A stretch of 52,520 bases of DNA from Pseudorhodobacter antarcticus. GTDB lineage: Bacteria; Pseudomonadota; Alphaproteobacteria; Rhodobacterales; Rhodobacteraceae. The stretch covers positions 1-52,520 of the forward strand of contig CAMBWO010000001.1 in the NCBI GenBank assembly GCA_945871285.1. Reading direction: 5' to 3'. Position numbers and translations under genes: made by a program. Below, piece by piece: positions 1 through 52,520 of this stretch (within the stretch, counting starts at the first letter, position 1; each line of letters starts with the position of its first letter). A model generated the notes under the pieces. The model saw nothing but the letters and a program-made list of their open reading frames with translations. It ran no database searches and was not told the origin of the DNA.

Positions 1-53
1 TCGTCCAGGCCTCGGCCATGGTCAAGGTCACCATCGGCGGCTGCGGCGGCTGA
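1..53 (+). CDS. soxY: SoxY sulfur carrier protein, C-terminal end (partial, runs off window)
   Basis: Frame reads VQASAMVKVTIGGCGG-stop (TGA 51-53), the SoxY swinging-arm signature, directly upstream of soxZ. Confidence 0.95.
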   Translation, partial: VQASAMVKVTIGGCGG

Positions 54-75
54 GTTCAGGGAACAGGAGAGTAGA

Positions 76-405
76 ATGGCAAATGACGCAAAACCCCGCG
101 TGAAAGTTCCCAAGTCGGCTGCGGCTGGCGAAGTGGTGACGATCAAGGCGCTGATTTCGCACAAGATGGAGTCTGGCCAGCGCAAGGACGCCGACGGCGC
201 CCTGATCCCGCGGTCGATCATCAATCGGTTCACCTGCGATCTGAACGGCGTGAACGTGGTCGATGTGACCATCGAACCCGCCGTGTCCACCAACCCCTAT
301 TTCGAGTTTGACGCCAAGGTCGATGCGGCCGGCGAATTCAAGTTCACTTGGTATGATGATGATGGCTCGGTCTATGAAGACGCCAAGCCCATCGAGATCG
401 CCTGA
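76..405 (+). CDS. soxZ: SoxZ thiosulfate oxidation carrier complex protein
   Basis: 109 aa with ISHKMESGQRKD and VSTNPYFEF motifs; GGAGAG RBS; position between soxY and soxA. Confidence 0.95.
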   Translation: MANDAKPRVKVPKSAAAGEVVTIKALISHKMESGQRKDADGALIPRSIINRFTCDLNGVNVVDVTIEPAVSTNPYFEFDAKVDAAGEFKFTWYDDDGSVYEDAKPIEIA

Positions 406-430
406 GCGAACTGGCAGAGGGAGGAAAGCC

Positions 431-1294
431 ATGTATCGCACAGCAACTTCACTGGTTTCGCTGGTTCTGGGTCTTGCCCTGACGGGTGCGGCGCTTGCCG
501 ACCCGGTGGAAGACCAACTGACCGTGGAAACCGAGGACGGATCGATCGACCTTGTCACCACGGCCCCCGCCCCGGCCTATCTGGACGGCGCATTGACCAC
601 CCTGCATTCGGGGTGGCTTTACCGCGAAACCGACACGCGTGACATGCAGCGCGACGACTTTGACAACCCCGGCATGGTGTTTGTCGACCGTGGCCTGGAC
701 AGCTGGAACAAGGCGCAGGGCGTCAATGGCGAAAGCTGTGCCGGTTGCCATCAGGGCCCTGAAACCCTGGCCGGTCTGCGCGCCGTCACCCCCCGTGTCG
801 ATGCCAAGACCGGCAAGCTGATGACGGTCGAAAACTATATCCAGTCCTGCGTGACCGAACGCATGGGGCTGGAAGAGTGGGGTTGGACCGGCGACAAGAT
901 GAAGGACATGCTGGCGCTGATTTCGCTGCAATCGCGCGGCATGGCGGTCAACGTGGCGGTGGACGGCCCGGCCGCCTCGTTCTGGGAGGCGGGCAAGGAC
1001 ATCTATTATACCCGCTTTGGCCAGCTGGAAATGTCCTGCGCCAATTGCCATGAGGACAAGCAGGGTCTGTTCATCCGCTCGGACCACCTGAGCCAGGGCC
1101 AGATCAACGGCTTTCCGACCTATCGTCTGAAGGATGCGGGCATCCTGTCGGCACAGCAGCGTTTTGTCGGCTGTGTCCGCGATACACGGGCGGAAACCTT
1201 CAAGCCCAACTCGGACGAGTTCAAGGCGCTGGAACTGTACGTCGCAAGCCGGGGCAATGGCCTGTCGGTCGAAGGCGTGTCGGTCCGGCACTGA
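431..1294 (+). CDS. soxA: SoxA diheme cytochrome c (L-cysteine S-thiosulfotransferase subunit)
   Basis: Signal peptide from ATG 431 (GGAGG RBS); two CxxCH motifs (CAGCH, CANCH); GCVRDTRAE active-site Cys; ELYVASRGNGL C-terminus. Confidence 0.95.
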   Translation: MYRTATSLVSLVLGLALTGAALADPVEDQLTVETEDGSIDLVTTAPAPAYLDGALTTLHSGWLYRETDTRDMQRDDFDNPGMVFVDRGLDSWNKAQGVNGESCAGCHQGPETLAGLRAVTPRVDAKTGKLMTVENYIQSCVTERMGLEEWGWTGDKMKDMLALISLQSRGMAVNVAVDGPAASFWEAGKDIYYTRFGQLEMSCANCHEDKQGLFIRSDHLSQGQINGFPTYRLKDAGILSAQQRFVGCVRDTRAETFKPNSDEFKALELYVASRGNGLSVEGVSVRH

Positions 1295-1407
1295 TACATC
1301 ACGCCTCCGCCAAGGGCGGGGGCGGGGACAACCACGGGAACATCGGGCTTGGGGCCTGTCGCGCCGCAGCGACCGGCCCCACCATGCCCAAACTCAGGGA
1401 GAAGGCG

Positions 1408-3099
1408 ATGATCAGCCGCCGCGAATTTCTACAGGCCAGCGTGGCCGCCTCTGCCATCGTGGGGGTGTCGGGGTTCGGCAACTGGTCACGGCTGTCTGCC
1501 CAGCAGGCACTGACCCATGACCAGTTGTTGCAGTTTGATGACTTTGGCAATGTCACGCTGATCCACATCACCGACATCCATGCCCAATTGAAACCCATCT
1601 GGTTCCGTGAGCCCGAGATCAATCTGGGCGTGGGCGATGCCAAGGGTCAGGTGCCCCACATCACCGGCAAGGCGTTTTTGAGCCTGTTCAACCTGCCGCC
1701 GGGCAGCCCCGAGGCCCATGCCCTGACGTTCGAGGATTTTGTTGCGCTGTCGCAGACCTATGGCAAGATGGGTGGTCTGGACCGGGTTGCAACGGTCGTC
1801 AATTCGATCCGCGCCGCCCGCCCCGACGCCCTGTTGCTGGACGGTGGCGACACCTGGCACGGGTCTTACACCTGTCTGAAAACCGCCGGGCAGGATGTGG
1901 TCAATGTGATGAACCTGCTGAAACCCGATGCGATGACCTCGCATTTCGAATTTACGCTGGGCATCGACCGGGTGACCGAAATTGTCGAGGGGCTGGATTT
2001 TGCCTTTCTGGGCGCGAACATCTTTGATGCCGAATGGGAAGAGCCGGCCTATGAACCCTACCGGATGTTTGAACGCGGTGGGGTCAAGATTGCCGTGATC
2101 GGGCAGGCCTTTCCCTATCTGCCGATTGCCAACCCGAAATGGATGTTCCCCAACCTGTCCTTTGGCGTGCGCGAGGAGCGTATGGCCGAGGTGGTGCAAG
2201 AGGTCCGCGATGCCGGGGCAGGGCTGGTCGTGCTGTTGTCGCACAACGGCTTTGACGTGGACCGCAAGCTGGCTGGCAATGTGCCGGGCATCGACGTCAT
2301 CCTGACCGGGCACACCCATGACGCGCTGCCCGAACCGGTTCTGGTCGGCAAGACGATCCTGATCGCCTCAGGCTCGAACGGCAAGTTTGTCAGCCGGGTC
2401 GATCTGGATGTGCAAAACGGCCAGATGATGGGGTTCCGGCACAAGCTGATCCCGGTCTTTGCCGACGTCATCACCCCCGACGCGGAGGTTTCCGCCGCGA
2501 TCGAGGCTGAGCGCGCGCCCTATAAGGCCGAGTTGGAGGAGGTGCTGGGGCAGACTGAAAGCCTGCTCTACCGGCGCGGCAATTTCAACGGCACCTGGGA
2601 TGACCTGATCCTGAATGCGTTGCTGGAGGAGCGCGAGGCCGATATCGCCCTGTCGCCCGGGTTCCGCTGGGGGCCATCGCTGATCCCCGGTGCGCCGATC
2701 ACGCGCGAAGATCTGTATAACACCTGCGCGCTGACCTATCCCAATGCCTACCGCACCGAAATGACCGGCGAGACGATCCACACCATTCTGGAGGATGTCG
2801 CCGACAACCTGTTCAACACCGATCCCTATTATCAGCAGGGTGGCGACATGGTTCGGGTGGGGGGCATGGGCTATGCCATCGACGTGTCAAAACCGCAGGG
2901 CAGCCGTCTGACCAACATGACCGTGCTGAAAACCGGCGAGGCGCTGGACCCGGCCAAGACCTATGTCGTCTCGGGCTGGGCCAGCATCAACGAGGATACC
3001 GAAGGTCCCGCCATCGGCGATGTGGTCGAGGCCTATATCCGTCGCAAGGGCACCATCACGCTTGAACCCAACACCTCGGTCACTGTGACCGGGACCTGA
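1408..3099 (+). CDS. soxB: SoxB thiosulfohydrolase
   Basis: Tat signal SRREFL; 5'-nucleotidase-type motifs TDIHAQL, DGGDTW, LLSHNG, GHTHD; YQQGGDMVR. Confidence 0.96.
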   Translation: MISRREFLQASVAASAIVGVSGFGNWSRLSAQQALTHDQLLQFDDFGNVTLIHITDIHAQLKPIWFREPEINLGVGDAKGQVPHITGKAFLSLFNLPPGSPEAHALTFEDFVALSQTYGKMGGLDRVATVVNSIRAARPDALLLDGGDTWHGSYTCLKTAGQDVVNVMNLLKPDAMTSHFEFTLGIDRVTEIVEGLDFAFLGANIFDAEWEEPAYEPYRMFERGGVKIAVIGQAFPYLPIANPKWMFPNLSFGVREERMAEVVQEVRDAGAGLVVLLSHNGFDVDRKLAGNVPGIDVILTGHTHDALPEPVLVGKTILIASGSNGKFVSRVDLDVQNGQMMGFRHKLIPVFADVITPDAEVSAAIEAERAPYKAELEEVLGQTESLLYRRGNFNGTWDDLILNALLEEREADIALSPGFRWGPSLIPGAPITREDLYNTCALTYPNAYRTEMTGETIHTILEDVADNLFNTDPYYQQGGDMVRVGGMGYAIDVSKPQGSRLTNMTVLKTGEALDPAKTYVVSGWASINEDTEGPAIGDVVEAYIRRKGTITLEPNTSVTVTGT

Positions 3100-3116
3100 C
3101 AAGGAAAGGTCGCCCC

Positions 3117-4379
3117 ATGGCCGACGAACCCACATCACGCCGCGCCTTTCTGCGCCAGACCGCTGCCGCCGGTGCGGGGCTGGTCGCCACCGCCGCCGCC
3201 CTGCGCGCCGAAGGGGCCGATCCCCTGATCGCGCAGGTGCAGGACTATGCATCGGCCTTTGGCGCGCCGGTGGATGCGACGCCCTATGGCCTGCCGATCC
3301 GGCACGAGGCGCATGTCGTGCGCCGCAACGTCGAATGGCTGACCGAAAGCCCGGTGTCCTCGATCAACTTCACGCCCATCCATGCGCTGGAGGGGACGAT
3401 CACCCCGCAGGGCTGCGCGTTCGAGCGGCACCATTCGGGCGCGATCGAGCTGAACAAGCAGGATTACCGCCTGATGATCAACGGGTTGGTGGACAGGCCG
3501 CTGGTCTTTACCTTTGCCGACCTGATGCGCTTTCCGCGCAGGGTGCTGACGTCGTTTTGCGAATGTGCGGCAAATGGCGGGATGGAATGGAACGGGGCGC
3601 AGCTGGAAGGCGCGCAGTTCACCCATGGCATGATCCATAACATGGAATACACCGGCATCCCCCTGCGCGTGTTGCTGGAAGAGGCGGGCGTGCAGCCCGC
3701 GGGCAAATGGATCTATGTCGAGGGCCATGACGCCAGTTCCAACGGGCGGTCCATTCCCCTGGACAAGGCGATGGATGACGTTCTGGTCGCCTTCTTTGCC
3801 AATGGCGAGGCGCTGCGGATGGAACATGGCTATCCCGTCCGGCTGGTCGTGCCGGGGTGGGAAGGCAACATGTGGGTCAAATGGGTGCGCCGTATCGGCA
3901 TCTATGCCAATGCCGTCGAAAGCCGCGAGGAAACCTCGAAATACACCGACCTGATGCCGGACGGTCGCGCCCGCAAATGGACCTGGACGATGGATGCCAA
4001 ATCCGTCGTCACCTCGCCCAGCCCGCAGGCGCCGATCCAGCACGGGCCGGGTCCGATGGTCATCACGGGCCTCGCCTGGAGCGGCAATGGCAAGATTGCC
4101 CGAGTGGATGTGTCCACCGATGGGGGCGTGACATGGACCCCGGCGCGGCTGTCGGGGGATGTGAAGCCCAAGGCGCTGACCCGCTTTCACCTGGACTACA
4201 TCTGGGACGGGTCCGAGATGCTGTTGCAGGCCCGCGCCACGGATGAAACCGGCTATGTCCAGCCCACCAAGGCGGCCTTGCGCGCCATCCGGGGTGTAAA
4301 TTCTGTCTATCATAACAACGGTATACAGACCTGGTGGGTCAAGGTCGACGGGGAGGTCGAGAATGTCGAAATCGCGTAA
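3117..4379 (+). CDS. soxC: SoxC sulfane dehydrogenase molybdopterin subunit
   Basis: Tat signal SRRAFL; FERHH, CECAANG (Mo-ligand Cys) and GYPVRLVVPGWEG sulfite-oxidase family motifs. Confidence 0.96.
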   Translation: MADEPTSRRAFLRQTAAAGAGLVATAAALRAEGADPLIAQVQDYASAFGAPVDATPYGLPIRHEAHVVRRNVEWLTESPVSSINFTPIHALEGTITPQGCAFERHHSGAIELNKQDYRLMINGLVDRPLVFTFADLMRFPRRVLTSFCECAANGGMEWNGAQLEGAQFTHGMIHNMEYTGIPLRVLLEEAGVQPAGKWIYVEGHDASSNGRSIPLDKAMDDVLVAFFANGEALRMEHGYPVRLVVPGWEGNMWVKWVRRIGIYANAVESREETSKYTDLMPDGRARKWTWTMDAKSVVTSPSPQAPIQHGPGPMVITGLAWSGNGKIARVDVSTDGGVTWTPARLSGDVKPKALTRFHLDYIWDGSEMLLQARATDETGYVQPTKAALRAIRGVNSVYHNNGIQTWWVKVDGEVENVEIA

Positions 4380-5439
4380 TCTGGCGCTTGGCACCGCCCT
4401 TCTGGCCGTGACGGCCGCCCCCGTTCTGGCCGAAAGGCTGGGTCTGGGGCGCGCGGCCCTGCCGGAAGAAGTGAGCGCCTGGGACCTGTCGGTTCAGCCC
4501 GATGGCACCGGCCTGCGGGCCGGTTCGGGCGATGTGCTGACGGGTGAGGAGGTGTTTGCCGAAAAATGCGCCTCGTGCCACGGCGAGTTTGCCGAGGGGC
4601 TGGACAGCTGGCCCGTGCTGGCGGGCGGCGACGGGTCGCTGCGCGATCCGCGTCCGGTGAAAACCGTGGGCAGCTATTGGCCCTATCTGTCCACCGTTTT
4701 CGACTATGTGCACCGTTCGATGCCCTTTGGCGGGGCGCAGACCGTGACGGTGGACGAAACCTATGCCATCACCGCGTTTCTGTTGTATTCCAATGGCTTG
4801 GTCGAGGATGACTTCGTTCTGTCGAACGAGAATTTCCTGGAGGTGCAGATGCCCAATGCCGGGGGCTTCTATGTCGATGACCGGGTGACGGCGGAATATC
4901 CGGGCTTTACGGTGGAACCTTGCATGACGGCCTGTCTGCCGGCCGCACCGCACGTGACCAAACGCGCCGCCGAGTTGAAGGTGACGCCGACCGACCCTGA
5001 TGGCAAACCGGCGGGGACCCTGCCGTCGCTGACCATGGCCGCCGTCATCGAACCGGCCCCGGCTGAGGCTGAGGCCACGCCGGTCGAGGCTGAACCGGAA
5101 CCCGCCGCCGCTGTGGACCCGGAATTGGTCGCAGCCGGTGAAAAGGTGTTCAAGAAATGCGCCGCCTGCCACAAGGTGGGCGAGGGCGCCAAGAATGCGG
5201 TCGGGCCGATGCTGAACGGCGTTCTGGGCAAACCGGCGGCCTCGGTTGAAGGGTTCAAGTATTCTGCCGCCCTGACCGGGGCCGGGGCCGGTGGCATGGT
5301 GTGGGATGCGGCCACGCTGGATGGCTATCTGGCTGATCCCAAGGGATTTATCCCCAAGAACAAGATGGCCTTCGCCGGTCTGAAAAAGCCCGAGGATCGG
5401 GCGGCGCTGATCGCCTATCTGTCCCAGTTCGCCCCATGA
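4363..5439 (+). CDS. soxD: SoxD diheme cytochrome c
   Basis: Overlaps soxC; CASCH and CAACH; KTVGSYWPY and RSMPF motifs; Pro/Ala/Glu linker to a second c2-like domain. Confidence 0.94.
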   Translation: MSKSRNLALGTALLAVTAAPVLAERLGLGRAALPEEVSAWDLSVQPDGTGLRAGSGDVLTGEEVFAEKCASCHGEFAEGLDSWPVLAGGDGSLRDPRPVKTVGSYWPYLSTVFDYVHRSMPFGGAQTVTVDETYAITAFLLYSNGLVEDDFVLSNENFLEVQMPNAGGFYVDDRVTAEYPGFTVEPCMTACLPAAPHVTKRAAELKVTPTDPDGKPAGTLPSLTMAAVIEPAPAEAEATPVEAEPEPAAAVDPELVAAGEKVFKKCAACHKVGEGAKNAVGPMLNGVLGKPAASVEGFKYSAALTGAGAGGMVWDAATLDGYLADPKGFIPKNKMAFAGLKKPEDRAALIAYLSQFAP

Positions 5440-6146
5440 GGCGCCGGCCCCTGCGCCTGCTTGCCACCATCACCCTTGCCGCCGCGGCACAGTCCGCGGC
5501 GGCCGAGGGGATCGGCGATGCGGCGCGGGGCGCGGACCTGTTCAAGGGCCAGTGTGCGGGGTGTCACCAGATCGGGAACGGCGCCGCGAACCGGGTCGGT
5601 CCGCGTCTGACCGGCGTCTTCGGGCGGCGGGCGGGCAGAGTGGACGGCTTTGCCTATTCCAAAGCCATGGCACGGATGGGCAGCGACGGCCTGACCTGGA
5701 CGCTGGAGACCCTGGACCCCTATGTCGCCAACCCCAGGGCCTTGGTGTCGGGCACCCGGATGAACTATCGCGGCCTGCCCGATGCGACCGACCGCGCCGA
5801 CCTTTTGGCCTATCTGCGCGACTTTTCCGATCAGCCGGGCAACATCCCCGAGGCCGAACCGACCGCCCGCAAGACCGATCCCGACCTGGACCCCGCCATT
5901 CTGGCGATCCAGGGCGACCCCGACTACGGCGCGTATCTGTCGTCGGAATGCGCGACCTGCCATCAGGCCGATGGCTCGGATCAGGGTATCCCGTCGATCA
6001 CCCGCTGGCCACCGCAGGATTTCGTGGTGGCCATGCATGCCTACAAGCAGAAACTGCGCCCGCATCCGGTGATGCAGATGATGGCCGGACGCCTGTCGAA
6101 TGACGAGATTGCGGCGCTGGCAGCCTATTTCGCCATGCTGGACTGA
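5436..6146 (+). CDS. soxE: SoxE diheme cytochrome c
   Basis: ATGA overlap with soxD; signal peptide; CAGCH and CATCH; position in the sox gene order. Confidence 0.88.
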   Translation: MRRRPLRLLATITLAAAAQSAAAEGIGDAARGADLFKGQCAGCHQIGNGAANRVGPRLTGVFGRRAGRVDGFAYSKAMARMGSDGLTWTLETLDPYVANPRALVSGTRMNYRGLPDATDRADLLAYLRDFSDQPGNIPEAEPTARKTDPDLDPAILAIQGDPDYGAYLSSECATCHQADGSDQGIPSITRWPPQDFVVAMHAYKQKLRPHPVMQMMAGRLSNDEIAALAAYFAMLD

Positions 6147-6183
6147 ACCGCGGCCCGCTACACCCATGAGGGAGGACCCAAGA

Positions 6184-7443
6184 ATGATCCTGAACAGACG
6201 TCATTTCATCGGCACCGGTCTTGCCACTGGCGCCGTGCTGGCCGCCCCGACGGTCTGGGGGCAGGCCAAACCCCGTGTCGTGGTCATCGGCGGGGGGGCA
6301 GGCGGGGCCACCGCCGCCCGCTATCTGGCCAAGGACAGCGACGGCGCGCTGAACGTGACGCTGGTCGAGGCGAATCCGGTCTATACCACCTGCTTCTTTT
6401 CCAACCTGCATCTGGGCGGGATTCGCGCGTTTGACAGCCTGCAACACGGCTATGACAGGATCGGCGCAGGTGTGACCGTCGTGCATGATCTGGCCACCGC
6501 CGTCGACCGCGCGGCCAGGACCGTCACGCTGAGGGGCGGGCAGGTGCTGGCCTATGACCGGCTGGTCCTGTCGCCCGGCATTGATTTCAAGGATGGCTCG
6601 GTCCCCGGTTGGACGGTCGAGCACGCCGAGGTGATGCCCCATGCCTACAAGGCCGGGCCGCAGACCCAGCTGTTGAAGGCGATGGTTCAGGCCATGCCCC
6701 AAGGCGGCACCTTTGCCATGATTGCCCCGCCCAACCCCTATCGCTGCCCGCCCGGTCCTTATGAACGCATCAGCATGATTGCCCATCTGCTGAAGGCGGG
6801 CAACCCGACCGCCAAGATCCTGATCCTTGATCCCAAGGAGAAATTCTCGAAACAGGCGTTGTTCGAGGAGGCTTGGGGCAAGTATTACGACGGCATGGTC
6901 GACTGGATCAGCCCCGAGTTTGGCGGCGGTGCGGTCGAGGTGCGGCCCGACACGATGGAGGTCGTGATCGAAGGGCAGGCGCAAAAGGTGGATGTCTGCA
7001 ACGTCATCCCCGGTCAGATCGCGGGCAAGATCGCGGCGCTGGCGGGCGTCACCGATGACAGCGGCTGGGCGCCGGTCGATCCGGCCACCATGCAGGCCCG
7101 CGCCGATGCCACCGTTTACGTGCTGGGCGACAGCAGCGCGCAGGGCGACATGCCGAAATCCGGTTTTTCCGCCAATTCGCAGGCCAAGGTCGCGTCGATG
7201 ACGATCCGGGGCGAGTTGCTGGGGTCCAAGGTCTTTGCGGCCAAGTATTCCAACACCTGCTGGTCGCTGCTGGCGCCGGATGATGCCGTCAAGGTCGGGG
7301 CCAGCTATGAACCCACCCCCGAAAAGATCGCCTCGGTCGAAAGTTTCATTTCGGCCACGGGCGAGGATGCCGCCCTGCGCAAGGCCACCTATGACGAAAG
7401 CCTTGGCTGGTACGCCGGGATCACCGCCGACATGTTCGGTTGA
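6184..7443 (+). CDS. soxF: SoxF flavocytochrome c sulfide dehydrogenase, flavoprotein subunit
   Basis: Tat signal NRRHF; VVVIGGGAGG FAD motif; PYRCPPGPYER; NTCWS; GGAGG RBS before ATG 6184. Confidence 0.93.
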   Translation: MILNRRHFIGTGLATGAVLAAPTVWGQAKPRVVVIGGGAGGATAARYLAKDSDGALNVTLVEANPVYTTCFFSNLHLGGIRAFDSLQHGYDRIGAGVTVVHDLATAVDRAARTVTLRGGQVLAYDRLVLSPGIDFKDGSVPGWTVEHAEVMPHAYKAGPQTQLLKAMVQAMPQGGTFAMIAPPNPYRCPPGPYERISMIAHLLKAGNPTAKILILDPKEKFSKQALFEEAWGKYYDGMVDWISPEFGGGAVEVRPDTMEVVIEGQAQKVDVCNVIPGQIAGKIAALAGVTDDSGWAPVDPATMQARADATVYVLGDSSAQGDMPKSGFSANSQAKVASMTIRGELLGSKVFAAKYSNTCWSLLAPDDAVKVGASYEPTPEKIASVESFISATGEDAALRKATYDESLGWYAGITADMFG

Positions 7444-7466
7444 ACGACAGCCCTGAAAGGTGCCCC

Positions 7467-8363
7467 ATGCTGACCCGTCGCCTGATCCTGACCGCCGCCC
7501 TTGTCCTGCCCGCCCACCGCCTGTGGGCCGCGTCGACCCTGACAATGGGCGCGGTGCGGATCGACACTCTGTCCGATGGCAATCTGGTCCTGCCCGGCGA
7601 TTTCATCCTGGGGGGCATGCCGCAGGATGAAATGGCCGCCATCGTCGCCAAATACGGCCTGCCGACCGATCAGTTGACGCCGCCTTGCAACGTGACCCTG
7701 CTGCGCGACGGCACCAACACGGTGCTGTTTGACGTGGGCGCCGGCCCGGATTTCCAGCCTAGCGCCGGCAAACTGGCCGAGGCTTTGGCGGCGGCCGACC
7801 TGACCCCCGAGGACATCACCCACGTCCTGATCACCCACGGCCACCCCGACCACATCTGGGGTCTGCTGGATGAGTTTGACGACCCCACCTTTCCCAACGC
7901 CGCCCATCTGATCGGCCAGGCCGAGTTCGCGTATTGGACCGACCCGAACACCGTTGCCACCATCGGCGACGCCCGCACCACCTTTGCTGTTGGGGCCGAA
8001 CGGCGGCTGTCTGTCCTGGCGGACCGGCTGACCTTTGTGCAGGACGGGGCCGAGGTTCTGCCCGGCATCGCCGCCCGCCTGACCCCCGGCCACACCCCCG
8101 GCCATCTGGCGTTTGAGGTGCGCGCAGGATCAGATCAGGTCATGGTGGTGGGGGATGCCTTGGGCAATCATCACGTTGCCTTTGAACGGCCCGACTGGCC
8201 GTCAGGCTCCGATCAGGACGCGGCACGGGCCGCCACAACCCGCACGGCCCTGCTGGACCAGATCAGCAGCGCCCAGATGCGGCTGGTCGGCTATCACCTG
8301 CCCGGCGGCGGCATTGGCCGTGTCGAAAGGGTCGATGGCGGTTACCGGTTCGTCGCAGGATGA
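7467..8363 (+). CDS. soxG: SoxG, metallo-beta-lactamase fold hydrolase
   Basis: Tat-like TRRLIL; THGHPDH and PGHTPGH MBL motifs; follows soxF. Confidence 0.85.
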   Translation: MLTRRLILTAALVLPAHRLWAASTLTMGAVRIDTLSDGNLVLPGDFILGGMPQDEMAAIVAKYGLPTDQLTPPCNVTLLRDGTNTVLFDVGAGPDFQPSAGKLAEALAAADLTPEDITHVLITHGHPDHIWGLLDEFDDPTFPNAAHLIGQAEFAYWTDPNTVATIGDARTTFAVGAERRLSVLADRLTFVQDGAEVLPGIAARLTPGHTPGHLAFEVRAGSDQVMVVGDALGNHHVAFERPDWPSGSDQDAARAATTRTALLDQISSAQMRLVGYHLPGGGIGRVERVDGGYRFVAG

Positions 8364-9301
8364 TGCGCGCCCTTGCCCTGATCCTGCTCGCCACCCCCGC
8401 CTTGGGGTCCGAGGATATCCCCGACCAATACCCCGCCTCCCTGCTTTACGCCAAACCGGTCGAGGTGATCCCCCATGTCTTCACCGCCACGGGCGCCACG
8501 GCCCCGCCGACCTATGAAAACGCGGGCCATAACAACAACCTGTCCTTCATCGTCACCGGCGACGGGGTGATCGTGATCAATGGCAGCGCCAGCTTTCTGC
8601 TGGCCCGCGCCCTGCATGAGGAAATCAAGGCTGTCACCGATCAACCCGTCCGGCTGGTGATTGATGAAAACGGCCAGGGCCACGCCATGCTGGGCAACAG
8701 CTATTGGGCGGCCCTGGGGGTGCCTGTTCTGGCCCACGAAGAGGCCGCCGCCGAGTTCGATGAGACCGCCGATCAGGCCCTGATCGCCCTGCGCGGCTAT
8801 GCCCGCGAAAACGCCGAAGGCACCACCATCGCCCCGCCGACCGAAACCTTTACCGACACCAAGACCATCACCATGGGCGAGGTGACGGTGCAGGTTCTGC
8901 ACCTTGGCCCCGCCCATTCGCCGGGGGACACGCAGGTCTGGATCCCGCAATGGGGCATGATGATTGCCGGTGACATCGCCTTTCACGAACGGATGCCGCC
9001 GATATTCGAGGGCACCTGCACGTCGTGCTGGATCGAGACCTGGGATACGGCCTTTGCGCCGCTGAACCCGACCTATGTGATTCCCGGCCACGGCCACCCG
9101 ACCAATCTGGCGCAGGTCACCCGCCATACCCGCGACTATGTGGCCGATTTGCGTGAAAAGATCGCCGCGCATATCGCGGCGGGCGGCGATCTGGCCGGGG
9201 CCTATTACGTCGATCAAAGCCGGTGGCAACATCTTGATACCTTTGAAGACCTAGCGACCAAGAATGCCGGCGTGGTGTTTTCGGAAATGGAGTTCGAATA
9301 A
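8360..9301 (+). CDS. soxH: SoxH, metallo-beta-lactamase fold protein
   Basis: ATGA overlap; ENAGHNNNL, ENGQGHAMLGN, GPAHSPGD, IPGHG; C-terminal EMEFE. Confidence 0.88.
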   Translation: MMRALALILLATPALGSEDIPDQYPASLLYAKPVEVIPHVFTATGATAPPTYENAGHNNNLSFIVTGDGVIVINGSASFLLARALHEEIKAVTDQPVRLVIDENGQGHAMLGNSYWAALGVPVLAHEEAAAEFDETADQALIALRGYARENAEGTTIAPPTETFTDTKTITMGEVTVQVLHLGPAHSPGDTQVWIPQWGMMIAGDIAFHERMPPIFEGTCTSCWIETWDTAFAPLNPTYVIPGHGHPTNLAQVTRHTRDYVADLREKIAAHIAAGGDLAGAYYVDQSRWQHLDTFEDLATKNAGVVFSEMEFE

Positions 9302-9304
9302 AGG

Positions 9305-10366
9305 TCAGGCCGTCACCGCCCCGCGCACCTGATCGACCAGAAGATCGGTGATCACCGCCCCGATCCACATGCACAAGAGCGCCAACCACGCCGTCGCCAC
9401 GAAGATCGACCCGCCGGAGACCCCGGCGCCAATCGCGCAGCCGCCCGCCAGCATCGCGCCAAAGCCCATCAGCGCGGCCCCCGTCATCGACCGGCGCATC
9501 TGGCCCTCACCCTCGAACCCCTGAAACTTCAGTTCACGCGACAGGGCGGCGGCGACAAAGGCCCCGGCAAACACGCCCGGCACCAGCCCGATGTCAAAAT
9601 CCAGAACGGCATCCGGTGTCAGGAAGAACATCAGCATGTTGGCCGACGGCCCCGAAAAGGTGGCCGATGTCACGCTGACCGGATCGAACGCCTGTTGCGA
9701 CAGGGCAAAGGTCGAAACCCATCCCAGCGCCACCGCAAACCCGACGCCCGAGGCAAAGATCAACACCCGCGCGCCAATCTGGTTCCGCCGTGCCAGAAAC
9801 AGCGCCAGAATGGCGGTGACACAGCCTATTGCCAGCCCGGTCCCCTCGGGCAGCGACAGCGCCGCCAGCAGGTCGATATTGGTCCCGCCCGGCGTGGTCC
9901 ACAGGCCCGCCAGCGCCTCACGCGCCGGAGACAGGGCTCCGTGCAGCGCCATCTGCGCCACCACGGCAAGGATCAGTCCCGAAATCACCGACCGCAGGTT
10001 GCCCGTGGCCGCCAGCACCAGCAACCGCCCCGAACAGCCCCGCGCCAGCACCATGCCCGCGCCAAACATCAGCCCGCCGATGACGGCGCCCGACCATGAC
10101 CCGGTCACCGCCATCATCCGCGCATCACTGGCGCGAAACAGCCCCAGCATCTGCGCGCTCTGAACCCAGATCACCGCCGTCGAGAAGGTCAAGAGCCAGA
10201 CCGACACCCGTGGCCCCAACTGGCCCCGGGCAAACTCGACCGTCGCCGCCCGCAAACAGAACGACGACCGCTGTGCCGCAAAGCCAAACACCGCGCCCAC
10301 CAAAAGGCCGAACAGGGCGACCAGAACCGCCTCTTCCATCAGGTCAAACAGAAAGCCAAGGTTCAT
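9305..10366 (-). CDS. YeeE/YedE family (SoxT-like) sulfur compound transporter
   Basis: Polytopic membrane protein with three conserved Cys motifs (RSSFCL, LARGCSG, LAGGCAIG); converges on soxH. Confidence 0.88.
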   Translation of the reverse strand: MNLGFLFDLMEEAVLVALFGLLVGAVFGFAAQRSSFCLRAATVEFARGQLGPRVSVWLLTFSTAVIWVQSAQMLGLFRASDARMMAVTGSWSGAVIGGLMFGAGMVLARGCSGRLLVLAATGNLRSVISGLILAVVAQMALHGALSPAREALAGLWTTPGGTNIDLLAALSLPEGTGLAIGCVTAILALFLARRNQIGARVLIFASGVGFAVALGWVSTFALSQQAFDPVSVTSATFSGPSANMLMFFLTPDAVLDFDIGLVPGVFAGAFVAAALSRELKFQGFEGEGQMRRSMTGAALMGFGAMLAGGCAIGAGVSGGSIFVATAWLALLCMWIGAVITDLLVDQVRGAVTA

Positions 10367-10651
10367 GCTGCACCCCCATTGCGGGCACTACACCTGCACC
10401 GGGGGCGGGCCGCCTTGATTCAGATCAGACCGCAACCGACACGGCCCTTACCCGATCCGCTTGCAGGCGGTGGGACTGCCGCCCAACCCGCCGGCCGCAG
10501 TGGCGCAATGAGAGCAAAAACTGGCCATGCGACAAGGGCGAGATCGACTTTTCATCCCGGCCCTGCATCTGGCGTTTGGCCCGTTTCAGCTGGCGATGGC
10601 AGATCCGCAAGGGGGCTGACGTATCGACCAAACGGATACCGCTGCGTGATT

Positions 10652-11210
10652 TCAGGTCGTTCTTGCTTGGCCGCTGCGGCGGGCGACGCGATCTTCGGCG
10701 ACCTGGGCACTCTGGTGAAACGCGACCGAGAGCAGGACACTGACCACGGCCACGGTCCAGATCATGCTGAAATCCATATAGCCGCGCGACTGGTTCAACA
10801 GGTTTCCCAGGCCTCGCCCGGTTGCCAGCCATTCGGCGATCATCACGCCAAGCAGGGCGCGGGGAACCGTGGTGCGGATCGCGGCAAACACCCACGGCAA
10901 CGAGGCCGGGATGGCGACCAGCCGCAACCCGCGCCAGGCCGTGGCGCCATAGGCCCTGGGCAGTTCCAGCACCGAGCGCGGCACCTGGGACAGGCCTTGG
11001 GTCATCATGACATAGGCGGGGAAGAAGGTGACCGATATGGTGATCCACAGCGTCACCGCAAACCCCCGACCCAGGATCAGCACCAGCAGCGGCGTCAAGG
11101 CCAGCAGCGGCATGGTCTGCGTGACCAGCGCCACGGGCAGAAAGGCCCGGGTGAAGGACGGTAGAAGCTGCGAGGTGACGGACAGGCCGAAAGCAAGGGC
11201 CAGCCCCGCC
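10652..11210 (-). pseudogene. NitT/TauT-type ABC permease, 5'-truncated fragment
   Basis: QTMPLLALTPLL, FFPAYV, AYGAT...IPASLP, VMIAEWLATGRGLG motifs; homology stops at about 11210 with no start codon or N-terminus. Confidence 0.75.
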
Positions 11211-11211
11211 G

Positions 11212-11925
11212 GCCGGGGTTTCCAAGGCCACGACAGCCCGATTTTTCCGCAACCTTGGCTATACCGATTTCGACGAAGCCCGAACCCAGGCCCGCGAAGA
11301 ACGCAATCGCACCCAGCCCTATGCCTATTCGCAGGCGCTGCCCGAAACGCCGGTGCTTGGCCGGTCGATCGGCGAACATCTGGATCTGGAGCTTTTGAAC
11401 CTGACCCGCACCTTCGAAGAGATGCGCCCGGACCTGCTGACCGAGGCCGCGCGGCTGATCCGGGATGCGCCCCGCGTCTGGTGCATGGGCTTTGGTGCCG
11501 AGGAGGGGCTGGCGCAACTGGCGCGGCTGACCTTTGCACGCCTGCGCCCCGATGTGCATGTTCTGGCCGCCCATCCCGGTGCCTGGGCCGAGGATCTGTC
11601 GATGACCGGCCCGCGCGACGTGCTGATCTTGTTGACGCTGGAGCCGCGGCCCAGGTTTCAGGCCGCCCTCACGTCTTATGCCCGCACGACGCGGATGAAC
11701 GTGATCACCCTGACCGACCACCGTTTTCTGGCCGCCGCCGAGCGGTTTTCGCGGCTGGTGATCGGCTGTCATGTGGCCACCTTCGGGCGTCTGCCCAGCC
11801 ATACCGCGATGACCTCGATGATCCGCATGTTGTCCATTGCATTCATCGGCCAAGCCGGGAGTGCCGCACATCAGCGCCTGTCCGTGATCGACGAAATCAA
11901 CGAAGAGATCGCGCTGTTTGAATAG
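11212..11925 (+). pseudogene. MurR/RpiR family regulator lacking its N-terminus
   Basis: Begins mid-HTH (AGVSKATTARFFRNLGY) in frame with the SIS domain ORF 11353-11925; the first HTH helices and start are missing. Confidence 0.75.
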
Positions 11926-12160
11926 GAGGCGCGGCGTTCGGACCTGACCCCGGGTTCCGCAAGGCTGCGGTCCCGGCGCGGTCAGACAGGTGGGAACGAA
12001 TGTCCGTGCCATGCGTTTTCGGCATGGACCAGAACGTTACCGAAATGTCCGCGGGCTTGTTTCAACGTCTCATGGCCGATTTGGCCTCGGCGCGAAGCGG
12101 CGTTGGCATGGGCTGCGACGTTCCCGCCCGATTGACTCAGGCGCAAGAGGACCGAGTTAC

Positions 12161-13069
12161 ATGATGAAAACATACCTTCTTCCCGCTGCCTTTGGGATGT
12201 GCGTCGCGATGGCTTCGGCCGCACCGGCAGACATTGTCGTCTCCTCCAAGATCGACACCGAAGGCGGCCTGCTGGGCAACATGATTGCCCTGGCGCTGGA
12301 ATCTGCGGGCCTGCCGGTTGAGCGCCGGCTGCAACTGGGCGGCACGCAGGTGGTGCGCGAGGCGCTGTTGGCCGATCAGATTGACATCTATCCCGAATAC
12401 ACCGGCAACGCGGCGTTCTTTTTCAACGTGGCCGATCAGGACATCTGGAACGATGCCCAGGCCGGTTATGCCCGCGCGGCAGAGTTGGATGACACACAGA
12501 ACGGCGTGGTCTGGCAGACCCCGGCACCGGCGAACAACACCTGGGCCATTGCCGTGACCGGCCCCGTGGCCGAAGAACACAACCTGGTCACGATGTCGGA
12601 TTTCGGGGCCTGGGTCGCCGGCGGGGGTGAGGTCAAGCTTGCCGCGTCGACAGAGTTTGTGTCCTCTCCGGCGGTTTTGCCTGCCATGCAGGAGGTCTAT
12701 GGCTTTGAACTGACCCCGGATTAGACGGTGGTGCTGTCGGGCGGTGACACGGCGGCGACCATCCAGGCTGCGGCGCGGGGGACCTCTGGTGTCAATGCGG
12801 CCATGGTTTACGGCACCGATGGCGGCGTGGCGGCCACAGGTCTGGTCGTGATGGCGGACGACAAGGGCGTGCAGCCGGTCTATGCCCCCACTCCGATCAT
12901 CCGGGCCGAGGTTCTGGCCGAATATCCCGCGATTGCCGATGTGCTGGGTCCGATCTTCGCGGGCCTTGATCTTGTCACCTTGCAGGAGTTGAACGGGCGC
13001 ATTCAGGTGGGCGGCGAGCCTGCGGAAGCGGTGGCGCGTGACTACCTGAGCCGCAGGGCCGCCGATTGA
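12161..13069 (+). pseudogene. osmF: Glycine betaine/osmoprotectant ABC substrate-binding protein (OsmF/YehZ) with in-frame TAG at 12722-12724
   Basis: VVSSKIDTEGGLLG, DIYPEYTGN and PANNTWAI motifs; frame continues after TAG with VVLSGGDTAATI...VQPVYAP. Confidence 0.85.
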
Positions 13070-14253
13070 CCGTTGGGGCGATGCGCGTTGCCCATCAGCG
13101 TTACGCCCTGTCCGCGCCCGGCGTCCTGTTCGCCATATTGGGGCTGTGCGCGTTGCTGGCACCCTTCATGACGATTGCGGCCAACCGGATCGTGGCGGGT
13201 GACGGGGTCCGGGCTTGGGATCTTGCCACCCCTGGCGCGACAGGGCTGGGGGTGGCGGCTGTCGTCGCCGGACTGGGGTTGGGTCTGCCTGACAGGCTGA
13301 TGCGGTTGCGACTGGCGGGGGCGGTGCTGGGGTTGGCGGGTTTGGTGTGGCTGCTGGTGCAGGGCGCACCGGCCCTGCTGGAGGGGGCTGGCCCCAATGC
13401 CCGCGTCTCGCCGGCGGTGGGGTTCTGGTGCCTGCTGGGGGTGTTCTTGCTGCTGCTGGCCGATGCCTTGGCGGGCATGGCACCGGGGCCGTTGATGCGA
13501 GCGGCCTTGCTGGCCACGGCGCTGGGGGCTCTTGCGGCCGTGTTGTGGTCGGGCGTGTTGTCCGACCTGTCGATCTTGCAGGAATATGCCAGCCGCCGCG
13601 AGGCGTTTGTGGCGGCGACGGGGCGGCATCTGGGTCTGGCTTTCGGGGCGCTGGCCACGGCGGCGGCGATCGGCTTTCCGCTGGGAATTCTGTGTCACCA
13701 TCATATGAGAGTGCAAAGCGCGACCTTGCCTGTGCTTACCTTCTTGCAGACCATTCCCTCGCTTGCGACCTTCGGGTTGATGATTCCGGTTCTGGCCTGG
13801 GTGGCGGCGACGGTTCCGGGGGCGCAGGCCATCGGCATTGCCGGGATCGGGTTTGCCCCGGCGTTTCTGGCGCTGGTTCTGTATTCGTTGCTGCCTGTGG
13901 TGGGCAACACCGTCGCCGGTCTGGCCGCCGCACCACAAGCGGCCCGGGATGCCGCCCACGGCATGGGCATGACCCCGCGACAACGCCTGTGGCGGGTCGA
14001 ACTGCCTTTGGGCCTGCCGATCATCCTGACCGGGATCCGCATCGTGCTGGTCCAGAACATCGGTCTGGCGGTCATCGCCGGGCTGATCGGCGGGGGCGGG
14101 TTTGGCACCTTCGTCTTTCAGGGGCTGAACCAGACGGCGACCGATCTGATCTTGCTGGGTGCCTTGCCCACCGTGGCCCTGGCCCTGACGGCGGCCATTG
14201 TCATGGACATTCTTGTTGACCTGACCCGACCCAGTGCGGACAGCCGAAAATGA
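13066..14253 (+). CDS. yehY: Osmoprotectant ABC permease (YehY-like)
   Basis: LQTIPSLA, AHGMGMT EAA loop, IGGGGFGTFVFQGL; start could be 13081. Confidence 0.8.
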   Translation: MTVGAMRVAHQRYALSAPGVLFAILGLCALLAPFMTIAANRIVAGDGVRAWDLATPGATGLGVAAVVAGLGLGLPDRLMRLRLAGAVLGLAGLVWLLVQGAPALLEGAGPNARVSPAVGFWCLLGVFLLLLADALAGMAPGPLMRAALLATALGALAAVLWSGVLSDLSILQEYASRREAFVAATGRHLGLAFGALATAAAIGFPLGILCHHHMRVQSATLPVLTFLQTIPSLATFGLMIPVLAWVAATVPGAQAIGIAGIGFAPAFLALVLYSLLPVVGNTVAGLAAAPQAARDAAHGMGMTPRQRLWRVELPLGLPIILTGIRIVLVQNIGLAVIAGLIGGGGFGTFVFQGLNQTATDLILLGALPTVALALTAAIVMDILVDLTRPSADSRK

Positions 14254-15185
14254 TTGAAATCAACAGCCTGAGCAAGACTTACGGCGACGTCAAAGCCGTT
14301 GACGCCGTGACCATGACGGTGGAAACCGGCACGATCACCGTCATTGTGGGCACATCGGGGTCCGGCAAGACCACCCTGTTGCGCATGGTCAACCGGCTGG
14401 AGGAACCCACCTCGGGCGAGGTCCGCATCAACGGCACATCGACCCTGTCGATGGAGCCACACATCCTTCGGCGGCAAATCGGCTATGCCATCCAGGGGCA
14501 CGGGCTGTTTCCCCATCACACCGTGGCGCGCAATATCGCCGCCGTGCCCAACCTGCTGAACTGGCCGCGGGACAAGATCGCCGCCCGCGTCGATGAACTG
14601 CTGGAGTTGTTTTCCATGGATCCGGCGCAGTTTCGGGATCGCTACCCGGCGGATCTGTCCGGCGGGCAGCAACAGCGCGTGGGCGTGGCGCGGGCATTGG
14701 CCTCGCGACCCGATCTGATCTTGATGGATGAACCCTTTGGCGCGCTGGACCCGATCATCCGCGCCCGCGCCTAGGAAGACTTGCGCCGCATCCATAAAAG
14801 GCTGGGGTCCACCATCATGCTGGTGACCCATGACATGGATGAGGCGGTCCGGCTGGCCGACCGGATCGCGGTGATGGATGCCGGGCGTCTGGTCCAGTAT
14901 GCCACCCCCGCCCAGATCATCACCCACCCCGCAACCCGTTTCGTGGCCGACATGGTGGGCGATGTGGAACGCCCCTTGCGGTTGCTGTCGCTGATCCCGG
15001 TGTCGCAGGTCATGGTGCCGGGCCCTGCCCAAGGTGCCACCATCCCGTCAGACGCAAGCCTTCGCGACGCGTTGTCCGCCTGCCTGTGGACCGGTCGCAC
15101 CGCAGTCCCGGTGGAACGCGACGGCGTGCCGATTGGCCATGTGACCCTGGAGGCGATCTGCGGATGCGCGGCGTTGCAGCCATGA
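14250..15185 (+). pseudogene. yehX: Osmoprotectant ABC ATPase (YehX/OpuA-like) with in-frame TAG at 14772-14774
   Basis: [18 protein letters not shown] and MDEPFGALD motifs; frame resumes after TAG with EDL...LVTHDMDEA. Confidence 0.85.
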
Positions 15186-15586
15186 GGGTGGCGCACGCCC
15201 TGCGTCTGGCGGTGCTGGTCCTGCTGGTGGCGCTGGTTGTCCGCCCCCAGTGGTTTGAGGCTGTCTTTGCGCCCCCCGCCACGATGGAGGCGGCACGCGG
15301 CATCGGCCTGTCGCGCTGGCAATGCCTGACGCGCGTGGAAATCCCCCTTGCCCTGCCGGTCATCCTGACGGGCATCCGCCTGTCTGTCGTCATCGCGCTG
15401 GGAACCGCCACGATCGGCTCCACGGTCGCGGCATGCACGCTGGGCGAGGTGATCATCGCGGGGCTGCTGACCAACAACACGGCCTTTGTCCTGCAAGGCG
15501 GGCTGATCGTGGGTCTGTTTGCCGTTCTGATTTATGATGCGATGGTCCAGGTGGAAACGCACCTTGGACACGGCGCGCGGATCTGA
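15182..15586 (+). pseudogene. yehW: Osmoprotectant ABC permease (YehW-like) with in-frame internal deletion
   Basis: N-terminal TM (…WFEAVFAP) joins directly to the EAARGIGL loop at about 15272-15280; 134 aa, with the central TM segments absent. Confidence 0.75.
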
Positions 15587-15885
15587 TGCGCCCGACGGGC
15601 CGGCCCGGTCGGCGATCCACGTCGCCGATCCGGCATTCGTCCCTGATCCTGGCGAGCTTTGGCAGCCGCGATCTGATGTGATCGACGGCCGCCTGATGCG
15701 CTTGCGGCGACAGACGGGCCCGCAGCGCCGTGCCTTTGTGCTGGTTGCGTCGGTCCCTCGGCAGGCAAAGGGGACGGGTCTGCGACCGGATCAGGCAACG
15801 GCCGGCGACATGGCGTTCGGGCCAAAAACTCCAGACACCCTGGCGAGATGTCTTGACAGAAAGTGGTCGCAGGTCGACTGTTGTC

Positions 15886-15901
15886 ATAACCATCCAGTTA
15901 C
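15886..15901. promoter_or_regulatory. Putative TetR operator (ATAACCAtcCAGTTAC)
   Basis: 3 mismatches to the palindrome GTAACCA-N2-TGGTTAC; about 60 bp upstream of the VOC gene. Confidence 0.6.
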
Positions 15902-15962
15902 ATACTTGACGGCGTCCGGGATGCGTTGGTGCCGGTCAGGAAATGGCGCAAAGAGGATCACC

Positions 15963-16481
15963 ATGAAGGTTTACGGGTTGCAGCATGTCGGATTTACCGT
16001 GCCGGACATGGACGAGGCGGTGGCGTTCTTTGAGACGGTCTTTGGCGGGGTGACGGTGCTTTCGACAGGGCTGGTGGATGTCGATGATGACTACATGCGC
16101 CGCCGCTTGGGCGTGCCGGGCAATTGCCGGATCGAGGACATCAAGGTGCTGCGCGTGGGCAATGGCAGCAACCTGGAAATCTTCCGCTATTCCGGTGACC
16201 CCGACCCGGCAGAGACGCTGAAGCGCAACAGCCAACCCGGCGGCTTTCACCTGGCCTTTCAGGTTGAGAATGCCAACGCGGCGGCGGACCGGCTGCGGGC
16301 CTCGGGCGTCGATGTGCTGGACGGGCCGAACCATGTGGACGCGGGTCCGATGGCGGGGCTGACCTGGTGCTATCTGCGGGCCCCGTGGGGGCAGTATCTG
16401 GAGATTGTCAGCATGGATGGGCCCTTGGGCCATGAACGGGACGGCAGCTTGGCGCAATGGTCCCCGAAACTGAACCGCTAG
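15963..16481 (+). CDS. VOC (glyoxalase superfamily) metalloenzyme, resembles cyclitol epimerases
   Basis: QHVGFTVPD, LEIFRY, FHLAFQV and PWGQYLEI give the H/E/H/E metal ligands; AGAGGA RBS before ATG 15963. Confidence 0.85.
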   Translation: MKVYGLQHVGFTVPDMDEAVAFFETVFGGVTVLSTGLVDVDDDYMRRRLGVPGNCRIEDIKVLRVGNGSNLEIFRYSGDPDPAETLKRNSQPGGFHLAFQVENANAAADRLRASGVDVLDGPNHVDAGPMAGLTWCYLRAPWGQYLEIVSMDGPLGHERDGSLAQWSPKLNR

Positions 16482-16489
16482 GGGGAGCC

Positions 16490-17485
16490 ATGCCGTTTGA
16501 AATTACCATTCCGGCGCGGCAGACCTTTCAGATGGACAGCTTTCAGGAGGAACCCTTGCGCGCGGGGGAAATCCGGGGGCGCACCGAATACACCCTGATC
16601 AGCCAGGGCACCGAACTTGGCTGGGCCAATGGCGATGCCTTTCCGATCCGTCCGGGCTATGCGGCGGTGTTCACTGTGGATGAGGTGGGCGAAGGCGTGT
16701 CGGGCGTGCGTGTGGGTGAGCGGCGTTTTGCCATGGGGCCGCATCGGTCCAGCCAGACGCATCCGGCGGGCTTTACCTTGGCGGTGCCGGCGGGTTTGCC
16801 CTCGGACATTGCCGTGATCGCCCGGTTGATGGGTGTGTCGATGACCACGCTGATGACCACCAAGGCGCGGGCAGGGGATGCGGTGATTGTCAGTGGGGCT
16901 GGGCCGGTGGGCTTTCTGGCGGCGCATCAGTTCCGGCTGGCGGGGTATCGGGTGACGGTCGTGGACCCTGATGCCGTGCGGCGGCGTCAGGTTATGGGCA
17001 GCGGGATTGCGGATTGTCGGGCAGAGATGCCGGTTACCGACGCGGCCCTCTTGGGAAAGGTCGCACTGGTGGTCGATTGTTCGGGCCATGAGGGTGCGGT
17101 TTTGGCGGGTTGCGGCATGGTGCGGCGGGGCGGCGAGGTGGTGCTGGTGGGCGTGCCCTGGCGCAAGCTGACCGATCACTCGGCGCATGACGTGATGCGG
17201 GCGGTTTTCTTCAACCTGATCACGCTGCGGTCGGGTTGGGAATGGGAGCTGCCGATCACCGGGCGCGGCTTTGTGTGGGAAGAGGTGCTGGGGGGCTATA
17301 ACAACGCGCCGCACAGCATCTTTGGCGGCTTTGCCAAGGCGCTGGCCTGGCTGGCAGAGGGGCGGATTCCGCTGGAAGGTCTGGTGCATCATGCGAGCCC
17401 GGCGGACCCGGCAAAGCTGTATGCCGATATCGCGGGCCGGACGATTGCCGAGCCGTTCATCGTGCTGGATTGGGCCAAGGTGTGA
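16490..17485 (+). CDS. MDR superfamily oxidoreductase (ISxGTE type)
   Basis: LISQGTE, PGYAAV, Rossmann GAGPVG and VVDCSG motifs; GGGGAG RBS. Confidence 0.8.
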   Translation: MPFEITIPARQTFQMDSFQEEPLRAGEIRGRTEYTLISQGTELGWANGDAFPIRPGYAAVFTVDEVGEGVSGVRVGERRFAMGPHRSSQTHPAGFTLAVPAGLPSDIAVIARLMGVSMTTLMTTKARAGDAVIVSGAGPVGFLAAHQFRLAGYRVTVVDPDAVRRRQVMGSGIADCRAEMPVTDAALLGKVALVVDCSGHEGAVLAGCGMVRRGGEVVLVGVPWRKLTDHSAHDVMRAVFFNLITLRSGWEWELPITGRGFVWEEVLGGYNNAPHSIFGGFAKALAWLAEGRIPLEGLVHHASPADPAKLYADIAGRTIAEPFIVLDWAKV

Positions 17486-17700
17486 CGGGCCAAGAGATGA
17501 TGTTGAGGACACCTGTTCTGGCCCCGGCCATGGCGATGCAACCGGTGCTGATGGTGGTGGACCATGCCAGGGCCAAGGTTGCTGGGGGCTGCCTGTGGTG
17601 CATGAGGGCCGCGTCGGAGTGTCGGGGGCACAGGACATCGAGGATACCGAATGCGCCCGGATGGCGTCGGGCGCGGCGGGACTGGGCATGAGGTCTTACC

Positions 17701-18357
17701 CTAGGCTGCAACCAGCCGCATGATCGTGTCGATGTTGAAGCGCAGCCGTTCTTCAAGGGCGTCTTTGGCCATCAGATCGCGTTCGAACATGATCGACCCG
17801 GTGAAGCGGTTGGTAAGGTAATAATACCCGATTGCGGCCACCGTGATGTTCAGTTGGACCGGGTCGATGCCTGCGCGGAACACACCCGCGGCGACCCCGC
17901 GGCTGAGGATGTCGTCCATCATCGACACGAACTTGCGGCTGTAGACCTTGACCACCTCGGACTTCTTCAGATGCTTGGCACGGTGGAGGTTCTCGCTGTT
18001 CACCAAGGTGATGAATTCGGGGTTCCTGAGGTAATAGGCCCAGGTGAAACGCACCAGCCGTTCCAGGGCGTCCCGCGGTTCCAGATGGTCAAGGTTCAGC
18101 TTTTGCTCGGCGGTGCGGATATCGACATAGGCGTTTTCCAGAACGGTTTGGAACAGGCCCTCCTTGCTGCCGAAATAGTGATAAATCATGCGCTTGTTGG
18201 CCTTGGCCTTCTCGGCGATCACATCGACCCGCGCGCCGCCCATCCCGCTTTTGGCGAATTCCTTCTTGGCGGCATCCAGGATGCGCGCCTTGGTCGCCTC
18301 GGCATCGCGCGTGCGCGGTTTGGCAGCGGTTTCCACAGGATCTGGCAGGGTGGTCAC
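17701..18357 (-). CDS. TetR/AcrR family transcriptional regulator
   Basis: RDAEATKARILDAAKKEF...RMIYHYFGSKEGLF HTH; GTG start at 18357 with GGAGGAG RBS. Confidence 0.9.
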   Translation of the reverse strand: MTTLPDPVETAAKPRTRDAEATKARILDAAKKEFAKSGMGGARVDVIAEKAKANKRMIYHYFGSKEGLFQTVLENAYVDIRTAEQKLNLDHLEPRDALERLVRFTWAYYLRNPEFITLVNSENLHRAKHLKKSEVVKVYSRKFVSMMDDILSRGVAAGVFRAGIDPVQLNITVAAIGYYYLTNRFTGSIMFERDLMAKDALEERLRFNIDTIMRLVAA

Positions 18358-18494
18358 GGTCGTCTCCTCCGGCGCCAAGGCGTGGGCGCCCGGATCAGTC
18401 TTACACAGAGCGGGCGGCTGTCGTCAAAGCGGTTCCTGAAGGATCGCAAGAATGCGTGGCGCGGAAAACACTTGACTCGTGCAGTTGTAAGAAA

Positions 18495-18510
18495 GTAACC
18501 AGTTAGTGCG
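18495..18510. promoter_or_regulatory. Putative TetR operator, perfect left half (GTAACCAgtTAGTGCG)
   Basis: In the divergent tetR/SBP intergenic region, 17 nt after a TTGACT -35-like hexamer (18472-18477). Confidence 0.5.
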
Positions 18511-18626
18511 TTAGGTGAACGGGGACACACCCTGTTCAAGCTGCGACTCAAGTCTGTCTTGATCGTGTCAGCCGCCGCGTAGCCCGCCACCCCAAGGTGG
18601 CTTGATGTATAAAAGGGGAGGAACCT

Positions 18627-19736
18627 GTGTCTACTTTCATCAAGGACTTCATCGAAAAAGAGACGATCAACCGCCGCAACTTCCTGTTGGCAACGGCCAC
18701 GGGTCTGGGTGCTGCGGCGATGCCGGGCGTGTTTGGGGGCGGTGCTGCCCTTGCGGCTGAAAACCCGGCGCTGGCGTGGAGCTATCGGGATCGCGCCTCG
18801 GCCTATTGGAACGCCATCGTGTCGGGCGGCGAGGATTTTACGGTCAGCCTGGGCAAGACCGCGGCCGACATGACCAGCCTGATCAACGAAGGGTCCTCGG
18901 AGAAATCGCTGGCCGACATCAAGGCTTTCCTGGCCAAGAACAGCGGCAACTGCGCCATCGCCTGCGACGCCAATGACAGCCCGAACGCCCGCCCGGTGGC
19001 CGAGGCCTGCAAAGAGGCCGGCGGCTATGTCACCACCATCTGGAACAAGACCGACGACCTGCATCCCTGGGACATCGGTGACAACTACGTCGCCCACCTG
19101 TCCTGGTCGGGGGAAAAGCCCTCGGAAGAGGCGGCCCGCGTGCTGTTCAAGGCGATGGGTGGCAAGGGTGGCGTCGTTCACCTGGGCGGCATCCCCGCCA
19201 ACATCCCGGCGATCGAACGTCTGCAGGGCCTGAAGAACGCCCTGGTCGACTTCCCCGAGATCGAGCTTCTGGATGTCCAGTCGGCTGACTGGGACACCCA
19301 GAAAGCCACCGAACTGATGGCGTCGTTCATCACCCGGTATGGCGACAAGATCACCGGCGTCCATTGCGCCAACGACAACATCGCCTATGGCGTGATCGAG
19401 GCCTTCAAGGCCGAGGGCATCACCGGTGTTCCGATCGTGGCCTTCGACGGCAACCCCGAGGCCGTGCAGATGGTCATCGACGGCGCCCTGCTGGCCACCG
19501 TGTTCACCAACCCGCGCTGGGGCGGCGGCATTGCCCTGTCGCTGGCCTATCATGCGGCCATCGGGACGTTCAAACCGTCGGAGGAGCCGAACGAGCACCG
19601 CGAATTCTATGGCCCGTCGATCGTGGTGACCCATGATGACGCCATGGACTTCAAGGCCAAGTACATGGACAGCACCCCGGTCTATGACTGGAAGGATCTG
19701 TGGGGCCAGTCGGCTGGCGGGATCGTCTACAAGTAA
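18627..19736 (+). CDS. Sugar ABC transporter substrate-binding protein (RbsB-like, Tat-exported)
   Basis: Tat signal NRRNFLL; type I PBP motifs ERLQG, ADWD, CANDNIAYG, VAFDG; GTG start with GGAGG RBS. Confidence 0.9.
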   Translation: MSTFIKDFIEKETINRRNFLLATATGLGAAAMPGVFGGGAALAAENPALAWSYRDRASAYWNAIVSGGEDFTVSLGKTAADMTSLINEGSSEKSLADIKAFLAKNSGNCAIACDANDSPNARPVAEACKEAGGYVTTIWNKTDDLHPWDIGDNYVAHLSWSGEKPSEEAARVLFKAMGGKGGVVHLGGIPANIPAIERLQGLKNALVDFPEIELLDVQSADWDTQKATELMASFITRYGDKITGVHCANDNIAYGVIEAFKAEGITGVPIVAFDGNPEAVQMVIDGALLATVFTNPRWGGGIALSLAYHAAIGTFKPSEEPNEHREFYGPSIVVTHDDAMDFKAKYMDSTPVYDWKDLWGQSAGGIVYK

Positions 19737-19747
19737 GATCGGTATGG

Positions 19748-19775
19748 TGGGGGCGGGCCCGGCTGCCCGCCCCCA
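19748..19775 (+). terminator. GC-rich stem-loop after the SBP gene (mRNA stabiliser or partial terminator)
   Basis: 11-bp stem TGGGGGCGGGC / GCCCGCCCCCA with 6-nt loop; no strong U-tract. Confidence 0.55.
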
Positions 19776-19820
19776 ACTCTTGTGGCTTGGGTGGCCGCAA
19801 GTCAGGCGCGGGGGGGTGAC

Positions 19821-20786
19821 GTGACGCGGCATTTTTCAAGGAAGACCCTGCTGAAATGGGCGCCCCTGCTGGTGCTGCTGGTTTTGGTTGTCTTCTTCAC
19901 GGCGATCAATCCGGCCTTCTTTTCGCTGCGGAATTTCGCGCGGATCGCCATCACCTCCTCTCCCGCCCTCATGGTGGCGATTGGCGTGACGTTCATCATC
20001 ATCATGGGGTCGATCGACCTGTCGATGGAGGGGGCAATCTCGTTCAGCGCGGTCGTGTTCGCCTTCATGTTCAAATTTCTGGGCGGCACGCTGGACAGTT
20101 GGGGTTGGCTTGCGCTGCCCCTGATCGTGCTGTGCGGGGCAGTCTTTGGCTGGGTCAACGGGATGATCCATGTTCGGCTGCGCATCCCGTCCTTCATGGC
20201 CAGTCTCGCCATGGGGTTTGTCGGCACGGGGGCGGCGATCCTGTTGACGGGGGGCAATATCGTCAAGGTCGATGACGAGCTGTTCCGCGGCCTTTTGACG
20301 GTGCGATATTTCGGCTTTCCCATCATGGTGTATGTCGCGGTCTTTTTCTTGCTGGTGGGCGCATTCGTGCAATCTTACACGCCCCTGGGCCGCAACTTTT
20401 ATGCCGTGGGCGGCGGCGAGGACCTGGCCCATGCCTCGGGCGTCAAGGTGCGGCGCGTGCGGGTCATGGGGTTCGCGATTGCCGGGGCCTATTACGCCAT
20501 CGCGGCCATTCTGGCGGTCGGCAAGATCGGTCAGGCGGAATCGGTTTCCGGGGCCAACTTCATGTTCATCTCGATCACCTCGGTGGTGGTCGGCGGTGTG
20601 GCGCTGTGGGGCGGCACGGGCGGCGTATGGAATGCGCTGGTGGGGGTGCTGATCGTCAGCGTCATCAACAATGGCATGGTCGTGATCGGCCTGCCTGATT
20701 TCATTCAGGACGGGATGCTGGGCCTTCTGGTCATCATCGCGGTCGTCTTGTCAACGGACCGCCGGTCGATCCAGGTCGTGAAATAG
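19821..20786 (+). CDS. Sugar ABC transporter permease
   Basis: GSIDLS, IPSFMASL, GRNFYAVGG and VVGGVALWGG RbsC-type motifs; start uncertain (19782-19821). Confidence 0.88.
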   Translation: MTRHFSRKTLLKWAPLLVLLVLVVFFTAINPAFFSLRNFARIAITSSPALMVAIGVTFIIIMGSIDLSMEGAISFSAVVFAFMFKFLGGTLDSWGWLALPLIVLCGAVFGWVNGMIHVRLRIPSFMASLAMGFVGTGAAILLTGGNIVKVDDELFRGLLTVRYFGFPIMVYVAVFFLLVGAFVQSYTPLGRNFYAVGGGEDLAHASGVKVRRVRVMGFAIAGAYYAIAAILAVGKIGQAESVSGANFMFISITSVVVGGVALWGGTGGVWNALVGVLIVSVINNGMVVIGLPDFIQDGMLGLLVIIAVVLSTDRRSIQVVK

Positions 20787-20796
20787 GGGGCTTGGG

Positions 20797-22302
20797 ATGT
20801 ACGAACTGAAAAAGGTCGACAAGAAATTCCCCGGCGTCCATGCGCTGAAGGCGGTGGATTTCCATGTGAACCGGGGTGAGATCGTCGGTCTGGTTGGCGA
20901 AAACGGCGCGGGCAAATCGACGCTGATGAAGGTGATCTATGGCGCCTATCAGCCCGATGGCGGCCAGATCATGATTGACGGCAAGGCCGTGCGCTTTGGC
21001 AACCCCCGCGCCGCGATGGAACAGGGCATCGGGATGGTGTTTCAAGAGCAGTCGCTGATCGCCAACCTGACGGTGATGGAAAACATCTTTCTGGGCTATG
21101 AATCGCAATTCGTGCGCTTTGGCGTGATCAACTGGAAAGCCATGGCCGCGGCAGCGACAAAGCAGCTTGCCAAGGTCAAACTGGACATCGACCCTGGCCT
21201 CGTCACGGCCGAACTGTCCTTTGCGCAGCGCCAGCTGGTGGAACTGGCCAAGGTGCTGACGCTGGAAGAGCGGGTGCAGGGCAATCTTGTGATCCTGCTG
21301 GATGAGCCGACCTCGGTTCTGGCCAAGGAAGAGGTGGACCTGCTGTTCAAGCTGGTGCGCGAATTGACCAGCCGGGCCTCGTTCATCTTCGTCTCGCACC
21401 GGATGGACGAGGTGATGGAGCTGTCGGACCGCATCTATGTCATGAAGGATGGGGCGGTGGTGGATGTGGTGGACCGTGGGCTGAAGACGGTCGAGCAGAT
21501 CCAGCACAAGATGGTGGGCCGCAATGTCGACAAGGAATATTACCGCGAGCAGCGGCAAAAGCCCTTTGATGCATCCCAGGAACTGGTGAAGCTGGCGCAT
21601 GTCGACCTGGTGGGCCGGGTCAAGGACATCAACCTGACCCTGCATCCCGGTGAGGTGCTGTGTCTGGTGGGCACCGAAGGGTCTGGCCGCGAGGCGATCT
21701 TGCGCACCATCTACGGGATGCGCACCCCGGTCGGCGGCACGATCACGATCAAGGGTCAGCCGGTCAGCGGGCTGTCGCCGCAAGGGGCCGTTGCGCGCGG
21801 AGTGGGCTATGTGCCGCGTGAACGCAAGATCGAGGGCATCGTCGGCGGCATGACGGTCTATGAGAACATGACCCTGTCGCAGATGGGCCGCCATTCCCGC
21901 GGCGGGGTGTTGAGGATCGCGGGCGAACGGGCGCTGGCGCGGGAGTGGATCGCCAGGCTGTCGATCAAGGCCAGTTCCGAGATGGCGGATTGCGGCAACC
22001 TTTCGGGGGGCAATCAGCAAAAGGTGGTGCTGGCCAAGTGGCGATCGGGCGGGTCGGACATCATGCTGCTGGATCACCCGACGCGGGGTCTGGATATCGG
22101 CGCCAAGGAGGATGTCTATGACATGATCCGCGACATGTCGGAGGCGGGTGTGGGCATCGTTCTGGTGGCTGATACGCTGGAAGAGGCCATCGGCCTGTCG
22201 CACACCATCATCGTGGTCAAGGACGGCGCGATCCAGAAACAGTTCGACTGCGCCGTCGGAGCGAAACCCTCGCTCTACGACCTTCTTCATTACATGATCT
22301 GA
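20797..22302 (+). CDS. Sugar ABC transporter ATP-binding protein (two ABC domains)
   Basis: GENGAGKST, LDEPT, LSGGNQQKV and PTRGLDIGAK motifs. Confidence 0.93.
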   Translation: MYELKKVDKKFPGVHALKAVDFHVNRGEIVGLVGENGAGKSTLMKVIYGAYQPDGGQIMIDGKAVRFGNPRAAMEQGIGMVFQEQSLIANLTVMENIFLGYESQFVRFGVINWKAMAAAATKQLAKVKLDIDPGLVTAELSFAQRQLVELAKVLTLEERVQGNLVILLDEPTSVLAKEEVDLLFKLVRELTSRASFIFVSHRMDEVMELSDRIYVMKDGAVVDVVDRGLKTVEQIQHKMVGRNVDKEYYREQRQKPFDASQELVKLAHVDLVGRVKDINLTLHPGEVLCLVGTEGSGREAILRTIYGMRTPVGGTITIKGQPVSGLSPQGAVARGVGYVPRERKIEGIVGGMTVYENMTLSQMGRHSRGGVLRIAGERALAREWIARLSIKASSEMADCGNLSGGNQQKVVLAKWRSGGSDIMLLDHPTRGLDIGAKEDVYDMIRDMSEAGVGIVLVADTLEEAIGLSHTIIVVKDGAIQKQFDCAVGAKPSLYDLLHYMI

Positions 22303-22310
22303 GGCAGAAG

Positions 22311-23252
22311 ATGGATTTTCAGCGTTTCAAACCGCATCTGCCCTGGATCACCCTGGTGGTGCTGGTGGCGTTTGTCGGGATGGTGGATGACACGTTCCTG
22401 CGGCCCGCGAACCTTTTGTCCCTGGCGGGCGACATCGTGCCCCTGTTCATCATGGCGCTGGGTCTGACCTTTGCCATCTATATCGGGGGGATCGACCTGT
22501 CGGCGCAGTCCATGGCCAACCTGATCACGGTGGTGGCCTCGGTCTATCTGGCCTCGTTTGGGTGGGGGGTTGCCGTGCTGTGCCTGTTGGTCGGGTTCGG
22601 GTTCGGGATGGTGTCAGGCTATGTCACGACCAGGCTGTTGGTGCCGTCGTTCATCTCGACCCTTGCGGTGGGCGGGGTGGCATTTTCCCTGGCGCAGTTT
22701 CTGTCGGGACAAAGGGCGCTGAACATGGATGCGGCGCAGCGCGATGCGGTCTTTGGCTGGATGATCGGCAAGACGGGGCCGGTGCCCAATGAGCTGTTCA
22801 TTGCGGCGGGTCTGCTGGCGATCACCCTCTTCATCGAACGCCGCACGACCTTGGGGCGGGCGTTGAAGGCGGTGGGGGCGGGCGAGCCTGCGGCGGCGGC
22901 ATCGGGGATCAACGTGGCACGCTACAAGATCCTGGCCTTTGCCATTTCGGGCACTCTGGCGGCGACGGCGGGGTTGTTGTTTGCGGTCAAGCTGTCGGGC
23001 GGCGCGCCGACGATTGCCAACGGGTTTCTGCTGCCGGCGATCGTTGCGGTTCTGGTGGGTGGCACACCTCTGACGGGCGGCGTCGGCGGGGTTTTGAATA
23101 CGGCCATCGGCACGCTGATCGTGGCGGTGATCCGGTCGTCGATGCTGTATTTCAACATTCAGGCCACCCAGCAGCAGATGGTCTTTGGCCTGGTGCTGAT
23201 TGGGGCCATCGCGCTGACCATCGACCGCGCCAAACTGCGCACCGTGAAGTAG
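22311..23252 (+). CDS. Sugar ABC transporter permease
   Basis: GGIDLS, VPSFISTL, GRALKAVG and VLVGGTPLTGG motifs. Confidence 0.9.
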   Translation: MDFQRFKPHLPWITLVVLVAFVGMVDDTFLRPANLLSLAGDIVPLFIMALGLTFAIYIGGIDLSAQSMANLITVVASVYLASFGWGVAVLCLLVGFGFGMVSGYVTTRLLVPSFISTLAVGGVAFSLAQFLSGQRALNMDAAQRDAVFGWMIGKTGPVPNELFIAAGLLAITLFIERRTTLGRALKAVGAGEPAAAASGINVARYKILAFAISGTLAATAGLLFAVKLSGGAPTIANGFLLPAIVAVLVGGTPLTGGVGGVLNTAIGTLIVAVIRSSMLYFNIQATQQQMVFGLVLIGAIALTIDRAKLRTVK

Positions 23253-23258
23253 ACCGCG

Positions 23259-24278
23259 ATGAAAGCCGCCGTCCTCGTCGCCCCCGGCCGCTTTGATGTT
23301 CGCGATGTCCCGATGCCGGATGTCGGGCCGCAGGATGCGCTGATCCGGGTCAGCCGCACAGGAATCTGCGGCACCGACATGCACATCTTTCACGGTCACT
23401 ATGCCGTGGAAAACCTGCCGCTGATCCCGGGGCACGAGTTCTGCGGCACCATTGCCGAAGTTGGCGCCGAGGTTGCTCATCTGGCCGTGGGTCAGCGGGT
23501 CGTGGCCGATATCAACATCGGCTGCGGGACCTGCTATTGGTGCCGCCGCAACGAGATCCTGAACTGCCCCGCCATGACGCAGGTCGGCATCGGGCGGGAC
23601 GGCGCCTTTGCGGAATATGTCGCGGTTCCGGCCAGGCTGGTCATTCCGGCGCCCGATGGCATATCGGACGCCGTGCTGGCGCTGACCGAGCCCGTGTCCT
23701 GCGTGGTGCGCGCCGCGCGCAAGTCTCAGGTCCGGTTTGGCCAATCGGTCGTGATCCTTGGCGCCGGGCCGATGGGCAACCTGCATGTGCAACTGATGCG
23801 GCTTTTGGGGGTCGCGCCGATCATTGTCGCGGACCTGTCGCCAGACCGCTGCCGCATGGCGCTGGAGGTGGGGGCCGACGCCGCCATCAGCGACCCTGCG
23901 GCGCTGCGCGACCGGGTTCTGGCGATGACAGGGGGCCGGGGGGCGGACATGGTGATTGAAAGTGTCGGCTCACCCCGGCTTTACGTCAGCGCCCAGACGT
24001 TGATCCGCAAGGGTGGCCATATCGCCTTTTTTGGCCTGACCGGTCCGGAAGACATTTTGCCGGTCAACATCCTGCAAACCATCCTGCAAGAGAACAGCCT
24101 GAAAGGATCGGTCGCCGGCATGGGCGAAGACATGCATGACGCCCTGGCCCTGTTGAGCCATGGGCGCTTTGCAACCGCAGCTTTCACGACCGCGCGTTAT
24201 GCCCTGGACGACATCCAGACGGCGTTCGAAACCTTTGCCGCCCGTCCGCAGGACCTGAAGACCCAGATCATCCCTTGA
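23259..24278 (+). CDS. Zn-dependent alcohol dehydrogenase (sorbitol/threonine DH-like)
   Basis: GICGTD, GHEF, structural Zn CGTCYWC...C, EP and GAGPMG motifs. Confidence 0.9.
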   Translation: MKAAVLVAPGRFDVRDVPMPDVGPQDALIRVSRTGICGTDMHIFHGHYAVENLPLIPGHEFCGTIAEVGAEVAHLAVGQRVVADINIGCGTCYWCRRNEILNCPAMTQVGIGRDGAFAEYVAVPARLVIPAPDGISDAVLALTEPVSCVVRAARKSQVRFGQSVVILGAGPMGNLHVQLMRLLGVAPIIVADLSPDRCRMALEVGADAAISDPAALRDRVLAMTGGRGADMVIESVGSPRLYVSAQTLIRKGGHIAFFGLTGPEDILPVNILQTILQENSLKGSVAGMGEDMHDALALLSHGRFATAAFTTARYALDDIQTAFETFAARPQDLKTQIIP

Positions 24279-24375
24279 CGAACTGCTGCCCCAGACGGGT
24301 CACCCCCTCTGGCCCCGGTCGACTGCCGCGCAAACCGCGGTCGGACAGGTCCGCCGCCCCCCAGGCCGCCGGGTA

Positions 24376-24825
24376 TCAGCGATAGACCATCAGCAGGTTG
24401 TGACCCTCTTGCACCGCGATCCCGGCATGATTGGTGACCTGAACCTGCAACCGCAAAATCCCCCGGTCGGGGCGTCTGGTCGTCCGCTTTTCCACCACGG
24501 TCAACACGGCGCGGAGGGTGTCGCCCGACAGAACCGGCTGGCAAAAGCGCCACTCCCACCCCAGCGACGCCACGGCGCGAAACTGGGCCTGGGTCTGGTT
24601 CTTCAGCCCGTCCACCAGCGACAGGACCAACAAGCCATGCGCCACGCGCGCGGCAAAGCCGTGACGCTGCGCCGCCTGATCGGTCATGTGAATCTCGAAG
24701 CGGTCGCCGGTCAGGTCGGCAAAGGCGTCGATCATCTGCGGTGTGACCGTCAAAGCTTCGGTTTCGACGCGGTCGCCCAGAGCGACCTCGTCAAAGCCGC
24801 GGTGACCGGGCGCCAAAAGGGTCAT
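24376..24825 (-). CDS. MaoC family dehydratase
   Basis: FADLTGDRFEIH and VAHGLL hydratase motifs, PVLSGDT; ATGA overlap with the AKR gene. Confidence 0.88.
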   Translation of the reverse strand: MTLLAPGHRGFDEVALGDRVETEALTVTPQMIDAFADLTGDRFEIHMTDQAAQRHGFAARVAHGLLVLSLVDGLKNQTQAQFRAVASLGWEWRFCQPVLSGDTLRAVLTVVEKRTTRRPDRGILRLQVQVTNHAGIAVQEGHNLLMVYR

Positions 24826-25838
24826 GCGGGGACCGGCGCATCCTCGCGCAGCAGGCCCCTGGCTTTGAGGTCAGCCCAGAAGCCGGGCGGAATCGGGTGG
24901 CTGAACCAGGCCAGATTTTGCTGCAACTGTTCGACCGTCCGGGTGCCCGCGATGAAGGAGGGGATGGCCGGATGGGCCACGACGAATTGCAGGGCGGCGG
25001 CGGCCAGGGGCACGTTGTGGGCGGCGCAGACCGCCTCGATCCGGGCGACCTTTTCCATCACGGCGGCCGGGGCGGGCGCGTAGTTGTATTTCGCCCCGGG
25101 CCTCGCCCCCGTGGCCAGAATGCCCGAGTTGAAGCCGCCTCCGACCAGCACGGCCACATTGCGCGCCTCGCAGAGCGGCAAGAACTCGTTCAGCGCCTCT
25201 TGCTCCAGCAAGGTATAGCGCCCGGCCAACAGGAAGGCGTCAAAGTCGCGCTGCTTCAGCGCCTCAAGGCAGACTTCCCATTCATTGACGCCGACACCGA
25301 TGGCCCTGAGCAGTTTTTGGTCGCGCAAAGAGGCAAGGGCGCGGTAGCAGCCATCCATCGCCTGCCGGAAAACCTCGGGCTGTTCCGCGCCGCGGGTGAA
25401 GACGTCGATGTCATGGATGAACATGATGTCGATGTATTCCAGCGCCAGTCGTTGCAGACTGTCCTCAAAGGCCCGCATCGTGCCGTCATAGGAATAGTCG
25501 AACTGCAGGGTGAAGGGCGCGGCGTTGGCCCAGGGCGCAAAGTCGATGTCGGCGCGCCGGGCCGGTTTCAGCAGGCGACCCACCTTCGAGGCCAGCACGA
25601 AATCGCTGCGCGTCTTCCAGCGCAGGGCCTGGGCCGTCCGCGCCTCGGCCAATCCATGGCCATACATCGGGGCCGTGTCATACATGCGCACGCCCGCATC
25701 CCAGGCCGTGTCGAACAGGGCCGTCGAGGTTGTCTCGTCAATCTCGCGCAAAAAGTTGCCAACCGGCGCGGTGCCGAATCCGAACGCCGTCACGTTCAGA
25801 TCGGTGCGCCCGAATTTGCGCGTCTGGGTCGGTAGCAT
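24822..25838 (-). CDS. Aldo-keto reductase (pyridoxal 4-dehydrogenase / L-fucose dehydrogenase-like subfamily)
   Basis: GFGTAPVGN, DTAPMYGHG, SKVGR, FDYSYDG, IHD and LLAGRYTLL motifs. Confidence 0.88.
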   Translation of the reverse strand: MLPTQTRKFGRTDLNVTAFGFGTAPVGNFLREIDETTSTALFDTAWDAGVRMYDTAPMYGHGLAEARTAQALRWKTRSDFVLASKVGRLLKPARRADIDFAPWANAAPFTLQFDYSYDGTMRAFEDSLQRLALEYIDIMFIHDIDVFTRGAEQPEVFRQAMDGCYRALASLRDQKLLRAIGVGVNEWEVCLEALKQRDFDAFLLAGRYTLLEQEALNEFLPLCEARNVAVLVGGGFNSGILATGARPGAKYNYAPAPAAVMEKVARIEAVCAAHNVPLAAAALQFVVAHPAIPSFIAGTRTVEQLQQNLAWFSHPIPPGFWADLKARGLLREDAPVPA

Positions 25839-25858
25839 CGGTGCCTCGCTGGGGTTAA

Positions 25859-25874
25859 GTAACTATATGGTTAT
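25859..25874. promoter_or_regulatory. Putative TetR operator (GTAACTAtaTGGTTAT)
   Basis: 2 mismatches to the consensus palindrome; 20 bp upstream of the AKR start. Confidence 0.65.
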
Positions 25875-25934
25875 GTCTACCCCACTTTCCTTCTGCTGCA
25901 AGCCTGTTTCCGGCGCACTTGGGTTTTTTCGCCC

Positions 25935-25979
25935 TTGACCCTGATGGGCGGCCCGCCGATATTGTAACCAGATGGTTAC
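25935..25979 (+). promoter_or_regulatory. Sigma70-like promoter (TTGACC-N17-GATATT) followed by a perfect operator GTAACCAgaTGGTTAC (25964-25979)
   Basis: Exact 17-nt spacing; 7-2-7 perfect palindrome over the likely transcription start of the acyl-CoA dehydrogenase gene. Confidence 0.7.
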
Positions 25980-25994
25980 TAAAGGCATGGCGCG

Positions 25995-27137
25995 ATGTTT
26001 CTGACCGAGACTCACATTCAGGTGCGCGACATGGCGCGGACCTTCGCGGACGAAGTCATCCGTCCCGTGGCCGAGGAACTGGACCGCGAGGAAAAGTTCC
26101 CGGCGGGCCTGTATGACGAAATGGCCAAGCTGGGACTGTTCGGCATTGGCGTGCCCGAAGCTCTGGGCGGGCCGGGGTTCGACACGCTGACCTATGCCTT
26201 GGTGATGGAGGAGCTGTCGCGCGGCTATGCCTCGGTGGCGGACCAGTGCGGCTTGCTGGAGCTGATTTCGTCGTTGCTGGTGCGGCACGGCACGCCGGGG
26301 CAACAGGCCTTGATGCTGGACATGCTGGCGATGAAGACCAAGGTTGCCTATTGCATCACCGAACCCGAGGCCGGGACGGATGTGTCCGGCATCCGCACCA
26401 CGGCCGTCAAGGATCGTGACGGCTGGGTGCTGAACGGCGGCAAGATCTGGATTCACAATGCGCCGGTGGCTGATCTGGGGTTTGTTCTGGCCCGGACAGA
26501 CAAGGACGCGGGCAATCGCGGCATGTCGATCTTTATCGTCGATCTGCATGCCACGGGGGTCACGCGCGGCCCCAAAGAGCACAAGATGGGGCAACGGGCA
26601 AGCCAGGTTGGCGCGCTGGATTTTCAGGATGTGCGTCTGGGTGCGGATGCCTTGCTGGGCACGCAGGGGCGCGGCTTTCACATGATGATGTCGGTGCTGG
26701 ACAAGGGCCGTGTGGGCATAGCCTCGTTGGCCGTGGGCATTGGCCAGGCGGGGTTGGAGGCTGCGGTGGACTATGCCGGCCAGCGCAAGCAGTTCGGCAA
26801 GACGATTTCGGAATTTCAGGGCGTGCAGTGGCTGCTGGCCGATATGGCCAAGGATATCGAAGCCGCCCGGCTGCTTGTGCAATCCGCTGCCGTCAAGATC
26901 GACCGGGGCCAGGATGCGACCAAGGCCTGCTCCATCGCCAAGTGCTTTGCGGGCGACATGGCCGTGGCGCGCACGGCGGATGCGGTGCAGGTGTTCGGCG
27001 GGTCCGGGTATATTCGCGGGTTCGAGGTCGAGCGGTTGTACCGCGACGCCAAGATCACGCAAATCTATGAAGGCACCAACCAGATTCAACGCATGATCAT
27101 CGCGCGCGAATTGCTGAAGAAGGGGGCACGGGCCTGA
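25995..27137 (+). CDS. Acyl-CoA dehydrogenase
   Basis: CITEPEAGTD, NGGKIWI, KMGQRAS, RKQFG, QVFGGSGY and IYEGTNQIQR motifs. Confidence 0.93.
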   Translation: MFLTETHIQVRDMARTFADEVIRPVAEELDREEKFPAGLYDEMAKLGLFGIGVPEALGGPGFDTLTYALVMEELSRGYASVADQCGLLELISSLLVRHGTPGQQALMLDMLAMKTKVAYCITEPEAGTDVSGIRTTAVKDRDGWVLNGGKIWIHNAPVADLGFVLARTDKDAGNRGMSIFIVDLHATGVTRGPKEHKMGQRASQVGALDFQDVRLGADALLGTQGRGFHMMMSVLDKGRVGIASLAVGIGQAGLEAAVDYAGQRKQFGKTISEFQGVQWLLADMAKDIEAARLLVQSAAVKIDRGQDATKACSIAKCFAGDMAVARTADAVQVFGGSGYIRGFEVERLYRDAKITQIYEGTNQIQRMIIARELLKKGARA

Positions 27138-27479
27138 GGAACCTGCATCCCCGAGGTGCGGACCGCAGGGCGCTGGCCAACCCGCTCACGCGGCGGGACA
27201 TCAGGTCCAGATGCAACTGCCGTTGCCCGCCTGTCAGCCGGGGGCCTTTTCTGCTTTGGTTGCTTTGCCGTGACGTCCCATTCCTGCGGGTTTGGCGCGA
27301 TGCTGAACGTGTGGTCGCTCTCCCTCGTCGCCTTGAACCAGAGCGTATCGCCCTTGAACCTGATCAGACGCAACACGGTCCAGGCGGTCCGGCCGGCTGA
27401 AATCAGGTCCCGCATGGTCCGCAGCGGGCAACACACCACCCGGCGCAAGGTCATATGATCCACGACCCGATCCGGCAGC

Positions 27480-27610
27480 CCGCGCTCCGGCCTGGCCGCG
27501 CAATTCGGCGTCGGTCAAAACCTCCTGCCGGATCTGCCGGCCAGTGACCTCTGCCGCGATCCGCGCGAGCGCGCCGAAATCCAGCGCCTCTGGCCCAGTC
27601 AGCGGTGCCG
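27480..27610 (-). pseudogene. NmrA/QorB-like SDR C-terminal remnant
   Basis: LTGPEALDFGALARIAAEVTGRQI resembles the NmrA-family C-terminal segment; no N-terminus visible; boundaries approximate. Confidence 0.5.
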
Positions 27611-28072
27611 TCGGGCCGCCGCACCCCGACCCGATCCTGGCCCTGTCCGCGGGACAGCACCGCCATGTGGCGTTCGGGCGGACCAATCCCGACCACTTCG
27701 CCCTCCTGACCGCGCCAAAGGGGGCAGGGGGCCTGCCGGTGCGCAGGCTCTGACCAGCGACGAACTGGCGTCGCGACCTCTTGCCAAAGGCAATGCGATC
27801 GCACCCGTCTTTCCAAAGGTCGGGTTTGCCAATACGCCTTCGTTCTCCTGTGCCTTCCGTCAGGTTGCAGCCCTGACATCGGCAATGTTTCTGCGTCACC
27901 CAGACTGACCTTGGAGTGCCCGCTTCACCTTTGCTCGTGACCTGCGGGATCAACGCCCCTCCCCGCTGGCCCCGGTGGCGGTCCGGTCGCGCCGCGCCGC
28001 TCCCCCTGCCAAAACGCCTTCCCAAGACCCGCCCGGCCGCTTATCGTTGCGGCAAGGGTGGAAGGGACGAAG

Positions 28073-28486
28073 ATGGGGCAAAGACCTTGGACCGGCGCCT
28101 GCCTTTGTGGGGCTTGCTCCTATGCGGCCGAGGGGGTGCCTTTGGCGAGCCTCATCTGCCATTGCCGCGACTGCCAGCGCGCCTCGGGGGCCGCGGGCTT
28201 GCCGGTCGTGGTGATGCCAAGGCAGGGCTTCGCCGCACAGGGCCCGATCCGCACCTTCACCAGCCTCGGCGGCAGCGGCAGCCCGACCCAACGCAACTTC
28301 TGCACCACGTGTGGCAGCTTGCTGTTCGGCCTGCCCTCACATGCGCCCGGGATCGTCACGCTGTATGCCGGCACGCTTGACGAGCCCTTGCGGTTCGCAC
28401 CGACCTTCGCCCAGTTTACAAGCGAGCGCCACGCCCTTGCCGGCCACGGTCTTGCCTTGATCGCCCATGAAAAGCGGGCACAGTGA
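28073..28486 (+). CDS. GFA (glutathione-dependent formaldehyde-activating / CENP-V) family protein
   Basis: GACLCG, CHCRDCQR and RNFCTTCGS Zn motifs. Confidence 0.88.
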   Translation: MGQRPWTGACLCGACSYAAEGVPLASLICHCRDCQRASGAAGLPVVVMPRQGFAAQGPIRTFTSLGGSGSPTQRNFCTTCGSLLFGLPSHAPGIVTLYAGTLDEPLRFAPTFAQFTSERHALAGHGLALIAHEKRAQ

Positions 28487-28489
28487 CCG

Positions 28490-29040
28490 GACGCCGCGAC
28501 GATCCGCGTTACCCTGTCCCCACGCGCAGCCGCCAAAACCCAGGCCCGGCCCCGGTTGGCACCGAGACGGGCCAGCCTTGACAACATCAGGCCGCTGGTG
28601 ACCGCCGATCCAACCGCCAGCCCAGCCCAGACGCCGGTGATCCCGAGGCTCCCTCCCGCGCTCAGCCACAGGCCAAGCGGCGCACCGATCAGCCAATACC
28701 CCGCCAAAGCATACAGCATCGGGGCACGCGTATCCTTGCGCCCGCGAGGGTCAGACAGATGGCAAGGGCAACACACTGTGTCGAAAGGCCGGCCCCGGTT
28801 GGCCCAAAAGCCGGAACCGCCCGAAACCGGGCATCGGGACCTGATTGCCCAAGGCATTCAGCGGCAGCATGGCGACCGTGACATACCAAAACACCTTGGG
28901 CCGCTCGGCAGCCGTCAGGATCGTGCGGTAAAGCATCACGCCAAGCATCGGGGCAAGCGTCAGCGCCATCGCGCGTATAGCCGCGCCCAGCCTCCAGACG
29001 GGTCTGATCCAGACCAAGGCCCCAGCCAATCGGGGGCGGT
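28490..29040 (-). pseudogene. MATE efflux transporter remnants (middle and C-terminal pieces)
   Basis: C-terminal RGRKDTRAPMLYALAGYWLIGAPLG...GVWAGL, and in another frame LAPMLGVMLYRTILTAAERPK...LPLNALGN; boundaries approximate. Confidence 0.65.
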
Positions 29041-29616
29041 CCAGACCACCGGCACCCAACCCAAGCCCGTCGGCCAGCTTGACGATCCGCGCCCGGTGCG
29101 CTTCGGTCCAGGCTTTCAGGTCCACACCGCCGTCATTGGGAACCGGCGTCATGTCGCGCGTCGGCAGGAAATAGACCCCGCTGTCATCGGTAAAGAAGAA
29201 CTCGGTCGTGTTGAACCCGGCCGAGGACGGAAAGCTGCGCCCACCGGCCGCCGCAGTATAGTTCGGCAGCCTGCCCGCATAGGCAGGGTGGTGTTCAAAC
29301 AGATTGACCCAGCCGGTGTTCCCCGCGACGGTCGAGATCAGCAGCATCTGCTCTGTCGGGTCCAGGGCCTCGGGTGCCTCGGTCGAGGTATAGGCGAGCG
29401 GCCCGTTCGGGATGCGCGCCCCTTGGCAAAGCGGCGCGAGCGGCGACCGTGGATCGCCTCGATCAGGCCACGCGACAGCGGGGACTGGGTAACAAGCATG
29501 ATCCTGCCTTTCGTTGCAAGGGGTTCGCCCTGGGCAAAGCCCAGGCCGGTGAAACGTGCGCCTGTTGCGGCAAGGCTGCTGCCGAGAAGGCGTCGGCGGG
29601 TGAAGCGGACAGTCAT
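29040..29616 (-). pseudogene. Nitroreductase-like protein N-terminal fragment with Tat-like leader, frameshifted and truncated
   Basis: TRRRLLG leader; IEAIHGRRSRRF; frameshift in a G-run near 29420; continues IPNGPLAYTS...GRSFPSSAG; fused to the MATE remnant. Confidence 0.55.
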
Positions 29617-29627
29617 TGGACCACCCG

Positions 29628-29837
29628 TCAGCCGGAGTAGGGGTCGTGCAGCGCCCGGATCGCCATCTGGTCGATCGTGTCGCGTTCGCTGCCGATGTCG
29701 CGCAGCTTGCGGTCCGAAAGTGTGTCAAGGTCCGCAGGGGTTGCGCGCCGGCGGCCGTGCTGTGTCGGCCAAAGCCACAGGCGCCGCCCAAAGGGCTGCG
29801 GGCGAAAGATCGTTGTCGTGTCGGTCTTCGTGTCCAT
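29628..29837 (-). CDS. DUF1127 domain small protein
   Basis: 69 aa with RRR...LDTLSDRKLRDIG, the typical DUF1127 signature; AAGGA immediately upstream. Confidence 0.7.
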   Translation of the reverse strand: MDTKTDTTTIFRPQPFGRRLWLWPTQHGRRRATPADLDTLSDRKLRDIGSERDTIDQMAIRALHDPYSG

Positions 29838-29902
29838 CCTTGGCTGTGCGCGGCCGACATGGCCGGGCGGCCCTCTGTTCGCATGGCCTCAAAGCGTTGC
29901 GC

Positions 29903-30567
29903 ATGCCGACACCGTTTGCGCCAAAAAAGATATCGGTTTGCCTGGTTGCGATCCCCGAGGTCTCCGTCGGGGTGTTGCACGGGTTTTTCGAGGTCTTTTC
30001 GTTTGTGGGAAGCGGTTGGGAAATGCTGACCGGCTGGCCCCAGGGTCCGCGCCGGTTTTTGCCGCGGATCGTCGCCGTTAACCGCGAACCGTTTTTGAAC
30101 ACCGTTGGTTTGCCCATCCATCCCGACCTGTCGCTGGCCGAGGCAAAGCGGGCCGACATCGTCATCATCCCGGACCTGGGCATCGCGCGCGACGAGGACA
30201 CGCGGAACCGCTGGCCAGAGGTCGCGGCCTGGCTCAGGATGCAGCATGGGCAGGGTGCGCTGATCTGTTCGGTCTGCACCGGATCCTTGCTGTGGCGGGG
30301 ATGACCACGGCCTCGGGCCTGACCGCGCGCACCTTCAAGCGCCGGTTCAAGTCGGCCACACGATACACCCCCCTTGATGACGTGCTGTCCCTGCGCCTGG
30401 AAGAGGCGAAACAGATGCTCGAGGCCTCCGACACTGCCATCGACAAGATTGCCCAGCAGGTGGGCTATGCCGAACCGGCCGCCTTCAGACGGCTCTTCAA
30501 GCGGTCGACCGGGATCGCGCCGCTGCACGACCGACAGCGGTTCCAGCATGTCACCGCGCTGGATTAG
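29903..30567 (+). pseudogene. GlxA/AraC family regulator with internal deletion and frameshift
   Basis: DJ-1/PfpI-like N-domain ending ICSVCTGSLL at about 30292, then an AraC HTH in another frame (RTFKRRFK...VGYAEPAAFRRLFKR); the central part is missing. Confidence 0.8.
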
Positions 30568-30624
30568 GCGTGGCCGGTCGGCGGGGCCCCTCACGCTGCC
30601 CTGTCCGCGTCTCAGACGTTCCCT

Positions 30625-32403
30625 TCAGATCGGCCAGACCGCCAGGATCAGGGGAACGCCGGCAACCACGACCAGAACCGAAAGCGGCGCGCCAAGCCTT
30701 GCATAGTCGCCAAAGCGATAGCCACCCGGCCCCATGACCAGCGTGTTGCACTGGTGCCCGATGGGCGTCAGGAAATCACACCCGGCGCCGACCGCGACCG
30801 CCATCAAAAACGCATCGGGCGCAAGCCCGAGACGATTGGCAAAGATCGCCGCAATGGGCGCCATGACCAGCACGGTTGCTGCGTTGTTCAAAAAGGGCGT
30901 GACCGCCATCGCCACCATCATGATCAGGGCAACCGCCCCCCAGACCGGAAGCCCGGTCGCCACCGCCGACAGCAGATCACCGATCAGCTCCGCCCCGCCG
31001 GTCGTCTGCAACGCCTCGCTGACCGGAATCAGCGCCCCCAGCATCACAAGGATCGGCCATTCGATGGCCTCATAGGCCGCCTCGGGGCTGATCGCTCCGG
31101 TCAGAACCATCGCCAGCGCCGCCCCGAAGAACGCGATGGCCACCGGCACCAGCCCAAAGGCCGTCAATCCCATCGCCGCGGCCAGGATGACAACCGGCAA
31201 AACGTCCCGCCGCACCGAACCCAGCCGCAACTCACGCTCGGCCAGCGGCAACAATCCCAGCGCCAGGATCCGGTCGGGCAAAATCGCAAGCGAGCCTTGC
31301 AGCAACAGCACATCCCCCGGCTCCAGCGCGGTGTCGCCGATCCTTTCTGTCATCCGCTTGCCCGACCGCGACAGCGCAACCAGATTGATGCCCTGTTCGT
31401 CAAAGAGGTGAAGCCGGGTCGCGCTTTGGCCGATGATGGGCGACGTGCCCTTCACCACGGCCTCGATCACGCCGATCCGCTCTGCACCGCGTTCGGCCGG
31501 TTTTTGCTTGTCTTGCCGCGCCAGCGTCAGCCCGGCCTTCTTGACCGCAAGTTCCAGCCCGTCGGGCCGGCCCCGCAGTTGCAGGATGTCGCCCTCCCGG
31601 ATGACATGCTCTGGCAGGGTTACCGGACGCCGGGCCCCATCGCGGATGACGCCGGTCACCGTGACCTCGCCATCGGCAAGGCCAAGGAACTCACCAATCG
31701 TCTTTCCGATGATCACCGCATCCGGCGGCACGCTGGCCTCCGAGTTGTAGTCGCTGATGTTGACCGCCTCGCCCAACGAGGCCGTGGCACGCCGGTCATG
31801 CGGCAGCAGATACCGCGATGCAAACATCAAGAACACCATCCCCACCGCCGACAGGCCCAGTCCGACCGGGGCGTAATCGAACATGCGGAACGGCTCGCCC
31901 GTCAATTCTTCGCGCACCCGCGACACGATGATGTTGGGCGAGGTGCCAACCATCGTGATCAACCCGCCCAAAAGCGACCCAAAGGCCATCGGCATCAGGT
32001 AAAGCGCCGGTGACGCCCCCGACTTCTTGGCAATCTTCAGCGCGGCAGGCATCATCATCGCCAGCGCACCGATGTTCTTGATCAGTGCCGACAAAACCGT
32101 GACCGTCCCCACAAGAACCAAAAGCTGCACGCGATAGCCGCTTAACCGGCGCGCCAGCCAGCGCAGCAAAACCTCGATCAGGTGCGACCGCGCGACGGCT
32201 GCGCTGACAACCAGCGCCGAGCCGACGATGATGACGATGTCGTCACTGAAGCCGGAAAAGGCATCCTGCGGCGCCACGGTTCCCGCGGCAATCGACACCG
32301 CCAGTGCCAGCATCGCCACCACATCATAGCGCAACCTGCCCCAGATAAAGAGGACCATCATGCCCAGAATGATTGCGAACGCATAGGACTGTAGCAGGGT
32401 CAT
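30625..32403 (-). CDS. SLC13/CitMHS family permease with TrkA-C domains
   Basis: RYDVVA, KNIGALA, GTSPNII, two TrkA-C-like soluble repeats, NNAATV and FLTPIGHQCN...GGYRFGDY motifs. Confidence 0.9.
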   Translation of the reverse strand: MTLLQSYAFAIILGMMVLFIWGRLRYDVVAMLALAVSIAAGTVAPQDAFSGFSDDIVIIVGSALVVSAAVARSHLIEVLLRWLARRLSGYRVQLLVLVGTVTVLSALIKNIGALAMMMPAALKIAKKSGASPALYLMPMAFGSLLGGLITMVGTSPNIIVSRVREELTGEPFRMFDYAPVGLGLSAVGMVFLMFASRYLLPHDRRATASLGEAVNISDYNSEASVPPDAVIIGKTIGEFLGLADGEVTVTGVIRDGARRPVTLPEHVIREGDILQLRGRPDGLELAVKKAGLTLARQDKQKPAERGAERIGVIEAVVKGTSPIIGQSATRLHLFDEQGINLVALSRSGKRMTERIGDTALEPGDVLLLQGSLAILPDRILALGLLPLAERELRLGSVRRDVLPVVILAAAMGLTAFGLVPVAIAFFGAALAMVLTGAISPEAAYEAIEWPILVMLGALIPVSEALQTTGGAELIGDLLSAVATGLPVWGAVALIMMVAMAVTPFLNNAATVLVMAPIAAIFANRLGLAPDAFLMAVAVGAGCDFLTPIGHQCNTLVMGPGGYRFGDYARLGAPLSVLVVVAGVPLILAVWPI

Positions 32404-32494
32404 GTGGTCTCCGCAGACGTGTGCTGACGTGAGATGCAATCAGTCCGTCAAAACAACGCACCGACCGGATCCACGTTCCCCAAAGAAAAGCCGA

Positions 32495-33187
32495 TCATCT
32501 GTCATCTTCCAGCCGCCCGTCGCGCAGATGGAACAGCCGGTCAAAGCGATCAAGGATCTTCTCGTCATGGGTCACGGCAATGATGCAGGCCTCCTGTTCG
32601 GCGGCCAGCTTGCGCAGCAGGTCCATCACGATGCCGGCACGCGCGCTGTCCAGTGCGGCCGTGGGTTCATCGGCCAGAATGATGCGCGGGGTGTTGGCCA
32701 GCGCGCGGGCAATCGCCACGCGCTGCGCCTCGCCGCCCGACAGCAGGGCCGGCATCGCCCGGGCGCGGTTGCCAACCTCCAGATAGTCCAGCAGTTCCAG
32801 CGCCCGTTCCTGCGCCTGCGCGCGGCTCTTGCCCGCCAGTTGCAGCACCAGCGCCACGTTGTCGGTGGCGTTCAGGAAGGGCAGCAGGTTGTGTGCCTGA
32901 AAGATGAAGCCAATCTTGTCCAACCGCAGCCGCCGCAGATCGTTGCGCAGCCAGCGGGTGTCAAAGACCAACTCGCCGTCCAGACTGACCTGCCCTTCGG
33001 ACGGGGCGATGATGCAGCCGATGATGTTCAAAAGCGTGGTCTTGCCTGACCCCGACGGGCCCAGCAACGCCACCACTTCGCCCGCATGGACCTGCAGATC
33101 AAGGTTGCGCAGGGCATCGACCCGCGCCTCGCCCGCGCCGTAATGCTTGGCGACACCCTTGATGTCGACGATCACCTTGCGCTCCAC
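32495..33187 (-). CDS. ABC efflux transporter ATP-binding protein (LolD/DevA type)
   Basis: GPSGSGKTT, LSGGEAQRV, ADEPTAALD and VTHD motifs. Confidence 0.92.
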   Translation of the reverse strand: MERKVIVDIKGVAKHYGAGEARVDALRNLDLQVHAGEVVALLGPSGSGKTTLLNIIGCIIAPSEGQVSLDGELVFDTRWLRNDLRRLRLDKIGFIFQAHNLLPFLNATDNVALVLQLAGKSRAQAQERALELLDYLEVGNRARAMPALLSGGEAQRVAIARALANTPRIILADEPTAALDSARAGIVMDLLRKLAAEQEACIIAVTHDEKILDRFDRLFHLRDGRLEDDR

Positions 33188-33190
33188 GGC

Positions 33191-34324
33191 TCAGCCTCCC
33201 AAGGCGGTGGCGGGGTCCACCTTCAACGCCGCGCGCACGCCAAGACCCGAGGCCAGGACGCAGACCGCCAGAATGATCCCGGTCAGGACCAGCGCATTGA
33301 CCGGCTCCAGCAGCACGCGGCGCGGGAAATAGTCCTTGACCGTTAGGATCAGCACCAGCCCAAGACCCAGACCAACCACCCCCAGCGCCACCGATTGCTG
33401 CACGATCAGCCCGATGATGGTGCGGTCGGGCGCACCAATCAGCTTCAGCGTGGCGATCTGCTTCAGCTTTTCCATCGTCATGGTGTAGATGATCAGCGCG
33501 ATCACCACCGCCGAGACGGTCAAAAGGATACCAAGAAAAAGGCCAATCTGCTTGCGGGCCTTGTCCACCACCGATTTGATCAGGATGTCTTCCTGGTCCG
33601 CTTGCGTCAGCGCCGACAGGTGTTTCCATTGTCGCACCGTCTGCACCACGCTTTGCGCGTCGACATTGGGGTCCAGCCGGGCAATCACCGCCGCCACCGT
33701 GGCCCCGGACGCGCCCGCCACCCCGCGTGCGGCCTGCACCCGGGCGGCCGGGGGCGCCAGCTGGGTTTGCAGAACCTGCGCATCGGCAAGGGTCAGAAAG
33801 ATCGCCGGATCGCCCCCCGAATTCATCGTGTCCTTGACCAGCCCGACAACCGAAAACCGGTTGCGCCCCAAAACAATGGTGTCACCCAGAACCATCCCCG
33901 CCTTGGCATCGACCACCAGTTCGAAATGGCTGGCCTCAAGGCCGCGACCCGCCACAATGGCCCGCGGCCCGCCCAGGCGACCGCGCTCGTAGCCGATGGC
34001 ATAAAGCCGCAGCGTGGCCCCCTTGAACGGCGCCTCGATGGTCTGATAGGTGATGCTGCCCGCCTCGGCCACGCCATGCAGCCGGGCCACCGCGTCGCGG
34101 GTGTCATCGGGGATTTTCGAGGCCTCGGCAAACGGCCCCTGCGTGTCGGCCTCGACCACCCAGATATCGGCTTGCGGCGCCTTCACGATGTTCAGCGCAT
34201 CCGAAACGAGGCCGTTGTAAATGCCCATCATCGCCAGAACCACGGTCATCAACAGACCCAACCCAAGGCAGGTCAGGACAAACCGAAACAGGTTGTGGCG
34301 GACATCGCGAAAGGCCAGGTTCAT
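33191..34324 (-). CDS. ABC efflux transporter permease (MacB/FtsX type)
   Basis: One N-terminal TM, periplasmic domain, IATLKLIGA and three C-terminal TMs ending VDPATAL. Confidence 0.9.
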   Translation of the reverse strand: MNLAFRDVRHNLFRFVLTCLGLGLLMTVVLAMMGIYNGLVSDALNIVKAPQADIWVVEADTQGPFAEASKIPDDTRDAVARLHGVAEAGSITYQTIEAPFKGATLRLYAIGYERGRLGGPRAIVAGRGLEASHFELVVDAKAGMVLGDTIVLGRNRFSVVGLVKDTMNSGGDPAIFLTLADAQVLQTQLAPPAARVQAARGVAGASGATVAAVIARLDPNVDAQSVVQTVRQWKHLSALTQADQEDILIKSVVDKARKQIGLFLGILLTVSAVVIALIIYTMTMEKLKQIATLKLIGAPDRTIIGLIVQQSVALGVVGLGLGLVLILTVKDYFPRRVLLEPVNALVLTGIILAVCVLASGLGVRAALKVDPATALGG

Positions 34325-35481
34325 GGCGCATCTCCCGTGATCCGCGCCAGCCGCCCGTCCGTCACCCCTTTGAGCGGGCTGGCGACGATCCGCCCGCCCT
34401 CCGGCACCCCCGAGACGACTTCGACCCGCGCATCCTCGGTCCGGTGACCAAACACCAGCGCCACCTGGGCAAGGCGCCCGTCCTTGACCACCCAGACCCG
34501 ACCCTGATGGCCGTCAAAGCCGTCAATCGCCACCTCTGGCACCAAAAGCGCCTGCGCAAGCGCGGCCACCGTGATCCGCACCTCGGCTTGTTCGCCCAAA
34601 AACATCTCGTCGGGGCAATCGGTGCAGGCAATCCAGACCCGGCGTTCTTCATTCACCCGGTCGCTCTCGATGCCGATGCGCGCGACCTTGCCCGCGAACA
34701 CCGCATGGGGCAGGGACCGCAGCCGGATTTCCGCCGCCTGACCCAGCGCAATCTCACCCGCCCGGCCCTCGTCGATATAGCTTTGCACCCAGATGGTTTT
34801 CGCATCCATCAGCGAAAAGATCACATCGCCCGCGCGCACCACCGTGCCCGCTTCGGCGTGGCGCTCGACAATCACCGCATCGAACGGCGCTGTCAGGGCA
34901 TGATGGTCCAAAAGGGTCTGTTCATACAGCAAACCCGCGCGGGCGTCGGCGGCCTGCGCGGTCACGACGTCCACCTCGCTTTGCGCCACGGTCAGATCGG
35001 CGGCCGCGACATCCACATCGCGTTGCGTCTCCTCGGCCACCTTGGCCGCAACGGCGCTCCGAGAGGCCAGGTCTTGCTGGCGGACATTGGCCGCCTTGCG
35101 CTGCGCCAGAACGGCTCTGGCCCGCTCAACACTCGCCCCGGCCTTCAGGATCGCGGCTTGGGATGCCGCAACCCCCGCCTCGGCCCGCGCCACACGCGCC
35201 GCTTGCTCCGCCGGATGCAGCCGCGCCAGAACCTGCCCCCTCGTCACATGGTCATTGCTGTCAACCAAAAGCTCGGTCAGGGCCGCGCCCACCTCAAAGC
35301 CGATCTTCGAGACAACCCGCGCCTCGACCGTGCCCAGGCCGTAAACCCGGACAGGTGTCGCGTCCTGTGCAGCGACCACCGACACGGCCACCGGGCGTTC
35401 GGTCAGAAAGAACCAGCCGCCAACGCCAATCGCGGTGACGGCCAGCAGCGCGACACCCGTGCGTTTGGTCAGAAATGTCAT
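34321..35481 (-). CDS. Efflux membrane fusion (periplasmic adaptor) protein
   Basis: N-terminal TM, lipoyl-like VTRGQVLARL, coiled coil and LTAPFDAVI motif. Confidence 0.9.
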   Translation of the reverse strand: MTFLTKRTGVALLAVTAIGVGGWFFLTERPVAVSVVAAQDATPVRVYGLGTVEARVVSKIGFEVGAALTELLVDSNDHVTRGQVLARLHPAEQAARVARAEAGVAASQAAILKAGASVERARAVLAQRKAANVRQQDLASRSAVAAKVAEETQRDVDVAAADLTVAQSEVDVVTAQAADARAGLLYEQTLLDHHALTAPFDAVIVERHAEAGTVVRAGDVIFSLMDAKTIWVQSYIDEGRAGEIALGQAAEIRLRSLPHAVFAGKVARIGIESDRVNEERRVWIACTDCPDEMFLGEQAEVRITVAALAQALLVPEVAIDGFDGHQGRVWVVKDGRLAQVALVFGHRTEDARVEVVSGVPEGGRIVASPLKGVTDGRLARITGDAP

Positions 35482-36095
35482 GTGGTTTCCTCCAGAGGCG
35501 CCTGCGCGCGGTACAGGTTGATCTGACAGGCCAGCAAACGCCCGCCCTCAGCTTCCAATGAGAATGCGCGCTGACCCAGCGACCAGCGGATTGCCAGCCC
35601 CTGAATCAGGGAAATCAGCAGCATGGCGGCATCCTTGGGGTCAAGATCGCCCCGATAGACCCCCAGCGACCGGCCTTCGGTCAAAGCATCGACCAGCAGG
35701 GCCTGAAACCGGGTCATCAACCCCACAAATTGCCCGCGCAGCGCGGCGTTTTCACTGTGCAACTCGCGTGAGTGCAAGATCGCCGGTATCGCCGGGTTTG
35801 CCGCAATCAGGCGCAACTGCGCCCGGATCAACGCCACCACCCGATCCTTCGGCAGGGCATCTGTGGCCAGAACCTGCTCCCAGCCTTCGGTCATGATGCG
35901 GGCAATTTGCGCCGCAACCGCCAGCCAAAGGTCCTGCTTCGTCGCAAAGTGGCGAAAGATGCCGGGTTGGGTCAGGCCAACCGCCTTTGCCACAGCGTCC
36001 GTCGTCAGCCGGTCTGGCCCCAGCTCGTCAGCCAACCTCAACATGGCGGCAACGATTTCGGCCTTGCGACTGTCTGCAGATTTGCGCTCGACCAT
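35478..36095 (-). CDS. TetR/AcrR family regulator of the efflux operon
   Basis: RKAEIV...LTTDAVAKAVGLTQPGIFRHF HTH; ATGA overlap with the adaptor gene. Confidence 0.9.
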   Translation of the reverse strand: MVERKSADSRKAEIVAAMLRLADELGPDRLTTDAVAKAVGLTQPGIFRHFATKQDLWLAVAAQIARIMTEGWEQVLATDALPKDRVVALIRAQLRLIAANPAIPAILHSRELHSENAALRGQFVGLMTRFQALLVDALTEGRSLGVYRGDLDPKDAAMLLISLIQGLAIRWSLGQRAFSLEAEGGRLLACQINLYRAQAPLEETT

Positions 36096-36114
36096 GCAGG
36101 CTCACCCATCAAGC

Positions 36115-36130
36115 TAGTTATCAATCACTA
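36115..36130. promoter_or_regulatory. Putative autoregulatory TetR operator (TAGTTATcaATCACTA)
   Basis: AT-rich 7-2-7 palindrome with one mismatch, about 20 bp upstream of the tetR start. Confidence 0.5.
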
Positions 36131-36301
36131 ACAACTAGACAGGCACGAAGCCCAAGTCAATCGCCGTGCCCGTGCAACCCCGAAAAGCTGGCCGTCCTGC
36201 GAAGTCCCCATGCAGATCCATGTGTTTGCGCCCGGCGCAATGCGGTCCAACCCCTCGGGCCGACCAGTCCCTGCGCAAATCTTGCGCGGCGATACGCCAT
36301 A

Positions 36302-36319
36302 GCGTCACACAACCGTAAC
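36302..36319 (+). promoter_or_regulatory. Putative Pho box upstream of phnF
   Basis: GCGTCAC-acaa-CCGTAAC, an 11-bp-period direct repeat resembling CTGTCAT-N4-CTGTCAC. Confidence 0.45.
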
Positions 36320-36369
36320 GATGGGGGTGTAACTCTCCGGTCATTCGAATGAATTACGGATCGGACAGC

Positions 36370-37119
36370 ATGGGCCGCGACAACTGGAAGATCATACGGG
36401 ACAAGATCTCGGCGAAAATCTCTGCCGGGGAACTTGAGCCCGGCGCACAACTGCCGACCGAGTCCCAACTGTGCCAGAGTTTTGCGACGGGCCGCCATTC
36501 GGTGCGGCGCGCGGTGGCGGCCCTGGCGGTCGAGGGCAAGCTGCGGGTCGAGCAGGGGCGCGGCACCTTTGTGCAGGCGGCCCCCTTGATCAGCTATCAA
36601 ATCGGGCGGCGCACCCGGTTTCGGCAAAACCTGCTGGAGCAGGGCATTGCCCCTGCGGGTGAGCAACTTGCCGACGCTGTCGTGCCGGCCTCGGCGCGGG
36701 TGGCGGCAGAGCTTGGCCTTGTCGAGGGCAGCCCGGTTCACCGCCTGTTGCGCCGCGGTCTGGCAGACGGGGTGCCGATCAGCATCGGGCTGTCCTGGCA
36801 CTGTGCCACCCGGTTTCCCGACCTTGCCGTGCAGCGCGCAGGCGGCGCGTCGGTCACAGATATCTACCGCAGCCACGGCATTGCGGACTATTTCCGCAAG
36901 CGCACCACGATCTTTGCGCGCCGACCCGACGACGAAGAGGCGCGGCTGCTCATGCAGCACCCCGATCAGCCGGTGTTGGTGCTGCAAAAGACCGATGTCG
37001 ACGCCGCGGGCCGGCCCCTTGGGTATTCCGAGGCGGTCTGGGCGGCGGACCGGGTGCAGTTTTCCTTTGACAGTCAGGATGAGGGCGATGGCGCCCCGGA
37101 AAGTACCGCCAATGTTTGA
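36370..37119 (+). CDS. phnF: PhnF, GntR/UTRA phosphonate regulator
   Basis: LPTESQL...RHSVRRAVAAL...EQGRGTFV HTH plus UTRA domain; start could be 36349. Confidence 0.92.
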   Translation: MGRDNWKIIRDKISAKISAGELEPGAQLPTESQLCQSFATGRHSVRRAVAALAVEGKLRVEQGRGTFVQAAPLISYQIGRRTRFRQNLLEQGIAPAGEQLADAVVPASARVAAELGLVEGSPVHRLLRRGLADGVPISIGLSWHCATRFPDLAVQRAGGASVTDIYRSHGIADYFRKRTTIFARRPDDEEARLLMQHPDQPVLVLQKTDVDAAGRPLGYSEAVWAADRVQFSFDSQDEGDGAPESTANV

Positions 37120-37555
37120 CCAAGGCTCTGATCCCGCCCAGCCCTTTGACCATGCGCGCCTGCTGGACGTGCTGGCCCGCGCCGATGCCGACCGTCTGGC
37201 CACGCTGGCCGAAGGCTTGCTGACAGCCTTAGGCCCGGTCGAGGTGGTGCAAAGCCGCACCGGTCTGGTCATGCTGCCGATGCGCGACACCGTGCAAGGC
37301 ACCGATTTTCATCTGGGCGAGGTGCTGGTGGCCGAGGCGCATATCCGGGCGGCGGGAACCGAAGGCTATGGCATGGTTGTGGGCCGCGACCTGAACCGTG
37401 CGATGGCGATGGCTGTGGTCGATGCAGCGGCCAGCCTTGGCCAAACGCCGCAGATCCGCGCCTTCCTGCACCACGAGGCGACCGCCCAAGCCGCCACCGA
37501 CACCGCCCGCCTGCGCGAGGTTGAGGCCACCCGCGTTGATATGGAGACGTTTTGA
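37112..37555 (+). CDS. phnG: PhnG C-P lyase complex subunit
   Basis: TGLVMLPMRD, FHLGEVLV, GYGMVVG and ATRVDMETF motifs; ATG 37112 overlaps phnF. Confidence 0.9.
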   Translation: MFDQGSDPAQPFDHARLLDVLARADADRLATLAEGLLTALGPVEVVQSRTGLVMLPMRDTVQGTDFHLGEVLVAEAHIRAAGTEGYGMVVGRDLNRAMAMAVVDAAASLGQTPQIRAFLHHEATAQAATDTARLREVEATRVDMETF

Positions 37556-38100
37556 TGTCCTTTCTGACCGCCGTTCCGCTGCCCGACGCCTTTGAAACGC
37601 GCACCAACGCCACGTTCGAGGCGCTGATGTGGGCCCTGTCCCGCCCCGGCACTGTGCAGGACTTGCCCGCCCCCGGCAGCGCGGGCATTGCCGAGGCGCT
37701 GCTGGACCGCGAATGCCGGGCGTTTTGCGACGATCCCGCCCTTGCGGACCGCATCGCCACCTTCGGCGCGGCGTTGGTGCCATTGCCCCTTGCTGATCAT
37801 TGCTTTCTTGCGCTGGACGCAGGCCTCGACCGGCTGGCGCAAATCGCGGTCGGCTCGGCGCTTTACCCTGACACAGGGGCCACAGTGGTGGCCCAGGCCC
37901 GGTTCGGCACGGGCCAGCGGTTGCGGCTGACCGGGCCAGGCATCGAAACCCTGGCCGAGATCGCGCTGGACGGGATTGCGCCCGGATTCTGGGCCTTGCG
38001 CGCAGCCCTGTGCCGCTATCCCGCCGGGTTTGATCTGTTTTTGACGTGCGGTGCCCAGGTGATCGGCCTGCCGCGTTCCACCACAATCGAGGTGCTCTGA
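37555..38100 (+). CDS. phnH: PhnH C-P lyase complex subunit
   Basis: FEALMWALSRPG, GSALYPDTGAT, LTGPGI, YPAGFD and GLPRST motifs; TGATG coupling. Confidence 0.9.
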   Translation: MSFLTAVPLPDAFETRTNATFEALMWALSRPGTVQDLPAPGSAGIAEALLDRECRAFCDDPALADRIATFGAALVPLPLADHCFLALDAGLDRLAQIAVGSALYPDTGATVVAQARFGTGQRLRLTGPGIETLAEIALDGIAPGFWALRAALCRYPAGFDLFLTCGAQVIGLPRSTTIEVL

Positions 38101-39164
38101 TGGCCTATGTTGCAACCCGCGGCGGCGAACGCGCCATTGAACAGTCCGAGCGTCTGTATCGTGCAGAACTGGGCCAGATCGACGCCGCCCGTGTGGCCGA
38201 AATTCGCCACGCGCTGCCGATGCTGATTGACCGCGTGATGGGGGAGGCTTCGCTCTATGAACCCGACCTTGCGGCCCTTGCCCTGGCACAGGCGGGGGGC
38301 GACCTGTATGAGGCGGTCTTGCTGCTTCGCGCCTGGCGCACCACCCAGCCGCGCCTGACGATTGCCCAGCCGGTGCTGCAAGACCAGCTTTTCACCCTTC
38401 GGCGGATCTCGGCGGCGTTCAAGGACATTCCGGGCGGACAGATCCTGGGACCAAGCCTCGACTATGCGCACCGCCTGCTGGCGACCGGGGTGTTGCAGGG
38501 GCGGCCCTATGTGCCCGCCGCCGTCCAGCCTGCCGCCACCCCGGCCCCCGCCCGGCAACCTTCGCTGGCCGCCTGGCAAAAGGCGCAGGGGCTGGTGGCT
38601 GACCCCGCCCGCGCCGATGTCGCCCCCGATGACATCCCCGACCTGACGCGCGAGCCGCTGCTGTTTCCCGCCGCACGTGCCCACACGCTGCAAAGCCTGG
38701 CGCGGGCCGATACCGGCGGGATGCTGGCCTTGGGCTATTCCGCGATGCGCGGCTATGGCAACGCCCACCCCACGGTCAACGAGTTGCGCCTCGCCGAGGC
38801 CGACGTCCGCGTGCGTCACCCCGGTGGCACGGTGTTTTCCGCCGGACGGGTCAAGGTCAGTCAGGCCGAGGTCACGTCAAAGGGCAAGTCGGGCCTGCTG
38901 GAGCTGGGCTTCTGCGCCACCCTGGGATGGAACGAGGTCAAGGTCATCTCGGGCGCCACGCTGGACCTGAACGCCCCCGGCGCCGCCAAGGGATCGCCGG
39001 TCGAAGAGGAGTTTTTCTTGTATCATACCGAACCGGTCGAGGCGTCCGGCTTTTGCATCCACTTCAAACTGCCGCATTACGTGACTTTTCAATCCTCGCT
39101 TGACGCCCTGCGCGGGGCCAAGGCCGTCCCTGCGCCCCATGAGCCCGAAAAGGTGCCCGCATGA
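38100..39164 (+). CDS. phnI: PhnI C-P lyase complex subunit
   Basis: MAYVATRGGE, RRISAAFKDIPGGQILG and HFKLPHYV motifs; TGATG coupling. Confidence 0.93.
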   Translation: MAYVATRGGERAIEQSERLYRAELGQIDAARVAEIRHALPMLIDRVMGEASLYEPDLAALALAQAGGDLYEAVLLLRAWRTTQPRLTIAQPVLQDQLFTLRRISAAFKDIPGGQILGPSLDYAHRLLATGVLQGRPYVPAAVQPAATPAPARQPSLAAWQKAQGLVADPARADVAPDDIPDLTREPLLFPAARAHTLQSLARADTGGMLALGYSAMRGYGNAHPTVNELRLAEADVRVRHPGGTVFSAGRVKVSQAEVTSKGKSGLLELGFCATLGWNEVKVISGATLDLNAPGAAKGSPVEEEFFLYHTEPVEASGFCIHFKLPHYVTFQSSLDALRGAKAVPAPHEPEKVPA

Positions 39165-40072
39165 CCATCGCCACCCTGACAAAACCGTGGGAAGCAATGT
39201 CCTACGGCTTCCTCGACGCCTCGGCCAAGCGCGAACTGCGGCGCAAGATGCTCAAGGCCATTGCCGTGCCGGGTTGCCAGATGCCCTATGCCAGCCGCGA
39301 AGTGCCAATGGCGCGGGGCTGGGGGACGGGTGGTTTGCAGGTGACGCTGACGCTGCTGCGGCCCAGTTCGGTGGTCAAGGTCATTGATCAAGGGGCCGAT
39401 GACAGCGTGAACGCGGCCTCGATCCGGTCGTTCCTCTCCAAGGTTTCGGGTGCACGGGAAACCTGGGATACCCTCGAGGCCACGATCCTGCAAAGCCGCC
39501 ACCGCATCCCCGAGGAACGGCTGCGCGCCGATCAGGTGCTGGTCTTGCAAGTGCCGAACCCCGAACCCCTGCGCCCGGTCGAACCCAACATGAGCGTCGC
39601 CCGCCAGATGCACGCCGATGCCGACTACGGGCGGCTGTGGCTGATCCTTTACGAACAGATCGTGCGGTCGGGCCGGGTCATGCAGGGGGCGGCCTATCCG
39701 TCACTGGTGAACGGGCGGCATGTGATGACGCCCTCACCCATCCCGCGCTGGGATGTGCCAAAGCTGCACATGGCGCAGCATTTGACCTTTCTGTCGGCCG
39801 GGCGCGAAAAGCGGCTGTACGCCGTCCCGCCCTTTACCAGGGTCGAACCTCTGGTCTTTTCCGACGTGCCCTTCCAGGTCGAGGATCATGCCGCGCTGAC
39901 CTGCCACCGCTCGGGGCTGACGGGCTATTTCATGAACGAGATCCCCCAGGGTGATGGCGGATCGCAGTTCGAACTGTCCGACAGCAACCTTGGCATCAAG
40001 GCGATCCGGCAGGCCGAAGGCGCCGACGCCCGCATCGGCCCCACCTGGTACGAAAACGGAAAGACATCATGA
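39161..40072 (+). CDS. phnJ: PhnJ homologue, atypical: lacks the CX2CX21C cluster motif and the catalytic Cys
   Basis: GWGTGG, KVIDQGADD, RHRIPE, PSPIP and AGREKR.YAVPPFT motifs are present; only two Cys in the protein (C39, C248). Confidence 0.92.
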   Translation: MTIATLTKPWEAMSYGFLDASAKRELRRKMLKAIAVPGCQMPYASREVPMARGWGTGGLQVTLTLLRPSSVVKVIDQGADDSVNAASIRSFLSKVSGARETWDTLEATILQSRHRIPEERLRADQVLVLQVPNPEPLRPVEPNMSVARQMHADADYGRLWLILYEQIVRSGRVMQGAAYPSLVNGRHVMTPSPIPRWDVPKLHMAQHLTFLSAGREKRLYAVPPFTRVEPLVFSDVPFQVEDHAALTCHRSGLTGYFMNEIPQGDGGSQFELSDSNLGIKAIRQAEGADARIGPTWYENGKTS

Positions 40073-40881
40073 CCCTCGCCCAACATTCCCTGGCCCTGCG
40101 TGCCCCGCAACTGATGACGACACCGCCCTTGCTGACCATGACCGGCGTCTCGCGCCGCTATGGCGACGTCGTGGCGCTCAGGGATGTGTCGGCCACCGTC
40201 TATCCCGGCGAGGTGCTGGGCATCGTCGGGGAAAGCGGCTCGGGCAAATCCACCCTGCTGCGGATGATGAACCTTGAGGATACGCCGGACGCAGGCGACT
40301 ACCGCCTGGCGCTGCCCGATCTGCCCGGAAACCTGTTCGATCTGGACCGCTTCGCACGGCGGATGCTGTGTGCCACGCGGATCGGCATCGTCTACCAGAA
40401 CCCGCACCTTGGCCTGTTGATGAAGCACACCTCCAGCGGGAACGTGGCCGAACGGTTGCTGATTGCAGGCGAGCGCAGCTTTGCCGCCCTGCGCGGCCGC
40501 GCGCGCGAGGCGCTGGACGCCTCGGAATTTCCGCTGGACCGGATGGACGCGCGACCGATCGAATTGTCAGGCGGGATGCAGCAGCGCGTGCAGCTGGCCA
40601 AGGCGATCGCGCTGGAGCCGGTGCTTTTGCTGCTGGACGAGCCGACCACCGGCCTTGACGTCTCCGTGCAGGCCCTGGTTCTGGATACGTTGAAGCGGTT
40701 GCAGCGTGACCGGGCCATCACCATGGTGATCGTCAGCCATGACCTTGGCGTGATCCGCACCATGGCTGACCGGGTGATGGTGATGCGGCGGGGCAGGGTG
40801 GTGGAACAGGGCCTGGCCGATCAGATCTTTCAAGACCCGCAGCACGACTATACCCAACAACTCGTCCATGCCAAACTGTGA
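40069..40881 (+). CDS. phnK: PhnK ABC-type ATPase subunit
   Basis: YPGEVLGIVGESGSGKST, GNVAERL, SGGMQQR and DEPTTGLDVSVQA motifs. Confidence 0.92.
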   Translation: MTLAQHSLALRAPQLMTTPPLLTMTGVSRRYGDVVALRDVSATVYPGEVLGIVGESGSGKSTLLRMMNLEDTPDAGDYRLALPDLPGNLFDLDRFARRMLCATRIGIVYQNPHLGLLMKHTSSGNVAERLLIAGERSFAALRGRAREALDASEFPLDRMDARPIELSGGMQQRVQLAKAIALEPVLLLLDEPTTGLDVSVQALVLDTLKRLQRDRAITMVIVSHDLGVIRTMADRVMVMRRGRVVEQGLADQIFQDPQHDYTQQLVHAKL

Positions 40882-41597
40882 GGCCCGCAATGACCCCCGT
40901 TCTTGAGGTCCAAGACCTCGCCAAACAGTTCCACATGCATCATCTGGACCAGGTGCTGCATGCCTTTGACGGCATCAGCTTCACCCTGCATGCGGGCGAA
41001 TTCCTGCTGCTGCGGGGCCCGAACGGGGTGGGCAAGTCCACCCTCTTGCGCACACTCTACCGCAGCTATCTGCCGCGCGCGGGGCATATCTGGTATCACA
41101 CGACCGAAGGCCGGATCGACCTTGCCACGGCGGCAGATGTGGACATTGCGCTGCTTCGCCGCCGCGAGATCGGGTTTGTGACGCAATTCCTGATCGCGCG
41201 GCCCCGGGTGGCGGCCGAGGATATCGTGTCCGAACCCCTGCGCCGCGCCGGAATGCCCGCGCCCGAGGCGCTGGACGAGGCCCGCCGCTGGCTGGCCGAG
41301 TTTGGCGTCAAGCGCGACCTTTGGCGGGCTTATCCCACGACCTTTTCGGGCGGCGAGCAGCAAAAGGTCAACCTGGCCCGCGCGCTGATCCTGCCGCAGC
41401 GGTTGCTGCTGCTGGATGAACCCACCGCCTCGCTGGATGCAGGTGCGCGGGCGGCATTGATCCGCAGGCTGGCCGATCTGAAGGCCGCAGGGGTGGCGAT
41501 GATCGGGGTATTCCATCACCCCGGCGATGTGGCGGGGCTGATCGACCGCGAAATTGAACTGACTGCGCAAGAGGTGTCCCAAGATGTGGCTGTCTGA
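40878..41597 (+). CDS. phnL: PhnL ABC-type ATPase subunit
   Basis: KQFHMH, GPNGVGKST, VTQFL, PTTFSGGEQQKVN and GVFH motifs; start GTG 40878 or ATG 40890. Confidence 0.92.
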   Translation: MRPAMTPVLEVQDLAKQFHMHHLDQVLHAFDGISFTLHAGEFLLLRGPNGVGKSTLLRTLYRSYLPRAGHIWYHTTEGRIDLATAADVDIALLRRREIGFVTQFLIARPRVAAEDIVSEPLRRAGMPAPEALDEARRWLAEFGVKRDLWRAYPTTFSGGEQQKVNLARALILPQRLLLLDEPTASLDAGARAALIRRLADLKAAGVAMIGVFHHPGDVAGLIDREIELTAQEVSQDVAV

Positions 41598-42753
41598 TTT
41601 CCGGGTGGTGACACCTGACTGTGTGCTGGAACGTGGGTCGGTCCGCGTTGAAGGGGGTCGCATCGTCGAGATTGCAGAAATCCCGATGCCCGGCGCGGCC
41701 CTTGCCGGCGATGGCCTGCTGCTGTTGCCCGGCTTTGTCGACATGCACGGCGACATGGTCGAACGTGAGGTCGAGCCGCGCCCCAATGTCCGCATGCCGA
41801 TGGAACTGGGTCTGCGCGACCTTGACCGACGGTTGGCGGCCTCTGGCGTGACCACGGCCTATGCGGCTGTCAGCTTTCATCCCGGATCGGCCTATGGCCA
41901 TATCCGCCATTTCGACCAGACCAGCGCCATCATCCGCGCCCTGAAATCGATGAATGATGTCCTGAAGGTCGACCACAAGGTTCACGCCCGGTTCGAGATC
42001 ACCTTCCCCGATGCCCTGCGCGTCGTGGAAGGGCTGATCGCCGAAGGCGCCGTCGATCTGGTGTCGCTGACCGATCACACCCCGGGGCAGGGGCAATACC
42101 GCGATATCGAGGCGCATGTGGCCCGCGTGGCCCGCGAAAAGGGCCTGAGCCAGACCGATGCCGAAAGCGAGGTCGCCCGGCGCATCGCCCAAAAGCACTC
42201 TGCCGCAGGCGACATGGCCGCCACGCTGCGCGCCATTTCCGCCACCTGCCGGGCGCATGGGGTGGCCTTGGCCAGCCATGACGATGACACGGCGCAAAAG
42301 GTCGCGCTGATGCAGGCGCTGGGGGCAGGGATCAGCGAATTTCCCGTCACCGTCGAGGCCGCAACCGAGGCCCGCACCCGCGGCCTTGCCACCGCGATGG
42401 GGGCACCAAATGCCCTGCGGGGCCAGTCCTACTCGGGCAACCTGTCCGCCCGCGCGGCGCATGAGCTGGGTCTGCTGGACATCCTCGCGTCAGACTATCA
42501 CCCCTCGGCGCTGCTGCCCGCCGTGCTGGAACTGGCCAAGGCCGACCCGCAGGGTCTGGCAGGCTCAACCCGTCTTGCCACGTTGAACCCGGCGCAGGCG
42601 CTTGGGCTGCGGGATCGGGGCGCCATCGCGCCGGGCCTGCTGGCCGATCTGGTGATTGCCGATGACAGCGGAATTGGCCATGTCCGCGCAACCCTGCGGG
42701 CGGGTGCCAAGATCTTCTCGGACGGCTCGATCTTTCTGGCGAGGGCGGCCTGA
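41584..42753 (+). CDS. phnM: PhnM alpha-D-ribose 1-methylphosphonate 5-triphosphate diphosphatase
   Basis: PGFVDMHGD, DHTPGQGQYR, ASHDD, SEFP, GAPNALRG and LASDY motifs. Confidence 0.92.
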   Translation: MWLSDFRVVTPDCVLERGSVRVEGGRIVEIAEIPMPGAALAGDGLLLLPGFVDMHGDMVEREVEPRPNVRMPMELGLRDLDRRLAASGVTTAYAAVSFHPGSAYGHIRHFDQTSAIIRALKSMNDVLKVDHKVHARFEITFPDALRVVEGLIAEGAVDLVSLTDHTPGQGQYRDIEAHVARVAREKGLSQTDAESEVARRIAQKHSAAGDMAATLRAISATCRAHGVALASHDDDTAQKVALMQALGAGISEFPVTVEAATEARTRGLATAMGAPNALRGQSYSGNLSARAAHELGLLDILASDYHPSALLPAVLELAKADPQGLAGSTRLATLNPAQALGLRDRGAIAPGLLADLVIADDSGIGHVRATLRAGAKIFSDGSIFLARAA

Positions 42754-42759
42754 GGCGGA

Positions 42760-42778
42760 GGGGGGCCGCAAGCCCCCC
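42760..42778. terminator. Hairpin between convergent operons
   Basis: GGGGGGC-cgcaa-GCCCCCC between the phnM stop and the TIM-barrel gene stop. Confidence 0.5.
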
Positions 42779-42793
42779 GAACCGGCTGACGGT

Positions 42794-43609
42794 CTATTCG
42801 ACCAGACCCAGACCCTGCAGATAGGCAAAGCCCTGCGGGATCTGCGTCTTGTCGTGCAGCTCCAACACCAGATGCGGCGCGGTTGCGCAATCGGCCAGGG
42901 CGCGAAACACCGCCGCCCACTCAACCTCGCCCTCTCCGGGGGCCCAATGGCGGTCGGCGTGGCCGTCCACGTCTTGCAGATGCACGTGGGCCAACTGCAC
43001 GCCGGCATCCCGCACGAAATAGTCGACCGGCGGCGCCCCCGACATCCGGCGCGCAAGCTGCGCATGGCCCGTGTCAATCGAAAGGGCGACGCAAGGGCTG
43101 GCAAAGCTGTCAACCAGGGCGCGGCGGGTGGCGGGGTCAACATCCTCGATATTTTCGATCACGATGGTGATCCCGGTGTCTTCGGCGCGTTTGACCACCG
43201 GCCCAAGGACCGTATGAATGCGCGCCAGCTTCGCCTCGGCATATCCGGGCGATGCCAGCCGGTTGTTCTGATACCAGGCCCGATAGGGAGAGTGCAGCAC
43301 CATCTGCCGCGCGCCGATCGCTTCGGCAGCCTCTAGCGCGCGCAAAAACCGCGCCGTGATCAGGGGCCGCAGGTCCGCATCCTTGTTGTCGATATCAAGC
43401 CCCGCATAGGGGCCATGAATCCCGACGCGGCCCCCGTGACCGGCAAGCGCCACTTTGGCGGCAGCGATCCGATCCTGGCGTTCCGCGCCAAGGGCGGCGT
43501 GGGTCATGAAGTCCTGCAATTCGATGTCGCGCTGCGCGTCGAACAGCCAGGCGCGATGGTCGAAAATTTCGCAGGCGCGAAGACAGGCACCGATCTTGAG
43601 GGGGGGCAT
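42794..43609 (-). CDS. Xylose-isomerase-like / AP endonuclease 2 TIM-barrel metalloenzyme
   Basis: IHGPY, LHSP, IENI, DTGH, HVHLQD, DRHWAPGEG and LEL motifs; AAGGAG RBS before ATG 43609. Confidence 0.85.
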   Translation of the reverse strand: MPPLKIGACLRACEIFDHRAWLFDAQRDIELQDFMTHAALGAERQDRIAAAKVALAGHGGRVGIHGPYAGLDIDNKDADLRPLITARFLRALEAAEAIGARQMVLHSPYRAWYQNNRLASPGYAEAKLARIHTVLGPVVKRAEDTGITIVIENIEDVDPATRRALVDSFASPCVALSIDTGHAQLARRMSGAPPVDYFVRDAGVQLAHVHLQDVDGHADRHWAPGEGEVEWAAVFRALADCATAPHLVLELHDKTQIPQGFAYLQGLGLVE

Positions 43610-43635
43610 CGGGAAACTCCTTGGCTTGATACGCA

Positions 43636-44850
43636 TTAGCCCGCCGCAATCGCACCATAGGCGGCGCGGCCGGTGACAAGGGTCTGGCGGACGACCGGGG
43701 TGCGACCTGCGGGCCAGTCCAGCAACACCAGATCGGCCCGCCGACCGACCGCGATCTCGCCCCGGTCCGCAAGGCCAAGCGCGGCCGCCGGATTGGCCGA
43801 GACCAGCTTCCACAGATCAGGCAGGCGACCTATCCCATCCTCTTGCAAGCGCGCCACGGCGGTCAGCATGGCGGGGTAGTAATAGTCCGAGGCCAGAATG
43901 TCGCACAGGCCCGCCGCCACCATGTCTGCCGCCCCGGGCGAGCCGAGGTGGCTGCCCCCGCGCGCGGCATTCGGGGCGCCGAACACGATCCAGTCGCCCG
44001 CCTCACGTGCGCAGCGGGTCACCGTCCTGTTCATCGGAAACTCGGATATCCGGGCACCATGACCCCGGTAATAGGCGCGGGTCTCGGGCTGGCTGTCGTC
44101 ATGGCTAAGCATCGGCGCACCCGCCGCCGCCGCCCTTTGTCCCGCCGCGGCGATCATTGCCGGCACCTCCGGCCGCCGCTGCCACATCTGCCGCATCAGG
44201 GCGACGAAATCGGCCACATCCATGCCAGAACGTTTTGCGCGGCCTTCCATCTTGGCGGCAAAGCCGGGGCTATCCATGTCCACCACCGGAAAGTCGGGAT
44301 CAAAATCAGAGGGTCGGTCCTGCAACGGAACCGACGGATCAAGGACCCCCATCGTCGTATGATCGTTGTAGGCCAGGGCGGGCAACAAGGGCCCGGCAAG
44401 GGCGGCCTCGATCAGCGGCAGCGCCTCGAAACAAAAGGTTTCCCAGCGCAGTTGCACGCGGTTTTCCACCGTCAGACGCGGGGCAAGGGCGGCCAGCGTC
44501 GCGATCACCTCCTGCCCGATGGCGACCGAACGCAGGCCCGGCTCCCAGCTGAGCGTCAGGGCGTGATAGGCCGTTGCAATGCCATTGGCCGCCAACTGCC
44601 GGTCGGTTTCCAAAAGCGCCGCCTCGGTCGAAATCATCACGCCGGGGCGCGGCATCAGCTGGCGTTCAAAGGCATCGCCGTGGATGTCGACCAGCGCCGG
44701 GGCAAGGATCATGCCGCGGCCGTCGATCACCCGCGCACCGTCCTTTGGGCCGTCCAGGGCGGCAATCACGCCGCCTGCGACGCGCACGGACACCCGCGCC
44801 ATCCGGTCAGGCAGGACGACCGACGCGCCTTCAATCACAAAGGGGTCCAT
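43636..44850 (-). CDS. phnM: Second, divergent PhnM-like amidohydrolase
   Basis: PALVDIHGDAFERQLMPRP, NDH, SHDD, SEFP, GAPNAARG and LASDYY motifs; lacks the DHTPGQ.Q loop of the first copy. Confidence 0.85.
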   Translation of the reverse strand: MDPFVIEGASVVLPDRMARVSVRVAGGVIAALDGPKDGARVIDGRGMILAPALVDIHGDAFERQLMPRPGVMISTEAALLETDRQLAANGIATAYHALTLSWEPGLRSVAIGQEVIATLAALAPRLTVENRVQLRWETFCFEALPLIEAALAGPLLPALAYNDHTTMGVLDPSVPLQDRPSDFDPDFPVVDMDSPGFAAKMEGRAKRSGMDVADFVALMRQMWQRRPEVPAMIAAAGQRAAAAGAPMLSHDDSQPETRAYYRGHGARISEFPMNRTVTRCAREAGDWIVFGAPNAARGGSHLGSPGAADMVAAGLCDILASDYYYPAMLTAVARLQEDGIGRLPDLWKLVSANPAAALGLADRGEIAVGRRADLVLLDWPAGRTPVVRQTLVTGRAAYGAIAAG

Positions 44851-45506
44851 CACAGCCGCTCCAGCACCAGATGCCAATGCCACGAGCCTGGCGTTTCGTG
44901 TTCACGGTCCTCCAGTCGGCAGACCTCAAACGCCGCGAACAGCTCAAGCAGATCGCGCCCGTTGCAAAAATAGTGCGGGTGCACCTTGTCGCCCGGCCCC
45001 TCGAACACCCAGGTGTTGCGCGAAATCTCGCGGCCAGGGGCCTTGGCGCATTCACTCGGCACCCGGCGGGCGGAAAGCATGGTGCCAAGGAACGTGCCAC
45101 CGGGTTTCAGCACGCGGGCGATTTCAGCGATGGTCGCCCGCAGCACCTCCTCGTCGCCGTGATAGATCACGTTCCACGACAGCACATGGTCAAAGGCCGC
45201 ATCGGCAAAGGGGAGGGCGGTCATGAAACCGGTGCGGGCGTCCACCGTCAGGCCCTCGGTCGCGGCGATGCGGGTGATCTCGACGATGCCTTCGGGGGCG
45301 GCATCAAGGGCCGTCACCGCAAAGCCCCGCCGGGCCAGCGCCAGCGCATGGCGCCCGACGCCCGCGCCCAGATCCAGGATGGCGGCACCGGCAGGCAGGG
45401 TTTGCGCAAAGGCCATCACGTCGGCCTCGGGCTGCTCCCATTTCGAGGTGCCGTCCACCTGCGCCCATTCCGTTGCCCAATAGTGATGCGCTGTCTCTGT
45501 CTTCAT
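44850..45506 (-). CDS. Class I SAM-dependent methyltransferase
   Basis: ILDLGAGVGRH, ALPFADAAFD and RVLKPGG motifs; overlaps both neighbours. Confidence 0.9.
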   Translation of the reverse strand: MKTETAHHYWATEWAQVDGTSKWEQPEADVMAFAQTLPAGAAILDLGAGVGRHALALARRGFAVTALDAAPEGIVEITRIAATEGLTVDARTGFMTALPFADAAFDHVLSWNVIYHGDEEVLRATIAEIARVLKPGGTFLGTMLSARRVPSECAKAPGREISRNTWVFEGPGDKVHPHYFCNGRDLLELFAAFEVCRLEDREHETPGSWHWHLVLERL

Positions 45507-46309
45507 CTGCCCGGTCCCATGATCTTCTGACGCAACACTGCGCCGATTTGTTCCACGCCGATCACCACGACCGCGATCATCAGGATCACGGTCACGGCGG
45601 TCGGATAATCGAAAAGGTCAAAGCCGACCTTCAGTTCAATCCCGATCCCGCCTGCCCCGACCAGACCCAGGATGGTCGAGGCGCGAACCGCCTTTTCCAA
45701 CGCAAATAGCCCGGTGGACACAAAGGCCGGAAGGGCTGCGGGAATAACCGCACTTGCGGCAATGTCGATGCGCCTGGCGCCGGTGGCGGTCAGGGCCTCG
45801 GCCGGGCCGGGGTCGGTGTTTTCCATGTCATCGGCAAAGAAGCGGCCGCAAAACCCGATGGTGTCAATGGCAATGGCCAGCATCCCCGCAAAGGGGCCAA
45901 GGCCGACCGCCACCACAAAGACCAGCGCCCAGGCGAGGTCTGGCACGGCCCGAAGGAAGCCCAGAATGATGCGCACGACCAGATTGACGCCGCGCCCCAC
46001 CAGCACGCCGCGCGCCGCCAAAAGTGCGATCGGCAGCGACAGCACAATGCCGATGGCCGCGCCCGAGACGGCGATCTGCAAGGTTTCCACCATCTTCCAC
46101 GCCAGCCGGTCCAGATTGTGGGTCGAGGGTGGCCAGGCGCGGGAAAAGAAATCAGCCAGCTTTGGCGGCGAGGACAGCAGCCGGTCCACCGACCAGCCCG
46201 CACCCTCCAGCGACCACAGGATGACAAGCGCCACCAGGACGTAACTGACAAAACCGATGCCGCCCGGCCGGTTGAAGCGATGCGGAACTGCGCGCGCCGG
46301 GCTATCCAT
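45503..46309 (-). CDS. phnE: PhnE/PtxC-type ABC permease
   Basis: ETLQIA, RAVPDL, GLGPFAG and VRASTILGLVGAGGIG motifs. Confidence 0.88.
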   Translation of the reverse strand: MDSPARAVPHRFNRPGGIGFVSYVLVALVILWSLEGAGWSVDRLLSSPPKLADFFSRAWPPSTHNLDRLAWKMVETLQIAVSGAAIGIVLSLPIALLAARGVLVGRGVNLVVRIILGFLRAVPDLAWALVFVVAVGLGPFAGMLAIAIDTIGFCGRFFADDMENTDPGPAEALTATGARRIDIAASAVIPAALPAFVSTGLFALEKAVRASTILGLVGAGGIGIELKVGFDLFDYPTAVTVILMIAVVVIGVEQIGAVLRQKIMGPGR

Positions 46310-47096
46310 AAAGCTTGGCCATTTCCAACGGGGTGACATCGGCCGAGCGCGCGTCGATGGCGATGCGGCCCCCCTGCAACCCCAGAATCCGGTCGCCATA
46401 GCTGAGGGCGTGCTGCACGTTGTGCGAGGTGAACAAAACCGTCACCCCTTCGCGTTTCACAAGCGACATGAAAAGCGCCATGACCTCTTCCCCCGCCTGC
46501 GGGTCGAGCGAGGCACAGGGCTCATCGGCCACCAGGAATCGCGGGCTGCACACCAGCGCGCGGGCAATCGCCACGCGCTGGCTTTGCCCACCCGACAGCT
46601 GATCGGCCCGGCGCAGCGCCAGATCGGCCAGCCCGACCTTTTCCAGCGCGGCCATGGCCGCAGCCCGCGCCTCGGCGGGGGCAAGGCCCTGGATCCAATA
46701 GCGCGGCCCGGAATGCCGCCCCAAAAGCCCATGAATGACATTGGACAACACCGACAGGCGCGGCACCAGATTGTGCTTTTGCCCCACCAGCCCGGTCCGG
46801 GCGCGCAACTCGCGCCGCGCCGTGCCGCCCAGATCGGCCAACGTCACGCCCAGCAAGGAAACCCGGCCGGCGTCGGGCGCAATCAGGCCAAGACAGCAGC
46901 GCAGCAGGGTGGATTTGCCAGTGCCATTGGCCCCGACCAGCGCGACACACTCGCCCCGCCGGATGCTGAAATCGAGACCGGAAAACACGGGCGCCGCCGT
47001 GCCAAACCGCTTGGAAAGGCTGTTGGCCTGCAGGTCGATCACCTGCTGGCCAACGCCGGTTGCCTTGTGCCGCATCGGCGGGCGGTCAAGTGGCAC
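46302..47096 (-). CDS. phnC: PhnC/PtxA-type ABC ATPase
   Basis: GANGTGKST, NLVPRLSVLSNV, LSGGQSQRV and DEPCASLDP motifs; start may be 47075. Confidence 0.88.
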   Translation of the reverse strand: MPLDRPPMRHKATGVGQQVIDLQANSLSKRFGTAAPVFSGLDFSIRRGECVALVGANGTGKSTLLRCCLGLIAPDAGRVSLLGVTLADLGGTARRELRARTGLVGQKHNLVPRLSVLSNVIHGLLGRHSGPRYWIQGLAPAEARAAAMAALEKVGLADLALRRADQLSGGQSQRVAIARALVCSPRFLVADEPCASLDPQAGEEVMALFMSLVKREGVTVLFTSHNVQHALSYGDRILGLQGGRIAIDARSADVTPLEMAKLYG

Positions 47097-47099
47097 CTG

Positions 47100-47972
47100 T
47101 CATTCCCCAAGGAACTTGTCGAACTGGGGATAACCTGCCGTGGTGTACATGGACCGGACGATGTCATAGGCCGCATCCTCGATCGTCACGAGGTCCATGC
47201 CGATGTACTTGTCGTTTTCCTCGTGCTGGGTGATGCCGGCGATGATCTGGGCCTTGTTGGCGATGATGCTGTCACGAACCAGCGCCTGAACGGCGGCCGG
47301 CACGTGGGCCCCGGCCAGCAGCATGTCGTTGGGCAGATCGCCCGACCGCGCCAGCACCTTGAAATAGCCATAAGGAACCGAGGTGTCCTTGCTGCGGGCC
47401 GAGGAGATCCAGCTGCCTTCGTTGATGCCGATGGCCGCAACGTCGCCCGCCTTCAACGCCTCGTGCGCGATGTTCGAGGCCGTGTGCACCTTGTCGATGT
47501 CGTTGACCGGATCGACGCCATAATCGGCCATCAACTGCATCGGGCACAACATGTTCGAGGTCGACCCGATGTCGCCGAAGGCAACCTTCTTGCCCTTCAG
47601 GTCGTCCATGCTGTCGATGCCCGCGTCGGCGCGCACGACGATCGCGCAGCGATAATCGGGGCGGCCAAAACCGATCAGCGGGGTCGCCTTGGTCAGGGTG
47701 TTGATGATGATGTATTCGGCCGGGCCGGTGATCACGAAATCAATCGTCTCCCCGCGCAGGGCTTCGGCGGAGGCGGTCCGCGACGAGACCGGAAAAAAGT
47801 CGAAGGTTTCCCCTGTCGCGGCCTCAAGGGCCGCCTTGAACGGACCCCATTCCGCCTGCAAACGCTCCAGTCCCTCGACGTCCGTGACGGCGATGCTCCA
47901 GGTTTCTGCGGTGGCGGCGGTTGCGCCGAGGACGGCCAGGGCCGTTCCAAACATCATGGTCTTCAGCGACAT
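47100..47972 (-). CDS. PhnD/PtxB-like phosphate/phosphite/phosphonate binding protein (divergent)
   Basis: Signal peptide from ATG 47972 (GGAGAG RBS); DLKGKKVAFGD.GSTS, LPND and AYDIVR motifs. Confidence 0.85.
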   Translation of the reverse strand: MSLKTMMFGTALAVLGATAATAETWSIAVTDVEGLERLQAEWGPFKAALEAATGETFDFFPVSSRTASAEALRGETIDFVITGPAEYIIINTLTKATPLIGFGRPDYRCAIVVRADAGIDSMDDLKGKKVAFGDIGSTSNMLCPMQLMADYGVDPVNDIDKVHTASNIAHEALKAGDVAAIGINEGSWISSARSKDTSVPYGYFKVLARSGDLPNDMLLAGAHVPAAVQALVRDSIIANKAQIIAGITQHEENDKYIGMDLVTIEDAAYDIVRSMYTTAGYPQFDKFLGE

Positions 47973-48066
47973 GGCAAGCTCTCCGTTTGCTATTGATTGG
48001 CACGATTGGCTAAGGCCCGCCCGTGACGCCCCGGCGACGTGCGTGTAAACTTTTTCAAAAATAGCC

Positions 48067-48084
48067 ATGACATGTTTACGACAC
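48067..48084 (-). promoter_or_regulatory. Putative Pho box for the minus-strand phnD operon
   Basis: Minus strand reads GTGTCGT-aaac-ATGTCAT. Confidence 0.55.
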
Positions 48085-48224
48085 CCAGGGCCTCTGACGG
48101 CCATGTGGTGCGGCGCACGCGAAAGCGCCCGACGTCATGCCCGGTGCAAGGCCGTGCCGGGCCCACCGCCGCCCCGCCTGTCGGTCCATCCCGCGGATCG
48201 GAAATCAAGAAGGTCCGCAAGCGC

Positions 48225-48242
48225 CTGTTACATCAACGTCAA
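48225..48242 (+). promoter_or_regulatory. Putative Pho box for the phnCDEE operon
   Basis: CTGTTAC-atca-ACGTCAA followed by an AT-rich stretch, about 60 bp upstream of phnC. Confidence 0.45.
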
Positions 48243-48308
48243 GAATTGGTTTCCAAATATTCATCCGGATGACGCTGGCCTGTTGCGTGCCGCTGGCAAA
48301 TGGTCGGC

Positions 48309-49124
48309 ATGGAAAAGCACATGCTCTCTCTTGCTGGCCTTGGCCGCACCTTCGGCTCAACCCGCGCGGTTGATGCCGTAACACTGAATATCCGCTCCGG
48401 CGAGTTTGTCGGGGTGATTGGTCGATCTGGCGCAGGCAAATCCACGCTGCTGCGTCTGATCAACCGCCTGATCGACCCCACCTCTGGCCGGATCACGTTT
48501 GGCGATACCGATATCACGGCGCTGCGCGGACGCGACCTGCGGCAATGGCGACGCGACTGCGCCATGATCTTTCAGCAGTTCAATCTGGTGGAACGGTTGG
48601 ACGTTCTGACCAACGTGCTGGTGGGCCGTCTTGCCGATCACGGATTTCTGTCCTCGATGGCGATGCGCTTTTCCGATGCCGAACGCACGATTGCCATTCG
48701 CGCCCTGGACCGTCTGGACCTGGCCCCGCAGGCGTTGCAGCGCGCAGGCACCCTGTCGGGCGGTCAGCAGCAGCGCGTGGCCATCGCCCGGGCGCTGGTG
48801 CAAAACCCCCGCATCATGCTGGCGGATGAGCCCATCGCCAGTCTTGACCCCGGCAACGCCACCCGCGTCATGGAAGCCTTGCGCAGCATCAACCGCGATG
48901 ACGGCATCACCATTCTGGTCAATCTGCACACCCTGGACACCGCGCGCGCCTATTGCCACCGCATCATCGCCATGCGCGACGGCCGGGTGCTGTTTGACGG
49001 CACGCCGCGCCAGCTGACCGACGATGTCGTGCGCGACATCTATGGCAGCGAGGGCCTGACCGAGTTCAACGAAGCGGTGACCTCGACCGCCGCCCACCCC
49101 AATCGCCTCCGCGAGACCGCCTGA
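48309..49124 (+). CDS. phnC: PhnC phosphonate ABC ATPase
   Basis: [39 protein letters not shown] and NLHTLD motifs; exact start uncertain (48300-48321). Confidence 0.92.
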
Positions 49125-49157
49125 TCCCCTTCACCCCCTGAACCTTGGAGCTTTCTG

Positions 49158-50060
49158 ATGCGCCTTTTTGCAACCACCGCCCTCGTCGCCCTGACCGCCC
49201 TTCCGGCAATCGCCCAAGACTGGAAGGCCGATTACCGCATCGTCCGTTTCGGCATCCTGTCGGGCGAGAACGAATCCGACCGCGTCGCCCGCTACACTCC
49301 GTTTCAGGAATATCTGGAAAAGACGCTGGGCGTTGAGGTCGAGATTTTCACCGCCGGAAACTATGACGGCGTGATCCAGGCGCTGGCCGCCGGACAGATC
49401 GAGTTTTCCTTTCTCGGCTCGTCCGCCTATGCCGCCGCCTATACCGAAACCGACGGCGGCGTCGTCCCGTTGCTGACCTCGGTTCAGGACGACGATTCGA
49501 CCGGATATTATTCTGTGATCGTGGTGCGCTGTGATTCCGGCCTGAAGACCATCGACGATCTGAAGGGCAAGACCCTTGCCTTCGCCGACCCCGACAGCAC
49601 CTCGGGCTACAACGTCCCCTACTACAACCTGGTCCAGCAAGGCTATCAGCCCGAGGAATTCTTTGCGGCCATCCCGTTCTCAGGCAGCCACGAAGCCGGG
49701 GTTGCAGGTGTGGTCAACGGCCAGTTCGAGGCCGCCGCGACCTATATCAACAACGAAAAGAGCGGCATCCCGCAGCGAATGGTGACCAAGGGCATGATCA
49801 AGGAAGGCGAGGCCTGCGTGATCTGGACCAGCCCGGAAATCACCTCGGGCCCCTTCACCGCACGCGCCAACCTTCCGCAAGGTCTGATCGACGAGATGAC
49901 GGCGGCTGTCCTCGCCACGCCCACCGCCGCGCCCGAGGCCTTCAAGGAAATGTCCGGGGCGGACGACTCGACCGCAAAGGGCTATGTCGCGGTGAATCAC
50001 GACCGTTATCAGTGGATTGTCGACATGCGCGCCTGGTTCAAGGCAAACCGCAAGGGCTGA
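49158..50060 (+). CDS. phnD: PhnD phosphonate ABC substrate-binding protein
   Basis: Signal peptide; NYDGVIQ, GYYS, ADPDSTSGY and FSGSHE motifs. Confidence 0.92.
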   Translation: MRLFATTALVALTALPAIAQDWKADYRIVRFGILSGENESDRVARYTPFQEYLEKTLGVEVEIFTAGNYDGVIQALAAGQIEFSFLGSSAYAAAYTETDGGVVPLLTSVQDDDSTGYYSVIVVRCDSGLKTIDDLKGKTLAFADPDSTSGYNVPYYNLVQQGYQPEEFFAAIPFSGSHEAGVAGVVNGQFEAAATYINNEKSGIPQRMVTKGMIKEGEACVIWTSPEITSGPFTARANLPQGLIDEMTAAVLATPTAAPEAFKEMSGADDSTAKGYVAVNHDRYQWIVDMRAWFKANRKG

Positions 50061-50079
50061 TCCTTGATCCAACGCGATA

Positions 50080-50104
50080 AGGGCGGGCCAACTTGGCCCG
50101 CCCT
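50080..50104 (+). terminator. Stem-loop after phnD (mRNA stabiliser)
   Basis: AGGGCGGGCCA-act-TGGCCCGCCCT, an 11-bp stem. Confidence 0.55.
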
Positions 50105-50124
50105 GGCCCAGCCGGGAATACCAG

Positions 50125-51027
50125 ATGTCCACAGCCATCCTTGCCTTTGAACGCGATTACGCCGTCCAACGCCGTCATGCCCGCCTGACCTTTGCCGCCG
50201 TGACGGGGGTGATGGTCGTGCTGTTCTTGCTGACGGCAGAGGCGTCGAACTTCTTCAAGATCACACAAGTCACCCTGGCCGACGGAACCCGCGCCGAGCG
50301 TTGGGTGATCGGTGCCGGCCTGCCGCGCCTTGGCGAATACATCACCAAGACAATCCCGCAGTTGCGCTGGGCGACCCTGGGCCACGACCTCGCCGTCTGG
50401 TTCTCACGTTGGGAAGTCTGGGCGCAACTGCTGTTGGAAACCGTGCTGATTGCCTTCATGGCGACGGTCTTGGGTGTGATCGGCGGGTTCATCCTGTCGT
50501 TTCCCGCCGCGCGCAACCTTGCACCCAACCGCTGGATATTCTGGCTGTGCCGTCGCTACCTTGAAATCGCCCGCACGGTGCCAGAGCTGATCTTTGCGCT
50601 GATCTTTGTCTTCTGCTTTGGCGTCGGACCGCTGGCCGGGGTGCTGGCCATTGGGCTGCATACGGCAGGCTCGCTGGGCAAGCTGTATTCCGAGGCCAAT
50701 GAAAACATCGACATGCGACCACTGGACGGGGTCAAGGCGGCCGGTGGGTCATGGTTTGACATGGTCCGCTATGGGGCCGTGCCGCAGGTGCTGCCCAATG
50801 TCCTCAGCTATACCCTGCTGCGCTTCGAAATCAACGTGCGGGCATCGTCCATCATCGGCTATGTCGGCGCGGGTGGGCTGGGCCAAGAGTTCCGCACCGC
50901 CATGTCCTATCAGGACTACACCGATCTTTCGGCCTTGTTCGTCATCATTCTGGTGACTGTGACGGTGATCGACCGTCTGTCCGAAATGCTGCGCCACCGC
51001 GTCATCGGATTGGAGGAACGGGCATGA
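50125..51027 (+). CDS. phnE: PhnE phosphonate ABC permease 1
   Basis: RTVPEL, GKLYSEANE and RFEINVRASSIIG.VGAGG motifs. Confidence 0.92.
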   Translation: MSTAILAFERDYAVQRRHARLTFAAVTGVMVVLFLLTAEASNFFKITQVTLADGTRAERWVIGAGLPRLGEYITKTIPQLRWATLGHDLAVWFSRWEVWAQLLLETVLIAFMATVLGVIGGFILSFPAARNLAPNRWIFWLCRRYLEIARTVPELIFALIFVFCFGVGPLAGVLAIGLHTAGSLGKLYSEANENIDMRPLDGVKAAGGSWFDMVRYGAVPQVLPNVLSYTLLRFEINVRASSIIGYVGAGGLGQEFRTAMSYQDYTDLSALFVIILVTVTVIDRLSEMLRHRVIGLEERA

Positions 51028-51890
51028 CACCTCACATCGTCACCACAACTGAAATCGCCTTGGCCCGCGCGGCCCACCCCCTGGCCTTTCGGGCCCCCCT
51101 GTCCGTGCGTGTGCGCCGGGCCGCCGTCCTGACCGGCCTGGTGCTGCTGTTTTGCTGGTGCCTTTACGATTTCAATTTCTCGCCCGCCCGCATCTGGGAA
51201 GGGCTGGGCCGCCTCGGCCGGGTGCTGTCCTTCATGTTTCCGCCGCATATCTGGACCGAATGGCGCGAATTCGCCGAGATCCTGAAAGGTCTGGGCGAAA
51301 CCCTGTCGATGGCCTTTCTGGGCACGCTGCTTGGCGCGATCATTGCCTTTCCGCTGTCGTTTCTGGGGGCCCGGAACATCAACCGCCTGCCCATCTTTCG
51401 CTTTGCGGTGCGGCGCGGGTTCGACTTTATCCGCGCCTTTGAAACCTTGATCCTTGCGCTGATCTTCATCCGCGCGTTCGGCCTTGGGCCGCTGGCCGGG
51501 GTGCTGGCCATCGCAGTCGGTGAAATCGGCGTCCTGGCCAAGCTTTATGCCGAGGCGATCGAGAACACGTCCAACAAACCGGTGGACGGCGTGGTCGCAT
51601 CCGGTGGCAGCCGCACCCAATCCATCCGCTTTGCGGTGATGCCGCAGGTCGTGCCGGTCTTGTTGTCGATCACGCTTTACAACTTCGAATCCAATGTCCG
51701 CTCCGGAACCATTCTGGGCATCGTCGGTGCGGGGGGCATTGGCTTCCTGCTGGCCGACCGGATCGGCGCCTACCGCTGGGACGAAGCCTGGTCGATCATC
51801 TTCCTGATCATCGCGATGGTCTATCTGATCGACTGGCTCTCTGGCCGGGTTCGCGCGCGTTTCATCGGAACATGGGAGGGAACCAGATAA
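51024..51890 (+). CDS. phnE: PhnE phosphonate ABC permease 2
   Basis: GLGPLAG, KLYAEAIE and FESNVRSGTILGIVGAGGIG motifs. Confidence 0.92.
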   Translation: MTPHIVTTTEIALARAAHPLAFRAPLSVRVRRAAVLTGLVLLFCWCLYDFNFSPARIWEGLGRLGRVLSFMFPPHIWTEWREFAEILKGLGETLSMAFLGTLLGAIIAFPLSFLGARNINRLPIFRFAVRRGFDFIRAFETLILALIFIRAFGLGPLAGVLAIAVGEIGVLAKLYAEAIENTSNKPVDGVVASGGSRTQSIRFAVMPQVVPVLLSITLYNFESNVRSGTILGIVGAGGIGFLLADRIGAYRWDEAWSIIFLIIAMVYLIDWLSGRVRARFIGTWEGTR

Positions 51891-52520
51891 TGACCTATGC
51901 CGTCGAAATCGTCGTGCCGGGAACTGAGGGTCCGGTCTTTGCCCCAGCGGGCGTGTCCTCTCCGGCGTCTGTCTGCAGTGGCTGCACCGTGACGGGGGGC
52001 CGGGTAGAGCGACTGAGTGAAGCGACTTCTGGTCAAGAAGTGCTGCTGGTGGCGCCCGAGGGGGCCGAAGTGACCTTTCGTTATGACTATTCCGGCCAAC
52101 CCGGCACCTATCCCGAGGCGATATTCCATCCCGTCCCGTCACGCTATACCCGCGCAGCCCCTGCCCTGGAGGAGGAGGCGCGCCAGATTGCCGGAACTGG
52201 TGACGATCTTGCCCGCGCCCTCCGCATCGCCCGCGCCACGGCTGAACGGTTTGACTATGGCCACCCAGAGCGGAAATTCACGGACGGCTTCGACCATGTT
52301 CCGCATCTGACCTGCCGCCTGACCGAAGGCTCCTGCGTCGACATCCACACCTACTTTCTTGCCTCGCTCCGCGCAGCCGGGATCGAGGCGGGCTATGTCG
52401 TCGGCTATTTCTTCCCCGAGGTCGGCGACTGCACCAGCGGGCATTGCTGGGCAGTCACCCGCATCGGCGGGCAGACGCAGGAATGGGACATCTCGCATTT
52501 CCTGCAAATCGGACGGCGCG
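51890..52520 (+). CDS. Transglutaminase-like domain protein (partial, runs off window; absent from the ORF track)
   Basis: ATG 51890 overlaps the phnE stop (TAATG); open to the window end; GSCVDIH, SGHCW and EWD supply a Cys-His-Asp triad; LRAAGIEAGYVVGY. Confidence 0.85.
   Translation, partial: MTYAVEIVVPGTEGPVFAPAGVSSPASVCSGCTVTGGRVERLSEATSGQEVLLVAPEGAEVTFRYDYSGQPGTYPEAIFHPVPSRYTRAAPALEEEARQIAGTGDDLARALRIARATAERFDYGHPERKFTDGFDHVPHLTCRLTEGSCVDIHTYFLASLRAAGIEAGYVVGYFFPEVGDCTSGHCWAVTRIGGQTQEWDISHFLQIGRR

Follow-up and report, generated by a model that had tools for sequence, protein, structure and literature searches.

A second, conserved C-P lyase lineage with a PhnJ missing three of the four radical-reaction cysteines

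Introduction

How does a C-P lyase release phosphorus when, of the four cysteines of the radical reaction, its PhnJ has kept a single one? This question is raised by the lake bacterium Pseudorhodobacter antarcticus, which carries two phn sets, a canonical one and a second, intact, atypical one. The latter lies in the stretch of DNA analyzed here (the window, positions 1-52,520), which is the complete contig CAMBWO010000001.1 of a fragmented assembly (89% complete, 4% contamination). The mechanism of C-P lyase is itself unsettled: a distance of about 30 Å separates the zinc site from the cluster site and Gly32 (PMC9947105 and passages of PMC7916636).

Results

Gene content and integrity of the locus

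A first-pass annotation had described three operons at 36302..52520. All 19 genes were recovered at the positions and on the strands it gave, with open frames. Family matches are given in brackets.

36302..36344, plus: two Pho-box-like direct-repeat pairs in tandem, with a period of 11 bases, upstream of phnF
36349..37119, plus: phnF, GntR/UTRA regulator (TIGR02325, 206 bits, cut-off 157)
37112..37555, plus: phnG (TIGR03293, above cut-off)
37555..38100, plus: phnH (TIGR03292, above cut-off)
38100..39164, plus: phnI (zinc histidines kept; clade-typical residues)
39161..40072, plus: phnJ, cysteine-less lineage (PF06007, 381 bits, above family cut-off)
40069..40881, plus: phnK, ABC ATPase (best family TIGR02323, below cut-off; 7Z15_I, E 1e-61)
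40878..41597, plus: phnL, ABC ATPase (best family TIGR02324, below cut-off)
41584..42753, plus: phnM, triphosphate diphosphatase (NF011988 and TIGR02318, above cut-off)
42794..43636, minus: TIM barrel of endonuclease-IV-like type, a predicted metal phosphoesterase and candidate substitute for PhnP (PF01261)
43636..44850, minus: phnM2, a further amidohydrolase of the PhnM family with 34% identity to phnM (NF011987, above cut-off)
44850..45506, minus: class I SAM methyltransferase (PF13649; structure matches generic only)
45503..46399, minus: phnE', permease (TIGR01097)
46302..47096, minus: phnC', ATPase (best family TIGR02315, below cut-off)
47100..47972, minus: phnD', binding protein, divergent (closest to the structures of PtxB and HtxB)
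48067..48084, minus: Pho-box-like repeat upstream of phnD', 3 mismatches, weak
48300..49124, plus: phnC, core operon (TIGR02315, above cut-off)
49158..50060, plus: phnD, core operon (TIGR03431, above cut-off; nearest structure E. coli PhnD)
50125..51027, plus: first phnE (TIGR01097)
51024..51890, plus: second phnE (TIGR01097)
51872..52520, plus: transglutaminase-like protein, truncated by the contig end (PF01841; no PDB match)

The reported overlaps of start and stop codons were confirmed, the F-G-H-I-J-K-L-M junctions sharing 8, 1, 1, 4, 4, 4, and 14 bases, and the C-P lyase genes phnG, H, I, J, K, L, and M are together and intact. The convergent minus-strand block phnD'-C'-E'-methyltransferase-phnM2-TIM barrel ends 40 bases from the phnM stop codon, and the phnC-D-E-E-transglutaminase-like operon is present on the plus strand. 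No stop codon or frameshift was seen in these genes, the transglutaminase-like gene being judged without its 3' end (contig edge); a 91.5% identical copy on another contig, C400 (431/471 bases), runs on into a hexapeptide acetyltransferase. The contrast that had been drawn with pseudogenes elsewhere in the window was partly borne out at 12-15 kb (a split OsmF binding protein and a truncated ProV) and not confirmed at 27-30 kb, where none of the seven tested ORFs had a Pfam match. Contigs from four of the 21 listed sequencing runs were aligned to 36000-52520, with the only listed indels in intergenic positions (36272 and 48140); the stretch from phnF to phnL is spanned gap-free by a 4.8 kb contig from a different strain.

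Compared with canonical C-P lyase (7Z19), the gene set and the order from G to M are the same, and phnN, phnO, and phnP are missing. The window indeed holds no phnN, phnP, or GNAT (PhnO-type) gene, family searches of the genome matching other contigs only. A search of the rest of the genome for a canonical phnJ and phnN, as the annotation had proposed, revealed a canonical operon on contig C4 (phnCDEE-acetyltransferase-F-GHIJKL-N-DUF1045-M, the alphaproteobacterial arrangement); for PhnP, no match above cut-off was found anywhere in the host genome. Since the C4 operon carries phnN and DUF1045, the absence of phnN and phnP from the window says little. Both operons have two phnE genes and a hexapeptide acetyltransferase nearby. 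Their phn subunits are 35-45% identical; all four cysteines are present in the C4 PhnJ, which shares 45% identity with the window PhnJ and belongs to a different clade.

Catalytic residues of PhnJ and PhnI

At the positions of E. coli C241/C244/C266/C272 the window PhnJ has C248/S251/L272/G278, in line with the earlier description of PhnJ as atypical. Of the three cluster cysteines of radical-SAM PhnJ of the E. coli type (C241, C244, and C266) only C241 is kept, and the thiyl cysteine C272 is absent; judged from its sequence, the protein cannot hold the canonical three-cysteine [4Fe-4S] cluster. As three of the four cysteines of the radical reaction are missing, a different chemistry of phosphorus release is likely.

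Other site residues are shared with the canonical enzyme (residues from PMC9947105, section 9). G38, R113, H114, and Q130 correspond to E. coli G32 (the glycyl radical site), R107, H108, and Q124. In PhnI, the zinc histidines H223, H321, and H326 (E. coli H219, H328, and H333) are invariant across the loci compared, and the interface of PhnI and PhnJ retains its ribose/zinc site. These residues and the dN/dS values below support the annotation's claim that ribosylation and PhnM are kept, their machinery being intact and selectively maintained. The fold is likewise that of canonical PhnJ, with about 25 extra C-terminal residues: in an AlphaFold model the C-terminal domain is retained (pLDDT 86-90), and the model matches 7Z19 chain D with a TM of 0.75 at ~48% identity. 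The residues contacting PhnK (PMC9947105, section 8) are either unchanged or conservatively substituted, with D155 and Y164 at the positions of E149 and Y158. An electron relay through the C-terminal Trp-Tyr of PhnJ was considered and rejected, the pair being invariant in 120 near homologues but not in Synechococcus/Deinococcus.

Near its zinc histidines the window PhnI differs from the canonical protein by the clade-typical residues Cys319, Asn227, Gln255, and Glu311. Cys319 occurs at 50/53 lineage loci versus 5/57 canonical ones and at 14/17 further loci; the Synechococcus branch is without it.

A conserved clade spanning four phyla

The cysteine loss was found in all 120 nearest homologues of the window PhnJ and at 27/27 genome loci of its clade. 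In quick IQ-TREE phylogenies with midpoint roots, the lineage forms one clade both for the whole protein (SH-aLRT 99) and for residues 1-233 alone (SH-aLRT 96, or 83 with wider sampling), with members in Alphaproteobacteria, Deinococcota, Chloroflexota, and hot-spring Synechococcus. The lineage supplies the sole PhnJ found in 13 of 15 PhnJ-bearing Deinococcota, 8 of 29 Chloroflexota (excluding L163 and L168, which failed the cysteine pattern and group with canonical PhnJ), four hot-spring Synechococcus, and three Rhodobacteraceae genomes that are 99% complete, completeness figures covering the Rhodobacteraceae only. Four Deinococcota are without Cys241 too, and in three of them the aligned protein is free of cysteine altogether; most members retain Gly32, which is Ala in three Synechococcus. 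A search of 50% representatives returned mostly fragments, 15/150 covering both PhnJ domains: 14 with four cysteines and one of the cysteine-less lineage, so that no second, independent loss was seen among them.

The PhnJ clade is under purifying selection, with dN/dS of 0.03-0.19 for phnJ and 0.05-0.34 for its C-terminal domain; 15 window genes compared with locus L001 gave 0.04-0.24. This is a second, conserved C-P lyase lineage, whose members have so far been annotated as ordinary PhnJ. No description of a cysteine-less PhnJ was found in the literature searched, most of it from outside subscription journals.

Core operon and optional cassette

The conserved unit is phnF-GHIJKLM-CDEE; phnCDEE is thus part of the core operon, separated in the window by the inverted cassette phnD'C'E'-methyltransferase-phnM2-TIM. 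Rather than co-occurring equally with canonical PhnJ, the accessory genes were enriched with the lineage. Among 25 genomes with lineage PhnJ, 30 with canonical PhnJ only, and 17 without PhnJ, (i) the methyltransferase was present in 14, 2, and 0; (ii) phnM2 in 17, 6, and 0; (iii) a close TIM ortholog in 12, 1, and 0; and (iv) the transglutaminase-like gene in 7, 2, and 0, respectively. They do not form a fixed three-operon system, always with and never without lineage PhnJ: they are optional, and the cassette also occurs without lineage PhnJ (loci L113, L114, and L121). The view that the three operons make one pathway finished by the accessory enzymes is therefore not supported. The cassette likely widens uptake or processing instead of supplying a missing catalytic step. 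PDB and homologue searches assigned no function to the methyltransferase, the transglutaminase-like protein, or the TIM barrel.

Predicted phosphodiesterases

The nearest solved structure to the TIM barrel is Thermus thermophilus TTHB071 (3AYT), with which it has nine of nine putative metal ligands in common, the ligand set being the one we assume for TTHB071. The cobamide-remodelling phosphodiesterase CbiR is a weak match (36 bits against a 105-bit cut-off), and the protein (PF01261 fold) falls outside the PhnP, PhnPP, and RcsF sequence families. Twelve of 17 Deinococcota, Chloroflexota, or Synechococcus loci carry a predicted phosphodiesterase (TIM 7, YfcE 5, PHP/PhnPP-like 1), and three alphaproteobacterial loci carry DUF1045. 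Replacement of PhnP is already known (PMC10574752, section 15): in variant C-P lyase operons (RcsF/DUF1045, or PhnPP of the PHP family) unrelated phosphodiesterases fill the cyclic-phosphate slot, and DUF1045 and a PHP protein also adjoin lineage operons. Such recurrence fits a cyclic-phosphate product, and the TIM barrel is predicted to be a functional analogue in the PhnP slot. For an endonuclease-IV-like TIM barrel or a YfcE-family enzyme in this predicted role, no description was found in the literature searched.

Pho-box-like repeats, transport, and neighbours

Scored against what we take to be the Pho-box consensus, repeats within three mismatches lie at 23/30 phnF loci (3.9 expected from shuffles) and, weakly, at 3/6 phnD' loci (0.5 expected); the two C4 promoters have 4-5 mismatches to the same pattern. 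In pairwise alignments PhnD' lacks the PtxB tyrosine and has Arg at the HtxB Trp52 position, aromatic residues that presumably cap the P-H bond. The core-operon PhnD also lacks the tyrosine, which weakens phosphite as a substrate.

PhnO-like GNAT and hexapeptide acetyltransferases adjoin lineage operons and likewise canonical ones. A conserved radical-SAM partner was sought by Pfam among 236 neighbours (part of those predicted, some from loci without lineage PhnJ) and discarded, the one case being an unrelated-looking radical-SAM/SPASM gene on the opposite strand beside locus L192. Three loci have ArsP permeases, and there are weak matches to ArsM; the arsenic use that these might suggest was set aside, as the Pho-box-like repeats and phn context favour phosphorus.

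The lineage in hot-spring Synechococcus

The PhnJ ABD01166.1 (P0278), which we take to be that of Synechococcus OS-B' (JA-2-3B'a(2-13)), belongs to the cysteine-less lineage and is 59-62% identical to the window PhnJ. One genome (G897) has a PhnJ at zero distance from it, as its one PhnJ, together with one full PhnI. Work by Gomez-Garcia in 2011 reportedly found methane and ethane release by OS-B'; we know of no knockout of its operon. OS-A also grows on phosphonates.

In the passages available, OS-B' is described as growing on phosphonates (PMC5955973) and, unlike OS-A, as doing so heterotrophically in the dark (PMC9600594), which would be hard to explain by an alkane-only product; its methane release is cited in passages of PMC11665274 and PMC4400912. 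As C-P bonds are also cleaved by OS-A, which is without the operon, according to a passage of PMC3266647, growth of OS-B' is not assignable to the operon. These passages treat the OS-B' cluster as an ordinary C-P lyase. Unlike the window it is without phnF (PMC5955973, in part), and the hot-spring Synechococcus loci analyzed have one phnE and no accessory cassette, against two phnE and the cassette in the window.

Discussion

Our preferred reading, which we hold tentatively and at somewhat less than even confidence, is an intact, conserved second C-P lyase lineage for Pho-controlled phosphorus scavenging, with non-radical phosphorus release at the PhnI-PhnJ zinc site from substrates with an activated leaving group. 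Induction would be of the PhoB type and import by PhnCDEE; PhnGHIL, given their intact homologues, would swap the adenine of ATP for the phosphorus compound, and PhnM would remove pyrophosphate. The retained R107/H108/Q124 of PhnJ bind ribose cyclic phosphate at the zinc in E. coli. In the weakest step, the ribose 2'-OH would attack phosphorus in the ATP-driven closed state and expel, without a radical, a group that on chemical grounds could be the P-H of phosphite, a beta-carbonyl or oxidised carbon, or a P-O or P-N group. The product would be ribose 1,2-cyclic phosphate; gene context suggests ring opening by an interchangeable phosphodiesterase, in this locus the TIM barrel, and completion of the pathway in trans by PhnN from contig C4. 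Several points speak against the polar step. The methane and ethane reported from OS-B' speak for a radical route on unactivated alkylphosphonates, acetyltransferases beside lineage and canonical operons suggest ordinary aminoalkylphosphonates, and the retained residues of the zinc site may have a role in ribosylation alone (PMC9947105, discussion). Retention of Gly32 in most members and the radical-SAM/SPASM gene at L192 also count against a cluster-free polar reaction.

Radical cleavage of ordinary alkyl- or aminoalkylphosphonates could instead start outside the PhnJ cluster, through a distant activase or oxygen, metal, or light chemistry, perhaps with the PhnI Cys319 thiol. We consider this unlikely, though seriously to be weighed: the phosphonate growth described in passages of PMC5955973 and the reported methane and ethane release concern a strain with lineage PhnJ, G897 has no other PhnJ or full PhnI, Cys319 beside the zinc site typifies the lineage, and the canonical mechanism fits the structure poorly, given the ~30 Å gap from Gly32 (PMC9947105, section 9; PMC7916636, in part). 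Yet there is no conserved radical-SAM neighbour, the Synechococcus branch lacks Cys319, three of its members have Ala for Gly32, and OS-A cleaves C-P bonds without the operon (PMC3266647, in part). Rather improbable is a PhnJ that is scaffold only, like its homologue PhnH, completing the core and docking PhnK/L while a separate enzyme (TIM barrel, YfcE/PHP phosphodiesterase, or PhnM2) frees phosphorus. Conserved PhnK contacts, the dispensability of every radical residue somewhere in the clade, and the repeated recruitment of phosphoesterases agree with it. Nevertheless, 5/17 non-alphaproteobacterial loci have none of the three phosphodiesterases, phnM2 is absent from 8/25 genomes, the C-terminal domain of PhnJ is still under selection, and a hydrolase acting on the ribose-1-phosphonate ester would merely return phosphonate. 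This scaffold role comes closest to the view of the first-pass annotation.

That the operon works only alongside a canonical PhnJ of the same cell, adding transport or ribosylation specificity while the C4 enzyme cleaves the bond, seems quite improbable. A second PhnJ does accompany the lineage in 22/25 Rhodobacteraceae genomes (versus 190/375 of the rest) and at 17/21 alphaproteobacterial loci, and one genome (G431, locus L120) keeps window-type phnF-M-CDEE and methyltransferase-phnM2 with no phnGHIJKL at the locus; against this stand the 13 Deinococcota, 8 Chloroflexota, 4 Synechococcus, and 3 Rhodobacteraceae (99% complete) in which lineage PhnJ is the sole one found. Broken genes elsewhere in the window and the fragmented assembly might suggest that the copy is decaying or without function, or an artefact of the assembly, which is highly improbable and already contradicted by the pattern in 120/120 homologues and four phyla, the strong purifying selection, and the gap-free contigs from other samples.

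The wider proposal is more doubtful than our preferred reading: a C-P lyase branch in four phyla would cleave P-C (or P-H) bonds without an Fe-S cluster or SAM, and in some members without any cysteine, through the ATP-driven PhnI-PhnJ zinc site, and the TIM barrel would be a new cyclic-phosphate phosphodiesterase. If this holds and methylphosphonate is cleaved, as the hot-spring Synechococcus reports suggest, the radical mechanism would not be required for aerobic methane formation. In a natural lineage that is under selection and has no radical residues, the two sites are uncoupled, and the mechanism becomes testable in air. Since they carry the ordinary PhnJ annotation, its members may be included in surveys that take phnJ counts as methane potential and dropped from those filtering on catalytic residues, as described in a passage of PMC9381506 (section 5). 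Identification of the substrate might uncover a phosphorus source that has gone unrecognised in lakes, seas, and hot springs.

Genes of the locus

All 19 genes that the first-pass annotation had assigned to three operons were recovered at the positions it had given, successive frames from phnF to phnM overlapping by 8, 1, 1, 4, 4, 4, and 14 bases. Its remark that phnN, phnP and phnO are missing from the window held as well, as searches of the genome with the phnN, phnP and GNAT families matched other contigs only. The window is contig C1 of an assembly (G000) that comprises 4.6 Mb in 427 contigs with a completeness of 89%; its relatives mark the bacterium as a Rhodobacteraceae-like alphaproteobacterium. 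Inside the window phn genes, no indels were among those listed when contigs from 4 of 21 runs were compared. The final gene (transglutaminase-like) is interrupted by the contig end. A second, 91.5% identical copy, followed by a hexapeptide acetyltransferase, lies on another contig (C400:1-1282); it is a duplicate or else stems from a strain assembled along with this one. Operon DNA also occurs in lake-water and freshwater metagenomes (12 records with at least half of the words, from 8 studies, one possibly the source). Window features referred to here are as follows:

308-10366, sulfur-oxidation (sox) cluster containing soxA, soxB, soxC, and cytochromes; a YeeE/TsuA-like transporter is encoded at 9305-10366
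11990-15586, glycine-betaine ABC transporter in which OsmF is split into two ORFs and ProV truncated at 174 residues
27086-30594, seven ORFs, none with a Pfam match
38100-39164, phnI
39161-40072, phnJ
47100-47972, minus strand, phnD'

A PhnJ lineage lacking most of the cluster cysteines

Compared with E. coli PhnJ, the window protein retains Cys241 (as C248) and carries Ser, Leu, and Gly in place of Cys244, Cys266, and Cys272. In the accepted mechanism, as set out in two sources (PMC7916636, PMC11978286), these four cysteines act as ligands of the [4Fe-4S] cluster and carrier of the thiyl radical. Equivalents of Gly32, Arg107, His108, and Gln124 (E. coli numbering) are retained, as are the three zinc histidines of PhnI. 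In the E. coli cryo-EM structure, according to PMC9947105, PhnJ Arg107/His108/Gln124 and the PhnI zinc histidines hold ribose 1,2-cyclic phosphate at the zinc. The cysteine-less operon resembles C-P lyase in architecture and its PhnJ is a member of PF06007, but this protein lacks the defining features of a radical-SAM PhnJ.

The cysteine pattern was common to all 120 nearest PhnJ homologues (119 at 83-95% identity, one at 68%), and 80 genomic PhnJ loci divided into 27 of the cysteine-less type and 53 canonical ones. In a tree of whole PhnJ (122 sequences), the cysteine-less type formed one side of a single branch (SH-aLRT 99). The same split was obtained with residues 1-233, leaving out the cysteine region (SH-aLRT 96; 68 of the 122 sequences), and branch support was 83 with wider PhnJ sampling. 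Wherever present at cysteine-less loci, PhnG, I, K, L, and M were nearer to the window copies than to those of the canonical operon on contig C4. Cysteine-less PhnJ is a lineage and not an accident. In the literature searched, we found no published account of it. Altered cysteine spacing was seen in two Chloroflexota PhnJ that fall among the canonical ones in the tree (L163 and L168), the L168 domain containing three cysteines.

The type is rare across the class, where besides G000 it was found in 1 of 400 sampled genomes; at family level it occurred in 25 of 400. It was the single match in 13 of the 15 PhnJ-bearing genomes among 201 sampled Deinococcota, and in 8 of 29 among 401 Chloroflexota. 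Four Deinococcota PhnJ have Asp at the last remaining cysteine, three of them being devoid of cysteine over the aligned protein, and three of four hot-spring Synechococcus PhnJ carry Ala at Gly32. Because of these Deinococcota without any cysteine and Synechococcus with Ala at Gly32, each residue that the radical mechanism needs is dispensable in some member of the clade.

Gene layout and putative Pho boxes

Most alphaproteobacterial relatives have phnF-GHIJKLM-CDEE on a single strand, often with a hexapeptide acetyltransferase next. In the window and at locus L001, a cassette of phnD'C'E'-methyltransferase-phnM2-(TIM barrel or second methyltransferase) is inverted between phnM and phnC. The view that the three operons make up one fixed system was not borne out. 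The cassette is present without cysteine-less PhnJ at three loci (L113, L114, L121). L120 combines a window-type phnF-M-CDEE, from which phnGHIJKL are missing, with a convergent methyltransferase-phnM2; a TIM barrel follows the canonical operon at L119, and distant phnM2 genes adjoin 4 of 53 canonical loci. The genome with L120 (G431, the locus lying at C3:186000-205999) has one PhnJ, canonical-type by identity. In G000, the phnM2-TIM cassette has left a second remnant at C217:1-2106, where the end of a phnM2 with a frameshift, a TIM-barrel paralogue (45%), an ORF resembling metallophosphoesterases, and an ABC transporter of the sugar type are found.

Accessory genes were searched in 72 family genomes: all 25 with the cysteine-less type, 30 canonical-only (top of the list among those with a completeness of 98% or more), and 17 for which no PhnJ was listed. 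Copies mostly lay within about 12 kb of phnJ. The methyltransferase lay within 10 kb at two, and the transglutaminase-like gene at one, of the first 27 cysteine-less loci, some flanks of which end early.

Table. Family genomes with accessory genes, by PhnJ type. The counts are descriptive, since related genomes are not independent samples and the island moves as one unit.
Gene; cysteine-less; canonical-only; without PhnJ
Methyltransferase; 14/25; 2/30; 0/17
phnM2; 17/25; 6/30; 0/17
TIM barrel, at least 69% identity; 12/25; 1/30; 0/17
Any TIM barrel, E < 1e-20; 18/25; 11/30; 1/17
Transglutaminase-like; 7/25; 2/30; 0/17

Two Pho-box-like repeat pairs lie upstream of the window phnF. Of 30 loci whose phnF resembles that of the window, 23 had a site with at most three mismatches to a Pho-box consensus, mostly 56-75 bases upstream, whereas shuffled sequences would give 3.9. 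Three canonical loci among the 30 had five mismatches each, and the two C4 promoters scored poorly against the same consensus.

Predicted phosphodiesterases and other neighbours

The TIM barrel was the one accessory recurring across phyla (7 of 17 Deinococcota, Chloroflexota, and Synechococcus loci, plus L027). It shares with TTHB071 nine His/Asp/Glu residues (H74, H115, E161, D188, H191, H219, D228, H230, and E259), putative metal ligands that correspond to the endonuclease IV set; its CbiR match is weak. A YfcE-family phosphodiesterase lies within the operon at 5 of the same 17 loci, plus L025, a PhnPP-related PHP protein at one, and DUF1045 at further cysteine-less loci. Such interchange of predicted phosphodiesterases in the PhnP position suggests that the lyase product remains a ribose cyclic phosphate. 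At L023, a phosphonoacetaldehyde hydrolase is encoded downstream on the same strand, which ties one lineage member to phosphonate catabolism.

Several other neighbours were noted: (i) a phosphoribosyltransferase-fold gene after phnM in two Deinococcota (L186:16706-17263 and L190:17023-17607), possibly filling the PhnN role; (ii) ArsP-like permease genes adjoining three operons (L005:18125-19095, L013:3387-3830, L125:7394-7927); (iii) a Stf0-type sulfotransferase adjoining the operon in L007, L125, and L126, accompanied at two of these loci by a histidine phosphatase and at one by GNAT genes; and (iv) an alpha-glucan phosphorylase-like ORF between phnI and phnJ (L181:10366-12081), with transposases close by. 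The window PhnD' has Arg at the HtxB Trp52 position and Asn where His is usual, which hints at a more anionic ligand.

Mechanism and relation to the canonical operon

We tentatively favour a cluster-free lyase that would cleave activated substrates by a polar route at the zinc site. There are precedents for such chemistry: PhnA and PhnX act on beta-carbonyl phosphonates by non-radical cleavage, and the alkaline phosphatase of E. coli oxidizes phosphite with release of H2. The main alternative, radical cleavage initiated from outside PhnJ, is rather unlikely. Its best lead is PhnI Cys319, two residues ahead of a zinc histidine, which 50 of 53 lineage loci carry vs 5 of 57 canonical loci; however, it is missing from the Synechococcus branch. 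In a cluster look-up, ABD01166.1 (P0278), presumably a Synechococcus OS-B' protein, proved to be a lineage member, and genome G897, whose PhnJ is separated from it by a tree distance of zero, encodes a single PhnJ and a single full PhnI. We know of no knockout of the OS-B' phn operon. The physiology cuts both ways: methane and ethane, reportedly released in light (Gomez-Garcia, 2011), favour radical cleavage, whereas dark use of phosphonate carbon favours a product other than an alkane. Published sources describe growth of OS-B' on phosphonates (PMC5955973), heterotrophy on phosphonates in the dark for OS-B' and not OS-A (PMC9600594), and an uncharacterised C-P cleavage in these cells (PMC3266647).

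That cysteine-less PhnJ is a scaffold only seems distinctly improbable, and decay of the operon hardly conceivable. Over 10 pairs, with one further pair saturated, the dN/dS of phnJ was 0.03-0.19; that of its C-terminal domain was 0.05-0.34. An AlphaFold model built from 36 clade members had a mean pLDDT of 71; because the C-terminal domain reached 86-90 and the model matched 7Z19 chain D (TM 0.75), this domain is folded rather than decayed. Dependence of the operon on a canonical PhnJ is very doubtful. The search of the remaining genome for a canonical phnJ and phnN led to contig C4, whose canonical operon has a four-cysteine PhnJ, phnN, and DUF1045. A second PhnJ was present in 22 of 25 family genomes with the cysteine-less type vs 190 of 375 others, its cysteines having been read in G000 and L009 and the other listed second copies typed by 47-52% identity. 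In three family genomes, each 99% complete, the cysteine-less type is the sole PhnJ. In alphaproteobacteria the cysteine-less operon is thus usually an addition, and elsewhere it stands alone; its usual presence in addition to a canonical PhnJ argues for a substrate range different from that of the canonical operon.

What the first reader, a model, noticed from the sequence alone, without database searches (positions are those of the whole stretch)
39161..40072. Full-length PhnJ that has lost its radical-SAM cluster ligands and catalytic cysteine
Seen: the C-terminus reads TCHRSGLTGYFMNEIPQGDGGSQFELSDSNLG and the whole protein has only two Cys. Established: E. coli PhnJ (recalled as PCAICGSTHSYLDEVVLDDAGNRMFVCSDTDYC) binds [4Fe-4S] through Cys241/244/266 and uses Gly32 and Cys272 for radical C-P cleavage. 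By-eye alignment gives C241=C248 (kept), C244->S251, C266->L272 and C272->G278. The flanking residues still align, so this is not a frameshift, and the rest of the protein (Gly38=Gly32, His114=His108, GWGTGG, DQGADD) is well conserved. Inference: this PhnJ cannot do canonical radical-SAM chemistry yet appears maintained. It may be a non-radical variant acting on a ribosyl-1-phospho-X intermediate with a better leaving group (P-O, P-N, P-S or P-H), or a scaffold that needs an external radical source.
Basis: partly seen in the sequence, partly recalled or inferred. Interest (0 to 1): 0.92.

Follow-up and report, generated by a model that had tools for sequence, protein, structure and literature searches.

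The report
C-P lyase lineage without iron-sulfur cysteines
This intact phosphorus-scavenging operon encodes a PhnJ subunit from a large, conserved lineage that lacks the cysteines the textbook radical mechanism needs, so it likely frees phosphate by non-radical chemistry from a substrate not yet identified, and it offers a natural test of how C-P lyase works.

Summary
Confirmed. PhnJ (39161-40072) has two Cys and keeps one of the four cluster/thiyl positions. It is not decay: all 320 non-identical clade sequences collected lack C244/C266/C272, 18 have no Cys at all and 5 also lose Gly32. dN/dS is 0.09-0.21, and PhnG, H, I, K, L and M form the same separate lineage (Alphaproteobacteria, Chloroflexota, Deinococcota, hot-spring Synechococcus). 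The Zn/His product site and both ATPases are intact. It is the only PhnJ in 13 of 15 PhnJ-bearing Deinococcota genomes, and a radical-SAM neighbour occurs in 1 of 56 loci. New here: 29 of 56 variant loci carry unrelated phosphodiesterases (0 of 68 four-Cys loci), while PhnP/DUF1045 and PhnN are depleted. Best reading (0.5): non-radical ribosylate-then-cleave P-X scavenging. Main rival (0.35): still an alkane-releasing lyase with unknown chemistry, because a hot-spring cyanobacterium with this PhnJ (strain link recalled) is reported to use phosphonates and release methane; I saw only secondary citations. No paper describing the clade in 10 searches. This scan found it before on other DNA (at least 8 findings).

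The parts
39161..40072 (+). phnJ, cysteine-depleted lineage, 303 aa
39902..39994 (+). Former four-Cys site: C248 (39902-39904) kept; S251, L272, G278 replace E. coli C244, C266, C272
39272..39274 (+). Gly38 = E. coli Gly32 (kept here; Ala in 5 of 320 clade sequences)
39497..39502 (+). Arg113-His114 = E. coli Arg107-His108, contacts of the cyclic-phosphate ligand at the Zn/His site
   Evidence: 320 of 320
36349..37119 (+). phnF regulator
   Evidence: TIGR02325 above cut-off
37112..37555 (+). phnG
   Evidence: TIGR03293 above cut-off
37552..38100 (+). phnH
   Evidence: TIGR03292 above cut-off
38100..39164 (+). phnI; Zn ligands H223, H321, H326 = E. coli H219, H328, H333
40069..40881 (+). phnK ATPase; K60, Q110, D190, E191, H224 kept
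   Evidence: (best hit TIGR02323, below cut-off)
40878..41597 (+). phnL ATPase; K53, D180, E181, H213 kept
   Evidence: (best hit TIGR02324, below cut-off)
41584..42753 (+). phnM triphosphate diphosphatase
   Evidence: TIGR02318 and NF011988 above cut-off
42794..43633 (-). Endonuclease-IV-like (TTHB071-type) TIM barrel, predicted metal phosphodiesterase; a neighbour typical of this lineage
   Evidence: PF01261, PDB 3AYT E=6e-15, 14-19 of 56 variant loci vs 0 of 68
43636..44883 (-). second PhnM-like protein
   Evidence: NF011987 above cut-off
44850..45506 (-). class I SAM-dependent methyltransferase, substrate unknown
   Evidence: homologue
45503..48104 (-). second phnD-C-E transporter with an unusual binding protein (Arg at E. 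coli Y47; H157 not aligned)
48067..48084 (-). Pho-box-like direct repeat (3 mismatches to a recalled consensus) upstream of the second phnD
   Evidence: weak on its own
48300..51890 (+). phnC-D-E-E transporter of the type that follows phnM in related loci; PhnD keeps Y47/S127/T128/S129/H157 and has Gly at E. coli D205

Best explanation
This is a complete, conserved second lineage of the phnGHIJKLM machine whose PhnJ lacks the iron-sulfur and thiyl cysteines, and it likely recovers phosphate under P starvation by non-radical cleavage of a ribosylated P-X substrate. Steps: (1) PhnCDE imports an X-PO3 compound (inferred from kept oxygen-binding residues). (2) PhnGHIL swaps the base of ATP for it and PhnM trims the triphosphate (inferred from E. 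coli; residues shown kept). (3) At the PhnI/PhnJ Zn-His site the ribose 2'-OH would attack phosphorus and expel X as an ordinary leaving group (P-O, P-N, P-S, P-H or an activated carbon), giving the 1,2-cyclic phosphate; or PhnJ only completes the ribosylation site and the recruited phosphodiesterase makes the cut (inferred). (4) An EndoIV-, YfcE-, SpdA- or YmdB-type phosphodiesterase would replace PhnP/DUF1045 (co-occurrence shown, activity inferred). The C-terminal domain is predicted to fold without metal. Plain alkylphosphonates would be poor substrates.
For: No Cys triad in 320 of 320; no Cys at all in 18; Gly32->Ala in 5. All residues that PMC9947105 names at the Zn/His ligand site are kept: R107, H108, Q124, G47, W48, G49, T50 in 320 of 320, PhnI H219/H328/H333 in at least 90% of 35. 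That paper models cyclic PRcP at this site in enzyme expressed without phosphonate, 30 A from the cluster-Gly32 relay. Purifying selection, including the C-terminal domain. Whole operon is one lineage. Kept beside a second, ~45-50% identical PhnJ in 9 of 11 carriers in the host family vs 113 of 240 others, suggesting a different job. Downstream enzymes differ: alternative phosphodiesterases 29 of 56 vs 0 of 68; PhnP/DUF1045 4 of 56 vs 32 of 68; PhnN 6 of 56 vs 29 of 68. Pho-box-like repeats before phnF in 9 of 18 loci vs 2.25% background. No travelling activase (1 of 56).
Against: A clade member (P0129, ABD01166.1; strain link recalled) belongs to a cyanobacterium cited as growing on phosphonates and releasing methane and as using phosphonates in the dark unlike its operon-less relative. 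Gly32 is kept in 315 of 320. The TIGR03308 acetyltransferase typical of phosphonate operons is kept (33 of 56 vs 28 of 68). PhnD pockets resemble those beside four-Cys operons and give no substrate. The same paper thinks the His site may serve the first step, so its conservation does not prove cyclisation. Four loci still have DUF1045. No new catalytic residue could be placed in 3D. Phosphatases would be a cheaper route for simple esters (own knowledge).
Confidence: 0.5

Rival explanations
1. It is still an alkane-releasing C-P lyase, using a radical or redox source other than a PhnJ-bound [4Fe-4S]/SAM/Cys272 relay, for example a redox metal at the His site; the four-Cys site would then be a dispensable structural metal site, like zinc-free paralogues of zinc-ribbon proteins (analogy recalled).
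For: Secondary reports of phosphonate growth and methane release for the hot-spring Synechococcus; one phn cluster listed for it and single Cys-less matches in 4 of 4 PhnJ-bearing genomes of that genus. Sole PhnJ in 13 of 15 Deinococcota. The loss recurs: P0510 nests among four-Cys PhnJ-K fusions; L112 keeps three Cys. The E. coli mechanism is called unresolved, with 30 A between cluster and Gly32. Substitutions (S/T, L/V/I) look like fold-preserving ones and the domain models well.
Against: No known cofactor-free way to break an unactivated C-P bond (own knowledge). Gly32 and every Cys are dispensable in some members. Primary papers not seen; as recalled, there was no knockout, growth followed a weeks-long lag, and the operon-less strain also grew on phosphonates. 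Four-Cys PhnJ occurs in 12 of 13 other Chloroflexota loci checked, the usual mat companions (recalled), so a contaminant is possible. Co-retention with a second PhnJ and changed downstream enzymes fit a different substrate.
Confidence: 0.35
2. It is a radical lyase activated from outside by a host radical-SAM enzyme or by a four-Cys PhnJ in mixed complexes.
For: 9 of 11 carriers in the host family, including this genome, have a second PhnJ; Gly32 mostly kept.
Against: Single PhnJ in 5 of 5 non-proteobacterial carrier genomes and 13 Deinococcota; radical-SAM neighbour in 1 of 56 loci; subunits only 35-48% identical to the genome's other operon; no thiyl Cys to relay to; Gly32->Ala in some.
Confidence: 0.06
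3. It is specialised for phosphite, hydrolysing the P-H bond of ribosyl-phosphite with loss of H2 (a special case of the best explanation, listed apart).
For: C-P lyase and Zn alkaline phosphatases oxidise phosphite (PMC12704751); many carriers are from hot springs.
Against: PhnD has Gly/Ser/Thr where PtxB has Tyr (role of that Tyr recalled); no PtxD or HtxA among the 176 neighbours scanned (the one dehydrogenase checked is phosphoglycerate-dehydrogenase-like).
Confidence: 0.06
4. Decaying gene or sequencing artefact.
For: The genome is an 89% complete assembly and holds a four-Cys copy that could make this one redundant.
Against: 320 sequences over at least four phyla share the loss; dN/dS 0.09-0.21; open frames; intact operons.
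Confidence: 0.01

Closest known systems
E. coli PhnJ in Phn(GHIJ)2K2L2 (PDB 4XB6, 7Z15-7Z19; EC 4.7.1.1)
   Same: 49% identity, same fold (Foldseek TM 0.75/0.82), gene order G-H-I-J-K-L-M, Gly32, Zn/His site, ATPase and PhnM residues.
   Different: C244, C266, C272 and D252 replaced; 20-residue C-terminal tail added; clade-specific residues (H207, T209, E271, K280 in PhnJ); mostly no PhnP/DUF1045/PhnN nearby, other phosphodiesterases instead.
phn operons of hot-spring Synechococcus (ABD01166.1) and Thermus thermophilus HB8 plasmid pVV8 (NC_017767.1)
   Same: Members of the same cysteine-depleted clade; annotated as ordinary PhnJ.
   Different: Deep branch, 60-63% identity; shorter tail; the loss of cysteines was not remarked in any passage I read.
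T. thermophilus TTHB071 (PDB 3AYT/3AYV) and CbiR
   Same: Closest solved relative and weak family hit of the neighbouring TIM-barrel gene.
   Different: Not known to act in a phn pathway; link to this operon is by co-occurrence only.
Polar P-X cleaving Zn enzymes (PhoA phosphite oxidation; PhnA phosphonoacetate hydrolase, recalled)
   Same: Model for metal-assisted two-electron cleavage of P-H or activated P-C bonds.
   Different: Unrelated fold; no ribosylation, no ATP use.

Membership tests
PhnJ family (PF06007) | Profile score above the curated cut-off | tested here: met
   381.5 bits vs 25
PhnJ family (PF06007) | PhnJ fold and place in phnGHIJKLM | tested here: met
Radical-SAM C-P lyase, E. 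coli type (EC 4.7.1.1) | Cys241/244/266 cluster ligands | tested here: not met
   one of three here; none in 18 of 320
Radical-SAM C-P lyase, E. coli type (EC 4.7.1.1) | Cys272 thiyl residue | tested here: not met
   Gly278; 0 of 320 have Cys
Radical-SAM C-P lyase, E. coli type (EC 4.7.1.1) | Gly32 | tested here: met
   Gly38; 315 of 320 in the clade
Radical-SAM C-P lyase, E. coli type (EC 4.7.1.1) | Zn/His site (PhnI H328, H333, H219; PhnJ R107, H108, Q124, loop 47-50) | tested here: met
Radical-SAM C-P lyase, E. coli type (EC 4.7.1.1) | Fe-S binding, SAM cleavage, alkane release | not testable with these tools
   only secondary citations for one clade member
Glycyl-radical enzyme with separate activase | Co-inherited radical-SAM activase | tested here: not met
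   1 of 56 loci, opposite strand
Phosphite systems (ptx/htx) | Aromatic cap residue in the binding protein (role recalled) | tested here: not met
   Gly/Ser/Thr in operon-linked PhnD
Phosphite systems (ptx/htx) | Adjacent ptxD or htxA | tested here: not met
   none among 176 scanned neighbours, a subset of all
Zinc-free paralogues of zinc-site proteins (analogy, recalled) | Same activity as the Cys form; metal-responsive control | not tested
   only the substitution pattern and the model fit

The most novel reading that the evidence does not exclude
This lineage breaks unactivated C-P bonds and releases methane or ethane with no iron-sulfur cluster, SAM, thiyl or glycyl radical in PhnJ: an oxygen-tolerant C-P lyase chemistry at the Zn/His site, which would mean the four-Cys site is not the general radical source of C-P lyase.
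Probability: 0.33. Interest if true: 0.95.

Novelty: new variant of a known kind. Interest (0 to 1): 0.78.

Why it matters
The C-P lyase mechanism is described as unresolved: the cluster lies 30 A from Gly32 and the product binds at a separate Zn/His site (PMC9947105). This lineage is a natural deletion of the radical half with the Zn/His half intact, in culturable hosts (T. thermophilus HB8 pVV8, hot-spring Synechococcus, Devosia, Paracoccus). Either outcome is informative: no alkane means a new non-radical phosphorus-scavenging pathway and a class of phnJ hits that should not count as methane potential; alkane release means new C-P chemistry. Databases name these proteins as ordinary PhnJ, and a survey that removes sequences lacking catalytic residues (PMC9381506) could drop them unseen.

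Tried and rejected
Frameshift/decay: rejected. Cys39 as replacement thiyl: Cys in only 154 of 320, Tyr/His/Phe in the rest. Cys248 as essential ligand: Asp or Ser in 18. Fusion to a radical domain: the 120 listed of 214 long forms are 48-57% identical and 119 carry a precomputed ABC (PhnK-like) domain, none a radical-SAM domain; weak evidence. Substrate from PhnD: uninformative, six label changes on its tree and Gly cap also beside four-Cys operons. PtxD candidate in L106: not PtxD-like. Expression: no RNA holder listed, no evidence either way. Ochrobactrum BTU2 lead (P0044): the paper read mentions only BTU1. Arsenic or methylation roles: methyltransferase homologue in 2 of 31 loci, ArsP-like in 2; not pursued. 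Accession search in papers found nothing relevant. Primary papers (Adams 2008, Gomez-Garcia 2011, Seweryn 2015, Kamat 2011, Metcalf 1991, Yang 2004) are not held. The careful tree did not finish; quick and FastTree trees were used. The all-pairs dN/dS part crashed; only window-versus-eight values are reported. No complex prediction was run. No model coordinates were available, so clade-specific residues were not placed.

Full report
Observation. The ORF at 39161-40072 (+) gives a 303-aa protein with two cysteines, C39 and C248. It scores 381.5 bits on PF06007 and matches E. coli PhnJ in 4XB6 at E=3e-81. With E. coli K-12 genes fetched from NC_000913.3, the multiple alignments place C248, S251, L272 and G278 at E. 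coli C241, C244, C266 and C272; a pairwise alignment shifts C248 to C244, which does not change the count of one in four. PMC11978286 (passages) and PMC9947105 (passages and Discussion) give these four Cys and Gly32 as the cluster, zinc and radical residues.

Context. The gene sits in phnF-G-H-I-J-K-L-M (36349-42753), followed on the other strand by a phnD-C-E set, a methyltransferase, a second phnM and a TIM-barrel gene, then by phnC-D-E-E. The genome (89% complete) has a second operon on contig C4 with a four-Cys PhnJ; its subunits are 35-48% identical to the window's and DUF1045, PhnN and the hexapeptide acetyltransferase were found on that contig.

A real lineage. The query and its best 120 hits all share S251 and G278 and lack Cys at 272 (121 of 121). 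Pooling non-identical sequences of at least 270 aa gave 375: 55 CCCC, 302 Cxxx, 18 xxxx, no other pattern. This pool was gathered by likeness to two clade queries and is not a census. The 18 xxxx class matches 18 proteins with no Cys anywhere; 5 hot-spring Synechococcus sequences have Ala at Gly32. The clade is one side of a branch with all columns (99, quick tree of 107 rows) and without the C-terminal domain (97, FastTree, 390 rows); PhnG, H, I, K, L and M from the same loci split the same way (94-100). dN/dS of the window gene against eight relatives is 0.09-0.21 (dS 0.8-1.3, partly saturated); the former cluster domain has pN 0.05-0.17 against pS 0.42-0.64. AlphaFold2 gives mean pLDDT 82.6, 91-94 over residues 241-290, under 50 at 13-18 and 30-49, and Foldseek returns E. 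coli PhnJ (TM 0.75/0.82, rmsd 6.0).

Distribution. Named members include Hoeflea, Devosia, Paracoccus, Sinorhizobium, Mesorhizobium, Anaerolineae, Deinococcus, Thermus (plasmid pVV8) and hot-spring Synechococcus. In the host's family 124 of 251 genomes have PhnJ; 11 have a match of at least 77% (Cys loss checked in 9), and 9 of these 11 also have a 45-50% match (four Cys checked in 2), against 113 of the other 240 (Fisher p=0.03, kin not independent). In Deinococcota 15 of 201 genomes have one PhnJ each, 13 of them Cys-less. In Chloroflexota 20 of 301 have PhnJ: 6 clade members, 12 four-Cys, 1 three-Cys, 1 split and not fetched. Five of five non-proteobacterial carriers tested have no second PhnJ. 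P0510, one of 116 intact PhnJ-K fusions examined, shows the same loss but nests among four-Cys fusions (98): probably an independent loss, on one sequence.

What is kept. PMC9947105 models the cyclic product PRcP at a Zn site made by PhnI H328/H333, with contacts to PhnJ R107, H108, Q124 and loop 47-50, H219 joining in the open state; the ligand formed without phosphonate in the medium, and the cluster site is 30 A from Gly32. Those PhnJ residues are kept in 320 of 320, the PhnI histidines in at least 90% of 35 and in the window, as are the PhnK, PhnL and PhnM catalytic residues. The authors note that the site may serve the first, ribosylating step, so its conservation is needed for, but does not prove, cyclisation.

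What travels with it. Over 56 clade loci and 68 four-Cys loci (47 and 56 of them at least 15 kb; L128 dropped as a duplicate, L112 as three-Cys, L001-L002 and L087-L090 as short or duplicate): radical-SAM gene 1 vs 0 by one query plus a CxxxCxxC scan of clade loci; TTHB071-type TIM barrel 19 vs 0 (14 vs 0 with the window protein alone as query); YfcE-type 7 vs 0; SpdA-like 5 vs 0; YmdB-type 1 vs 0; GDPD 2 vs 0; any of these 29 vs 0; PhnP or DUF1045 4 vs 32; PhnN 6 vs 29; TIGR03308 acetyltransferase 33 vs 28 (family names). The queries for the alternative enzymes came from clade loci, which favours that side, and related loci are not independent. DUF1045 and above-cut-off PhnN were found in 2 of 2 sole-copy alphaproteobacterial genomes but in 0 of 3 others. 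Pho-box-like repeats (consensus recalled) lie before phnF in 9 of 18 loci against 2.25% of random stretches, but not before the window's phnF at that threshold. Operon-linked PhnD keeps the oxygen-binding residues and has Gly, Ser or Thr at E. coli D205, as do many four-Cys loci; PtxB has Tyr there.

Phenotype. P0129 carries accession ABD01166.1 on a 3,046,682-bp replicon and is Cys-less at 244/266/272, with a second Cys five residues after the first. From memory this is Synechococcus JA-2-3B'a(2-13) (OS-B'); the strain name was cut off in the output. PMC5955973 (passages, one supplement row) says the strain has a full phn cluster, grows on phosphonates and is among cyanobacteria releasing methane, and lists one 8-kb cluster; PMC9600594 (passages) says OS-A lacks the operon and, unlike OS-B', cannot grow on phosphonates in the dark; PMC11358556 (passage) mentions a Pho box at its 5' end. 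Four of 12 genomes of that genus have PhnJ, one match each, all in the clade. I could not read the primary papers. As recalled from their abstracts, growth on methylphosphonate came only after long exposure and OS-A also grew on phosphonates; I recall no knockout. This is the strongest point against my reading and it is unverified.

Mechanism. Shown: no cysteine triad, no thiyl Cys, intact Zn/His site and ATPases, selection, changed downstream enzymes. Inferred: import and ribosylation as in E. coli, then two-electron loss of X from phosphorus by the 2'-OH at the Zn site or by the recruited phosphodiesterase. I give this 0.5, an alkane-releasing lyase with unknown chemistry 0.35, outside activation 0.06, phosphite specialist 0.06, decay 0.01. 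The substrate is not identified.

Novelty. It is a PhnJ family member but fails two defining tests of the E. coli-type radical-SAM lyase. Ten full-text searches (listings seen) and passages of PMC12704751, PMC10574752, PMC6852614, PMC9426474, PMC9381506 and PMC11356716 showed no description of the clade. Most subscription papers and reviews are outside the library, and only 12 of 51 supplement files of PMC9381506 were searched, so a published remark may exist. The scan itself has noted this lineage in at least 8 other windows; my clade, sole-copy and Synechococcus results were obtained before or apart from those notes, and the phosphodiesterase swap is not in the lines shown. Verdict: new variant of a known kind, interest 0.78.

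Noticed in passing
window 47100-48104 (-): Second PhnD of an unusual type (Arg at E. coli Y47, Glu at S68, H157 not aligned); close relatives in 4 of 31 clade loci and 0 of 54 four-Cys loci, with a second PhnM and sometimes a methyltransferase. Ligand unknown.
   Followed up: partly
P0510: PhnJ-PhnK fusion among mostly actinobacterial fusions with C-x-x-T, T and M at the four-Cys site; probably an independent loss.
   Followed up: partly
P0422: Fragment with the Cys-less pattern, about 55% identical to both clade and four-Cys proteins; deep member or further loss.
   Followed up: no
L112:6574-7467 (-): Chloroflexota PhnJ with three Cys; C244 is missing and a His lies four residues after C241.
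   Followed up: no
L096:9963-11711 (-): Carbohydrate phosphorylase-family gene (PF00343) lies between phnI and phnJ inside a clade operon.
   Followed up: no
L011:862-13596 and L085: A four-Cys operon and a Cys-less operon lie side by side in L011; the Haematobacter plasmid of L085 also has two phnJ places.
   Followed up: no
L102:8695-9138: A GNAT acetyltransferase follows phnM in two clade loci (L102, L103) that lack TIGR03308, hinting that the two may be functional analogues.
   Followed up: no
window 32495-36095 (-): TetR-like regulator, RND-type adaptor, ABC permease and ATPase just upstream of phnF (read from the translations only); unrelated to the finding.
   Followed up: no
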